Shown here: in pieces, positions 1 to 64,000 of the stretch | Numbering within the stretch: the stretch's first letter is position 1 | Layout of the letters: every line of letters begins with the position of its first letter | Origin: Nemertoderma westbladi | Lineage: Eukaryota; Animalia; Xenacoelomorpha | DNA length: 64,000 nt | NCBI GenBank assembly: GCA_032718475.1 | Contig: JAUCBJ010001004.1 | Coordinates: forward strand, 1-64,000 | Direction of reading: 5' to 3' | Notes under the pieces: model-generated | Told to the model about the DNA's origin: nothing | Database searches by the model: none | What the model saw: the letters and a program-made list of their open reading frames with translations, nothing else | Program-made: the position numbers and the translations under genes

Positions 1-566
1 TGACTGCTCGATGCCTCCGATTAAGGGTCTAAGACCTTCAAGCTGATTATTTGCTTAGTTCTCTAATTGGAGGGATATGAGTTTGCACGCTAGAAGAGCT
101 TTATTCTTTTTCCTAGCTCTTGGTTAACTCTAGCATACACTCTAGCTTTGACTCCCCCGGCTATAGTGATAGTATGCAACCTTGGGAGTTAATGTGAGTA
201 AAGACCAAGAGATTAGACTTCAGGCTCCCTCTATTGGTTCATTCTTCTTAACTTTATAAAATAACTCAACCCGTATTTAAAGTTTTAAAAATTATGACTT
301 AGTCGACTAATTTTCCAAAGTATATTATAAAAACATATAATTTCTTGAATAGATAGACCTAATAGTAATAAATAATGTGGGGGTAAATACATTTATAATT
401 AAGGTAACTGTAGCTCGAGACTGGGGCAATCAAGTGTTCTAACTAAGGTTCTATAGCAACTCCGATAGGCAATGATCGATAATGGTGGGGTCCCTGAGAG
501 TAGATAGAGTGTATTATTCTCCAAATAGTTCCCAGGAAGTAAGAGGCCACGTTGCACCTTGCGGTG

Positions 567-1506
567 CTAGGCGTCGAGTTTGTCGATATCCTTTCGGCGT
601 AGGGATCCAATAGTCAGAGTTAATCTGTAGATTATGACAGGGACGGCGAGTGTGTTCCACATCTTAAAGATGGTCTCTAGGTTGAGCCACCTTGCTGTCC
701 ATCCTTTGGTATGGAAAACTTGCGACATCATGGCTATTGTCTGGATAACATTGTGGAGGTTGCTAGCGGGGTTAGAATTTCCCAGTTTGTGTCCGAGGAA
801 TTTCAGATGGTTCGACATAGGCAAATACTGTAAGGAGTAACTGTAAGGGACAACTGCGCTCCCAATCTCGCTCGCCGGCCGGTCCTCACGCAAATTTAGC
901 CTATGAGAAAATAAATAATTTATTTTATAATTAAATAATAATTTATTATTTAAGTAATTGCTTTATAGCCATCTTGGTAATTCTTATAACGTTAAAATTA
1001 TTGTAATTACTCAAATTAATTTCTATTCAAACTGCATATTGCTTTAACCTATTTTATTATATCATATTATATAAAGGAATGTTAGTATTAATTAAAACTT
1101 ACACCATGGTTCCTCCCTAAAATCCTCTGTTTCCTCCCAGTTTTCCTGGGGGAAAAGGGTGAAGGAAACGCTGTTCCTCAGCCGCTGCTATCTCTTTCAG
1201 AACATATTCCTGGTACAAATACTGGTCGTACCAGTTGGAGGAGGTCCGAAGCCCTTCCACACGCGCTTCCTCCAATGCTCGAATCTCGAGCTCTCGATTA
1301 ACCAAATCCTCCTCCCACGCCATCTCCTCTTCCTGATCCCTCATATAACGGCCATAGGGAGTGGCCGCTTCCGACCTGCTCTCCATGGTCTGTGTACCGA
1401 CGCTTCTGGTCATGGTTGTGTTGATAGCGTTGGAAGCAGTGGTGATGGATGTAGCTGTGGTGGTGATGGAGACCGATGCCACGGGGGCAGCTAGCTGGAC
1501 GGTCAC
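567..1506 (-). pseudogene. Possible two-exon gene remnant of unknown function (Thr-rich then Glu-rich exon ~1104-1506; second exon ~567-900)
   Basis: GC-richer ORFs 1117-1506 and 567-893 flank an AT-rich gap. On the - strand the gap has a GTAAGT donor (~1103) and a TTTTCTCATAG acceptor (901), with TATAAA upstream (~1586-1591). An in-frame TAG precedes the donor. No recognisable domain. Confidence 0.3.
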
Positions 1507-1899
1507 GGCCCTAAACCGATTAGGTTCTCTGTTCGCAGAACACCGAACACTATTCCGGCCACGGAACTAGTCCAGCAGAATGCCTTTATAGAATCCTGGG
1601 ATTTGTGGGACGAGAGGATCTCAGCAACTAAGCGAAAACGAACAATAGGATGTTCCTAGACCCCCCCCCCAAAATTTATCCAGAAGACTTTTCGCCATAC
1701 ATAATGTGTTAAAAAAGTCTACGGTTCTCCGGCTAGGGCCAATTTGAGTCAAAAAGACCGCTTCCCTAGCAACCACGTTGCTATGGAGATAAGTCCAGAA
1801 CCGCTAATGCTACGGACTTGGGACCGGCGCCAATCGATAGGCAGCATATGGGTTTACCTTCAAGAGATTTTTTTTGGAGCGATCAGATCATGATCTTGA

Positions 1900-3485
1900 C
1901 CATGATCAGCAAAGATCAGTTTTGATCAGCAATCGGACACTCAAGGCTTGCTCCAATCGAAAAACTTAACATTACAAAAAGATTCAGCGACCCCACATTA
2001 GTCATGATTCCCGTTAAAAGATTTTAAAAAAAGTGAATTCTTCCCGGTCAAAACGCAAGATCATGATCGCGCAAAGATCGGACTTCGTAAAATCGTAACT
2101 AAGCATTTTGGATATAAACAATTACTGTAGGAAACGTTCAGAACACCGCCCTGAGTCGATTAAAAAAAAAATTGGCTCGATCGGACAACCGGTTCTCGAG
2201 ATCTGATACCTGATCATTAAAGATCAGATTTTTTAGTTTTTTCGGATTTTCTCGAAAACTTTGTTTGAGACCCCCGATTTTTTTTTTACGAATCGACTTC
2301 TATGATGAAGGGGCAACTTTTGAGCATTTCGAAATTTTCAAAAAGCGATTTGATCAGGCCGCGATCAGAAAAGATCGTGTTTTCGGTTTTATTTCGAAGA
2401 CCAAGTCCTGGGAGTTCACCGTATGGAAAAACTTAACATCACAAAAAGATTCCTCACCCTCGAATTATGGGGGGTAGCCAAAATTTGGGCATAAAAAAGT
2501 TCAAGTCTAGTGGGTCAAAACTCAAGATCATGATCGCGAAAAGATCAGTATATTTAAAATCGAATCTAAGCATTTTTCTAATAAACATTCATTGTAAGAA
2601 ATGTGCAATGGTCTATTCTGAGTTGATTAAAAAAAAAATTGGCTCGATCGGGCGACCAGTTCTCGAGATCAGCTTCCTGATCATAAAAGATCGTGTTTTT
2701 CGGTTTTTCCCGATTTTCTCGAAAACTTTGTTTGAGACCCCCGATTTTTTTTTTACTAATCGACTTCTATTAAGAAGGGGCAACTTTTGAGCATTTCAAA
2801 ATTTTCAAAAAGCGATTTGATCAGGCCATGATCAGGAAAGATCATGTTTTCGGTTTTATTTCGAAGACCAAGTCCTGTGAGTTCACCGTATGAAAAAACT
2901 TAACATTACAAAAAGATTCCTCACCCTCGAATTAGGGGGGGTAGCCAAAATTTGACCATAAAAAAGTTCAATTCTAGGGGGTCAAAAGATCATGATCGCA
3001 AAATGATCAGTTTTTTCGTAATTACTTCTGAGCATTTTGGGGCAAAACTTTCAAACTAAAAAACATTCACTGGAGTGTTCTAAGTAGATTAAAAAATATT
3101 TCGACTCAATAGGCCTACCGGTACCGGAGATATGGTCGTCCAAAGTCTGCTTCCGGTAATTCGAAAATATTTCGAAAACCCTTGATCGAATTTTTTCCTT
3201 GAAAATATGTGAATGTACAGTTAGTGGACCCGCATCTAACGATATATCACAATCCATATTTCGGATGACAGGTACCGGTGAAATCAGACTTTACCGAAAA
3301 AAATTCAAATTTTAGCTACTCATGTCTGACTATCTCGAAAACTATAATAGGTATGGAAATACTTTCACTGCAAGAAATGTTCGCCTATCCAATGCGCTTC
3401 TAACTCTGTGCTCGGATTTTGCATAGTGTCAAAACCTACAACTTAACCCCCCCAGCGGAGGGAACGGAGTGACCGGAGCGCCAGT
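1900..3485. repeat. GATC-rich tandemly duplicated block (~467-bp period), possibly a non-autonomous Helitron-like element
   Basis: TCTCGAAAACTTTGTTTGAGACCCCC at 2250 and 2717, and GATCAGGCC at 2352 and 2819, with degenerate flanking copies. The block ends in a GC-rich stretch followed by CCAGT (~3455-3485). Confidence 0.5.
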
Positions 3486-4142
3486 ACTATCTTTCATTAT
3501 TATGAAGTAATAAGGGCGGTGGGTGGGGTAGGTGGTGAACACTATTTATAGGGTGGAGGGAGGGTCTAGTATATATTACTTTAGGATATTTGATTTCTTT
3601 GCAATATAGTTTAGCTGCCTCAGTCTTATTTGTAATATGTTATACATTATACCAAATTATATCAAGTTTTAACATACTACATTGTCTACCTGTAGGAGAA
3701 ATATACAATGTAGGGCTCATAATATATTTATAAATTGATTTAGTATATTTACATTGTATAACAGAGTTAATTGATACTATTACGGTATTATACTAAAGAT
3801 GCCGCTTTGATATATCTGATCAAATGGCAATTTCTTGTATATTATCTATTTCACTATCTTGGGTATATCATTCAATTTCTAAAACTATAATAATAAACAT
3901 TTACTTCACTTCTTGTTTACTCGCATGGATATATTAATATAAAATACGTCAGTATAATATCTTATAGGGCCAAACGCAGATTAATCGGAATAATATGTTT
4001 AATTATTATTACAATTGGCACATTGAAGTAAGTAGTACATGAGTTTGATAAAATAATTATGAATCTGTATCTTATTCTACTTTGTCTATATGATTATGTT
4101 ACTTTATCACTTTGGTTTAAACCGATCTCCTTTACTATCACT

Positions 4143-4197
4143 TACTACTTATACTACTACTACTACTACTATTACTACTACTGCTACTGACTACTAC
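4143..4197. repeat. Imperfect (ACT)n microsatellite
   Basis: Seen directly: tactactactactactattactactactgctactgactact. Confidence 0.85.
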
Positions 4198-4794
4198 AGA
4201 GTTATATATTATAAGAGGATGGGGTTCGTGATTATTAGTTATTATACAAGTGCCCCTCGGCTATAGAGAGTCCACCCTCGGTTGCTTACTGGGTGTTGGA
4301 GGTGGAATCCATGGTATTGATTAATTGGTAAATTAACAAGTTTAAAATTGTAAACGCAAAAGTTTAAAATGTAGAATAAATCACATAAAATTTTTCGAGC
4401 TCAAAACTGATGACGAATGAAGGCCCAACTCGGTTTATATAGCATCAGCGCAGAGGGAGCAACGCAACAGTTTCAACGAGCGGCGGCTTTAATTAAAGGG
4501 CTCCCAGTGATAAGTCGTTAGGAGCCAGTAGTAATTATATATCGGTAATAACTATGGGATATAGCATATGAATGTTAGCCTTATTTGGGCCCTCAAGCTT
4601 ATTAGCAATAGAGATATCTCGCTTACCGGCCGGCCCTCATGCAGATTTAGCGGCACCAAGGCTAACGGGGCACCTCAAAGACAGTCTGGCTATAGTAGAG
4701 TAGAATGGATATACGAGTCCATAGCTAAAATACATCTGCCATGGAGCCTTCGCGTAGCACTATGCTCACCAAATATATTTATAATTCTCTATCC

Positions 4795-6285
4795 GCGAAA
4801 TTTTCAGGAATTTTAAATTTTGGCCGTCGCTTCACGGAAAAAATAAAAAGTAAACACAAAATAGGATATACAGATTGTCATAGATTTGATTCCCTATCTC
4901 GACCAGAGTCATTATGACCCTCCCCCGATATTTATACAATATTTTATAGGCCGGTAGTATTGGGGTTATTATGTGACTCATGAAAATAAATCTTAAATAC
5001 AATACAAATGCTCCATCTGGGTAAAAGTGGATGCAATGTATTTACAAATCGAGTGTGGATCAGGGTAGTTTTCGTTAAGGTTTCACCTTGGTGAAGTGGA
5101 AGCATTGTATTCACATTTCGAGTACCATTTTTATTGAAACTATGGGGCATTTTATATTAGCCGATTTTTCAAAATTTGTAAAGTTTTGAGGGTTTTTATG
5201 AAAAATATAGGGATTTAGGGATTATCATTCAAATTGACTACGAAGAAGGCATAGGGATCATTAATGGTGTGCTGAGACTCAGAAATTTTCAGGAAATTTA
5301 AATTTTTGCCCTCGCTTCGCGGCATTATGACCCTCCCCCCCCCCCCCCCCCCCCCGATATTTATACAACATTTTATAGCCCGGTAGTATTATGATTAAAG
5401 CTACTAAACTAAAACATAACAAAGTGCAATTATCCTATCTGTTCCAACTCGGTGTCACTAGTTTAGATAATATACTATAATAATAGTGATAGCAGATGCT
5501 TTTAATTTCGCGATGAAATAATGTCAGCAAACGAAATATAGTGAATACATCATAGATAGAATTTTAAATTTTGCAGTTGCATGGAGTGATAACCCTTAGG
5601 TGAAAGCTAAATTTGCTCTACTTTAATCAAATGGGGCATTAAAGCTACGAGTATATTTTCCTCTACATCCTCCCTCGATCTTACACAAATCTGGGCAAAA
5701 GGCAGTTGAAGGGCTATCATTCCCAACATATGCGGTCCTCCCTTTAATGTTTCATTGTTCTATTCATAGTCGCCTTTAAGAATTTCTCGGGAAAATAAGG
5801 ATGAGGGGCTATCACTTTCAACCCCATGCGGCCCTCCCTTTCATGATTTCATTGAACTATCCATAGTACGAACAATCAAACCAAAGCCTTTGAATATCCT
5901 CGCGGCTTATCAGCGGCGCCATGGCTAACGGCTTAATATTAACAGTGAAGCATCTAAAAGACAGAGTGTCTATGATAGGACAGAACAGCGTACTTACAGC
6001 CTAGAGGTGGTCGCCCTGAAAACTTTGCTCGCCATCAATACATACAAAGCATCGCTTGATGGATAGAGTAATAGGGTGGATATTTTCATTTTGGTGAATA
6101 TAATTTATAGCATTAATCACGAAAATCGCTAAATAATATATTTTAATTAAAATCAGCTCTGATAAACAACTTGCATATCGAGTTTGTAAAGAATTCATAG
6201 GGATTGGCTGTTTATTTAGGGGTTAACATTCAAATTGATTACGAAGAAGCAGTAGGGGTCATTAATGGTATGCTGAGACTCACTT
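4795..6285. repeat. Degenerate dispersed direct repeats
   Basis: GAAA(A)TTTTCAGGAA..TTTAAATTTT and CATTATGACCC...CCCGATATTTATACAA at ~4797-4960 and ~5282-5390; CATTCAAATTGA.TACGAAGAAG...TGCTGAGACTCA at ~5226-5281 and ~6227-6282. Confidence 0.6.
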
Positions 6286-6537
6286 ACTTCATGGCTCGCT
6301 CTCATAGAATAGATTAACTAGTAGAGAAAAATGAAAAATAAGTGGTTAAACATCTTATATTTTTTAAACAATATGGGGAAACAAGAATAAATAATTTACC
6401 GACAACATCAATATTAAATAATATAACAACAACAGATAAATAATTTACCAACAACATTGAAAATAAATAATATAAGAACATCAACAATAACAAAAGATAT
6501 AGTGAGAACAGTTTTTATTAAATAGAGACTGTTTATA

Positions 6538-8250
6538 TTAATAGGGTTGCTGGCCTCCGAGAATAACTGGTTTAACCCTTTTAGGGTCCGATACTATTAA
6601 TGGTTGCGTTAATTTTCTCTTTGATAGTTTGTTGAGATAACCTTTTCTTGGGGGGTGAAATAGATTAAGGTGTGTTTGCTGCGGGAGAAATATGCCTTCT
6701 CTGAGAGAACGTTTTAGTAATTCGAAAAGGCGCGCGATGGTAAAGTCGTTGGATAGGGTGATAGTGTTGGTATTTTTCGTATTGGTGAATATAATTTCTG
6801 CTGGTTTGTTCTCGATATGAATGTAAGGACTGAGATAGTAGTGAGAGTTGGGTGGGTTGGTTATATTTATCGCGAGAAAATCGCTGCCCCTAATATTGAG
6901 ACCGTTGGTGAACTGAAAAGTGGTATTCTCTTCGTCTTTCATTAAAATGGGCCAGATACCAACATATTTTTCGGATTTGAACTTATAGATAAAGGCTGCG
7001 ATACTGCTATTTATGAGATAGCGTTGGTGATTGGGGATCGTAATCTGCTTTGGTTTGAAAGCAAATTGTATAGCCATAGCCTTGAATCTGATTAGAGCCT
7101 CGCGCGCTTGAATCGTGTTAGCTATAGTAAAGGATTCGTTAAATTTTCTCTCGGTTATCTGTAAATCAATTTCTGAATCACTGATACAACTTTGTATCGA
7201 TATTCGCTCGGAAATGTTGTCTTTGTATACGTTAAGTTCATCGTAGCAGACACATTCACTATCCTCGATGGTTGAATCGAACCATTTCAATTCGCCGACC
7301 TCGGTTGGTGTAAGAAGAATCATGCCCCTAGAAGAAACAATAGCCTTTCCATCGTCAACCTCGTAGCCATTGGTGATCGCTAAATTGCGCTCGTTCCGAA
7401 TATTTGTAGCAAACCCAAAAGTGCAATAGTCAAAAGCAACCCAATTGCCCGGTTTTAGGACAAGGTGAGTAGTAGGATTAATAAAAGGGCGACAGATGTT
7501 TACATATTGTTGAAATAAATTGGCGCAGGCGACGGAAAATGTAATCCATGAACTGTTTACAGTGTCTTCCAGCTTTATTAACTCGAGTGGTTTCACTGGG
7601 TTAATACTTCCATAGGTGCCAACTCTATAATTGAATCCAAAGTAATAGGAGACTTTATTGGCGAAAAAGCATGTGAGCTCATTCAATTTCTCGCCGAAAG
7701 CGAGAACATCCTTGTCGAAAAGTTTAAAGAAACGAGTCTCCTCTTCCTCGGTCGGAGTCGACGAGTTCCAGATGAGAAGAAGAATCGAGTTTGCGATACT
7801 ATGAAAATCAAATAAGCGATCATCGGAGAAGAAGGAGGTTACGAGAGTGGTTAAACCCAGTAGACGATTTGCCACATCTTGGTTGATGTTTTCTCGAATA
7901 AAATCGACTATACTAGTTGGAATCGTAAACGTTTCGGGCGAAGTAGTTAGATTGAACGTTATTTTGTTGTCCCTTTTTAAAAGTTTGAAACCGTGGTTGG
8001 AGGAATGAAGTTTGTTATCATCGAGGGTTTGATATTGTCCATCGTGAAGTTCGTAGCAGGCGCGGAAAATAAAGTGCGCGTAGTTTGCCGGAATCGGGAT
8101 GGGTTGGTTTAAGGTTGTATTTATCGTTAACGGGAAGAGTTTGTTCGCCGGATCGAAATATAGACCAAACGAGTTGTCTTGTAGCATAAACTGATTTTCG
8201 TTGCAAACCAGATCGTTGCTTGAATAGCTGATTTCTGAATGTGCCATCAT
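6538..8250 (-). CDS. Polinton-type protein with PC4-like (ssDNA-binding/coactivator p15) motif(s), 570 aa; homologous to 53424-54467
   Basis: Intact ORF. AAFIYKFKSEKYVGIW...NGLNIRGSDF aligns with VGFVSKYKGTTYMGLW...NGFNLTASEV in the 53424 ORF and resembles the PC4 pattern (F/Y)KG..Y..I.....G.(S/N)L. Basic NLS-like C-terminus; AATAAA on the - strand at ~6514. Confidence 0.55.
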   Translation of the reverse strand: MMAHSEISYSSNDLVCNENQFMLQDNSFGLYFDPANKLFPLTINTTLNQPIPIPANYAHFIFRACYELHDGQYQTLDDNKLHSSNHGFKLLKRDNKITFNLTTSPETFTIPTSIVDFIRENINQDVANRLLGLTTLVTSFFSDDRLFDFHSIANSILLLIWNSSTPTEEEETRFFKLFDKDVLAFGEKLNELTCFFANKVSYYFGFNYRVGTYGSINPVKPLELIKLEDTVNSSWITFSVACANLFQQYVNICRPFINPTTHLVLKPGNWVAFDYCTFGFATNIRNERNLAITNGYEVDDGKAIVSSRGMILLTPTEVGELKWFDSTIEDSECVCYDELNVYKDNISERISIQSCISDSEIDLQITERKFNESFTIANTIQAREALIRFKAMAIQFAFKPKQITIPNHQRYLINSSIAAFIYKFKSEKYVGIWPILMKDEENTTFQFTNGLNIRGSDFLAINITNPPNSHYYLSPYIHIENKPAEIIFTNTKNTNTITLSNDFTIARLFELLKRSLREGIFLPQQTHLNLFHPPRKGYLNKLSKRKLTQPLIVSDPKRVKPVILGGQQPY

Positions 8251-8359
8251 GATTGTGTACCGGTAACTCGTTTAGGAAATAAAAATAAATAAATACTTTT
8301 ACGAAAATAATTAAAACTTTTCAGGAAAACAAAGAGACAATGATTGGGAATGTGGTGAA

Positions 8360-8470
8360 CGGGGGCTATTATAGAGGGGGCTAGAATGGGTTAGCCAATC
8401 ATGGAACAGGAGAGAGAAAAGACTGTATAATTAAACCAATCAGAGAGCAGCTTTGATGACATCACATCAG
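8360..8470 (-). promoter_or_regulatory. Pol II-type promoter of the 6538-8250 gene
   Basis: TATAATAG on the - strand (~8366-8373), CCAAT boxes at ~8395 and ~8437, and ATF/CRE-like TGATGACATCA at ~8454. Confidence 0.4.
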
Positions 8471-9201
8471 GCGAGATAATGATTGCCCAATGTTATTCAA
8501 TGGTAGACAGAGTGGCGCCATTGAATAACGAAGACAAAGGGGCCGCGAGAGGAAAGATTATAAAGTTAACGATAAGGGAACTATAAACCATAGAGCTAAA
8601 AATAGACATTATGTCATAGTGATCTCATTGGTAATATAAAAACTAATTAATCTAAAAATAGAAATCAATGTATAAAATAAAAGTAATACAATTAATTAAT
8701 TTAAAATAAAGTACAAATGAATAAATAAAGTCAAATAGAATACAAATAATTAATTAAAATTAGGTACAAATAAATAGTTAAATTGAAAATAACAAAGTTA
8801 GAGAAGATGTTAATTTTCAGATAATACGCCCTCTAGCGGCAGACTATGGAACTGCAGGCGGTTGGATATAGGTAAGAGTAATTAGTAATCAGAGCTGTCA
8901 CGGGGTGGGGGCAGGGGCGCTTGGATACAACTATCATTAATATGCTGTTGCTTGGTTAAAGCTAATTGGGGGGTCAAAGGTCAAAGGTCAACGATAAAGC
9001 TGTCTGGATATAGATAAGAGTAATTAGTTACCAGTAAGGGAGCTGTATACCCATAAAGTACAAATGAATAATTAATATAAAATAAAGTACAAATGAATAA
9101 ATAAAGTAAAATAGAATACAAATAATTAATTAAAATTAAATATAAATAAATAAGTATTAATGAATAAAAGGGCTGAGGTGTCACTTATGACACCCTCTTG
9201 A

Positions 9202-9497
9202 GCCGGCTCTGCGACAGTTAGACCTCACTGATGACCCATTGTGTGTCAGGGCGCTAATCAGTCTGATTAATTAGGATAATCAATTAAACCCTAATTAGGA
9301 GTCATATGACACCTGTTAGGGTTTAATTGTACTAATTAATTGATGACACCTGTCAATTAGGGTCTAATTAGCCTAATTGGGAGGTGTCACCCAGACAGTC
9401 TGGCGCCAATGACACCCAATGACACCCATAGGGTGATAATTGGGTGTCATATGACACCCAATGGGTGTCAGTGAGGTCTAACTGTCGCAGAGCCGGC
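9202..9497. repeat. ~300-bp subterminal inverted repeat with 30-bp perfect arms
   Basis: GCCGGCTCTGCGACAGTTAGACCTCACTGA (9202-9231) is the exact reverse complement of 9468-9497. The interior is packed with TGACACC/GGTGTCA and TAATTAG motifs. Confidence 0.9.
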
Positions 9498-9511
9498 CAA
9501 GACCCTACTAC

Positions 9512-10279
9512 TTTGGTCCAAACGCTAAAATTGGGCTTGCCGAGCTACAATACCAAGCAACATACAGTAATATTACACTGCAAACTCAAATCTCACTGTC
9601 AATCGGGGTAGATGCAAAAGATGCCAAATTATATAGTTTATTTCCTGGTATGCATAGCTCTATTCAAGTGATTATTGATGATATAAATAAACTGTTTAAT
9701 TCTGAAGCGAAATATAGAGATTTCGAATTCATTTTTAATACAAATAATTCTAGAATTAAATTTAAATTTCCTAAAAAGTTGAAAAAAATACAATTAAGTC
9801 TACGTGGTGATTTAATACAAATTCTAGGCTTAAAACCGTTATTGGATCGGAATCATCCAGGTATTCCGAATTGGGATATATACAGTACCACTACAGTAGA
9901 TGAATTAAGCAATATAGAACAGCCGATATTAATTTTAAATTATAGCGGACCAAAAATTTCGGAAATTGGCATTTTAGATTTTCCAGCTCCCACGAATATA
10001 ACACGTAATAAAGACACTATCTTTATATATACAGATATTATTAAGAGCTCATTTGTTGGTGACGCTTTAGCACCGCTCTTAAGAACCTGCCCTTTAACGC
10101 AATTAAATCGAAAATATATTAATCACGAATACGAGAGCATTTGCTATTACCCGTTATTGAATAAAAAACTAAAAACAATCTTAATTACTTTACGTGACGG
10201 ACAAGGCGAATTAATTAATTTTAGCGGAGGTCGCACTGTTATAACACTTAAGTTAATACGGGGTGGCAGTGATGGATGA
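9512..10279 (+). pseudogene. Minor capsid (penton, single jelly-roll) paralog 1, 5'-truncated
   Basis: The frame is open upstream of Met9650 (FGPNAKIGLAELQYQATYSNI...FPGMHSSIQVIIDDIN) to the 9512 junction. C-terminal IFIYTDIIKSSFVGDALAPLLR...YYPL...ITLRDGQGELINFSGGRTVITL is the typical Polinton penton signature. The N-terminal LPSNS motif is absent. Confidence 0.8.
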
Positions 10280-11117
10280 ATTCTACGTAAGACTACCAAG
10301 TAACTCCTGTCCAATTGATTTTCCCCGCAATAGCGCTAGTAATTATCAGATCAATTTCCATGGCGCCTTACCTATAAACCCAAACGAAAACTGGGTGGTA
10401 GGTATAAAAAGTATATTTTACTTAGCTACGTTGCGGTCCATGTATAACAATGTAGAGAATGTTATTTTATTAAAAAAAGGAAAAAAAAATTTTGAGGATA
10501 CACTTCCATCCGGTTTGTTCTACAGTATCAATGACATTATAGATTATTTTAACACGGGGGCGTTGAAAGATAAATTACAAATAGTTGAAAATACTCAGCA
10601 AAATAGGTTGCAATTTATTTTAGGGAAAACTGTGCGAGAGTTATTTATAGGTCAACAATTAGCCTATTATTTTGGAATTACTGAAAATAATCTCGGAGCG
10701 AATTTAAATCCAAATTTTAAAATTATTTTGAAGACGAAAAATAATATAAAGGGTTATTTAATAAAGGTTATCGGAAATGGAGAAAAAGCTTACCAGATGG
10801 TATTTTTATGCCCTCAACCACCCAATTCTATTCCAGAACCTAAGTCGAACATGTACGTGACTACTAATATAATTGAAAATCAATATATTAATGACTTTGG
10901 TTTAGCTTTACTTCGTCGTGTTGCGATACCTGATGACGTGAAATATGGTAGCGTAATAAATAAAGAATTTGTCAAGGATACAATTCATTATATCCCTGTA
11001 AAAAAATCATATAAGATAACATACATTCATATTGAAATAACAGACAAAGAAGGAAAAGATTTGAATTTTGAATACGGGACAACATCTATTATATTACACT
11101 TTAAACGAATAAATTAA
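10272..11117 (+). CDS. Minor capsid (penton) paralog 2
   Basis: MDEFYVRLPSNS...FPRNSASNY...WVVGIKSI N-terminus and MYVTTNIIENQYINDFGLALLRRV...HYIPV...IEITDKEGKDLNFEYGTTSIILHFKR C-terminus. Confidence 0.85.
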   Translation: MDEFYVRLPSNSCPIDFPRNSASNYQINFHGALPINPNENWVVGIKSIFYLATLRSMYNNVENVILLKKGKKNFEDTLPSGLFYSINDIIDYFNTGALKDKLQIVENTQQNRLQFILGKTVRELFIGQQLAYYFGITENNLGANLNPNFKIILKTKNNIKGYLIKVIGNGEKAYQMVFLCPQPPNSIPEPKSNMYVTTNIIENQYINDFGLALLRRVAIPDDVKYGSVINKEFVKDTIHYIPVKKSYKITYIHIEITDKEGKDLNFEYGTTSIILHFKRIN

Positions 11118-11118
11118 A

Positions 11119-11679
11119 ATGGATTCTGATTTATTTCAAAGATACAGTAAACCTCAATATGGTGGTGCAGACTCGAATCTTGCTGTTTTTAAAGGTGGTA
11201 GAAGTACGAGAGGCTCGACGCAAGTTCCTGTTTTTCGAGGTGGTTCATATATTGACCCTTACGGTCAACAAATTGGCGCATTTGGTCCAAACTTAAAACA
11301 ACGTCGTTTTCAGCGTTATCCTAGAGGTATGAGGGCAAATCAACATGGAGAAGGTATATTTACAGACGCTTTATTGACATTGAAAAAATTTGGTAAGCCA
11401 TTAGCTAAAAAAGTTTTACAAAAAGCTTTACCATTTACCACAAAATTTATGAGACAACACGTAATACCAAAAGGTAAGCGGGTCTTACATCAGCAGGCTA
11501 ATACGGTTATTAATAAAGCATTAAATAAAATGAAACCGTCAACAAGGTCAGTTGTAGAAAAAGTTTATAGAGATTTAAAGCGACCCGCTAGACCAATGTC
11601 TATGAACATACATCATCGACGTAGTAAAAAGAGAAATATAAAAGGCAAACTGAAACACTGCGAAAAAAGTATTTTTTAA
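11119..11679 (+). CDS. Basic core/DNA-condensing protein (pVII/pX-like) with adenain cleavage-type motifs
   Basis: Arg/Lys-rich 186 aa between the penton and major capsid genes; QYGGA, QIGAFG and QHGEGIF motifs followed by an amphipathic helix. Confidence 0.65.
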   Translation: MDSDLFQRYSKPQYGGADSNLAVFKGGRSTRGSTQVPVFRGGSYIDPYGQQIGAFGPNLKQRRFQRYPRGMRANQHGEGIFTDALLTLKKFGKPLAKKVLQKALPFTTKFMRQHVIPKGKRVLHQQANTVINKALNKMKPSTRSVVEKVYRDLKRPARPMSMNIHHRRSKKRNIKGKLKHCEKSIF

Positions 11680-11681
11680 TA

Positions 11682-12941
11682 ATGTCAATTATTAAGGAAT
11701 TAGATTTATTTTCTACACAGCCAATACAGACTGAATTTAAAGCAAAGCATTATGAAACAATTTACCCCGTATCTAATCTCAGAAGTGAGTCTAGGGAAGT
11801 CACGTTCCTTGTACCGAGATCCAATGAATTCTATACGAAACTGCAAGATGCGTTATTAATTACAAAATGTACTGTACGGTGGGATAGACGACTTGAAAAT
11901 TCCCATATATATATGCTGAATTACCCCGCTGAAACTATGTGGAGTGATATTAAAATAGACCTTAATGAGAAGCAGGTTGAAAATAGCAATAACCATTATT
12001 TCTACAAGTCGTACTTATCCAATTTATTATTTACAACTTACGAGGATAAAAATGGGCTACTGGGTGCGGGTGGCTTTCATCAGCCTTTATCTGAGCACGG
12101 AAATGAAATTGATCCCGGCGCGCATCCTATTGGCGATGCCTTTAGTAAACAAATGCAATTTGTAAGTGGATTGACGATTGATTTTGATACTGAAAGCAAA
12201 ATAATACAACCCGGGTATGATTTAAGAATGCATTTTAGTAAAGTATCAAATTCGTTTATTTTTAAAATCACTCCAAACGCAAACGTGGTGACAAATCTTC
12301 GGCTAGAATTAGATGAAATAAAGATCCTAATCCCTAGAATGGAGGTTAATCCGGTAATAGAAAGCAGTCACCTAAAAGGTTTAGAGAGTTACGATATTGA
12401 ATATCAATTCCAAAAAAAGGAGGTTACAACATTTACTATTCCCGCTCAAACCACAAATTACACCCAAACAAACATATTTGATGGTAAAAAACCCAAATTA
12501 GTTATTATCGGCTTCATAACAAATAACGCTTATTCGGGATAATTAATTAGCAATCCCTTGAAATTTGAACATTTTAACCTTAGACGCGCGGAACTGATTG
12601 TAGACGGTCTTCCAGTAGGTGGTGTAATATACGAGCCTAATTTTACAGATGGAACATATATTTTTGAGTATACTCAATTAATGAAGAACATTAATATATA
12701 TATTAACGGTTATGGAGGTAATAATATAGACCATGAAACCTACTTAGGTAATTGCCCCATCCTATCCTGGGACTTAACCGCCGACGGCTATGTTAGAGAT
12801 CCGCAACCATCGATATATACTAACGGCCAATTAAAATTAAGATTTGCCGAACCGTTGGTTGAAACCATAAATGTAATCGTTTTTAATATTTATGATCAAT
12901 CATTAAGTTTAAATAGTAGGAAAGAAATACATATCGATTAA
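11682..12941 (+). pseudogene. Double jelly-roll major capsid protein (~419 aa) with one premature stop
   Basis: ELDLFSTQPIQT N-terminus and KPKLVIIGFITNNAYSG*LISNPLKFEHFNL motif. ORFs 11682-12542 and 12558-12941 are in the same frame, separated by TAA at 12540-12542. Confidence 0.88.
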
Positions 12942-12943
12942 GT

Positions 12944-13396
12944 ATGTTATCTACAGAGGACCTTGATATGTTTCCAGTGGGTGGTCACTATTTGGGTGCG
13001 TTTCCAGCTAATAAATTACCTAAATTAGATAATAATGAGCGAAGAGATTATGGGTTAATAGTAAATACCGATAAAGAGCATCTGCCCGGGATTCATTGGA
13101 TCGCAATATATATACGAGATAATGAGGCTGAATTATTTGATTCATTCGGATCAAAATATCCAAACAGATGCATCGAAAAATGGCTTGAGAAAAATTCCGC
13201 AAGATGGCGTACTACTCGCAAACAATTTCAAGACCCAAGGAGGACCACATGCGGTCTATACTGTCTTTATTACTTGGTAAATCGAATTCACACAAACTAT
13301 CCAATGAGTGCGTTTACAAATAATGTGGAAATAAATGAAATAATATTATATAAATGGCTTGTTAATTATTATAAAATAAACCAACAAGTGTTGTAA
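12944..13396 (+). CDS. Adenain-like cysteine maturation protease
   Basis: YLGAFPANKLP, IVNTD...PGIHWIA (catalytic His), ELFDSFG (Asp), QFQ...TCGLYCLYYL (oxyanion Gln, catalytic Cys). Confidence 0.93.
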   Translation: MLSTEDLDMFPVGGHYLGAFPANKLPKLDNNERRDYGLIVNTDKEHLPGIHWIAIYIRDNEAELFDSFGSKYPNRCIEKWLEKNSARWRTTRKQFQDPRRTTCGLYCLYYLVNRIHTNYPMSAFTNNVEINEIILYKWLVNYYKINQQVL

Positions 13397-13427
13397 TTAA
13401 TCATTTAGCTTTTGTTTATCAGATAAA

Positions 13428-14024
13428 ATGGATAATATTATTTTTGTTGATTTTCAATATTATAAGATAGACAATAAAGAGTATCCGGTAGTATTTAAAG
13501 AATTTGCTATATTCGATTCTAATTACACCAAAACTAATGTAAAGATGTTTTTAATTAAAGGCCCACCTATTATTAAGTTATCAGCTTTAGATGTAGCTCA
13601 CGTAAACAATTTACGAGACATGACTTCTCATTTGCCCTGGGACTACGGTGACATTTCGCAAGATGACTTTAAAAAATATATGAAGAGACATTTAAAATAT
13701 AAAAAAAATATACATGTATTTGGGTTGATGAAATGGGCAATATTAAACACCCAACTCGATGTTCTCGCGCCAAATTCGGTGGAGAAATTGGGAATATATA
13801 AGCAATATCATGATTATTTAACCCCCTGTCGCTTCCACGATCAATTTACTACAGTAGAAAATAAATGTGCGTTCCACTTAAACATTAGGGATAACTGTCT
13901 GCGATACTGCTCAGCAAAACGCGTTGGGGGGTATGAGATGCTACACTTTTTCATGAGAAAGCGTTTAACTGCGACTGATGATGATAAACAGAAAGAAATA
14001 ACTGCGGTGGAAGATGTACTGTAG
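13428..14024 (+). CDS. Polinton DEDD/DnaQ-like exonuclease-fold protein
   Basis: IFVDFQ...FKEFAI...HLPWDYGDI...IHVFGLMK...C..H...C pattern, resembling the small DEDD-derived proteins of invertebrate Polintons. Confidence 0.55.
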   Translation: MDNIIFVDFQYYKIDNKEYPVVFKEFAIFDSNYTKTNVKMFLIKGPPIIKLSALDVAHVNNLRDMTSHLPWDYGDISQDDFKKYMKRHLKYKKNIHVFGLMKWAILNTQLDVLAPNSVEKLGIYKQYHDYLTPCRFHDQFTTVENKCAFHLNIRDNCLRYCSAKRVGGYEMLHFFMRKRLTATDDDKQKEITAVEDVL

Positions 14025-14384
14025 GTTTACTGTAAGCTTGTTATATGATGGGATATAATATAATTTTATTTTGGTGATGATCTTGATGTTAATATAAAAA
14101 TATAATAAAATATAATTTTTTTACAACAAGTTCTCTAAAAAAGAGTCAATTGCGCTAGGTTAACCATACACATTTAACAATATGACGTAGACGTAACATG
14201 TACAGTAAGTATTCTCGATATCCTTCTAATATAGATGTACTGGTATTGCGAAACATCCTATACATCGCAAACTAATAACACATACAGTAGTTGACTAGTA
14301 ATATTAGTCAGAAATGCAACATAAACTGTATAGGTTAACCTGTTGGTACCGGTACTGATAAATTCAATAATTTATTATAGGCCT

Positions 14385-15310
14385 AACCACAACTGTCATC
14401 CGCTTTATCAGTACCGGTAGTGTTTTACTCTTCCAACACTGTAGTCACAGTCTACTGATATCAGTACAGCAGTAATCTGAAGCAATAGCATACTGCTGTC
14501 ATGATCCGGATTACACGCAGGGGTCTCACATACAGGGATTAGATCACCTACCCAAACAATACAGTACTGCAGTACTGTCGTTGTTGTTGTAACAGCATAG
14601 TCAGATACAGCATACTGATTTCCTTTGATTAGCATTGTACTGCAGTACCAGTACTACAGTATTAATGTAACAGTACCTGCAGTAACAAACTAAGCCAATG
14701 TAGGCCTATACAATATCGTGAGCCAGTTACAATCAGATGTGTACGCAGTCAGCCACACTGCAGGGATGCGGTCAACCTCACAGCTAGCCTCGCAGTTCCT
14801 ATCCACAACTGTCATCTACTTTATCAGTACAGCAGTAATTTGATGCAATAGCATTTGTTTTTTTTCACCTATAAGGATACTGCTGTCTACCCGAACCTTG
14901 ATTAGCATACTGCTGTCATAACCTAGAAGGTACGCATGGCTCTCACATATAGGGATTAGATCACCTACCCAAACAATACAGTACTGCTGTACTGTCGCTG
15001 TTGTTGTACTGCAGTACCGGTACCGCAGTATTAATGTAACAGTACCTGTAGTAACAAACTAAGCCATTGTATACAATATCGTGAGCCAGTTACAATCAGA
15101 TACTGTCGTTGTTGTTGTAACAGTATAGTCAGATACAGCATGCTGATTTCCTTTAATTAGCATTGTACCGCAGTACCGCTACTACAGTATTAATGTAACA
15201 GTACCCGCAGTAACAAACTAAGCCATTGTATACAATATCGTGAGCCAGTTACAATCGGATGTGCGCGCAGTCAGCCACGCTGCTGGGAAGCGGTCAACCA
15301 CGCAGTCAGA
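14385..15310. repeat. Mosaic direct repeats between the convergent viral gene blocks
   Basis: Block CAGTATTAATGTAACAGTACC.G.AGTAACAAACTAAGCCA...CAATATCGTGAGCCAGTTACAATC occurs three times (~14657, ~15026, ~15185); GGGATTAGATCACCTACCCAAACAATACAG occurs twice. Confidence 0.85.
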
Positions 15311-15334
15311 GCAGCATCGCTGCCACCCTCGCGA

Positions 15335-15485
15335 GCAGCCTCGCGGCACGCAGTCAGCCTCGCGGCACGCAGTCAGCCTTGCGGCACGCAGTCAGCCAGC
15401 CTCGCAGCCAGCCTCGCGGCACGCAGTTAGCCTCACGGTCGGTCATGCAGTCAGCCAGCCAGCCACGCAGCTAGGCACGTAGTCA
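15335..15485. repeat. GC-rich ~19-bp minisatellite
   Basis: Unit CGCGGCACGCAGTCAGCCT in tandem with degenerate copies. Confidence 0.85.
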
Positions 15486-15576
15486 ACCCGCGAGAGTCAT
15501 ACTTATTCAAACGAGGTTAGTTTTCCCTAACTACCGATAGATTGATTGAAAAATAATAATGTTTAATTTTCACCTT

Positions 15577-15861
15577 CTAATCACCAATATATTCTACACC
15601 TAAAGTCACAACACCAAACATTAATAAATAATTAACAAGTTTACTAAATATAGGGTAATAAATGTGAAATTTGCTAGGTGAACACATTAAAGTACATTTA
15701 CCGGTATGAAAGCAGCAAATGACTACGGTATTATTTATTCTTATTTTGCAATTATTAAAAATTTCAGGTTCATATATAACTTGAAGTTGCACATTATCAA
15801 AGACAACATAAAACCCGGTATTGTTTATCAATAACCTATAGACTACAGACTTAATACTAAA
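15577..15861 (-). pseudogene. 3' half of viral TBP-like gene (split by LTR element A)
   Basis: Encodes FSIKSVVYRLLINNTG...VIYEPEIFNNCKIRINNTVVICCFHTGKCTL. YEPE(I/L)F and F.TGK..L match the second TBP repeat. In frame with 48605-48874 across the TSD. Confidence 0.75.
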
Positions 15862-15866
15862 AATAT

Positions 15867-17126
15867 TGTACGCGCTTTTGAAGACCTTTAGCAGTTTAAC
15901 CTGCCAAAATTTATATGTCTTTTGGTTTATAAATAGACTTTAGAAGTTGACAAATATTTAATACCAATAAACACAACATTAGCAGAAGCCAGCCTAGTGC
16001 GCGTCCATTCACCCGCTGGATATACCCGGGAGACTGGATTCTGAGGGCTTAGATTATTATTGCAGTGTAAGCTTACTGTATTATTCGATTGATCGTTAAT
16101 AAATAATTTCTGACTAATATTATTCACTTTCGGGAAATATTAACAGTTCCTTTAGGACGTGGCGCTCTATCTAGGTAAACAGAGATATGACTTATACTAA
16201 TCACAACGGTAAGTCGGTGAGGCTTATGATTCAAGTATGAGGCGCATTCTTTAGGAAATGCTTAGTTATCAGTCACAATCAGGCACACTACCGGTAACAC
16301 ACAATACTGCTCAATAATTTGCCGACCGTCAATGAATTTTATCATATATAAAGAGAACAGCAATGGACTCATGTAGTGCTTATCAAATAGCATTAAATTC
16401 ACTACAAACCACAATAATATAAGTCGCAATCGCTATATATAACCCGTCTCTCTAACCTGTAGTGTATCAAGAAAATTGGGAAATTTGGGTTCTTTATAAA
16501 TGTTCTCCAAATAATATTCAACCAAAACACAACAGTAAAAAGCATTAAGACGGTAGGTTAAGATATGAAATGACAATGTATATGCCGATTGAGTCGAGTT
16601 GATTGAGTTGAGTTGATAACAGTTATACGCTCTATAATTTAAGCCTACTAATGTTTCTTCTAAAGTATGAAAACGAATTGACTCTAGAGCCGGTGTTCCT
16701 GGCCTAGATAGAAACAACACAACAGTATCAAGAAAAAACAGTAAGACTGAACACTCCTAGTATGATCGGCCGAATATCTCCACATCGACAGAAAAAATCG
16801 CTCTGATTGGCTTAAGCTAAACAAAGAACCATGTGTCCAATGGCCGTTTCCATGTCAGCAACCAGCTGTTAGATGTCGTAATCTGAATCATCAAGGCTAA
16901 GCTGTGTAAAGGTATTTGGTGCATTGCGGGTTTTTTGCCTTACCATGTCCGCCAAAGCACGTATATAGAAGAATGACTTTTATGTCCGTTAAAACACCTA
17001 TAACGGTACCTTGCGGGCGAGGGGAATATATATATAGTTAGAGAGCCTTTTAGAGTATTCCAGCGCCTGGGGGTAAACTGGATTGCGAAGCAAAAGGGCC
17101 AGTTATATCCCACAGAAGCTTTTACA
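15867..17126 (-). repeat. 3' LTR of element A
   Basis: Near-identical to 47345-48604 (about 7 substitutions seen by eye). Preceded on the - strand by the purine tract GGGAGCGG (17127-17134). Confidence 0.96.
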
Positions 17127-17204
17127 CCGCTCCCAGAAAATGGGATTTGAGTCTATAAAATATACAAAATCACAGTTTCTAATATACGTAAATACTCTAA
17201 ACAG

Positions 17205-18656
17205 TTAGTCTTTCTTGCGCGGACGGCGTTTACGCAGTTTTTTAAAGCTAGCCAGAGTCCTTTTCTCTTTGGGGCGAGCCACTTTACAAGGAGGGCTATA
17301 ACTCCTGGGTGAAGGGTGCAATATGATTGCATCAGAGGGTGTAGGATTATGGTCGGTGTATCCGCCAGTCGAAGTACCGGGTTGATTGACATCAACGTCA
17401 GGGGAGAGGGGTCTAACGGCTTTGAGAGCTCGTTTCAAGACAGCCGCTCTTACGGGTCCTTTACGAGTGGTCTGAACGAGGGCCGTGGGTGGACCATAGG
17501 CAGTTAGAAACCTCCTGGGTTTAATGGTTCTTTCCAACTCGCATTCGCGGGCTCGGTATTCGTAAGGCCGTCGATATACTTCCTGTAACTCGGGGTGTGA
17601 GTTAACAAATAAGTCTCCATAGTCTGGGTCCTGACGGATATAATTGATTAAGTTATAGGAATGAAGGTCGCTAGGATTAACACTCCTAAGAAATTTGCGT
17701 ACGAACTTGGTTGAAATACATTCTCCGACGCGCTTCAGTAGTTCGTAACTCGATATGCGTGATTTCTGTTCGACAGAAGCGGATAGGTAAGGATGGAACG
17801 CATAAACTCCTTCGTAAGCGCGTCCAGGATAATAGCGATGGCGCGAATCACAATGTAAATCAGCGTTCGCTTCCCAAGCTCTGATGTAACGTAGTGTGAT
17901 CATTTCATCTACGCTTTCCAAATCGCGATTAAAAGGGCAATCGAAACTGGCGTGTCCCTTTAGTTGACAATGGTGACATTGAGTCATAAATTGAGGGCAA
18001 ACCGCAAAAATGTGCAAGTTATTGAGTCTGCAATACGCGCAATAAATTTCCATCGCCGGTTGTTCGTGGAAATAGGAACAGCGGACGACGTTTGTGTCCA
18101 TGGGCGTAACATGGTCTCTCGATGCGCATAACCGACAACGTTGCCGAGAAACATAGTTGGCATGGCGATAATTGTACGCAGTGAGACACTGTGGACCTTG
18201 ATACCATTCTAGGATGTAATCGTTGTCGCTGTTCCGGGCGCGATAGGCTGAATCTCCTCAGATTCTAGGCATATTGGTTCGTCTTCCCAGTCTGTTACGA
18301 ATAGAATTTTCGTGATCTATTCTCGGTTTATCGTTACGACTCCGCTGGGTATAATATTTAAATAGAACCATTTCCCTTTCGGTGTCTACATCGTCCGTAT
18401 CATGTAAATCGATAGGATGGCAGGTAGTTAGGAAGTCCATATACGCACTATTACGATGCGTATAGCGAGCGGTGAATTTTCGATAGTCCAATTCACGCGT
18501 AAATTGCTCTTGGGACATCGGCGGTTCGATATAACGACCATCGTCCTCCGTAATGGTTGGATCGATTTCACCGCGTATCAAGCTATCCACAAATGCTTGT
18601 AAAGGTAGAGTATATCGCTCCCTGATACCAAGATCATCTTCTATCAACTCCGTCAT
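17205..18656 (-). pseudogene. Accessory 3' ORFs of element A (Zn-knuckle protein), internally deleted
   Basis: Homologous to B 36501-38735. About 0.8 kb is missing near 18290. Retains CAYCRLNNLHIFAVC, CHHCQLKGHASFDC and the basic tail. Confidence 0.85.
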
Positions 18657-20290
18657 ATCTGCTATCTGAGTTTATTAATATCGAAATGAGTTTATGTTTA
18701 GGCGAGCGGACGTCGCTGCCTACCTCTCTTTGCCCCCGGACAGTGGGATTCTCAGCGCCGATGTACCGTCGTCGCGGTGTTTACGCCAACATGTAGCAAC
18801 AGCACGACAACGATAACCGGCACAAGTCACTCCACTGTCCGTCCCAAAGGCTTGAATCCACTTTAGGTTCTTTCTATAGGAGAGTTGGGCTACTTTCACA
18901 ATTGCGACTAGCTACTGTAAACATACTTTAGCAGTAACATTCACCTATAAACGCACAAATTCCACACAACTGTCACCAATTGTACACATACAGGCCATTT
19001 GTCCGTTAGTCAGTGCATTCCAGAATGTCACGTTATTACTGTATATCCTTGGATACTAACAGTGTGCTATGTATTCTCTATGCTATGCAATGGGACAAGC
19101 TTTCTATTGTTCTCTTAACTTGCTTCTAATTCTAGCGTGGGTGTTGCTATGGTGACATTATGGAATGCTAGCGGTAGAATTAGGGTAATTCTCATGCATA
19201 CAGATCTGGGATGCTATTTAATAATAATTCTTTAATTGTCAATATCCTCTTTATGGATGATTTTATTAATTTTATCGGCTATTGACTATATGTTGGAGAT
19301 TCTCGCACTCTAATACACTCAATAGGATGAATCTCCGCTCCCATGATCTATTAATTAATGGAGTTTTGGGAATGTTATAAATTGCACAAAATGACAATTT
19401 ATGAAATTCATTTAAAATATGAATTTAAATCTATTCCCGTGAATTTTATTATTTGATGTTAAAATTGACACAATTTTTATTCCAGAGCACGTCTGGGGAC
19501 TGAGGATCCTGAATTCTATAAATTGTCTTTTAAGAGTATCGGTAAGTGCTGCGATATCTTAATTGACTAGAAATTTTAAAGGATCTGAATTTTACAGATT
19601 TTAATAAATATTAAATTAATATTTAAGATGGGCACCGATTTATTCCAGAACTTGTCTGGGGACGTTAACCACTGATTCTAGAATTTGTCTTTCAAGTATA
19701 TCGGTGGGTGCCGCGATATCTTAATCGACTAGAATTACAGATGGTCAAAAGGTTTAACAGATTTATTTGCGTTTTACGCTACTGTTATAGGGACATCACG
19801 CTACTATATGTATTATTTAATATAAGGTAGAAGAGCAATATCGCACGAAGCAATGTCAGTGTGAAGAGGCAAGTCGTTTCCAAGGTCTACCCAGAGCTTG
19901 GTTTAGCCGAGACACGAGGATCTGAACTTTGCATTCCTAATACTCTGCCTACCAATATACTTGAATATAGTAGTGGCTTTATTGTACTTTACTAAGTACG
20001 AAGTACGGACATTTCATCTTACTGTAGTCACGTATTTACAATATGATACGGACAGTAAGGAAAGAGAAAAATAATTATTTTCTCGCCGTCGCACTAAATA
20101 TATATTATAAGTAATTACGTAAGTAATAAACACTAATACATTGCACTAATCTACTAAATAATCACTAAAATAACATTCTACTAAATAAAATTGAATAAAA
20201 GCGATTATAACAAAGTACATAATAAAGTTCGCATATAAAAATATAATAAAATATATAAAACAATGTAGTCATACACCCACTCCAGACGTA

Positions 20291-23187
20291 TCACGTTGGG
20301 GAGTCCCTAGATGTTTGAGGAATTAGGGAGGTGGTCGTGGGAAGAGTATCTTGCCTTCCATAGTTTCCGGAGAGTTCTCTGTCTCTTTCCAGTAAACATA
20401 AACGACCAACTGGGCGATTGAGTTGTTGCGTCTCAAAGATTATGCCTGGTTTCTTGAAGTTACGCCGCATGACGATGAGTTCTACCGAGCGTACTAAACC
20501 ATCATCCGAGATGTGGGTCTCGATGATACGACCTGTCTGCCACCGTTTACGTGGGAGGTCTGGATCTACAATAAGCACCATATCTCCGGCGCTGACGTTT
20601 TCTTGCTGCGCAAACCACTTAGTTCGAAGTTGTAGCGTGGGCAGATAATGTTTCTCGAAATGGTCAGCGAAACGACGGGATAGCAACTGCATAAGTTGCC
20701 AAGTTCGACGGCAGTATTCGTCTCCGTCGGCAATCTCCGATCGTGGGAGCATGGCTACAGGTTTCTTCAGTAGGAAGTGCGCGGGTGTTAGAGCTTCCAG
20801 GGAATCGGGACTCGATGAGACTGGCATCAGCAGTCTCTCGTTGAGATAGGCAGCTATTTCCTCCATTAACGTCCGCAAAAGTTCGTCGGTGAGATACGCG
20901 CGGCATGGCACTATAAAGTGAAATGCGGTCTTAACACTTCTAATTAATCAGCTGGTCGTCCACCTGTCTTTGGTTCCAGTCCTTCACGTAAGCCTGTATT
21001 TCGTTGTTGGCACCAATGAAGTTCGTTCCCTTATCAGATCTCATGGTATTACTCGTCCCGAAGCGAGCGATCTGTCGGCGTAAACTTAAGACGAAGCTGT
21101 TGGTAGATAGATCGTTCACCATATCGAGATGGATGGCTCTACAAGTCATGCATACGAAGATGACACACCATCTCTTGACTATAGTCCTCGCACGATATAC
21201 TTCGATAGGGCCAAATAAATCTACACCAGTATTAGTAAAAGGTGGTTCATAGAAGCTTACTCGTTCCCTAGGTAATTCTGCCTCTCGCTGTGTTAAAGGC
21301 CTACTGAATGCTTTCCTACAGGGTATGCAGTTCCTAAGAACTTGGTTCAGAGCTCTACAGGGTTTATCAAAATAATAGCGAGTTCGAATTTCGCTAAGAA
21401 CTCGTTCTCTACCAGCATGATAAAGTTTGCTGTGGACATCTACAATCATCTTGATTTGTACTTCAAGATTTCTAATGAGTATGGGGAATTTAGTGTCAAA
21501 GGATAATGGCGCATTGGTGAGTCTTCCTCCAACACGTATTAACCCATCTATCATTGTGCTAGAGAATCGATCCCTTAAGCGCATCTGCGGATTTCTCAAC
21601 AACAGGAAATACTTATCGGAATCCTCATAGCATTGCAGGAGTCTCAGTATCTGCTTATTTGTTTCTTCATGCTCCTGGTGACTAATTTTCTCCTTTAGAA
21701 AACGGTCAGATGTCTTATATTTGGGTAAATTTTTAATAACATGAACTTGCGCAGATGTCAATGGAGCGGTATCACTAATGGTCTTCGTCCTGGAGTAGTG
21801 ATGATGAAAACATCGCCTTAAATATGTGACGGCTTTACAGAGCCGATTCCAGGAACTGTAGTGATGCATTGCTCTCTGCAGCATGGGTGAGATTCCTTGC
21901 GAGACGTCTGGTATTCCAGATTTCCAATCTCTATCTCTAATTTCCACAACAGACTTATTTGTGGTGAGGGATTGTGGATCCGAAGCATCGTTTCCGGAAG
22001 TATGTAATACAGATAGATCGATAGTCGGTTTAAATAACTTCGATTTACTCGCCCGGGTTTTAGGTTTGACTGTCTCCGCTCCCTTGGCTTGTCTAATCTC
22101 CGCCGTAATAAGGTGAGGAGGCCATTCATCCTCTTCCTTGCTCAGGAAGTCGGGTCCACCCAACCAGTCTGGAGTATCTATCAGTTCCTGTGGAGTTGCT
22201 CCCCTGGAGGCGATATCGGCTGGATTAATCGTACCAGGGCAATGTCTCCATTGATCTATCTTTGTGCGACTAAGAATAATAGCTACCCTGTTAGTAACAA
22301 AAACGCTGAACTGACAGACTTCATTGGTTAGATACTCCAACACGAGTAAAGCGTCGGTCCAATAAACCGTTTTCTCCAGTGGATAGTCGATTTGTTCCGT
22401 TACGTTCCGGCCGATGGCTGTAGCGTATAAAGCCGCCTTTAACTCCGCTCGAGGAACCTTTAACTTGTTGTTAATCAATGCCTTAGAGGTAACCAAGGCG
22501 ACTTTGATTCCATCCGGGGTTTCGACTCGCAGATATGCTACTATACCTATTCCCATGTCGCTGGCGTCTCCAAACACATGGAGTTGATAGGAATACGTAG
22601 GAAGAACATGGCCAAAATATGCACGGGAAATTATAAAGTTCTCGATGGCAGGTAGAGAATCTTCCCATTTCATCCATTTCTTTAACAATTCTCCCTTAAG
22701 CGGATCGTCCCATGAGTGGTTTTCAAGCCACATTTGTTGTACTAAACTCCGAGCAATCAATATAACTGGGCTAATAAATCCCAATGGGTCGAAATAAGTG
22801 CTCAGGATACTTAAACAAATCCGTTTGGTCCGAACTGGATTATCTCGCTGTTTTAACTGAAAAAACAGGATGTCTCTTTCAGTGTCCCACTTCAAGCCAA
22901 GCGTCTTGGTTTCAGGAAGATCGTCCTTTATTAAGTCTAGATCTTTCGCTCCTCGGTCTGCTACCGGTATAGCTTCCAGAAACTCACGGGAGTTGCTGGT
23001 GAATTTCGTCAGTCGAAATCCACCTCTTTTCAAACACTCTACCGTTCCTTTTGCGACATCTATGGCTTCTTCTACTGATGGAAGGGACCTTAAATTGTCG
23101 TCCATGTATATATTCCGTTTGATGTTGTCTATCACCTCTTTTGAGAAGGAGTCTCGGTTGTCATGGAGCAGGCGTTGGAAGGGCTTG
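20291..23187 (-). pseudogene. pol: 3' part of element A pol (RT C-term, RNase H, integrase)
   Basis: YMDD, HVFGDASD, WTDA, HCPGTINPADIASRG, GVDLFGP, RSDKGTNF. Relative to B there is a ~19-nt deletion near 23163 and a ~68-nt deletion near 20948 that removes the integrase WERL glutamate. Confidence 0.93.
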
Positions 23188-23192
23188 ATATG

Positions 23193-24398
23193 TGTAAAAG
23201 CTTTTGTGGGATAACTGATTCGTTTGCCTTGTTGGCCAGTTCCCCCCCAGTCGCTAGAATACTCTCAAAAGGGATCTATAGCTAAAAATAGTGCAAGTTA
23301 CCAGCTTATTGGCTGATTTGTTGTACGCAGGCATCTGGGCTCTGTTTAATCGGCCAACAAGCCTAGGGAGGTTGCATCATAGCCTTGTTTTTGTATCTCC
23401 CAATAGAATTTGAGTTAGCCTTGATTTTGACCTATCACAGAGCTACTGAACTGAAATTTTCCTATCTCACTGCTCTTTCTCTGTGTTGAAAGGGAGCTTC
23501 GTGGAATAAGGGTAGTTGGTATCCTCGTATAGAGCAGTAGTCACGAGTTTTTCAAAGCCACGAAAGAACGGCTTTGTAGTGTTTTATGCTTTCTGCTTTT
23601 TAGCTCAACACTAGTAGGTTTAATTATAAGGACATATATCCTTTAACTGGCGACCGCATTTGACACACCGTACCACACGGCTTTTAATAACTGCTGAAAC
23701 TGCTAAAATTTACCTGCTCAATCAATACTGTGTACTGCTATTTGTTGTCGGTTATTCATTATATTGGTTGATGAATTATTATATTGGAATAACGAGAAAT
23801 AACCCCGACACCCAATATTCTTGATATACCGAAGGTAAGAGAGAAAGGTTACCAATAACGATTGTGACTTATGTTAAAGTGGTTTGAAGTGAATCTAATG
23901 TTATTTGATAGACCCTACATGAGTCAGTCTGTGTTCCTTTTATATGTGACTAAAATCAGTGAAGATTGGCAGATTAGTGTGCAGTATTGTGCAGCATTGT
24001 GTATGAGTGAGTCTGTTAAAGAAGCATTTCCTAAAGAATGCGCCATATATGTGAATTATAATTAAGCCATATCGTTGTGAGTAGTTTAAGTCATAACTCT
24101 GTTTATATAGATAAAGCGCCACGTCCTAAAGGAACTGTTAATATTCCCCGAAGGTGAATAATATTGTCAGAGATTATATAATACTGTCAGTCGAATAATA
24201 CATTAGGCTTACATAGCAATAAAATTAAACCGTCGAACCCAATCTCCCGGGAATATCCAGCGGGTGAATGATCGCGCACAGATTGGTTTCGACTAGTGTA
24301 GTGAATCAAATACTTGTCATAGGCTAAAAAGCGATTTAATATCTAGAAGACATCTTAATTTGGCGGGTTAAACTGCCAAAGGTCTGAAAGCGCGAACA
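23193..24398 (+). repeat. 5' LTR of element B
   Basis: Matches 38814-40019 with only 2 substitutions seen by eye. Confidence 0.97.
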
Positions 24399-24410
24399 TT
24401 AAAGGATATA
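24399..24410 (+). promoter_or_regulatory. Non-tRNA primer-binding site of B, complementary to LTR positions 23635-23646
   Basis: TTAAAGGATATA directly abuts the LTR and is the exact reverse complement of TATATCCTTTAA inside the LTR. It does not start with TGG. Confidence 0.7.
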
Positions 24411-24469
24411 GCTTCTTTATTGCAGTAAGCAATAAAGTTGAAAGTACCGGTCAACCGGTAAACCTGAAC

Positions 24470-25320
24470 GGTACATCTGTAGGTCAGTAGGCCCAACCGC
24501 CAGAACCGGTACTGCCGTAGGTCCGTAGGTCCAACTGCCAGAACCGGTACTTCTGTAGGTCCGTAGGCCTAGCTGTCCTAACCGGTACTTCCGTATAAGT
24601 ACACTAGTATTATTCGATTTGATTGTTGCATACCGGTAGGCTGTTAAGGGATTAGGGATTGATCACCCCTTATTCCTTTATATGGTTTACTTATTTCTGT
24701 CAAGTTTTATTTATTTGTAGGCCAGTATTGAACAGAAGGCGTGTAAACCTGATCAGATTGTACAGACGATTTGTAGGCTGAGCTGTTGTCTGATTGCTGT
24801 TAAGTCCGAACGAATTGCAGTGTGTGTAGATCACCTGTCCGATTAAGTACGGTTAGGAAGTAGGGGCAGCGAATGCTGTAAGGTAAACCCTCAACTAAAG
24901 AATAAGTCGTACTACTGGGTTAGAACGTATACTCCCTAATCATTTCGGAGTCTGCATGTCCTGTAGTTTATTTAGGCTTGAGAGTAGTCTGCCATCGTTT
25001 AGTCTGTACTTTGTTTGTGTAAGTCTGTACGGGTAGCGTATAATTTTATTTAGATAATTTGTAGGCTGGATAGTTGTCTGGCTGTTATTAGGTCTGAACG
25101 GATTGCAGTGTGTGTAGATCACTTGTCCGATTAAGTACGGTTAGGAAGTAGGGGCAGCGAACGCTGTAAGGTAAACCCCCAACTAAAGAATAAGTCGTAC
25201 TACTGGGTTAGAACGCATACTCCCTAATCATTTCGGAGTCTGCATGTCCTGTAGTTTGTTTAGGCTTGATAGTAGTCTGTCAGTGTTCGGTCTGCATTTT
25301 GTTTGAGTAGTTTGTACGCG
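24470..25320 (+). repeat. Leader repeats of B: short CCAGAACCGGTAC..GTAGG units and a 288-bp direct repeat
   Basis: GATTAAGTACGGTTAGG at 24841 and 25129; equivalent repeats in A at ~46470-46960 and ~47150-47290. Confidence 0.85.
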
Positions 25321-26653
25321 TAGCGTAATATTTATTATTCAGAGTTTATGCGATTATCCGCAACATTCATTCCCCAAGTTTGTTCCTACAGTAATTGTGT
25401 TTGTTATACATACCGCTATAGTTAAATTAACCCCGGTACTACACGGGCTGCTTGGCGTAGGTAAAGACTGGTGATTCTGTGCATCGGTCACTCCAGCAGA
25501 TGCCGTGGTTCTTTTAGCTGTTCAAGTATATTTAACTACTGATTATCTGTTGTACAAGTACTCGTACCTAATTTAGGGTTTAGTGTACAGTGCTTTCCGA
25601 AAGTAATTAGTGAAGACATTATATTTGTGTTGTAAAGTGGTTGATAGGCACGTTCGATTAGCTCTATTAACTTCTAGGTAGGAACACTCCGTGATACATA
25701 ACGTAGAACCTATAGCGATACGGCTATAGGTCGTCAGGCGGTGGTATTTTCCTATCTGGACAACGCAGTGTATTTACTACTACTTATTATTTCAAATACC
25801 GTAGTATCCTGTCCGTTGTAATAACCAGAATTCTAACCCTTTGTTAGGCTGGTTAGTAGACTTCTTGTAAAATTACCCTAAAAATTCGTATTTTGTGTTT
25901 TTTGTAAATTTTTGTGTTTATTTAGAGATTGTAATCTCAACCCGAATTGTACGTAATTTGTAGTATTAAGTAACTTAGGTAAATTAGTATTATTTGTTTT
26001 AGTGTCCTATAAGTAACACTTCACTGAAAGCGCACCGCTTTGTGTAGTGATTACTCCCCAGAAATAATAACATTTATTTCAAACATTGACTAAACCCATT
26101 CAAACGGGTATATATATATTATAAATCAAATCTAACAATTTATAAATAGTAGGCCTACCATATACCAATTAGGTCTCAATATCAGTTGGACTACTGCTTA
26201 AATAACGGTAATAAAGTAAGTTAAAGTAACCAAGTAACCCTAAAGTTCAGAAATTCAATTATTCTAAAATAATTGATATACCGGTATTTACGATAGGCCT
26301 ATTATAATATTTATATTTGTGCTGAAAGCATACCGGTATTCTGTAATTAATTCAGTTAATAATTATACTTATATATACACTACAAACTGTCAGCTGTACC
26401 GGTATTCCCGATAGGCCTATTATATATTTATATATATTTGTGCTAAAATTATACCGGTATTCGGTGATAAACCTAGTCTGTAATAATAGTTATATATACT
26501 ATAAGCATACCGGTATTCTAATATATTATATATATATCACGCTACACTGAGTAGCAGTACCGGTAATTAATTATTAGGCTAGCAGTTAATACTGAGTTAC
26601 TAGACTTGCTCAGACTGTAATACAGCAGTAGACATTCAACTGTATACATAGTC

Positions 26654-29600
26654 ATGTCTGATACTAAGCAGAACCTGTCAGACAGTATATTAGATGTAAC
26701 TATCTGCGACTCAGATAGAGACGTACAACCGTCTGGTCGTAAATTCTGTTCACCTCCCACTGTGAGGAAGGTCATCCCTCCAGTAGTAATAACAGAACCT
26801 AGGCTAGTCCAACATCGTAGGTCTATCATAGGCACTCGAGCTCAGGTCAAGCGGGACCAAGAAGCAGCGGAACAGTAACAACCCGCGAGTCAAGAACTTA
26901 TTCCTCAGCGGCCCAGCAGCTCCAGTAGTGAGGATACTGTAGAGCTGACACCCGAGCGCGGAGCAGAGATGACGGATGCGGTTTATACGGATCCCCTTCT
27001 CATCCTTCCAGCAGCCGTACTCACTAGGTTATTGATCGCGGTGGAAGAACACCAGATCGATTGGGCGAGAAGTCAACGGACAACTAGAGATAGTTACGCG
27101 GGATACACGAGTGAAGAACTGAAGTCCATTGTCGAGTCGCAATGGAACTTTCCCGGACCCGGACTCCCGTTTGATTTATCAGAAGCTGCCTGGGAAGACA
27201 TACACCGGATGGGAGTAGCCAAGGAAACCATCGATCCAGCTGTATGGAAGAGGTCCGCAGCCGGATACGCACAGGGATTCTTCAGCTCTATGGAGCGAGT
27301 AGAAAGACAACTGTTTAAACAACCTCAAGGACCTCAAGAGCAGGGACAGCTGCTTTATCAAGTTAGAGAAAGAGTTCTGCGAATTAGGCTAATCTTATCC
27401 GCCTTTGAGGAGGCTTCTAAAAGAAGACAAGACACGTCGTTGCAAGTTGCCGTAAAGACTTGGCTTCAAAGGGTGAGACGCCAGGTTCAAGGAGCAGCTC
27501 AGTGGAAAGCTCAGTTGGAGGAGCGCTCAACACATGGAGAATCGACGGACGCTACTTTTTCCCAAGTGGAAAGTGAAGCGACGGCAGAGAAACCGCATAA
27601 GAAGGATGCCATTGATATTTATCTGTCAGACTATCAGCGTTTTTTGGGAGATGAAGAGTTGAGGAGAAGGCTAGAGGGACTTAGCCCTAATAGCGAAGGA
27701 GCCAAACTTGTGTTAGATGCGATTGATGTGGATAGGTTAGCGGCGAACCAAGCTAAATTCGATGAACAACTCCGCATCGCTAGAGAAAAGGAAGAACAAG
27801 TAAGGAAAAAACGTATAGAAGATAGAAAGACAGCAGCAGCGGCAGTGGCAGCGGCAGAAGCGGAAAGAAAGGCAGCAGAGGCAGCGGCAGAGGCAAAAGC
27901 GGCAGCTGCAGCCGTAGAAGCGGAAAGGAAAGCGGCAGCGGCAGAAGCAAAAGTGGCAGCGGCAGCTGCAGCCGTAGAAGCGGAAAGGAAAGCGGCAGCG
28001 GCAGAAGCGGAAAGAAAGATAGCAGTGGCAGAAGCAGAACGGAGGGCATCTGAAGAGACAACCCAACTAGAGTTGGAAAATCTTCAAGAGAGGCAAGATA
28101 ACTTTAATAAACAGTTAACAGCTAGTAATATGCAGATGATGAATCGATCTACTCCCAAACGACAAGGTTATACATCATCTGAGGAAGGCGATACCACCGA
28201 CACTGAAGGCGGAGGAAATCGATCCCGCCTAAGCAGATGTAAAAGAACATTCCACCGTCAGAAATTGCCTGATTTGCCTCCAGCTGTTAGAAGGCAACTA
28301 AATAACACCAACTTAGAGAGTACAGAACCCACAGACCAAATAATTACAATAGAAAGACTCCCTACTATAGTAGATGAGCCTGAAATAAGTAGGCCTGTTC
28401 TTGAAATCACCCCTTCGGTAATAGATACACCTGTGCTCCCTGAAGCTACCTATAAATTCCCTCTAAATTCCCTCTGCATAGCACTAAGCTACCTGTGCCC
28501 CGTAGAACTGCCCAGGAGACAGTTCAGGTCCTGGACCCCGAGCGAAATATTCCAAATTTGTCGCCCGTTGTCCCTCGTCTGCCCGCTACGACGTTGGCGG
28601 ATCCCGTTTCGGCGGTTGATTGGGTAGACGAGAGACGGCGGGGGATGGATATTCTCCTAGGAGAGATGAAGGAGAATCGGATACGCTCTTCCCAACAGGT
28701 CCGAGAGTTGGAAGGGACTGTCCAACATTTAAAAGGAACAGTGAGGGAAAGTAAGTTAGAGTTGCAAGAAGTGCAGCAAAGTATCGCGCTAGAGCGCGAT
28801 AAATTAGTAAATACTCAAAGAGGTATACCACCACCCTCTGTAACAATGTGTCAACCTGTTAGGTCTGAAGTATCGCATGCGCAAGGTGTGGAGCCTACAC
28901 GCATATATACTGCTAGCGAAGTAGAAACTCCTATAGTGAACCCTATTAAGGGAAATTATAGACCTGTTGATAATGATATTCCCTATAGAACTGATCATAA
29001 TCCGAGAAATTTATATACCGATAATTCGATATTAAATAACACGATGGCCCAAGAAAGTTTTACGCGTCAAATGGCTAGAACCGAAGCCCGGCAAGCGGTA
29101 AAGGTGGGAGAGATCGTCAAGTTCAATGGAGATGAGATGAAATGGTTACCTTTTAATGAATATTACAAAGATAACATACAGAATTCTGTACTATCTAATG
29201 GAGAAAAACTTAGATACCTCATCGAGTGCTTGGAAGGATCTCCCAAATTAATGGCGTTAAAGTTTATTGGACATCCAGACGGATTAAGACAAGTTTGGGA
29301 TACACTAAACATCAGGTATGGTAATAGGAATAATATCGCTGGGTACTTATATGCAAAGTTAGTAGCGCCCCGAAAGTTTATTAGTAGTGGAATTATCGAG
29401 TTTTCCGATGAGATCCAGGAGATCTGCAGACAATTAGATTGGCTAGGTAAGTCTCATGAGTATCAGAACACTATGGTTATTAGAGCAGTGGCTTCTACTT
29501 TACCGAAAGGTGGAGTAGGTACACGCTGGGATAAGAAAGTGTTATATATGATGGAACAACAACGACGAGACCCTACCATGGCTGATCTCATGTCATTCCT

Positions 29601-32600
29601 AGATGGAGAAGTGAAATTACAGCTCCTGAAACTGTCCAGAGAGAAGACACCGGAAAACAAGGTAAGTGAAAAACCCGTCTCTAGGAGAAAGGTAACACCA
29701 GTATGTTATACCGATGACGGCGAAAGCCAAACTTCTCAAGGAGAAGATAGCGGGAAGGACACGGATAGATCTTATTACGTGAATAAAATGCCTAAAGATC
29801 AGGTAAGTAAATTCAAGTCTCGAACAAATGACAGGAGGGAACAGGTAAGAAAAACTCCTCCCACGTCTCCCAAGAGAATTCAGGTGAGAAAGCCCGAAGA
29901 AAAGGCAAGTGTACACAATGTGACTCAAAATAAGGTAAGTAACATCAAACCGAAATGTGCGCTGTGCGACGGGACCCACCATTTGAATAGGTGTGATGAA
30001 TTTCTAAAGAAATCATTAACAGAGAGACGCGAAGTCATGTGGGATAAGCGGTTATGTTATAATTGCCTCAGACAAGGACACCAACGGCGAACCTGTTTCT
30101 CTGACATAAGGTGTGCAAAGTGTGGTGCGAAACATCATATCTTGTTGCACGCTGAATTCGATCGAAATAGTCCGAATCAGGTAAGTGATTCCGAGCTACA
30201 TGTCCAATTCAGTGATGTGAACGACACTGATCAATCTGAGATGGAAGGATTCTATACAGACGAGTTCTCCGACGAAAACGAATCCTGTTACATGATAAAT
30301 ACCGCAGTGTATCGAGCACTCACATATGAAAAGGATCCAGATAACGACTTTACTCTAACTACTTCTGAGCGACAACCATCTTGGAAAGAGCCATCTTCCA
30401 ATGTAGGGATCCGAGAGTTTCCTGTGGTGCAAGTAAGGGTTCACGGACCTAAGAGGAGTTATGTAGTGAACGCCCTCCTGGACTCCGGCAGCACAGGAAC
30501 ATTCATCGATAAAGAGTTAGCCGAAGATATATTTGCTGGACAACCCAAGTTCCAAACTAAGCTCAACATGTCAGGCATTATGCAAGTTTGGAAATCTACA
30601 ATAACAGCTGATTATTATGTAGGAGCGTTGTCCACCCCCCAAGACGAACTAGGAGAACACAGCATAAGGTCAGTGAAAATGGTGGCTATAAAGAACTTCG
30701 CTACTACTCAAGCAGACCTTTATAATTGGGACGAGGATGAGAGCATCCAACATCTTAACATACCTCGATTCCAGACTGATTATCCTGGAGTGCAAATACT
30801 CATCGGCCAAAACGCGCATGAGGCGCTGGAGACGTTAGAGAAACGGCCTGCTCAACCGCAGCCCCTACAGACCTATGCGGTGAGAACTAGAGTAGGTTGG
30901 TACTTTACTGGCCCTTCCCGTAGAACACTCCGAGAAAGACTACCGCCAGAGAGCGTATGCCAGGTGAGTGAATGGGAAGATGATACCAGTGAGGGAGACA
31001 ACTCAACTGAGGGAATTCCATACTCCTCAGATAATGACGACGTTCACCAGCTTTTTGATGAGGAGAATACCATCGATCTCCTTAAGGAAAACGAGGCTTG
31101 GCAAAACCAAGTAAACTTATGTCAACTTCTCTATCCATCTGAACGAGAAGCTTACAACGACGAGTTAAATGACGTCATTGAGCGTTGCAATGCCAAGACT
31201 CGAGATGAACATGCTGTACGATTCTTTACGCAAGAGGCGGTAGAGCCCAATTCCTACGATAAAGCCTTGTCGGTGGAAGAGGAAAGGGCCAAGCAGATCC
31301 AAGAGACGACTACACGTTTCCTCAAAGATCAAGGTAGGTATGAAGTCGGTTTACCTTTTCGCAAGAGAGAACCGAAGTTCATCAATAACAGACCCCTGGC
31401 GGAAAAAAGAATCGCGCAACTCCATCGACGCCTTACAGCTAATTCTTCAGCTAAAGCAATGTATCAAACACAGCTGGAAAAATTTATTAGTAAGGGATAC
31501 GCGGAGAGGGTACCGGAAGAAACACCTGTGACTGAAAGAACGTATTATTTAACTCACCATTACGTTCCTAAACCCGGTAAACCAAATGAAGTGAGAGTAG
31601 TGTTTGATGGCTCCGCTCTTTACATGGGTCAATCCCTTAACTCTGAATTGTTACCCGGACCCAACTTGCTTCAATCTTTGTTGGGAATTCTTTTAAGATT
31701 GAGACAATATTCGATTGCTTTCGCCTCCGATATAGAAGGCATGTTCTTACAAGTCAAGGTGTTAGATAGGGATCGAGATAGTCTACGATTTCTGTGGTGG
31801 CCCGAAGGAGACCTCAACCAGAAACCGGTGGAGTACTGGATGACCATCCAGGCCTTTGGGATAATCTCAAGCCCTTCCAACGCCTGTTCGGTAGTGCGTA
31901 CTACTGCAGAGGACAACAGAGAGGCCTTCTCTAAGGAAGTGATCGACAACATCAAGAGAGACATATACATGGACGACAATCTGAAGTCCCTTCCATCAGT
32001 TGAGGAAGCCATTGAGGTCGCTAAGGGAACGGTAGAGTGCTTAAAAAGAGGTGGGTTTCGATTAACCAAATTCACCAGCAACTCCCGTGAGTTTCTGGAG
32101 TCGATCCCTGCGGAAGATCGCGGAGCGAAAGATCTCGATTTGATCAAAGATGATCTGCCAGAAACCAAGACACTCGGCTTGAAATGGGACACAGAGAGAG
32201 ATATCCTGTTTTTCCAACTAAAACAGCGAGATAATCCTGTTCGAACCAAACGGATTTGCTTAAGTATACTGAGCACTTATTTCGATCCATTGGGATTTAT
32301 TAGCCCAGTTATATTGATTGCTCGTAGTTTGGTACAACAAATGTGGCTTGAAAACCACTCATGGGACGATCCACTTAAGGGGGAATTATTGAAGCAGTGG
32401 ATGAAATGGGAAGATTCTCTGCCAGCTATCGAGGATTTTATAATTTCCCGTTCATATTTTGGTCATGTTCTCCCTACGTATTCCTATCAACTCCATGTGT
32501 TTGGAGACGCCAGCGATATGGGAATCGGTATAGTAGCCTACCTAAGAGTGGAAACTCCGGATGGAATCAAAGTCGCCTTGGTTACTTCTAAGGCATTAAT

Positions 32601-34851
32601 CAACAACAAGTTGAAAGTTCCTCGAGCGGAGTTAAAGGCGGCTCTATACGCTACAGCCATCGGCCGGAATGTAACCGAACAGATTGACTATACATTAGAG
32701 AAAACTGTCTATTGGACCGACGCTTTACTCGTGTTAGAGTATATAACCAATGAAGTCTGTCAGTTCAGCGTCTTCGTTACCAACAGGGTAGCCATCATAC
32801 TTAGTCGCACGACGATGGACCAATGGAGACATTGCCCCGGAACGATTAACCCAGCAGACATCGCGTCCCGAGGAGCGACTCCAAAGGAATTGGTAAATAC
32901 TCCCGAATGGTTAGGAGGACCCGACTTTCTCTACAGAGAAGAAGAAGAATGGCCTCCCCATCTCACAACAGCAGAGATCAGACAGGCCAAGGGAGCGGAG
33001 AAAGTTAAACCCAAAACTCGAGCGAGTAAATCGAAGTTGTTTAAACCTGCGGTTGATCTATCTGTATTATTTACTTCCGGAGAGGATGCTTTGGATCAGA
33101 AACCCACCGCCACGACGAAAGAAGTCTTGGAAATCCGTGACAAGGATTGGAAATCTAGAATACCAGATATCGCGCAAGGACTCTCACCTCTCTTGCAGAG
33201 AGCGATACGTCACTACAGTTCCTGGAATCGACTCTGTAAAGCTGTCACCTATTTAAAACGATGTTTTCATCATCGTTACTCCGGGACAAAGCCCAATAGT
33301 GATGATGCTCCATCAACATCTGCACGAGTCCATGTTGTTAAAGATCTTCCACAATACAAGGTATCCGACAGGTTTCTAAAGGAGAAGATCAGCTACCAGG
33401 AGCATGATGAAACCAACAAACAGATGCTGAGACTCCTACAATGCTATGAGGATTCCGATAAGTATTTCCTGTTGTTAAGAAATCCGCAGATGCGCTTAAG
33501 GGATCGCTTCTCTAGTACCATGATAGATGGGTTAATACGTGTTGGAGGTCGGCTCACCAACGCCCCGTTATCCTTTGACACTAAATTTCCCATACTCATT
33601 AGAAATCTTGATATACAAATCAAGATAATTGTGGATGTTCATAGCAAACTGTATCATGCTGGTAGAGAACGAGTTCTGAGCGAAATTCGAACTCGCTACT
33701 ATTTTTATAAACCTCGTAGGGCTCTGAACCAAGTTCTTAGGAATTGTATACCCTGTAGGAAAGCATTCAGTAGGCCTTTGACACAGCGAGAGGCAGAATT
33801 ACCTAGGGAAACAGTAAGCTTCTATGAACCACCCTTTACTAATACCGGTGTGGATTTATTTGGCCCTATTGAAGTATATCGTGCCCGGACTATAGTCAAG
33901 AGATGGTGTGTCATCTTCGTTTGTATGACTTGTAGAGCTATCCACCTCGATATGGTAAACGATCTCTCCACCAACAGCTTCGTGTTGAGTTTACGACGAC
34001 AGATCGCTCGCTTCGGAACCAGTAACACGATGAGATCGGATAAGGGAACGAACTTCATTGGCGCCAACAACGAAATTCAAGCTTACGTAAAGGACTGGAA
34101 CAAAAGACAGGTGGACGATCAGCTAAGGATAACAGCGTCTAGCTGGACCTTCAACGCCGCCGACGCCCCTTGGTGGGGAGGAAGTTGGGAGAGATTGATT
34201 AGGAGCGTGAAGACTGCGTTCCATTTTATTGTGCCCTGTCGCGCTTATCTCACCGACGAACTATTGCGGACGTTAATGGAGGAAATCGCCGCCTATCTCA
34301 ACGAAAGACCGCTTATGCCAGTCTCTTCAAATCCTGATTCCCTGGAAGCGCTAACACCCGCGCACTTTCTACTGAAGAAGCCCGTAGCCATGCTCCCACG
34401 ATCAGAGATCACCGACGGAGACGAGTACTGCCGTCGAACCTGGCAACTTATGCAGTTGCTATCCCGTCGTTTCGCTGACCATTTCGAGAAACATTACCTG
34501 CCCACTCTACAACTTCGAACTAAGTGGTTTGCGCAGCAAGAAAACGTCAGCGCTGGAGACATGGTGCTTATTGTGGACCCCGATCTCCCACGTAAGCGAT
34601 GGCAAACGGGACGTATCATCGAGACTTATATCTCGAGCGATGGTTTGGTGCGATCAGTAGAGCTCGTCGTCATGCGGCGGAACTTTAAGAAACCAGGGAT
34701 AGTCTTTGAGACTCAACAGCTCAATCGCCCAGTGGGACGTTTATGTTTACTGGAAAGAGACAGAGAGCTCTCCGGAAACTATGGAAGGCAAGAAACTCTT
34801 CCCACGACCACTTCCCTAATCCAACCGACATCTAGGGACTCCCCAACTTAA
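26654..34851 (+). pseudogene. gag-pol: Single gag-pol polyprotein of B with one nonsense codon (26876-26878) and one frameshift (~28455-28476); the 28495-34851 portion is open
   Basis: Ala/Glu coiled-coil N-terminus; KFNGDEMKWLPF and KLRYLIECLEG (BEL gag); three CCHC knuckles; ALLDSGS protease; RVVFDGS, SDIEGMFLQV and YMDD RT; RNase H; integrase DLFGP...SDKGTNF...WERL. The frameshift is an 11-nt tandem duplication of AAATTCCCTCT that is absent from A. Confidence 0.95.
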
Positions 34852-36500
34852 TATCGTTCGGAGTGGGCGTGTGACTCTATTATTTTATATTATTTTATTA
34901 TTTTTTACATTTATGTATGTATTACTATGTAATTTTATTATAATCGTTTTATTTAATTTAGTAGAATATTATTTAGCGATTATTTTGTAGAATAGTGCAA
35001 TATATTCGTGTTTATTACGTACGTAATTACTTATATTATATTTAGTGAGACGGCGAAGAAATAATTATTTTTCTCTTTCCTTACTGTCCGTATTATATTA
35101 TAAATACGTAACTACAGTAAGATGAAATGTCCGTACTTATTAAAGTACAATAAAGCCACTACTATATTTAAGTATTATTGGTAGGCAGAGTATTAGGAAT
35201 GCAAAGTTCAGATCCTCGTGTCTCGGCTAAACCAAGCTCTGGGTAGACCTTGGAAACGACTTGCCTCTTCACACTGACATTGCTTCGTGCGATATTGCTC
35301 TCATACCGTATATTAAATAATACATATAGTAGCGTGATGTCCCTTTAACAGTAGCGTATAACGCAAAATAAATCTGTTAAACCCTTTGACCATCTGTAAT
35401 TCTAGTCGATTAAGATATCGTGGCACCCACCGATATACTTGAAAGACAAATTATAGAATCAGTGGTTAACGTCCCCAGACAAGTTCTGGAATAAATCGGT
35501 GCCCATCTCAAATATTAATTAGTTAATATTTACAAATCAAATAAGTCAAAATCTGTAAAATTCAGATCCTTCAACAATTCTAGTCAATTAAGATATCGTA
35601 GCATTTACCGATATTCTTAAAGAGACAATTTTCTTAGAATTAAGGATCTTGTGTCCCTAGACATGTTCTAGAATCAAAATATGCCCATTTAATTATCAAA
35701 TAATAAAATTTCAGGGAATAAATTTAAATTCATGTCTTTTAATGAATTTAATAAATTGCCATTTTACGCGATTTATAACATTCCCAAAATTCCATTAATT
35801 AATAGATCAAGGGAGCGGAGATTTATATTATTATGCATATGAGTGTGCGAAAGTCTCCCAAACATAGTTAATAGCTGATAAAATTCGTAAAGTCATGTAT
35901 AAACAGGACATTGACTATTAAAGAATTCCTATTAAATAACATCCCAGATCTGTATGCATTGGAATTACCCTAATTCTACCGCTAGCTTTATATAATGTCA
36001 CCATAGCAACAACCACGCTAGAATTAGAATTGAGTTAAAAGAACAATAGAAAGCTTGTCCCATTGAATAGCATAGGGAATAAATAGCGCACTGCTAGTAT
36101 CCAAGGATACATAATAATACAGTGACATTCTGGAAGGCATTGACTAACGGACAAATGGCCCGAATGTGCGTAGTTGTGACCAGTTGTGTGGTATTTGTGA
36201 GTTTATAGGTGAATGTTACTGCTAAAGTGTGTTTACAGTAGCTAGTCGCAATCGTAAAGTAACCTAACTCTCCAAGGAATACCTGAAGTACATCTAAGCC
36301 TTTGGGACGGACAGTGGAGTGACTTGTGCCGGTTATCGTTGTCGTTGTACGGCTACGTCGTTGGCGAAAGTACAGCTACAGCGGTACATCGGCGCTGAGA
36401 ATCTCCTACTGTCCGGGGGCAAGGGAGAAATAGGCAGCGACGCCCGCTCGCCTAACGATATATAAACTCATTATAATATTGGTGAACTTGTATAGCAGAT

Positions 36501-36866
36501 ATGACTGAATTAATAGAAGATGATCTTGGTATCAGGGAGAGATATACTCTACCTTTACAAGCGTTTGTCGATAGCTTGATACGCGGCGACGCTGATCCAA
36601 CTACTACGGAGGACGATGGTCGTTATATCGAACCGCCAATGTCCCAGGAGCAACTTACGCGTGAATTGGATTATAGAAAGTTCACTGCTCGCTACACGCA
36701 TCGTAATGGTACGTATATGGACTTCTTGACCACTGGTCATCCTATTGATTTACACGATACGGACGATGTAGACACCGAAAGGGAAATGGTTTTATTTAAA
36801 TATCATGCCCAGCGGAGTCGAAACGATAAATCGAGAATAGAACACGAGAACCCTATTCGAAATTAA
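36501..36866 (+). CDS. Accessory ORF2 of B (acidic, unknown function)
   Basis: 121 aa, conserved in A (18258-18656), and preceded by TAGCAG|ATATG in both elements. Confidence 0.65.
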   Translation: MTELIEDDLGIRERYTLPLQAFVDSLIRGDADPTTTEDDGRYIEPPMSQEQLTRELDYRKFTARYTHRNGTYMDFLTTGHPIDLHDTDDVDTEREMVLFKYHAQRSRNDKSRIEHENPIRN

Positions 36867-36959
36867 CTCGAAGGATAGAACGTGGAAGAAGAATGCGAAA
36901 TAGTTTTTCCTCTGCTCTACCATCGCTGTCGGAGAACATATTAGGCATACAATGGGAAT

Positions 36960-38735
36960 ATGGAGAACATTCCATACCCTTTCGTTGATACTCAGCTGAT
37001 TGCTCCTTGGGCCGAAGGCCGAGGTTTCTTTCGCACTATGTATGCCAATACACCCAGCGGCATTACTAAAGTACAACGGACATCCATTGGACATCTTGCC
37101 TTTCAAGAATATGGTTGGAATTTCAAAGTTGGAAATCCTATAAATTACCAGCAAGTATATGGAGATCATTACTCTCGTTTATATTTTGATGGACCATTAA
37201 CTGCGCCTGGTGCCGTATATAGCTTTATGAGTGTTCCCCTTCGCCCTTCCTTAGCTATATACACGATCTTTGAAAATGCAGCACTTGCCGGTTGGCTAGC
37301 CGATGTGTGCAGTCGTACCATACGCGCTCATCCGTTAATACTTGGAACTAAACTCGCCAAGTTAGACGAACACAATAAGTTCATACGTTTCGAATGTTTC
37401 CGGCGCTTTCTGACTCCGTTCCGTAACGTCGATAGTCAGTTCAAGGATCGCGCGCTGACCAAGCTCAGTCTTAGAGACTCAGCTGCGGAGAAACTGAGTA
37501 GCGCTGGATTTGCCGTCTTTCAAGACGTTTGTATACAGAACCTACATTCATCCGTTATACAAAGAGCCCGAATATCTACAGGTTATTCTGTCGTGGAAAT
37601 ACAGACAGTGGGTCCACTTACGGAAACCGACGCACCCACTTCGTCTATGCAGCTGGAGGATGAACCAGTATGCTTGGAATCAGAAGCGATTCAACCTACG
37701 GCTTCTCGGAGCAGTGACAATGATTATGTCATAGAGTGGTATCAAGGTCCACAGCGTCTCACAGCGTACGATTATCGACACGCCAACTACGTTTCCCGAA
37801 AACGTTGTCGATTATGCGCATCGAGAGACCACTTCACTCCTCTAGACTCGAGCGTACCTTGTTCCTATTTCCTCGAACAACCGATGATGGAAATATATTG
37901 TGCTTATTGCCGGCTTAATAACTCTCATATATTTGCCGTCTGCCCACAATTTATGACTCAATGTCACTACTGCCAACTTAAAGGACACGAAAGTTACAAT
38001 TGTCCCTTTAATCGCGATTTAGAGAGCGTAGACGAGATGATCACCCTGCGATACATCCGAGCTTGGGAAGCGAACGCAGATTTACATTGCGAATCCAGAC
38101 ATCGCTATTACCCTGGACGAGCTTACGAGGGAGTTTACGCGTTCCATCCTTATCTATTCGCGTCGATTGAACAGAAAACACGCGTACCAAGTTACGAGTT
38201 AATAAAGCGTGTTGGTGAGTGTATTTCCACCAAGTTTGTCAGAAAATACCTTAGAAATGTCAACCCTAATGATATAACCACATATCACCTGATCAATTTT
38301 ATCCGTCAGGACCCTGAGTATGGCGACATTTTCGTGAACTCGCATCCTGAACTCCAGGAAGTATCTCGGCGCCCATATGAATATCGAACCCGAGAACGCG
38401 AGCTGGAGAGAACCATTAAACCGAGAAAGTTCCTCACCACTCACGGTCCACCCACCGCTAGTGTCCAGACGACCCGTCAAGGACCCGTAGGAGCTGCTGT
38501 CCTGAGACGCGCTCTAAAGGCCGTTAGATCTCACTCCACTGAGGTTGATATTAATCAACCAGGTACTTCGACTGGCGGGTATACCGATCGTAACCCTGCA
38601 CCTTCTGATGCAATTATATTGCACCCTTCGCCTAGGAGCTACAGCCCTCCTCGTAAAGTGGCTCGCCCCAAAGAGAAAAGGACTCTTGCTAGCCTTAAGA
38701 AACTGCGTAAACGCCGTCCGCGCAAGAAAGACTAA
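36960..38735 (+). CDS. Accessory ORF3 of B: 591 aa with Cys/His Zn-knuckle cluster and basic NLS-like tail; not an env
   Basis: CRLCASRDH, CAYCRLNNSHIFAVC, CHYCQLKGHESYNC (C-X2-C-X4-H-X4-C) and KKLRKRRPRKKD. No signal peptide or TM helix apparent. The C-terminal half is conserved in A with mostly synonymous changes. Confidence 0.8.
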   Translation: MENIPYPFVDTQLIAPWAEGRGFFRTMYANTPSGITKVQRTSIGHLAFQEYGWNFKVGNPINYQQVYGDHYSRLYFDGPLTAPGAVYSFMSVPLRPSLAIYTIFENAALAGWLADVCSRTIRAHPLILGTKLAKLDEHNKFIRFECFRRFLTPFRNVDSQFKDRALTKLSLRDSAAEKLSSAGFAVFQDVCIQNLHSSVIQRARISTGYSVVEIQTVGPLTETDAPTSSMQLEDEPVCLESEAIQPTASRSSDNDYVIEWYQGPQRLTAYDYRHANYVSRKRCRLCASRDHFTPLDSSVPCSYFLEQPMMEIYCAYCRLNNSHIFAVCPQFMTQCHYCQLKGHESYNCPFNRDLESVDEMITLRYIRAWEANADLHCESRHRYYPGRAYEGVYAFHPYLFASIEQKTRVPSYELIKRVGECISTKFVRKYLRNVNPNDITTYHLINFIRQDPEYGDIFVNSHPELQEVSRRPYEYRTRERELERTIKPRKFLTTHGPPTASVQTTRQGPVGAAVLRRALKAVRSHSTEVDINQPGTSTGGYTDRNPAPSDAIILHPSPRSYSPPRKVARPKEKRTLASLKKLRKRRPRKKD

Positions 38736-38813
38736 CTGTTTAGAGTATTTTTATATTTTAGAAACTGTGATTTTGTATATTTTATAGACTTAAATCCCAT
38801 TTTCTGGGAGCGG

Positions 38814-40019
38814 TGTAAAAGCTTTTGTGGGATAACTGATTCGTTTGCCTTGTTGGCCAGTTCCCCCCCAGTCGCTAGAATACTCTCAAAAGGGATCTAT
38901 AGCTAAAAATAGTGCAAGTTACCAGCTTATTGGCTGATTTGTTGTACGCAGGCATCTGGGCTCTGTTTAATCGGCCAACAAGCCTAGGGAGGTTGCGTCA
39001 TAGCCTTGTTTTTGTATCTCCCAATAGAATTTGAGTTAGCCTTGATTTTGACCTATCACAGAGCTACTGAACTGAAATTTTCCTATCTCACTGCTCTTTC
39101 TCTGTGTTGAACGGGAGCTTCGTGGAATAAGGGTAGTTGGTATCCTCGTATAGAGCAGTAGTCACGAGTTTTTCAAAGCCACGAAAGAACGGCTTTGTAG
39201 TGTTTTATGCTTTCTGCTTTTTAGCTCAACACTAGTAGGTTTAATTATAAGGACATATATCCTTTAACTGGCGACCGCATTTGACACACCGTACCACACG
39301 GCTTTTAATAACTGCTGAAACTGCTAAAATTTACCTGCTCAATCAATACTGTGTACTGCTATTTGTTGTCGGTTATTCATTATATTGGTTGATGAATTAT
39401 TATATTGGAATAACGAGAAATAACCCCGACACCCAATATTCTTGATATACCGAAGGTAAGAGAGAAAGGTTACCAATAACGATTGTGACTTATGTTAAAG
39501 TGGTTTGAAGTGAATCTAATGTTATTTGATAGACCCTACATGAGTCAGTCTGTGTTCCTTTTATATGTGACTAAAATCAGTGAAGATTGGCAGATTAGTG
39601 TGCAGTATTGTGCAGCATTGTGTATGAGTGAGTCTGTTAAAGAAGCATTTCCTAAAGAATGCGCCATATATGTGAATTATAATTAAGCCATATCGTTGTG
39701 AGTAGTTTAAGTCATAACTCTGTTTATATAGATAAAGCGCCACGTCCTAAAGGAACTGTTAATATTCCCCGAAGGTGAATAATATTGTCAGAGATTATAT
39801 AATACTGTCAGTCGAATAATACATTAGGCTTACATAGCAATAAAATTAAACCGTCGAACCCAATCTCCCGGGAATATCCAGCGGGTGAATGATCGCGCAC
39901 AGATTGGTTTCGACTAGTGTAGTGAATCAAATACTTGTCATAGGCTAAAAAGCGATTTAATATCTAGAAGACATCTTAATTTGGCGGGTTAAACTGCCAA
40001 AGGTCTGAAAGCGCGAACA
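38814..40019 (+). repeat. 3' LTR of element B
   Basis: Copy of 23193-24398, preceded by the purine tract GGGAGCGG (38806-38813). Confidence 0.97.
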
Positions 40020-43000
40020 ATATGATTCCAAAAGCCTGGATGGTCATCCAGTACTCTACCGGTTTCTGATTGAGGTCTCCTTCCGGCCACCACAGAAATC
40101 TCAGGCTGTCTCTATCTCTATCCAGCGCCTTGACTTGTAAGAACATTCCTTCTATATCGGAGGCGAACGCGATGGAATATTGTCTTAATCTTAAAAGTAT
40201 TCCCAACAAAGATTGGAGTAAGTTGGGTCCTGGTAACAACTCGGAATTGAGGGATTGGCCCATATATAGGGCGGAGCCATCGAATACGACTCGTACTTCG
40301 TGGGGTTTACCGGGTTTGGGAACGTAATGATGTGTTAAGTAATACGTTCTCTCAGTCACTGGTGTTCCTTCCGGTACTCGCTCCGCGTATCCCTTTGTTA
40401 TAAATTTCTTCAGCTGAGTTTGGTACATTTCTTTAGCTGAAGCATTAGCCGTAAGTCGTCGATGTAATTGAGCGATTCTTTTCTCTGCCAAGGGTCTGTT
40501 ATTTATAAATCTAGGTTCTCGTTTTCGAAATGGTAGGCCAATTTCATATCTACCTTGGTCCTTTAAAAAACGTGTAGTTGTTTCCTGGATTTGCTTGGCT
40601 CTTTCTTCTTCTATCGATAGGGCCTTATCATATGAATTGGGCTCTACCAGTTCTTGAGTAAAGAATCGTACGGCTAGTTCGTCCCGAGTTCTAGCGTTGT
40701 AGCGCTCTATCTCATCGTTTAGTTCGTCATTGTAAGCGATGGGTTCCGATGGGCGAATCAGTTGACATAGGTTCACCTGATTTTTCCAAGTTTGGTTTTC
40801 TGTAAGTAGGTCGATTGTGTTCTCTTCATCGAAGAGTTGGTAGATGTCGTCATTATCTGAAGAGTATGGTGTTTCCTCAGTTAGTTCGTCCACCTCACTG
40901 CTCTCCTCGCTCCAATCGTTTACTTGGTATATTCGTTCTTGTGGCATTCTCTCTTCGAGAGTCCTGCGGGAAGGGCCAGTAAAGTACCAACCTACTCTAG
41001 TTCTTACCGCATAGGTTTGCAGTGGCTGTGGTTGAGCAGGCCGTTTCTCCAATGTTTCGAGCGCCTCATGCGCGTTTTGGCCGATGAGTATTTGCACTCC
41101 AGGATAATCTGTCTGGAATCGAGGTATCTTAAGATGTTGGATACTCTCATCTTCGTCCCAATTATAAAGGTCTGCCTGAGTAGTGGCGAAGTTCTTTATA
41201 GCCACCATTTTTACCGACCTTATACCTTGTGCTCCTAATTTATCCTGGGGGGTGGACAACACACCTACATAGTAATCTGCCGTTAGGGTAGATTTCCAAA
41301 CCTGCATAATTCCTGACATATTCAATTTAGTCCGGAATTTGGGTTGTCCAGCAAAGATATCTTCGGCTAGTTCTTGATCGATGAATGTTCCTGTGTTGCC
41401 GGAGTCAAGGAGGGCGTTCACTATGTAACTTTTGTTAGGACCGTGAACTCTTACCTGCACTACAGGAAATTCTCTGATTCCTACGTTGGAAGTTGGAGCT
41501 TTCCAAGATGGTTGTTTGGCAAAAGTAGTTGGGGGAAACTCATTGTTGGTGTCCTTTTCATAAGTAAGTGCTCGATACACTGAGGTATTGATTAGATAAC
41601 AGGATTCGTTGGCGTCGGAGAATTCGTCAGTATAGAATCCTTCCATCTCAGACTCCTGATCAGTGTCATTTACATCACTGAATTGGACATGTAGTTCGGG
41701 CTCACTTACCTGACTCTGTTTGTCTCGTTCGAACTCACTGTGTAACAAGATGTGATGTTTCGCGCCACACTTTGCACACTTTACGTCGGAGTAACAGGTT
41801 CGCCGTTGGTGTCCTGGTCTGAGGCAATTATAACATAACCGCTTGTCCCACACGACTGCACGTCTGTCTACAAGGGATTTCTTTAGAAATTCAGCACACG
41901 CACTCAAACGGTGGGTCCCGTCGCACAACGCACAGTTAGGTTTTATGTTACTCACTTTACCTTGGGTAACTTGATGCACTCTCGTTTTTTCTTCGGGTTT
42001 TCTTCGGTGCATTCTGTTAGGAGACTGAGGGGGGGTCTTGGCAACCTGTTCTCTCCTATTGTTGTTTCGAGCCTTGTATTTACTTACGTCCTTTGAGGTT
42101 TTGTCAACATAGTAAGATCGATCGGTGTCTTTCCCGCTGTCCTCTTCTTGAGAAGCTTGGCTTTCGCCGTCGTCAGTGTAACACACCGGTGTTACTCTTC
42201 TCCTAGAAGCGGGTTTCTCACTTACCTTATTTTCCGATGTTTTCTCTCTGGACTGCTTGATGAGTTGTAGTTTTACCTCACCATCTAAGAAGGACATGAG
42301 ATCAGCCATGGTAGGGCTTCGTCGTTGTTATTCATTCATGTACAACACTTTCTTGTCCCAGCGTATACATACTCCACCCTTGGGTAAAGTAGAGACTACG
42401 GCTCCAATAACCATGGAACTCTGATATTCATGAGACTTACCTAACCAGTCCAATTGTCTACAGATCTCATGAATCTCATCGGAAAACTCTATAATCCCGC
42501 TACTAAGGAAGTTTCGGGGGGCTACTAATTTTGCATACAAATACTTAGCTATGTTATCCTTGTTACCATACCTGATGTTTAATGTATCCCAAACTTGTCT
42601 TAATCCTTCTGGATGTCCAATAAACTTTAACGCCATTAACTTGGGAGGTCCTTCCAAGCACTTGATGAGGAACCTAAGTTTCTCTCCATTAGATAGCACA
42701 GAGTTCTGTATGCTGTCTTTGTAATATTCGTTGAAAGGTAACCATTTCATCTCATCTCCATTGAATTTGACGATCTCTCCCACTTTGACCGCTTGGCGGG
42801 CTTCTGTTCTAGCCATCTGACGCGTAAAGCTTTCTTGGGCCATCGTGTTATTTAATATCGAATTATCGGTATATAAATTTCTCGGATCATTGTCAGGTCT
42901 ATAGGGGATATCATTAATAACAGGTCTATAATCACCCTTAATAGGGTTTGCTATAGGAGTTTCTACTTCACTAGCAGTATAGATGCGTGTAGGCTCCACA

Positions 43001-45111
43001 CCTTGCGCATGTAATACTTCAGACCTAACAGGTTGACACAATGTTACAGGGGGTATTGGTATGCCTTTTTGTATATTGACTAATTTGTCGCGTTCCAGTG
43101 CGATACTTTGCTGCACTTCTTGCAATTCTGCCCTACCTTCCCTTACTGTTCCCTTAAGCTGGTGGACAGTCTCCTGCATCTGTCCGAGCAGGAGATTCAT
43201 CCCCCGCCGTCCCTCCTCTACCCACTCGACCGCCGAAGCGGGAGTCGCCAACATTGTAGCGGGCTGACGCGGGACGACGGGAGACAAATCTTTGATTTCT
43301 CTCTCAGCTTCCAGGACAGGGATATTCTCATGGACTGTTCTACCGGGTACAGGCAGTGTAGTACTGTGTAAAGGGAATTTGGAGTTAAGCTCTGGAAGTA
43401 CAGGGGTCTCTAGCACAGAAGTGACTTTGGGAACGACAGGCCTAATTATTTCAGGCTCATCAACTATTGTAGGGAGTCTTTTGACCTGAATAATTTGTTC
43501 TGTGGGTTCTGTACTACCTAAGTCTGTGCTAGTTAGTTGTCTTCTAACCGCCGGGGGCAAATCAGGCAATTTGTGACGGTGAGATGTTTTTCTACGCCTG
43601 CTTGGACGAGATCTATTTCCTCCGCCTTCAGGATCAGTGGTCTCGCCTTCCTCCGATGATGTGTATCCTTGGCGCTTGGGAGTAGATCGACTCCTCATCT
43701 GCATTTGACTAGCAGTTAACTGTTTATTTATGCAGTCTTGCGTCTCTTGAAGATTTTCCAACTCCAGTTGTGTGGTCTCTTCAGACGCTCTCTGTTCTGC
43801 GTCTGCCAATGCCATTGCTGCTGCTGCTTTGGCTGCTTCCACTGTCGCTGCAGCTTTTGCTTCTGCCTCTTCCACTGCCGCTGCTGCCTTTGCCTCTTCC
43901 ACTGACGCTGCCGCTTTCGCCGCTGCTACTGCCTTTTTGTCCTTTATCCGTTTTTTCTTTACTCGTTCTTCTTGGACTCTAGTGAGGCGGAGTTTTTCAT
44001 CAAATTCAGCTTGGTTAGCAGCTAACATTTCAGCATCGATTGAGTCTAACACACGCTGGGTTCCTTCACTATTAGGGGTAAGTCCAGATAACCGTCTCCT
44101 CAACTCCTTGTCTCCTAGGAATCGCTGATAGTCGGACAGATAAATGTCTATGGCGTCTCTCGTTCGTGGTCTCTCTGCAGTCTCTTCGCCTTCCACTTGA
44201 GAAAGGGTGGCATCGGTTGGTTCTTCATAGGTTAGTCTCTCAGACAGCTGGGATTTCCACTGGTCCGTTTCTTGTACTTTGAGACCTACCCGCTGGAACC
44301 AAGTTTTGACAGCAACTTGCAGCGACGTGTCCTGTCTTCTTTTGGAAGTTTCCTCAAAGGCTGATAGGATTAATCTAATGCGTAGGGTTCTTTCGCGTAC
44401 TTGATATAGCAGCTCTTCCTGCTCTTGAGGTCCTTGGGGTTGTCAAAACAGTTGTTCTTCTAATCGCTCCAAGGAGCCGAAGAATCCCTGCACATATCCT
44501 GCTGCCGACCTCTTCCAAACAGCTGGATCCATTGTATCTTTAGTCACTCCCATCCTGTGTATATCTTCCCAAGTAGCTTCGGACAAATCTAACGGGAGTC
44601 CGGGTCCGGGAAAGTTCCATTGTGACTCGACAATCGACATCAATTCTTCCCTGGCGTATCCCGCATAATTATCTTGGGTCGCTCGCTTACTTCTCGTCCA
44701 ATCGGCTTGATGTTCCTCCACCGCAATCAATATAGTAGTTAGCACTGCGGCAGGAAGGGTGAGAAGGGGGTCCGAGTAGGTTGTAGCCGCCATCTGCAAT
44801 CCGCGTTCGGGGGTCAGCTCGACAGTATCCGAACTACTGGAGCTATCGGATCGCTGGGAACAAGTTTCTTGACTAGGCTGTTGCTGCTGTGGGACAGCTG
44901 CTTCCTGGTTCCGTTTGACTTGGGCCCGAGTGCCGATGATAGACCTACGGTGTTGGATTAGCTTAGGGTCTGATACTACTACTGGAGGGATGACCTTTCT
45001 TTCAGTAGGAGGTGAGCTGAACTCCTTTCTTAATCGCTCCACACTCCTATCTGTGTCACAGATGGTTGTATCGATTAGACTGTCTGACAGGTTTTGCTGA
45101 GTGTCAGACAT
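40020..45111 (-). pseudogene. gag-pol: 5' part of element A gag-pol (gag, protease, RT N-term) with two nonsense codons
   Basis: ORFs 44443-45111, 42328-44196 and 39976-42309 share one frame, broken by TGA (44443) and TAA (42328). Colinear with B's polyprotein. Confidence 0.93.
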
Positions 45112-47333
45112 GTTTAGCTATACGGTTGAATGCCTACTGCTATAGTTACAGTTAAAGCAAGTCTAGTAATTCAGTATGACCGTTGGCCTAGTACCGGTAA
45201 TTTAGTACAGTATATTAGAATACCGGTATACACTTATAGTATATATAAGTATTGTAAACTAGGTTTATCACAGAGTACCGGTATATAAATTTAGCACAAA
45301 TATATAAATATATAATAGGCCTATCGTGAATACCGGTATACCACTTACACTTATAGTATATATAAGTATAATTATGAACTAGAATTAATTACAGAATACC
45401 GGTATGATTTCAGCTCAAATTTATAGGAATAAATATAATAAGCCTATGGTAAATACCGGTATGTCAATTATTTTAGAATAATTGAATTTCTGAATATTTT
45501 AGGGTTACCCGGTTACTTTAACTTACTTTATTACCGTTATTTAAGCAGTAGACCAACTGATATTGAGACCTAGTTGTTGTATGGCAGGCCTACTATTTAT
45601 AAATCGTTTGAGTTGATTTATAATATATATATACCCGTTTAAAATGGGTTTTGTCAATATTTGAAATAAATGTTATTATTTCTGAGGGAGTCACTACACA
45701 GAAGCTGTGCGCTCTCAGTGAAGTGACACTTATTTGACGCTAAAACAGATAATTCTAATTTACCTAAGTTACTTAATACTACAAATTACTTACGATACGG
45801 GTGAGATTAAATCTCTAATTAAACACAACAAAAATATTACGTACGAAATTTTAGGGTAATTTTTACAGGAAGTCTACAAACCAGCCTAACAAAGGGTTAG
45901 AATTCTGGTTATTACAACGGACAGGGTACTACGGTATTTAAAAATAATAAGTAGTAGTAAATATATTGCGCTGTCCAGATAGGAAAATACCACCGCCTGA
46001 CGACCTATAGCCGTATCGCTATAGGTACTACGTTATGTATCACGGAGTGTTCCTACCTGGAAGTTAATTACCGTGGACTACCAGATCCAACGTGCCTATT
46101 AACCACTTTACAACACAAATATACTGCCTACACACTAATTACTTCGGAAAGCACTGTACACTAAACCCTAAATTAGGTACAAGTACTGGTACAACAAATA
46201 ATCAGTAGTTAAATATACTTGAACAGTTAAAAGAACCATGGCATCTGCTGGAGTGACCGAAGCACAAAGTCACCAGTCTTTTCCTACGCCAAGCAGTCCG
46301 TGTAGTACCGGGGTTAATTTAACTATAACGGTATGTGTAACAAGCACAATTACTGTAGGAATAAACTTGGGGACATGAATGTTGCGAATAATCGCATAAA
46401 CTCTGAATAATAAATATTACGCTACCCGTACAGAATACTCAAACAAATACAAACCAAACGCTGGCAGACTACCACCAAGCCTAAATAAACTACAGTATGT
46501 GCAGATTCCAAAATGGTTAGTTAGTATGCGTTCTAACACGGTAGTACGACTTATTCTTTAAGAGGGGATTGACCTTACAGCTATGGCTGCCCCAACTTAC
46601 TAACTGGCACTTTATCAGACAAACTCTACACACGCAGCAATCTCTTCAGACCTAATAATAGCCAGACAACAATCCAGCCTACAAAATATCTGAGTAATAA
46701 CTATTACGGTACCTGAACAGACCACACAAACAAACACAGGCCAAAACGTTGGCAGAATACTGTCAAGCCTAAATAAACTACAGTATGTGCAGATTCCAAA
46801 ATGGTTAGTTAGTATGCGTTCTAACACGGTAGTACGACTTATTCTTTAAGAGGGGATTGACCTTACAGCTATGGCTGCCCCAACTTACTAACTGGCACTC
46901 TATCGGACAAACTCTACACACGCCGTAATCTCTCCAAACCCAACAACAATCTAACAACAGTCCGGCCTACAATTATCTGAACAATCTGAGCAGACTTACA
47001 CGTCTTCAGCTCAATATTAACTTACATGTAAATAAAACCGACAGAAATAAGTAAAATCTCAATAAAAAACCAGGGCTGCAGTCCCTGATTAAATACTAAG
47101 ACCTACCGGTATGCAATAATCAAAATCGAATAATACTAATGTACTTATACTGGAAGTACCGGTTAGGACAGTTGGGCCTACGGACCTACAGAAGTACCGG
47201 TTCTGGCAGTTGGACCTACGGACCTACAGCAGTACCGGTTCTGGCAGTTGGGCCTACTGACCTACAGAAGTACCGGTTTAGGTTTACCGGTCGACCGGTA
47301 CTTTCAACTTTATTGCTTACTGCAATAAAGTCA

Positions 47334-47344
47334 ATAACTGTTAT
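47334..47344 (-). promoter_or_regulatory. Non-tRNA primer-binding site of A, complementary to LTR positions 48094-48104
   Basis: In element sense ATAACAGTTAT abuts the LTR end and pairs exactly with ATAACTGTTAT inside the LTR. Confidence 0.7.
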
Positions 47345-48604
47345 TGTACGCGCTTTTGAAGACCTTTAGCAGTTTAACCTGCCAAAATTTATATGTCTTT
47401 TGGTTTATAAATAGACTTTAGAAGTTGACAAATATTTAATACCAATAAACACAACATTAGCAGAAGCCAGCCTAGTGCGTGTCCATTCACCCGCTGGATA
47501 TACCCGGGAGACTGGATTCTGAGGGCTTAGATTATTATTGCAGTGTAAGCTTACTGTATTATTCGATTGATCGTTAATAAATAATTTCTGACTAATATTA
47601 TTCACTTTCGGGAAATATTAACAGTTCCTTTAGGACGTGGCGCTCTATCTAGGTAAACAGAGATATGACTTATACTAATCACAACGGTAAGTCGGTGAGG
47701 CTTATGATTCACGTATGAGGCGCATTCTTTAGGAAATGCTTAGTTATCAGTCACAATCAGGCACACTACCGGTAACACACAATACTGCTCAATAATTTGC
47801 CGACCGTCAATGAATTTTATCATATATAAAGAGAACAGCAACGGACTCATGTAGTGCTTATCAAATAGCATTAAATTCACTACAAACCACAATAATATAA
47901 GTCGCAATCGCTATATATAACCCGTCTCTCTAACCTGTAGTGTATCAAGAAAATTGGGAAATTTGGGTTCTTTATAAATGTTCTCCAAATAATATTCAAC
48001 CAAAACACAACAGTAAAAAGCATTAAGATGGTAGGTTAAGATATGATATGACAATGTATGTGCCGATTGAGTCGAGTTGATTGAGTTGAGTTGATAACAG
48101 TTATACGCTCTATAATTTAAGCCTACTAATGTTTCTTCTAAAGTATGAAAACGAATTGACTCTAGAGCCGGTGTTCCTGGCCTAGATAGAAACAACACAA
48201 CAGTATCAAGAAAAAACAGTAAGACTGAACACTCCTAGTATGATCGGCCGAATATCTCCACATCGACAGAAAAAATCGCTCTGATTGGCTTAAGCTAAAC
48301 AAAGAACCATGTGTCCAATGGCCGTTTCCATGTCAGCAACCAGCTGTTAGATGTCGTAATCTGAATCATCAAGGCTAAGCTGTGTAAAGGTATTTGGTGC
48401 ATTGCGGGTTTTTTGCCTTACCATGTCCGCCAAAGCACGTATATAGAAGAATGACTTTTATGTCCGTTAAAACACCTATAACGGTACCTTGCGGGCGAGG
48501 GGAATATATATATAGTTAGAGAGCCTTTTAGAGTATTCCAGCGCCTGGGGGGAAACTGGATTGCGAAGCAAAAGGGCCAGTTATATCCCACAGAAGCTTT
48601 TACA
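47345..48604 (-). repeat. 5' LTR of element A
   Basis: Copy of 15867-17126. Confidence 0.96.
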
Positions 48605-48874
48605 AATATAAGTACATAAATTAACAGATTTTAAAATCAAATTAATACTAGTTTTATCAAATATATGCTTTTTTACTTTTTGGAAATTATACTTACTGCC
48701 TAATAATGTAATACGACCATTTTTAAATATTAATAATGTGGCACCAAATATCTTATATATAAACTGATTTGGTTTGAGTATGTGTTTACCAGGTAATTGA
48801 TTTTTTAATTCTTTAAAATTAATCGCTGACACTTGCTGGCAACTTACATTCTTATTAACTATCTGATAGTTCAT
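48605..48874 (-). pseudogene. 5' half of viral TBP-like gene
   Basis: NYQIVNKNVS...INFKEL...KPNQFIYKIFGATLLIFKNGRITLLGSK resembles TBP repeat 1 (I.N.V.....L.L..I...ALIFSSGKMVCTGAK). The ATG overlaps the 3' end of polB. Confidence 0.75.
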
Positions 48875-51800
48875 TGTTTGGTTCCCGATAAATAGGTATA
48901 TTGTTTTTCTTTATCGGTTTTTCAACCTTTGTTTGATAGTGACCCCAGGGAAGTGAATGATTTTTATTAACCCAATAAAGTTTATCGTCAAATGCGCTGA
49001 GAGCAAACTTATCTCGTGCTACAGTGTACACTTTGTGTAATTGGCTCTGAAATTGATGCATTTCCTTGGAAATTTCCTCGTTATGTTTATATGCTCTTAA
49101 ATAATCTTCGTGGCAAATATTTTTATCCACGACAGCTCTTGTTATTCCTTTCGCCCGTCGTATATTGGATTCATTCCATTCTAAAATTGAATATAATTTT
49201 GGTCTTAAAAATACCGCTTGTTTAATTTCACGTGAGGCTAGTTCATCTTTACAGTAATAGAGCCTGGATTTATTTTTATCACTGTAGAGAGGGTGATCCT
49301 TGGGGTAATTGGATGTATCTAGAATATTATTTTTAATTAAGGCTTTTAAAAAATTATTCTGCGATGTATTATAGTAACAACCTATTAAAGAGTCCGTATC
49401 TGATGCTACAATTTCAATACGACAGTTTAATTCTTTCTCAATAGGTAGCAATTTATTGTAATACAGCTCATACATATCCAATTTAGCCAAGTCCAACACA
49501 GTACTACCTACATAGACTGGCTTATCTAGTGTTGCAGCTTGCAGAGTCTTTCACTAATAAATGTCCCGATAAGGAATCGTTATAAATCATGAAATTTTCG
49601 TGATTTATACGTTTCACCAATAAATCACATTTCTCTTTACTATTAGCGATACGAAAGTTGCAACGGTCCCGTATCTTTTCAATCGTTTTTCCAAATAACG
49701 AATTATTTAGAAGCTTTGCAACAGCTGTTTCAATGTAACTTTTTGCAATTCGCCTTTGATTAATATTAAAATCTATATAGGGTTTAAATACAAAGTCTTG
49801 ATGGAAAGAATACAATTTATGGAGCTTAGTAACAATTAAACCTTGTTTTATATAACATTTTAACAGTTTCAAATTTACATGATAGAATTCCTTATCGAAT
49901 TGTGTCAACATAAGTTTTGGAGCACACATCTTATAATTGCTATTAGTACCTCTTTGTTTACAAACATGATTATATTGTTCCCTCATATATGGTGAAAGCA
50001 TTGTCTCATTTATACTTAAATGTTCTGGGGCTAAGGGTAGTTCTAATGTACGATCATGAATATCTTTGGGATATTTCAAATCGCAAATTAAGAAAAACCC
50101 AATATCCCCTTCAGTATCAAGATTTGTTAAATACTTTATTATTTCTTCTGGGGCGGCATTCTCTAAATATGTAACGTTGACTTGTTCAAAACCTGAAACA
50201 GGTAGCTTTTTACTTAAATTACCGGAATACAAGGAATTAAAATCTATATTGAAAATATGACACTCTTCCTTGCTTGGATCATAATTATCAGTATCTGGTA
50301 TATTTGATTCTATGTAATGCTTTCGACAGAATGAAACCCCTCCTCTAATAGATGCTTCAAAATCTCTATATGTTTGGTAATCTTTTATTAATGCTAACTT
50401 ACATTTATTGTATTTCAGGGCGCAATCATAAGTGAAAGCTGCGATACTACAATAATAAACTACTTCTAATTCGTAGTTTTGTCTACATACTCTCCTAAAG
50501 TTCTCAAATATATCAGCGAGGAGACAAACATCGAGTTTTAAGTATGCTAAAAGATAATCCTTGAGATTCACACAGTCAAACTGACTCCATGATGTGTTGG
50601 CAAAACTATATTCCTCGGGAGTACAGGTATTTTGTGTTAATTTACTATAAAATTTGTCTATTGATGGTAATTTCGAATCATTGAATTTATTTAAATCTGT
50701 CAGATACTCATAGGGGAATATACCTTTTCGTTTAATTGTTGCATTATTTAAATTTGGATAAAAATATTTCATTTGCTGTTCAGTAATTGGTAGAACTGAT
50801 GTTATATCCTCGCTGTCTATATCCTTTGTTGAACAATCAACTAAAGTACTTAGGGAAAAGGATAAAAATTGATATGTGTCTAAGACACGTAGCTCGATCT
50901 TAGTTTTTTCATCTTTCACTGGTATATGCATGCTTAGTGAAATATACCTTTCAGAATTTTTAGGGATCACCTTTATATCCCAATCGGAATATTTATTGTT
51001 GGTAAAACCAACTTGTAAAAGAAAATGCAAATCGTAGAGATTGCAGTTGTGTGCAGCGAGTATATACATGTGTCGTTTCAACGATAAAGAGCGGTTACAC
51101 GCGTTACAAGCGGCTGCTATATAGTTACCAGTAATATGTGAGTGATGTTTGTTTTTCTCAGATTTATCCTTAAATAAAACATAATAATAATAAAAGCAAG
51201 TTTTAGCTTTCCAAAAACTTAACTTATCTACATCATTAAGTATTATTTTCTCTCTTGTGTGGGTTTCTGCCCACTTATATAATTGGGTGATGTCATTATA
51301 TACAGAGTCTAAAAAGTCTTGAATACAGTTGTTGTCGATTGTTTTTGTAAAGGTCTTCAAATAAAATTTTGGTGGATTGATTAATTCACTACTAGGAACA
51401 ATTAAATAACTTACAGCGCATGGAATATGATTCTGAATAAATTTACTGTTGGTGGCTGGCTCCAAAATAGATTCTATGTCAAAATATATTACAAACAATG
51501 CTGGTAATGTTCTGTCTAAATTTCTAAAGCTAATGTGAGTTCTTTTTTCAGACGGTAGCTTCTCAACTTGACTTTTTCCTCGATAACAAGCAAGACGGTG
51601 ACGTTCTAGAACTTGCTTGGTGTAGAAAGGCGCCAAACACCGTTCACAAAATTTCCTACATCTAATACGCTTACCTGTTGTATTCATCAAACGATTCAAG
51701 TTAGTTATGCAAACATAATGTGATTGTTTACTCGTATTCTTATTTTTTACAAGTAATATATTCAATAACTCTTTATCTGGAGTGATTTTACTAAATGGTG

Positions 51801-52881
51801 CCTGTCTTAATATAGATACTCGATTGTTGTCGTAGAGTAATAAATTAATTATATATGCTGAATTCTGTTTTTCAAAAAGTTTAATTGCAAGCGACCATTC
51901 TGTTGGATAATCTTTGTTCCCGTTGTCAAAAATAAAATAATTCATGTAATCTGAGTACTGCGAAGTACGATATTTGTGATCTTTCACTTTGCTACTAAAT
52001 TTTGTGGCTATAATAGCCCATTTGAAACAGTCATTCTCAGCCGTTTGTATATTTATTGTACAATTTTTACCTGATAGAGTCTTAGGTAACTCCATATAAC
52101 CGTGTCCTTTATATAGTAACGACCTACACTTGGATTCAGCTACTTTAATTTCCACTCTTAATAAAGATTTAACGCACCACCCTGAGCCACGAGTGTTAAA
52201 TATGGCTATTTTTTGCATTAATTTTTCTAGTACATACTCAAACCATGTGTCAAAACTTTCATGTGAATCTACGGTATTAACTGAACCACCTGAAGAACTA
52301 AAATAGAAAGTTTCTTCTTGGTCACCCTCTGAAAAATGTGATCGATACATGAGTATATTCACACCTAGCCAGGGTCTAAGTACATTCATTTCGCTAAGTT
52401 TTCCTAATAATAAGTTTTTAATATGAGGAAGAATATGAACTATTGATGAATGAATATCAGGAAAAGCTTCATCATTTGGAAGATTGTAAACATAGATTTC
52501 TAAATGGTTATCGTGTGCGGATCGTTCGATGCTAAAAAATGATGGACCTTGACCAGATTTCAGTCTTTTTCTAGATGCGACAGTATTGTTTTGGTTCCGT
52601 TGTGGTGGTCTAACATGATAATAACGTTGGTGACAGTCGTGACGTAAATAATTATCATATAAATACTCTTTATTACAAGTAGGGCAAGTTTTTTCATACA
52701 CGTAAAACTTCATTTCTTTACATCCCGCAGTTGATTCATGTCGTTTGCATATTTCTTCTGTAGGTGTAAAAACATGACACTTAAAACAAGAATAACCTTC
52801 AAAATGTGACCTTAGGTGGCGTAAATAATTACGTTTAGAAATTTGAAGAGGACAAAATGCACATTTCAATTGTTTATCCAT
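48855..52881 (-). pseudogene. polB: Protein-primed family B DNA polymerase with one frameshift (~49530-49550)
   Basis: Exo motifs YFDIES, AHNCNLYDLHF and YLKLDV; KGIFPYEY; polymerase motifs IDFNSLY, KLLNNSLFGK and SDTDSL. N-terminal C2H2 fingers and an EndoVII-like HHSHITGNYIAAACNACN insert. The LDKPVYVGSTVLDLAK segment continues in another frame. Confidence 0.95.
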
Positions 52882-53423
52882 CTCTTTATTATCCTAAAAA
52901 CAAATTAAAATTAATATGAATATTGTTATATATATAATCAAAAAAATTCATAAGCTACTCAACACAAATAAAATATAATATCTAAACTTTAATTAATTTA
53001 ATATTTTCAGAATGAGCTCGATTGAATCAGATGAGCTCTTTATATATATTTCAAGTTTCTACTTATATCAACCAATCATAAATAACAGTTACATTGGAAA
53101 CTAATATCATAAATAAAGTTGCTTTTACAACTGAATTCTTTATAATAAAATCAAGTCTAAACCAAGATGTGCATAATACGTTTTTAATTTTCATTGATAA
53201 AGTAGGTTTTACATGCTAATGTTTTATTATGGTGGTGTAAACTCACGCATTTACATGGGAATGTTTTTATACCTAATCCCGTGCTCACATTAAACTATCG
53301 CCAATATTTACTCAATAAAGTCACCTTTACATGCAAATACTTTATAATAATCATGCTTTGTGTTAAAAAGTTACCTTTACTAGTTAGTGTGAAACTGAAA
53401 AAAAGTCTCTAGTTAATAATAAA

Positions 53424-54467
53424 TCAATCTGATACTGTTTTTATATGTTCCTTATTGTAATCTGCTACCTCTTCACTTGCTTTTGTAACTTTTATTTTCT
53501 TTGTAGGTATAGAATCATTGTTGGGAATGGAAGATGTTTGAGATGTAGATCTGCGCTTTCTATCACTCGATGTCTCTTCGATGTATGTCTTTGGATTAAA
53601 TGTAGATGAAACTACTTCTGGAAATGACTTATTAACCTTAAACTTCCAAGTTGGTTGATATAGAATCGCGAAACCGTCTGCTATATCAGTTGATGAAACC
53701 TTTAACATCATATCATAGAGAAACTCTATATGTGGTATGTCTTTATCGTAATGTAACTGTAAATATTTGCTTTCCTTGTCTGTAATAATTACTTTTTTTT
53801 CTTGTACATTTATTTTTACTTTAATTCGGTCAGATAAAGCTTTATCGCCCGTATCTAGCTCTGAAAAGACACCTTCGTTACTAATTTCATAATTCCATTC
53901 ATACCACAATGAATTTACTTCCGATGCTGTTAAGTTAAACCCATTATAATACCTAAGACCAATAGCATCAGAATATCTAGCTGAAATCTCCCATAGTCCC
54001 ATATAAGTCGTTCCTTTATATTTGCTTACAAAACCAACAAAAGATGGGTTGGTTAAATTAACAACAGAACACTGATTTATTATTTCGAGTGGTGGTGATA
54101 ACAATTCTAATATTTCTGTCTTACTCTGAAGCAATAAATTAATGAGTGATTTGTTTAGAATTTGACATTTGCCTTGCTTCTGAATATATACGTTTTCAGT
54201 AATAACACAGGTGGAAATATTTAACTTTCCTCTTGTAAATTCTATATTAGGATAAATATTACCTCTTGAAACTGGTGATTCCTTTTGTCGGTTGATTAAT
54301 ATTTCTAAGACGTCTAGAAGGTAGAGTGTATCCTGGTAAGAAAAGCACGTTGTTACATTGCTATCGCTTGAGAGTAATATAAAGTACTTGCCATAAACAA
54401 TACTACAGGTATATTTATTACATGTAAATTTCCAAGTATTGCTTGAAGTTTTTTTAAATAAATCCAT
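53424..54467 (-). CDS. PC4-like domain protein of the Polinton, 347 aa
   Basis: FVSKYKGTTYMGLWEI...NGFNLTASEVNSL PC4-like motif shared with the 6538-8250 ORF; basic C-terminal NLS-like patches. Confidence 0.55.
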   Translation of the reverse strand: MDLFKKTSSNTWKFTCNKYTCSIVYGKYFILLSSDSNVTTCFSYQDTLYLLDVLEILINRQKESPVSRGNIYPNIEFTRGKLNISTCVITENVYIQKQGKCQILNKSLINLLLQSKTEILELLSPPLEIINQCSVVNLTNPSFVGFVSKYKGTTYMGLWEISARYSDAIGLRYYNGFNLTASEVNSLWYEWNYEISNEGVFSELDTGDKALSDRIKVKINVQEKKVIITDKESKYLQLHYDKDIPHIEFLYDMMLKVSSTDIADGFAILYQPTWKFKVNKSFPEVVSSTFNPKTYIEETSSDRKRRSTSQTSSIPNNDSIPTKKIKVTKASEEVADYNKEHIKTVSD

Positions 54468-55413
54468 AATTAGAATGAAAACTATTTTGAAAAATAAAAA
54501 CTAAATAAATGATTATTAGAATGTAAAACTTCTGTTTATATGGTTGCTTTAATACAACAGAGTGACTTACAGTGAGGAATATAGTAGCTTCGTGTAACAG
54601 ATGCAACGTGTACAGCTAAATTTATTACATTAGCGTGAGTTAGAGAGTGAAATAGCAGTAACATGTAACAGATGCAACGTGATCAATGCTAGCCCTGTCA
54701 TTCTAACTTATATGTTAACTTAGTTGACCGACCAGTCACATCGATAAAAGAAATCGATTATTATTAATAGTCGAATTAATGTATTCTATGCTATAGTAAT
54801 TATGTTAAGGAACTAGAAGCTATTTATAAACATCTGCTACCTGTGATGAAGATGAAGAATTCAATGACTATGGTATAACTCAGATATTTATCGCCTTTTT
54901 CTCTCGAGGTTGGATGGAAGAGTGATTGGTGAGTTGTGAGGAGTTATAACAGTCCCGAGTTCGAACCCTGTTGAATATTTTGTTATCTAAAAAATTGCAA
55001 AATTAAATTTAGTTACTGGTGAAAAATAGTAGAAGTTACCTGTAGACACCTCTAGCGTCTGTAAAATAAAGGTTGGTGAATATGAAAATACTGGTTGTTG
55101 AAAAATAGCGATTTGAAAAATAGTGGAAGTTACCTGATGCTAAGTGTAGACACCCGAACACCTGTAAAATAAAGGTTGGTGATTGGACAGAGTACTAGCG
55201 TTGGGTGACTAATAACGCCTCTAGCGGAAGATGCGGGAACTTGAGAAGTTGCCATGGTTACGGATGAAATGCTGACATCTGATTGGTTGAAATAATAACG
55301 ACCACTGCTAATGGTTGAAATCGTGGCTTCTGATTGGATGGAGTACTAAAATTGGATGGTAATGATGGGCTACGGGTGATCTTGGCCGGGGGGGCTAGTA
55401 ATATATACTACTG

Positions 55414-57564
55414 ACATACAGCATGCCAAGGGTGTATTTCCCGAATGGGGACATGACGGACCTGGATCTACACATGTTATCCGATGCGTCATTGGAGGCA
55501 TATGGAGCGGCACTCTACCTAGTACAACGGGAGGGGGCTCATAGGCCCAGGCTTGCATTCAGCAAAGCTAAGTCGACGCCGCCAGATTCAGCATCGGTCC
55601 CGAAACTCGAGTTGACAGCTGCGAGGTTAGGAGTAAGGGCCACAGCCTACTTGATGGATGCTATTCCCAACATAGTGGAAACACACTACTGGACGGACTC
55701 CATGGTAGTGCTTGGTTGGCTACACAATGAAAGGACGAGATACCCTATATTCGTCGCAAATAGGGTGGACGAAATAAGAGCGACAACGGAATTGGAAAGG
55801 TGGCACTACTGCCCGATGGACGAGAACCCAGCGGACTTGTTATCAAGGGGCGTAGCACGCCACACTTTCTTGAAGAAGGAAGTATTGTGGCAGCATGGGC
55901 CGCAATTTCTGAATGATAAGACAGCCTGGCCGCCGATGAGAAAGGTGGACCCGGGCTCAGGGGAGGTAGCATTAGAGGAAGAGGGAGGAGATTCAGAAGG
56001 TGAAGAGATATATAGCCAGATGGTGAGGGAGATAAGGGACGTGCAACCAAAACCGGAAGAACTGTGCAATAACCCAACGGACAAACTCCTTAGCTACAGC
56101 TCAAGTTGGTACAAGACCAAGAAGTTAGTGGCGTACTGGAGAGCCTTCGGGGATTTCCTCAAGGGAGTCGGCAAAGACATAAAAGGTAAAACAACCATCG
56201 ATCTGGAGGGAGCGGCCAGGGCCGTCATCCGCTACAAACAGAGAAAGAATTACGGCGACGAGGTGGAACGCGTCGGTAAACAACAGCATCTCCGACGGGA
56301 CAGTGAGCTGATCGCGCTGTCGCCACAACTCAATGATGATGGAATCTTAGTAATGAACTCTAGGGTGTTGAACAACAACAGTATCATCATTCCACCAAAG
56401 CCCATCATCATTCCTAATGGATCGCCGATAGTCCACCAGATCATCTGGGACTCCCATAAGTCGATATTGCACGGGGGCACCAACCGAACCCTCACGGAGA
56501 TACGAAGGACCTTTTGGGTCAAACAGTTAAGAAAGAAGGTAAAGGCGGTAGTGGGGCAGTGCCAGACCTGCCGACGAACGAAGAAGGAGTGAGCCATACA
56601 GGAGATGGCGCCACTACCGGCCAGTAGGGTGAGACAGCACGACCCGCCATTCACGTACTGCGGTGTGGATATGTTCGGGCCGATAAAGATTAAAGTGATG
56701 CGGCACACGGAGAAGCGCTAGGGCATTATCTTCGTATGTAACAACACGCGGGCGGTAGGGCTAGAACTCGCCCAAGATGCAACCGCATCGGCATTCATCA
56801 ATGCCCTAGAAAGGTTCAGAGACCACAAAGGTGGGACGATCGCAGTAATATACTCCGACAACGGAACCAACTTTGTGGGGGCAGAGAACGAGCTGGCAGA
56901 TGCCTTGGACATCATGAAAGGGGAGGAAGTCAGGGCAGCCATGAGAAGACCACAGGTGAAGTGGGAGAGGAGGACACCGTATGCTCCGCATACTCTAGGA
57001 TGCATCGAGAGACTCGTGGGTAGTTTCAGGCGTCTGATGACGAAGTTGATGAACACCCACATGGTAACAGAAGACGTACTAAGTTCAGTACTAGCAAAGT
57101 GCGAGCGTATCATTAATAGCAGACTGCTATATCCAGAAAATGATTACCCAGAGTCATTAGATGTGCTGACACCCAGTCACTTTCTAATGGAGAGGCCAGC
57201 GACCATCGACATGCGGGGTGTAGACAGAGACGATATACACTCCCGACAGAGTTGGAAAGTCGCCAAGGTGATAAGCGCGGAGTACTGGAGGAGGTGGGTC
57301 GAGGAATACCTACCCACGCTCCATAAGAGAAGCAAGTGGAGGAATACAAATAGGGAGTTAAAGGCGGGTGATCTGATGATCGTCACGGACGATACCATCA
57401 TCAACAACCAATGGCGATTGGCGAGAGTTGTGGGCACTTACTCCGATGAGGACGGAAGAGTCCGATCGGTATAAGTGCGGATAGGTGGTAAGATAGGAGC
57501 GAAAGATAGGAAGACCTACAGGAGGGCTGTAGGGAAGTGCTGCCTTCTAGAGGGTGAACCGTAG
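55414..57564 (+). pseudogene. pol: BEL/Pao pol remnant (RNase H and integrase) with in-frame stops
   Basis: LHMLSDASLEAYG, PKLELTAA, WTDSMVVL, ENPADLLSRG, H..ILHGG...C..C, SDNGTNFVGA, IERLV, LTPSHFL; stops at 56590, 56719 and 57472. Confidence 0.92.
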
Positions 57565-57699
57565 TGTTTAGTCGTCCAAGTTTTGGACTGAGGGGGGTGG
57601 GATTGAGGGCGAGATGCCCTTCCTACACATAAATATAAAAAAAATAATAAATAAAGAAAGAGAAAGTAATAGTACGTAGTAGGTACGTAGTGAGTAAGT

Positions 57700-58425
57700 A
57701 GGCAGATAGAAGTTAGTAAGAGTTAGTAGTAAGAGGGTACGTAGTACCGTTAGTTAGATAGTTAGTTAGTAGTAAGAGGGTACGTAGTACCATTACTTAG
57801 ATAGTTAGTTAGTAGTAAGAGGGTACATAGTACCGTTAGTTAGATAGTTAGTTAGTAGTAAGAGGGTACGTAGTACCGTTAGTTAGATAGTTAGTTAGTA
57901 GTAAGAGGGTACGTAGTACCGTTAGTTGGGAGAGTTAGTCAGCAGTAAGAGGGTACGTAGTACCGTTAGTTAGTAGCAAGAGGGTACGTAGTACCGGTTA
58001 GTAAGAGTTAGTGGAGTTAGAAGTTAGTAAGAGGGTACGTAGTGCCGGTTAGTAAGAGTTAGTGGAGTTAGAAGTTAGTAAGAGGGTATGTAGTACTGGT
58101 TAGTAAGAGTTAGTGGAGTTAGAAGTTAGTAAGAGGGAACATAGTACCGGTTAGTAAGAGTTAGTGGAGTTAGAAGTTAGTAAGAGGGTACGTAGGACCG
58201 GTCAGTAAGAGTTAGTGGAGTTAGAAGTTAGTAAGAGGGTACATAGTACCGGTTAGTAAGAGTTGTGTAGTTAGAAGTTAGTAAGAGGGTACGTAGTACC
58301 GGTTAGTAAGAGTTGGTGGAGTTAGAAGTTAGTAAGAGGGTACGCAGTACCGGTTAGTAAGAGTTAGTTGTAGAACTAGTTAGTAAGAGGGTACGTATAG
58401 TACCGTTAGCAGTAAGAGTTAGTGG
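57700..58425 (+). repeat. Tandem array (43-bp then 51-bp units) inside element C
   Basis: Core TAAGAGGGTACGTAGTACCG(G)TTAG repeated about 15 times; nearly C-free on the + strand outside the core. Confidence 0.92.
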
Positions 58426-58931
58426 TAGGAGGATATGTATAATATAAAATATAGTGAGAGTTAGTAGAGATTAGTTAGGAAGTTAGTAGAGCTAGTAGTG
58501 AGTAGCGAGAGAGGGGCACGTGGGTACAGCTGGATAAATCATGTAGGCCACGCGACGCATACTGTTGTACTGCACAAGCCCACAGAGTAGGCCAGAATGT
58601 GGATTATAAAATAGAATAATCCATTGGCGGAATACTGATAGCACAGTAGTAGGATTAAATTAAAATAAAATAAAATAAATTAGAAATTAGACAAATTATG
58701 GTAACAGTAGGAGAAATATTCTGGAACATAATTAAAGTAACGGACAGAATTACGAAATTTAGTACAATTTGACAGTTTTAGAAAATTAGGTAGGAAAATT
58801 AGGCGATAACCTAGGATTCTGTGAGAGATAGGCCATTATCGGACTGTATAAACCATCCTAACTTTATCACTCATCTGTACTGCACCTTGGCAAGGCACCA
58901 CCTTACGGGTGAGCGATTGAGAGAGTCCAAA

Positions 58932-60857
58932 ATGGCAGAGAAACTTGTCTGAAAGAGAAAGGCGGAGTTAGGAGGAAAGGAGATACTGGTGGATTTCACC
59001 GAGAGGCATCCGGAAGAAAAGACGAGGGGATACTACGAGCGGTTAGAGAGGGGTCACAAAGCGCGAGCACTACAGGACCATTTCAGGGAGGTGCACGAAC
59101 AGCGGCTGGTCGGGACCTACGGGACGCCGTCGCTGGACAATGCGATCTTCGAGCATTTCCACTATGTGGTGAAGGGAGACGAGGCGAAGTTCGGGATTCC
59201 GAAGTACACAAAGGAGCCACCGAGAAAGGATTGGAAGAGGTTTGTAGAGTCCGTCAACAGGGGAGGATACATGGTCCTAGACGATGAGGGGACCGTGGAA
59301 GACGAGGAAGGTTCAAGAAGAGGATCGGCGGGATTGGACTCCTACATTTGGCCGCGCCAAATGGGGACATTTTCCTATTCGATCTGGGAACGTATGTGAA
59401 GAAGAACGGGCCGAAGTTGAACTGGTTGCCAAAGGCGGTGCAAACCCTAGTAAGGGAGAAGTCGACGACAAAGGTGGGATCGGCGATTCGCGACGATGCA
59501 GAGAGAATCATCGGTCCGGACACCCCCAACCGCCTGGACATGCAGACGGTCTACATGGCTATGACAGCACCAGACGGGTTGGGACTAGTGGAGAACGCAG
59601 GTCATTGTGGAGCGGTGGCGATGGGCCAGCTAACGGGGCTCGTGTGTCACAAACCAATGGACTGGGGCAAATTCAGAGAGGAGTACGGAGCGGAGTTAGT
59701 GAACTCGCTGAAGTGGGGAGCGAGGCCAGGGAAACAAGAGGTGTATCAATTCCGGAGAGGAGCGATAAAGGTATATCAGAAGCGATATATCCTGCAGGAG
59801 GACTGGATAATGATGGGTTTGCTAAACCTATTCATGACCGTCGTCATTGAGAGAGAACCAACGGCATTCCTGCTATCGGGATCACTCCTGAACTACAGAA
59901 GAGCCTTCAAGACGGCTTTCGAGGGTCTGGTAGACCACCCGGGGCTGAAGGGCGAGTCGGTATACTATAACTGCCGACATCTAGTAGACGGGGAGGTGGA
60001 TACGCCATATCAGAGGTGGGAGCAGCTAGAGGCGGATAGATGAGAGGCGAAGCGATTGGAAGAAATCGCTAGGCGAGAAAGGAGGGAGGCAGAAGAAAGG
60101 GAGGAGGAAGCAAGCAAGGAAAGCTACGGGTTCGAGGAACAGACGGCCTTAGATGAACTTCGTTGGACATCATCAGGGAGTTCGGGCAAGTCTCTAGGGC
60201 GAGAATTAGGGTGGACGGTGGGATCACCGAAACAGTCGACATCGGGATTGCAGACGACGCCAATACCAGCGGGCGCCGAGGGCGATTATACACTGAGGAC
60301 GCCAGTGCGACTGGATGGACGATGAAGAGAAGTTTAGGATCTTCGAGGAGTGGGCCGACGTCGGCGCCATGACACGGCAGCGTATGTAGGCCCAGGAGTT
60401 CCGGTGGGGCTTCTTTAATATCAACCAGGAGGCCCACCTGGAGATTATCAAACAGAGACTTCCGTTTACCTACCAGGAGGTATCAACGGCGGTGTCGTAT
60501 GCCGGGGTGATAAATACGCAGAGGTATTTGGATAGGTAGACGCCACAGAACCGAGGGGAGTTCAGAGATTTCTTGGCGGAGCATGTGCCGCGGGCGATGA
60601 AAGTGATCCTATGGGACGCCACTAGGGGGAAACAACAGGGCCATTCGGAGGGGCCACCCGCGAAGCGATACCGGGAGCTGATAACACCAGCGCCCAAGGA
60701 GTCGACGACGGGGATTAGTAGAGAGGTGACGGCGAGGGTCAGGAGTCTGAAGGGAGATAAGACCAAGGGAGCGGCAGCGGCCAGGAAACGACCAAGGGAG
60801 GAGGATGACAGAGGGAAGGATATGAGATGGTTCCCAAAGTCAGGTGGAACGAACTAG
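58932..60857 (+). pseudogene. Accessory ORF of element C with DEDDy 3'-5' exonuclease domain (WRN-exo/EXD/Mut-7-like), disrupted
   Basis: ExoI YMVLDDEG; IGLLHLAAPNGDIFLFDL; LPKAVQTLVREKSTTKVGSAIRDDAERI (ExoII); LDMQ; QKRYILQED (ExoIII-like). Frameshift at ~59300-59335 and further stops downstream. Confidence 0.72.
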
Positions 60858-61129
60858 GACTTGGATGTGGGATGCCTGGAAGGCACCACATGAGAAGTAC
60901 GGACTCCTAAGTGCAAAATTTAAATAATTAAAAGTGCAATTAGTATGTACGTATGTAATAATCATTAGTTTAGTAAGCAAATATAATCAAAGTAAATACT
61001 ATAGTCATATAACCTTTTCCAATTAGCTACTGGGACTGGGGACCAATTGACTATGACAGACGAGACGTTGGACGACATCACACTTCTTGAGTGCGACGGC
61101 ACAGGAGGGGGGGGGGGGGGGGGGGGGGG

Positions 61130-61953
61130 TGAGACTCGTCAGGAGTGAGTGGGTGAGATAGGGGTTGAGTAATAGCGCGGAGAGAGTGCGGATGCAATTC
61201 AAGTTTGGGGGGGGGGAGAAGTAAGAGGCAGAGTGAGGGACAAGGAGGTCCGAGAGTTAGAGCGGAAGTAAAGGGAAGTAGTGGAGAGTCAGGGTGAGAG
61301 TGGAGGAGTTAGAGTGGAGTTAGAGTGGTGAGAGTGTTGGGGAAACAAAAAATTGTGTGCGAGAAGCCCACAATCGGCCCGACATGGGACGCCAGATGTC
61401 TTGGTGCAAGATAGATAAAGTTGCACCAAGACGGGGTAGCGATATCATACCCATAGGGAGCGGCCTGGAAAGCCGACTCCGAGAAAAATAACTCCACCCC
61501 ACACCCGATAGTAAATCGGGATCCAGCGGAATTTTAGCGCACTAGAGGTGGATGCTAACTTCTCACCAGGAAGATAGCATGGGGGGGGGGAGTGTTAGCG
61601 AATTCAATTCCGCTAACCACCCCATAAAGTTGGGCAAGCGGGGCCTTTAAGCAATATTGGGGAGTACGAGGTTGATTGCCAATCGACCTCGTATCACCCC
61701 CAAATAACGGGGACGACAAACCCCAAAGGGCCACACACAATGGGGGTCAGAGGTTACACCTCCGGGAGAGGGAAAGTGACAGTGGAGGGGGAAAACACTC
61801 CCAGAGAGATGGGAGGGCGAGAATTAGGTTATTAGCCAATGGGGGGCAGGCATCCGCTGAGTAATACGGCCAACCCAGTGCAGTATATTACCCATTGATG
61901 TTCCTCATTCATTCAGTCAACTTAGTCAGTTCAGTTAGGGCAGAATGGAAACA
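61130..61953 (+). repeat. Putative 3' LTR of element C
   Basis: TG start immediately after a long poly-G tract; composition changes after ...GGAAACA (61953). No second copy in the window to confirm the ends. Confidence 0.45.
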
Positions 61954-63139
61954 TTTATTACCGTTGCCGCCACCACCATCAATATTTTACCGGTATATTC
62001 TGATTTCACCATCAACTGTGCTATCTGTCTATTCATTTATTCGATACTATATTTTATATTCATTAACAACGTCGGACAGTCGGAACGATAACAATAACGA
62101 ACTCTTTAACTGGCGGCAGGGACGCGTAAATAAACCACACCGGTCGGGATTCTCGGATCCCGTCACATGGTATCTGGGACAACCTACTAACTGTAGGCCT
62201 ATAATTGTGTACCTTCAAGGTGACACCAAGGTGTTTTGCACTTTATTCTTGATTTTGGTGACTATGGGCTGGGTGCTGCGAATTTTTCGCGACCATAACA
62301 ATATAATTGGACGGATCCATCATGGATCTCCTTATTTCTCACGCGTGTTTGTTTGTTTGTGTGTTTGTTTTTACACATAACTTCTTGCACTTAATGTGGA
62401 TGGAATTGGATGAAACTTTGGTGCTAGATTCATTATCGGACCTAGATTTGTATGGAAAGGTTTTGGTTGCGAGGGACCTGTTTGGTTGCCTAGGAACAGT
62501 GAAATTAATTTTAGAATGACAGATCATAATCGTAGAATTCACTCAATCAAAATTATGTCGACACCCCTAGGGAGCACCTATTGGTCATGCTTTCTGCAAA
62601 ATTTCGCTTTATTTCGTTTAGAATTGTAGAAGACACATTTCCTACAAACAGTGTTTTTTATATATTGTATATTATTGTACTGTACACAACACACTGTACT
62701 TTGCCCAATGTTTTGTTTTTCGTTATTAGGCTTCCCTGCATAGGCACGTAATTTATTACAACAACAACAACTTTGATAGCATTGCAGCATTGCCAGCTCT
62801 CGCTGGCAATCTTGTAGATGTGGCCGCTGCTACGGTGTGGCAGCGGCCATTATTGTCGAAAATTAAAATTGAATTGATGTCGTCGTCGTGCAAATACAAC
62901 CCGTCAGCAGAAATATTGGTATGTATTGGTATTGTATGTGTGGGGTATACACGTTCGTGGGGACTTCGCGCAGCACGTAGTCGGCAAGCCTTGGCATACG
63001 GTTCATATAGAGCAAATGGGGCATGTCTAGTTTGGACCCAATATCCCATGCTATAAATGTATTCATTCGATATACAATCATATGTTAATCCGCTAGGTGG
63101 TGTCAAATTGTTATTCTGCAATTTCGTACTTACCAGTGC

Positions 63140-63565
63140 AGCACTGTACAGCAGTACCGTACCGGTAGGCCTATGTCATTACTTCTGAGTCTCTAGCGGA
63201 TCCCCAATTAAATGTCTTAACTTTTCAATTTCGTAAAAGATAGACTTCATGATTCTCTACAGGCCACCAAAATTTCAGCTCAGGAAAATGAGGCCTTCCC
63301 GAGAAATTTAACATTTTCTAAAAACTACATAATCTGTCGTAGCTGACGTCAGACTGCATGATTTTTCACCAAACTTTACAAACTTTCTAAACTTTCTCTC
63401 TACTACTTACCTACTAAGTTTGGTTCAATTCCGAACCAGCGATGCAGAGAAATTCGCGTTCAAACATTTACCAGACAGACGGACGGACAGACAGACAGAC
63501 GGACCATTTGCCCTATATGAACCGTATGCCAAGGCTCGCCGACTACGTGTCTCGCCCCACAGTAT
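63140..63565. mobile_element. Possible non-autonomous Helentron/DINE-like element
   Basis: (GACA/GACG)n microsatellite at 63472-63504 followed by a short GC-rich terminal stretch. Confidence 0.3.
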
Positions 63566-64000
63566 GTGTATTGTGTATAGATAGGGGTGTGTAGGGGAAC
63601 TGGTTCAAACAGGGGACAATTGCATGAATACACAGCGACAAACCGGAGACGATCTACAATCCGGGGACGTCCCCGGAATGAAAAGATATCAAAAATGGAA
63701 TCTAAGTACTAAAATTAATTGATTCTGAAAATTTCAGATCATTTCGGCGATGTCCCCTGTTCCACAAGGTTCGAGCAATAAGGCCAGTTATTCCATTGGC
63801 TTTCTTTGCGATGGTGGCAATGTGTTTCCCAAATGTGAGGGTGTATTGGAAGGTCACCCCAAGTGTATTTTACGGTTCACGGTGTTATATTTTGACCGTT
63901 ATCAATAATATTTTGTTTAAAAAAAAAGGCCACAAAATATCTGATAGGCCTATCCAAAATACCGTAGGCCTGGCTATCGCTGTATCCAGCTGGATATTTC

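Follow-up and report, generated by a model that had tools for sequence, protein, structure and literature searches.

The TATA-binding protein (TBP) bends a TATA-type box on binding and nucleates the pre-initiation complex. Four intercalating phenylalanines are a hallmark of TBP (PMC12529657), and TFIIB is contacted through two acids of its second stirrup (PMC7221094). As in the family described below, a virus-encoded TBP fold with an altered first-lobe surface is found in nucleocytoviruses and mirusviruses (PMC7221094; PMC10132985; matches in BFVD). The viral TBPs treated in PMC7221094 are mostly accompanied by a viral TFIIB, and their acidic positions vary, with C.L3.2 being conserved in about 40%. 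In poxviruses, VITF-3 is a TBP/TFIIB pair which serves the viral polymerase at later genes of the virus (PMC12917281). The beta- and gammaherpesviruses encode TBP mimics, like KSHV ORF24 and EBV BcRF1, which use the TBP fold for the later genes of the virus itself (PMC12529657). ORF24 hijacks host RNA polymerase II at a non-canonical TATA-like box. It keeps all four phenylalanines, is devoid of the acidic residues on the TFIIB side and needs five partner proteins (PMC12529657).

For Polintons, the only published TBP that we found is a label. The abbreviation 'TBP' is given in the Fig. 5 legend for MELD viruses with an adintovirus-like PolB (Starrett et al. 2021, PMC8502044), where a TBP-like gene is carried by a mid-size virus with pPolB, as is the case here. 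The label belongs to a section on non-animal datasets and is bare of analysis there. One supplementary file of that paper holds no match to 'TBP', and TBP or TATA is not mentioned in PMC11161782, 10.64898/2026.10.13.758929 and 10.64898/2026.06.19.733378; subscription papers, figures and preprint supplements may hold further examples.

The sequence analyzed here is a stretch of 64,000 nucleotides from Nemertoderma westbladi (contig JAUCBJ010001004.1), referred to as the window. It has pPolB, an adenain protease and capsid-like genes in common with Polintons, Mavericks and adintoviruses. It differs from typical Polintons by an additional TBP-like gene, and neither an integrase nor an ATPase nor terminal inverted repeats could be detected in the window.

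The host element

The following features were assigned to the element:

6538-8271, reverse strand: 570-aa ORF, located at the element's left end
9482-11117, forward strand: two ORFs in minor capsid position, akin to the gene that relatives have between integrase and capsid
11113-11679, forward strand: basic core-protein-like ORF, labelled by position and composition only
11628-12941, forward strand: major capsid protein-like gene, assigned by synteny and interrupted by a stop at 12540-12542
12920-13396, forward strand: adenain-type cysteine protease (PF00770, E = 9.5e-6, above the cut-off)
13401-14024, forward strand: 198-aa ORF, convergent on the TBP-like gene
48855-52893, reverse strand: protein-primed DNA polymerase B (polB), two frames meeting near 49522-49550
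53424-54500, reverse strand: 347-aa ORF upstream of polB

The polB gene has 895 relatives, many of them with PF03175, and tblastn E-values of 1e-104 and 2.5e-134. Both parts of the capsid-like gene match one and the same ORF in the related loci L002, L007, L037 and L083, and we take it to encode the major capsid protein. The two ORFs at 9482-11117, the first of which lacks an ATG start and seems truncated at the 5′ side, presumably represent the minor capsid. No family match was found for the ORF 11113-11679 in Pfam or in the loci of relatives. The ORF 13401-14024 gave no matches, and a kinship to the ORF adjacent to the TBP gene in locus L014 was looked for and not found. The ORFs 53424-54500 and 6538-8271 share a segment of 46 residues (30% identity, E = 4e-6) and have no Pfam match. 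A PC4-like reading of these two ORFs was not confirmed by family searches.

Using four integrases and four ATPases of relatives as queries, no tblastn match was obtained in the window at E<=0.01; both genes were probably lost from this copy or are located outside the window. Polintons typically have terminal inverted repeats and a target duplication of 6 bp; no inverted match indicating such repeats was found between the left and right parts of the window. The element is a decayed copy of a Polinton/Maverick-type virus, and this copy is dead.

A TBP-like gene split by retrotransposons

The TBP-like gene and its insertion consist of the following features:

15577-15861, reverse strand: TBP-like gene, piece 2, 94 codons plus stop, with the whole second repeat and the YEPEIF stirrup
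15862-15866, forward strand: left 5-bp target duplication AATAT (right copy at 48605-48609)
15867-48604, reverse strand: Bel/Pao LTR retrotransposon A, with LTRs and with Peptidase_A17 and DUF1759 in its ORFs
23193-40019, forward strand: Bel/Pao element B, related to A and nested in it in opposite orientation, with LTRs and a target duplication
48605-48874, reverse strand: TBP-like gene, piece 1, 90 codons with ATG start, first repeat and linker

The original prediction of a TBP-like gene split in frame, with a start overlapping the end of polB, holds in its coordinates. Both pieces (48874-48605 and 15861-15577) are free of internal stops, giving 90 and 94 stop-free codons on either side of the insertion, and the start codon at 48874 lies within the final 20 nt of the C-terminal polB frame, which ends at 48855. 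The TBP-like repeat motifs and the YEPEIF sequence named in that prediction are present in the pieces. A single retrotransposon had been proposed as the insert; the insertion is real, but it consists of two Bel/Pao elements, one inside the other. The LTRs of element A (15867-17126 and 47345-48604) are 1260 nt long with 7 mismatches and have TGTA...TACA ends. Including the nested element, it spans 32,738 bp, which is the 32.7 kb gap between the two pieces. The LTRs of element B are 99.8% identical, and it has its own 5-bp duplication ATATG. We take the retrotransposon insertion that interrupts the TBP-like gene to be recent.

The two pieces were kept separate in all searches and scores. Each of them alone matches PF00352 (piece 1: E = 4.8e-4, 20.4 bits; piece 2: E = 2.5e-4, 21.2 bits), but both remain below the curated Pfam cut-off of 22.9. 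With a profile built from 116 relatives, the pieces rank first and second among 1046 ORFs of the window (30.8-31.9 bits for piece 1 and 18.4-18.8 bits for piece 2), the next ORF scoring 3.4 bits. They are colinear on this profile, covering positions 7-73 and then 80-167, and reach hhalign probabilities of 93 and 79, respectively. The spacing from the first-lobe phenylalanine to YEPE, counted over both pieces, is 70 residues, and it is 56-74 in 103 of the 116 relatives measured.

Among solved structures, the best match of piece 1 is the archaeal TBP 1mp9 (E = 0.01); none of 1.84 billion representative proteins matched it at E<=0.001. Piece 2 alone found nothing among the solved TBPs and was recovered in none of 10 candidates among longer proteins, and its single-sequence fold (pLDDT 41.6) gave no match at E<=0.001 in a structure search. 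The TBP-like identity and the reading of the two pieces as one interrupted, very divergent TBP-like gene are supported by the profile matches, by intact homologues in related Polintons, and by the empty-site contigs and the third-position bias described below.

Unbroken copies and constraint on the reading frame

Other copies of the Polinton were judged from contigs of four sequencing runs (X1, X3, X4, and X5, the last being RNA only by guess). In all four runs, contigs continue across the insertion site without the retrotransposon, and loose contig ends run on into the other TBP piece (five contigs in X1, and also in X3, X4, and X5). An empty-site contig of 364 nt from run X4 covers 15787-15866 and 48604-48893, with 80 and 290 letters per side. 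The search for uninterrupted copies, which had been suggested as a test, thus showed the gene to be unbroken at this site in other copies.

In piece 2, 12 of the 15 listed differences between copies are located at third codon positions and 11 are silent (binomial P = 3e-4). In piece 1, both of the two differences are at third positions, and the polB comparison gives 12 of 22. This third-position bias between copies shows that the TBP-like reading frame is under constraint. In one sub-lineage of copies, the first glutamate of the Glu-Pro-Glu stirrup is replaced by aspartate.

The family of Polinton TBP-like proteins

An intact TBP gene was found in 4 of 101 polB-related loci, with 49-63 bits against PF00352. 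The whole family comprises 682 proteins, and the relatives have a median length of 171 aa, which is core size. The uniqueness implied before was therefore too strong a claim, since the gene belongs to this family of 682 proteins and the label 'TBP' has already been published (PMC8502044, Fig. 5 legend). The genes flanking TBP differ among the TBP-positive loci. In L002 it lies on the strand opposite to polB, at a distance of 6.5 kb. In L012 and L014, TBP and polB share a strand, and TBP comes two ORFs downstream. L002 and L007 carry the same capsid type as well as integrase and ATPase.

The L007 protein has two separate PF00352 stretches, and its model (pLDDT 95.4) forms a TBP saddle with a TM score of 0.83 to human TBP (1cdw). 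Over 1cdw, 1ytb (yeast), and 2z8u (archaeal), the TM scores of the relative's model are 0.77-0.84, and the score is 0.73 to 1mp9, with an identity to cellular TBP of 20-25%. The family shares with cellular TBP (PF00352) the two-repeat saddle, as predicted by the relative's model, the YEPE-x-F stirrup, all but one of the four phenylalanines and the core size. Among the 116 relatives, the first-lobe and stirrup phenylalanines are conserved in 100%, the second-lobe phenylalanine in 99%, the first-strand asparagine in 97% and the two glutamates of the Glu-Pro-Glu stirrup in 97 and 99%.

According to the alignment to cellular motifs, three of the four intercalating phenylalanines are present in the window and in the family, the one of the first stirrup being replaced. 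In contrast to cellular TBP, the first stirrup of the family is shortened to K-P-x-Q and has no wedge phenylalanine. It is rebuilt as P-x-[QM]-[LYM] in 113 of the 116 relatives and reads K-P-N-Q-F in the window piece. This rebuilt stirrup is missing from the haloarchaeal, L104 and L105 TBPs and from the compared cellular TBP chain; the L105 protein, whose gene lies on a viral contig of 45 kb together with a family-B polymerase, still has the canonical phenylalanine in its first stirrup, unlike the Polinton family.

The window piece keeps Glu-Pro-Glu and with it the two second-stirrup acids, which we take to be C.L3.2 and C.L3.4, the positions contacting TFIIB. Elsewhere, Asn-Asn stands in piece 2 in place of the Pro-Ala of the family (90 and 94%). 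Unlike cellular TBP, it lacks the proline after the stirrup phenylalanine (100% conserved in the family) and the last conserved glycine (99%). At the DNA-facing positions of its second repeat, the window protein has diverged more than the family. Compared with the viral TBPs of PMC7221094, the Polinton family keeps both acids at 97-99%, and the scanned ORFs yielded no TFIIB. Set against ORF24 and VITF-3, the Polinton protein consists of the core alone and shows the reverse pattern, in which the TFIIB acids are kept and one wedge phenylalanine is lost.

Trees were calculated with four non-Polinton TBPs and, after thinning, 24 of the 116 relatives, without a full-length eukaryote TBP. In the first-lobe tree, the window piece and the 24 relatives form a group at 98/98 against the four other TBPs, but the branch is long and the alternative is not rejected (AU p 0.42); the second-lobe tree has unresolved branching. 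The branches of the window pieces are very long (2.9 and 3.4). Scans of viral contigs using the polB tail or an alignment of four TBP sequences yielded nothing confirmed, an alignment of 101 TBP sequences yielded one locus, and a scan of genome contigs yielded two TBP fragments on contigs binned as bacteria, but no set of archaeal TBPs. For annotation, it should be considered that such genes hide below the Pfam cut-off or in pieces.

A candidate promoter box

In L002, 7 of 12 genes have the hexamer ATAAAC within 10-90 nt upstream, six of them at -32 to -35, and in L007 8 of 12 genes do; these are only two elements, and they are related to each other. It was the top or second hexamer of an unbiased search in both, none of 300 random sets being as good, and it precedes their capsid, packaging and integrase genes. 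None of 33 TBP-negative loci of at least 8 kb, which are partial, shows the box at P<0.01. In the TBP-positive L014, inspection by eye, with one start misplaced, found ATAAAC in none of five upstream regions. In the window element only 2 of 9 genes have it upstream (P = 0.066), and the hexamer scoring best there is borderline, as 5% of random sets are as good. Because of the drift at DNA-facing positions and the missing ATAAAC box in its element, the window protein probably reads a site other than ATAAAC.

Proposed function and alternatives

On balance, we lean towards the reading that this is a TBP-fold gene of a decayed Polinton, split by an insertion, whose unbroken product likely binds the promoters of its own element and would recruit host TFIIB and RNA polymerase II. 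The redirection of host Pol II or competition for TFIIB that had been proposed is likewise an inference. The protein would use host TFIIB; no TFIIB gene was found in the elements: the scanned ORFs of the window, L002, L007, L012, and L014 gave no match to the TFIIB family, some short ORFs being outside the scan. The protein may also escape from host regulators that grip the first lobe, and it may serve late genes.

Alternatively, the protein could act as a decoy, either sequestering host TFIIB by its acidic stirrup or squatting on host TATA boxes, and thereby damp host transcription rather than drive viral promoters. In piece 2 and in the family, no part is better kept than the Glu-Pro-Glu-x-Phe stirrup, and in the window lineage the DNA-facing neighbours are changed and the common box is absent, all of which fits a decoy. 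However, two relatives have a common TATA-like box in front of their capsid, packaging and integrase genes, and the three phenylalanines and the first-strand asparagine (97%) are retained, so that we consider a decoy unlikely.

Slightly less likely still is DNA binding outside transcription, e.g., in packaging, or in protein-primed replication through bending of the origin or the termini. Such a role would agree with the overlap of the TBP gene and the polB end in the window and with its position two ORFs downstream in L012 and L014, but not with L002, where 6.5 kb and a change of strand separate the two genes, nor with the retention of the TFIIB-side glutamates at 97-99%.

We give the same low probability to a private system with an element-encoded TFIIB-like or PC4-like partner, as in larger DNA viruses. 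Viruses with a TBP-like gene had, almost without exception, a TFIIB-like gene as well (PMC7221094). The segment common to two window ORFs looks PC4-like by eye, and an ORF of a related Polinton matches PF02229 weakly (E = 0.0034). Against such a partner stand the lack of a TFIIB family match in the scanned ORFs of the five elements and the varying flanking genes of the TBP-positive loci.

Finally, a gene that was already a dying passenger, or unrelated pieces matching by chance, might account for the very long branches, the sub-threshold Pfam scores and the decay of the rest of the copy, but this is very improbable and largely refuted by the target duplication, the empty-site contigs, the colinearity and the third-position bias.

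The window copy itself is dead and mainly adds a very divergent member to the family. For the family, a wider reading can be put forward tentatively, with less confidence than the promoter-binding function preferred above. A widespread Polinton lineage might carry the smallest known viral transcription switch, a bare TBP core which keeps the handle for host TFIIB, has shed the regulator surface of the first lobe and uses a private box in front of capsid, packaging and integrase genes, and in the window branch protein and box may have shifted together to a new specificity. We know of no virion studied for most Polintons. A solo TBP with a matching box offers a direct handle on how Polintons switch on their virion genes. 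If the reading as a promoter factor is true, the protein would be the inverse of the herpesvirus mimic and could serve structure-function studies as a minimal TBP provided by nature.

The Two Gene Pieces and the Insertion Between Them

The original prediction had placed a split gene related to the TATA-binding protein (TBP) in a Polinton, and its coordinates as well as the stop-free state of both pieces were confirmed. The first piece begins with the ATG at 48874 and runs for 90 codons without stops, and the second has 94 codons with a stop at 15577 and no internal stops. The arrangement is as follows:

48605–48874 (−), first piece of the TBP-like gene
15577–15861 (−), second piece of the TBP-like gene
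15867–48604, element A, a Bel/Pao LTR retrotransposon separating the two pieces
23193–40019, element B, a related Bel/Pao element nested in element A in opposite orientation

The LTRs of element A are 1260 nt long with 7 differing positions, and a 5-bp duplication is present on both flanks. Element B resembles element A at 77–87%, has the target duplication ATATG and shows an LTR identity of 99.8%, compared with 99.4% in element A. Both elements are unusually long (about 16–17 kb each), and in each of them pol is followed by an additional ORF, at 17205–18257 (−) and 36945–38735 (+). The proposed overlap of the TBP-like start with the end of polB was also found, the frame that opens with this ATG overlapping the C-terminal polB frame by its final 20 nt.

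Evidence for a Single Gene

Four lines of evidence show that the two pieces, which were analyzed separately, are one gene. Each piece alone matches the Pfam TBP family PF00352 just under the cut-off of 22.9 bits (20.4 and 21.2 bits). When scored by a profile built on 116 intact relatives, the two frames took ranks 1 and 2 among 1046 window ORFs, spanning the successive profile positions 7–73 and 80–167. The anchor spacing over the two pieces is 70 residues, compared with 56–74 in 103 of the 116 relatives.

Furthermore, the uninterrupted copies that had been suggested as a check exist, as the insertion-free site is present in four public sequencing runs (X1, X3, X4, and X5), which represent four studies and one of which may be the source of the window. 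An X4 contig of 364 nt, identified as one record by matching length and depth in two look-ups, covers 80 letters of the left piece and 290 of the right without the insertion. Loose ends running on into the other piece were seen in X1 (5 contigs), X3, X4, and X5.

Third codon positions account for 12 of the 15 between-copy differences listed for the second piece, 11 of the 15 being silent (P 3e-4); for the first piece both listed differences are at third positions, and for polB 12 of the 22 listed. As these differences stem from a small number of sub-lineages, they do not count as independent events. Close to where the TBP gene ends (15577–15600), a length difference of 9 bases, which keeps the frame, is present in the greater part of the depth in X1 and X3.

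The Surrounding Polinton

The polB gene encodes a protein-primed polymerase with 895 relatives, of which the few named ones are all from animals; together with the Bel/Pao elements, they point to a probable animal host. The window copy of the Polinton is decayed and incomplete, since polB is split over two frames, the major one of the left-part ORFs matching capsid-position genes of complete relatives is broken by a stop, and searches within the window for an integrase, an ATPase, and terminal inverted repeats found none. An adenain protease lies in the left part. The ORFs 53424–54500 and 6538–8271, at opposite element ends, have a 46-residue segment in common (E 4e-6). It resembles PC4 by eye, but neither Pfam nor a profile made from one sequence bore this out.

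Between the convergent ORF 13401–14024 and the TBP gene end lies a GC-richer non-coding block (14486–15440), in which imperfect tandem repeats of 19 bp are accompanied by duplicated stretches of greater length. Right of the Polinton, a Bel/Pao pol fragment (55402–57474; Peptidase_A17, integrase zinc finger, DUF5641) is followed by tandem arrays of 43-bp and 51-bp units (57721–58425).

Relatives with an Intact TBP Gene

By polB similarity, 101 loci were gathered (the 80 best of 229 in metagenomes and 21 in viral contigs). Intact two-repeat TBPs were identified in four of them, L002, L007, L012, and L014 (49–63 bits), many of the 101 being too short to reveal the gene. Among 1980 ORFs, both pieces have their top two matches in common, namely the intact TBP ORFs of L002 and L007, loci which carry an integrase, an ATPase, and the same capsid type as the window. 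The four intact TBPs as query retrieved 682 proteins (E ≤ 1e-5); PF00352 is present in all 120 listed.

The L007 protein model (pLDDT 95.4) has a TM of 0.83 to human TBP and lower values to viral TBPs, with the Atlas in agreement. Folding the window second piece by itself produced a poor model and no structural match. In a second subfamily (L014:1376–3364, L012:4454–5739), two small ORFs lie between polB and TBP, and the second-lobe tree unites TBPs of this type with high support (100/98).

In addition, a phospholipase-A2-like ORF (PF08398, E 6.7e-11) was found at L007:3994–4398, two genes upstream of the intact TBP. Two short contigs in bacterial MAGs carry TBP fragments that look eukaryotic or viral (L103:601–918, L104:601–1017) and are probably mis-binned.

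Conserved and Changed Residues

In cellular TBP, four phenylalanines insert into the DNA as wedges (PMC12529657); its second lobe offers two acidic residues for TFIIB contact and its first lobe binds TFIIA, TAF1, Mot1, and Brf1 (PMC7221094). Conservation in the 116 relatives is 99–100% for three wedge phenylalanines and 97% and 99% for the two glutamates. Unlike cellular TBP, the family lacks the fourth phenylalanine, the first stirrup being replaced in 113/116 by a shorter P-x-Q-L turn. The window pieces share this pattern and are thereby linked to the family.

The window second repeat diverges further: Asn-Asn replaces the Pro-Ala that follows the stirrup Phe, a Pro invariant in the family is absent, and Cys takes the place of the last Gly. 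Other copies list no or only silent differences at these codons, so that the changes look like lineage divergence rather than decay of the window copy. The first-lobe tree grouped the piece with the family (98/98) with the alternative not rejected (AU p 0.42), and the second-lobe tree placed the window piece without resolution.

Upstream Boxes

ATAAAC precedes 7/12 genes in L002, where six of the boxes lie at −32 to −35 relative to the ATG. In L007 it precedes 8/12, and the enrichment in these two related elements is above 300/300 random sets. None of 33 TBP-negative loci of at least 8 kb was enriched at P < 0.01. The kinship of L002 and L007 counts against a shared box, as do the 2/9 genes with ATAAAC in the window element (P 0.066) and 0/5 upstream regions in L014 (by eye). 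The best hexamer of the window element, ATCATT (4/9 genes), is borderline, 5% of random sets doing equally well, and resembles an initiator-type motif.

Proposed Role of the TBP-Like Protein

Judged from sequence, we lean toward the product of unbroken copies being a solo promoter factor that would use host TFIIB and Pol II. For the steps beyond sequence anatomy, we infer that this factor would occupy sites upstream of genes in its own element and then engage host TFIIB and Pol II, and that the rebuilt first lobe would let it evade host regulators. No TFIIB family match was found among the ORFs scanned in the window, L002, L007, L012, and L014. Of the viruses with a TBP analyzed in PMC7221094, almost all own a TFIIB too, and their acidic residues are variable, whereas the Polinton carriers show no TFIIB match in the ORFs scanned and keep the acids.

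With the TFIIB-contacting glutamates kept, a decoy for TFIIB is conceivable but unlikely. Slightly less probable still are a role in replication or packaging and, equally, action with an unrecognised viral partner. That the window gene is a passenger, or its match due to chance, is scarcely credible.

Among viruses, TBP-like factors have been described in nucleocytoviruses, mirusviruses, herpesviruses, and poxviruses (PMC7221094 and PMC12529657, among others). The Fig. 5 legend of PMC8502044 carries the label 'TBP', and a search of the openly accessible literature found no analysis of a Polinton TBP. The window copy belongs to a Polinton-type TBP family, in which it is dead and strongly divergent.

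Follow-up and report, generated by a model that had tools for sequence, protein, structure and literature searches.

Two LTR retrotransposons of the BEL/Pao superfamily, here called A and B, carry a primer binding site (PBS) that is complementary to a segment of their own LTR. Both lie in the window, by which we mean the whole 64-kb stretch of DNA that was analysed. The feature is real, and it most likely works like the self-priming of Tf1, in BEL/Pao and not in Tf1/sushi elements. We put at about 0.72 the probability that A and B use their own RNA, in a Tf1-like manner, and not a tRNA as the primer of minus-strand DNA synthesis. Self-priming had been proposed in the first-pass annotation and holds as the likely reading, given the co-variation between A and B and the self-complementary PBSs of 14 out of 19 typed relatives, while the RNA start and the cleavage point are details that we infer from Tf1. 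The lineage is represented here by two full elements, namely A and B.

Self-comparison of the window yielded two LTR pairs. Element B spans 23193-40019 on the + strand and is nested within element A (48604-15867, - strand), whose pol is split by the insertion near residue 1137 as numbered in the B polyprotein. The long terminal repeats are as follows.

23193-24398, + strand: 5' LTR of B, TG...CA, 1206 nt, a direct repeat of 38814-40019
38814-40019, + strand: 3' LTR of B, containing the same candidate primer site
47345-48604, - strand: 5' LTR of A, 1260 nt
15867-17126, - strand: 3' LTR of A, pairing with the 5' LTR at 48604-47345

The LTR pairs have TG...CA ends and each element is flanked by a 5-bp target duplication of its own, that of B being 23188-23192, which equals 40020-40024. 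The two LTR copies show 2 differences in 1206 nt in B and 7 differences in 1260 nt in A. The LTRs are near-identical, and A and B are young elements. Their length is about 16-17 kb, extra open reading frames (ORFs) included. The coding and adjoining features of B are listed below.

26879-28627, + strand: Ala/Glu-rich ORF ahead of gag-pol, without a Pfam match
28456-34851, + strand: open gag-pol ORF of 2131 aa, recognised by Pfam PF03564, PF05380, PF17921 and PF18701 and by motifs
36945-38735, + strand: additional Cys/His-rich ORF past pol and ahead of the 3' LTR, without a Pfam match
38796-38813, + strand: polypurine-tract region, identical in A

The gag-pol ORF of B comprises DUF1759, Cys-His boxes, a protease DSG, a reverse transcriptase (RT) with YMDD, a putative RNase H recognised by its motifs in the sequence, and an integrase. 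The Pao-type Gag-Pol domains, the order PR-RT-RH-IN and the nearest proteins, which are BEL/Pao, all correspond to Belpaoviridae. A Ty3/gypsy chromovirus Pol, which characterizes the Tf1/sushi clade, is absent from A and B. Among the matches listed for B, all homologues (at least 120) carry PF05380 and the best protein identity is 42-45% over RT-RH; A and B therefore represent a divergent BEL/Pao lineage. Their membership is based on the predicted Pol and not on the type of PBS.

Several other features of the window were noted alongside. The Ala/Glu-rich ORF overlaps gag-pol in a different frame. The leader of B on the 3' side of the PBS (24440-26900, about 2.5 kb) contains repeats of 38 nt and 288 nt. 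A Cys/His-rich ORF without a Pfam match likewise lies between pol and the 3' LTR in A (17205-18257), and the top Atlas score for this type of ORF (0.78, DUF8363) is a weak lead. A itself sits within a Polinton/adintovirus-like element (6538-14024 and 48855-54500) with an adenovirus-type protease (PF00770) at 12920-13396 and ORFs labelled by eye as polymerase- and capsid-like. A third BEL/Pao fragment (55402-57474) is 5'-truncated and therefore has no PBS to compare; it is followed downstream by an ORF (59288-60043) that resembles a 3'-5' exonuclease by eye and has no Pfam match, and by its probable 3' LTR from about 61593.

The complementarity concerns two short segments in each element.

24399-24410, + strand: PBS of B, flush with the LTR and not tRNA-type
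23635-23646, + strand: candidate self-primer of B, exact complement of 24399-24410, with the homologous 11-mer at 23636-23646
47334-47344, - strand: PBS of A, flush with the LTR and near-palindromic
48094-48104, - strand: candidate self-primer of A, 11 nt, exact complement of 47344-47334

All four strings were confirmed at these coordinates as the exact complements that had been claimed, and Watson-Crick extension beyond them is impossible. The PBS directly abuts the LTR in both elements without a spacer, as had also been stated, because the second copy of each LTR and the 5-bp target duplications pin down where the LTRs end. The reported lack of a tRNA PBS starting with TGG was borne out as well, TGG being absent from the first 60 nt past the 5' LTR in A and B; within these 60 nt there is thus no PBS of the ICTV type, i.e., a complement of the 3' end of tRNA-Arg or tRNA-Gly. 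The published sequence criterion for self-priming, as given in the accessible part of PMC6317226, is a complement of at least 10 nt in the element's own 5' LTR, starting 0-5 nt from the LTR. B has 12 nt and A has 11 nt, each at offset 0.

Such a site occurs in 8 of 20000 dinucleotide shuffles of the LTR for B and in 25 of 20000 for A (rates of 4e-4 and 1.3e-3), and among 17,934 control positions in the window 0.11% reach at least 12 nt and 0.17% at least 11 nt. A chance match, or a side effect like a dimerisation palindrome, would be favoured by the AT-rich sequences and by the nearly palindromic PBS of A. Yet the PBS of B is not palindromic, the sites occupy the same position in A and B, and all four differences between the two elements are compensated (4/4). 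The shuffles and the co-variation largely refute this explanation, which we consider extremely improbable.

The co-variation is found in a homologous duplex of 11 columns, in which 23636-23646 pairs with 24409-24399 in B and 48104-48094 with 47334-47344 in A. Both 11-mers begin 24 nt past a shared TAGTAGG and are each preceded by a T, so the claim that they lie at the same homologous position is correct. The further claim that both sides changed together also stands: four of the 11 pairs are altered on both sides, seven are unchanged and none is broken. As a refinement, the 12th pair of B (23635:24410) has no counterpart in A. Since the PBSs of A and B have 7 of 11 letters in common, they are diverged homologues and not unrelated sequences. 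Around the site the two LTRs align poorly, while the flanks of the PBS are almost identical. Pairing across the elements is short, with at most 6 nt for the PBS of A in the LTR of B and at most 5 nt for the PBS of B in the LTR of A.

The same pattern bears on whether a host RNA primes these elements. The primer could be a piece of tRNA or some other small RNA of the host, in which case the LTR site would be a regulatory mimic, keeping the PBS blocked up to packaging. Half-tRNA priming is known in Copia lineages according to the accessible part of PMC6317226, and the search for tRNAs covered the 64 kb of the window, in which no tRNA or Rfam match is present. This explanation nevertheless needs a pair of host RNAs with differences at 4 of 11 places, every one of them mirrored in the LTR, and it has to deal with the many different PBS sequences of the relatives, each matched by its own LTR. 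We regard it as quite unlikely.

Under self-priming, the genomic RNA would start at the site or a few bases before it, at about 23636 in B and 48104 in A. Its first 11 nt would fold back over about 750 nt to reach the PBS, on either side of which there is a conserved hairpin, and the RNase H of the element would cut past the 11th base, leaving a free 3'-OH that points at the terminal CA. RT would extend this primer through U5 and R, and primer removal would set the LTR end, with no spacer. In retroelements, the primer is generally copied into the PBS during plus-strand synthesis. Site and PBS could consequently drift together, and this copying would account for their joint change. In most of the relatives sampled the logic may be the same, with a primer that would exist only after splicing of an LTR intron. 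The elements of sequence and structure around site and PBS are the following.

23612-23628, + strand: motif TAGTAGG...AATTATA shared by A and B in the LTR alignment, upstream of the site, with a weak TATA-like box from 23625
23835-23840, + strand: possible splice donor in the LTR by eye, GTAAGA in B and GTTAGA in A
24269-24277, + strand: possible partner of the last nine LTR bases (24390-24398), forming a duplex that adjoins the PBS, with pairing in B and A
24359-24380, + strand: 8-bp hairpin close to the LTR end, conserved in both elements
24415-24437, + strand: 9-bp hairpin directly past the PBS, identical in A

In the hairpin at 24359-24380, six pairs are invariant, two show one-sided changes via G-U and none is broken. 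Of the nine positions in the duplex of 24269-24277 with 24390-24398, eight pair in B and seven in A, one change being two-sided; the energy of this duplex is not above that of shuffles (88/1000 and 873/1000). A downstream complement of the kind seen in the Tf1 'pretzel' measures 9 nt (50/1000) and 10 nt (7/1000) and competes with the local hairpin.

When the RNA is made to start at the site, the helix appears in the predicted best fold of B with 11 of 12 pairs (mean probability 0.93) and in that of A with 10 of 11 pairs (0.90). For A, the predicted best fold has the helix with two 3' cut points and loses it at 15 of 15 starts with a third. Shuffled interiors also form the modelled helix (25/30 and 22/30), so that folding was rejected as support for self-priming; together with the shift of the A result with the 3' cut point, this means that it offers no independent support. 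The primer-PBS duplex is predicted to be weak, at -11.6 and -10.1 kcal/mol over a span of about 750 nt. Separately, a local hairpin (23629-23644) is predicted in B between the site and the bases right ahead of it, which would mask the 3' LTR copy and not the 5' copy of an RNA starting at the site.

The main rival to self-priming concerns the shared motif, which is a candidate promoter or RNA element. It might be a TATA promoter from which the RNA starts about 30 nt past the motif, so that the site falls in U3. The TATA-like letters at 23625 hold a conserved position in A and B, and B has no TATA-like box 25-35 nt upstream of the site. Only about 10 nt separate the box from the site, and if it were a real TATA, the RNA would begin about 20 nt beyond the site. 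Long-range 5'-3' pairing near the PBS is a feature of Ty1 and Ty3 and can also be listed in favour of a promoter. However, the box departs from TATAWAWR by 2 mismatches in B and, at the same place in A, by 3; with no TGG, this explanation leaves no primer, and the exact end of the pairing at the LTR boundary in A and B as well as the splice-junction matches of the relatives go unexplained. We judge it unlikely.

Contigs from X1 touch on the same region. X1 is one public run, unphased and only guessed to be RNA, which cannot show transcript starts. Its contigs match B across 23608-23648, diverging before 23608 in two contigs and after 23648 in one. One inserted base is listed behind 23627 and no change is listed within the site; the inserted A improves the TATA-like box, in line with a promoter. 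No difference from B is present in the contig spanning 24356-24438. The U3 of at least one LTR seems to be a different one, to judge from a joint that connects 38827 to 23608, and in this one unphased run the contig sequences suggest that motif and site form a conserved island. The X1 contigs leave 23653-23776 uncovered, and the joints listed for the run include no splice joint, at the possible donor at 23835-23840 or elsewhere; neither was counted as evidence. Elsewhere in the LTR, a block kept in A and B (24118-24148) has an X1 contig depth of 544 vs about 40-100 nearby and is therefore common to many more sequences; it has no Rfam match.

The relatives provide the broader context for self-priming. 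Scans of metagenome and genome contigs returned 95 BEL/Pao loci at 30-45% identity. In 23 of these the repeat ends inside both copies, and the 19 with a CA end, at roughly 40% protein identity, were kept for typing (L029, L080, L087 and L092 were left out for want of a CA end at the boundary). The 14 typed relatives with a PBS complementary to their own LTR comprise 13 that match over a GT-AG intron and one with a contiguous match, with differing letters. Three of the 19 have a TGG-type (tRNA-type) PBS, where the self match is never above 4 nt, and two (L051 and L081) have a PBS that is neither tRNA-type nor self-complementary. In ten loci, of which L001 and L004 represent one family, the PBS matches the exon-exon junction of the intron in the own LTR over 10-15 nt, with 0/200 shuffles each. 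The match is 11 nt for L082 and L084 (2/200 shuffles) and for L008 when the 3' LTR is used, and the contiguous match of L083 is also 11 nt (0/200 shuffles). L082 and L084 share a homologous donor, and where the three final bases of the exon before it differ, the PBS differs in step.

Blind scanning of 18 loci, including L039 and L081 from the 19-locus set, gave further splice matches in L013, L019, L021, L028, L047 and L087 (0/40 each); L021 and L028 belong to the family of L020, and L013 to that of L008. L074 has a contiguous match (0/40), whereas that of L057 is weak (10 nt, 4/40) and is labelled contiguous in the trees. Seven of the 18 loci (L006, L022, L029, L035, L036, L075 and L092) gave no match. 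Not counted were a 12-nt match of L027 at an implausible LTR length, a second match of L087 and a match of L081 whose end conflicts with the known LTR of that locus. The loci with a splice-junction PBS are listed in two parts. In the viral contig collection, two protein scans returned no relative, and the hairpin past the PBS was unmatched.

First part: L001, L004, L005, L008, L013, L014, L015, L019, L020, L021
Second part: L025, L028, L039, L040, L047, L082, L084, L087, L088

In the splice types, the match begins 0-4 nt past the LTR and is not always flush. Only 3-10 paired bases lie ahead of the donor, and in 18 relatives TATA-like boxes are not enriched ahead of the match start (3 with at most 1 mismatch), which is why their primers probably carry unpaired 5' letters. 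A splice-built primer was also considered for A and B and rejected, as their match is contiguous and the best spliced match is 6 nt in one and none in the other. The probable unpaired letters lend some weight to a much longer self-primer, for which the RNA of A and B would start at a distant upstream point of the LTR and pair through no more than its 3' 11 nt. A pyrimidine-rich TTTAG stands ahead of the motif in both elements, and a splice to this acceptor-like sequence, about 32 nt before the site, is possible. Against this, the predicted fold of B drops the helix once the start moves at least 15 nt upstream, which is a weak argument, and a conserved upstream donor is not seen by eye in the LTR alignment of A and B. 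We hold so long a primer to be very unlikely.

A separate origin of self-priming in the A/B lineage, as put forward in the first-pass annotation, is not supported as stated, since the trait is widespread in the relatives sampled and the trees are undecided. In a FastTree analysis of 90 of the 95 loci with 28 proteins, A/B forms a long branch that falls outside a group containing both splice and TGG types. Under a mixture model with 30 rows, B joins the self-complementary rows (SH-aLRT 95), among which three rows that are untyped or unmatched also fall. A careful tree of 24 rows has B inside the self-complementary group at 77/83, which is not firm, and the AU test does not reject a position of B outside this group (p 0.35). 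Contiguous types occupy four places in the trees. From these sequences, one origin of the self-complementary PBS in BEL/Pao is possible. Tentatively, and at somewhat less than even odds, a large aquatic-animal branch of BEL/Pao may have dropped tRNA priming once; most of its members would splice an LTR intron to build the self-primer, and the contiguous primers (A, B, L083 and L074) would derive from intron loss or be older.

If self-priming is true for A and B, it reaches a third LTR superfamily, and LTR finders that require a tRNA PBS will miss such elements or place their bounds wrongly. If LTR introns are spliced to make the self-primer, replication is tied to host splicing. Silencing by tRNA fragments targets the tRNA PBS, and a self-priming branch would remove this target. 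A and B constitute a natural compensatory pair, which makes the self-priming claim directly testable.

In the literature searched, to which Repbase reports, most subscription journals and supplements did not belong, no report of BEL/Pao self-priming was found. The accessible parts of PMC3601003, PMC5443660 and PMC13524379 do not link self-priming to BEL/Pao, and a term search of four BEL/Pao surveys (PMC3118150, PMC554778, PMC6238403 and PMC8556966) found neither PBS nor tRNA. The ICTV profile gives Belpaoviridae a genome of 4.2-10 kb and a PBS of 18 nt to which tRNA-Arg or tRNA-Gly of the host binds, and describes their replication as poorly understood (PMC8742986). Like Belpaoviridae (Semotivirus), A and B have LTRs, a 5-bp target duplication, the order PR-RT-RH-IN and Pao-type Pfam domains; unlike the ICTV description, they have no tRNA-type PBS, are about 16-17 kb long and carry extra ORFs. 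In print, self-priming is not confined to Ty3/gypsy, as the first-pass annotation might suggest, for the accessible part of PMC6317226 records it as predicted for Tcn1 (Ty3/gypsy) and, in Ty1/copia, for TAR/Houba/Osr-1. A and B are picked out by the same sequence criterion as these elements, all of them predictions, but Tcn1 and TAR/Houba/Osr-1 are plant and fungal elements of other superfamilies.

The closest comparison is with the Tf1/sushi group. In the accessible part of PMC7175516, the first 11 RNA bases of Tf1 form the complement of the PBS, with RNase H cutting between bases 11 and 12, and a PBS complementary to the own LTR is recorded, in that of PMC4600332, for Tf1/Tf2 of S. pombe, Tj1, Tosmo1-3 and Tcry1. 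The Tf1 'pretzel' consists of three duplexes around the PBS (bioRxiv 10.1101/2022.12.06.519325, accessible part); such a three-duplex structure is not clearly present in A and B, and their RNA start is a prediction by analogy. Like Tf1/sushi elements, A and B have an 11-bp duplex at the LTR boundary. Unlike them, they belong to BEL/Pao, have about 750 nt between site and PBS, and have relatives that build the primer over an intron.
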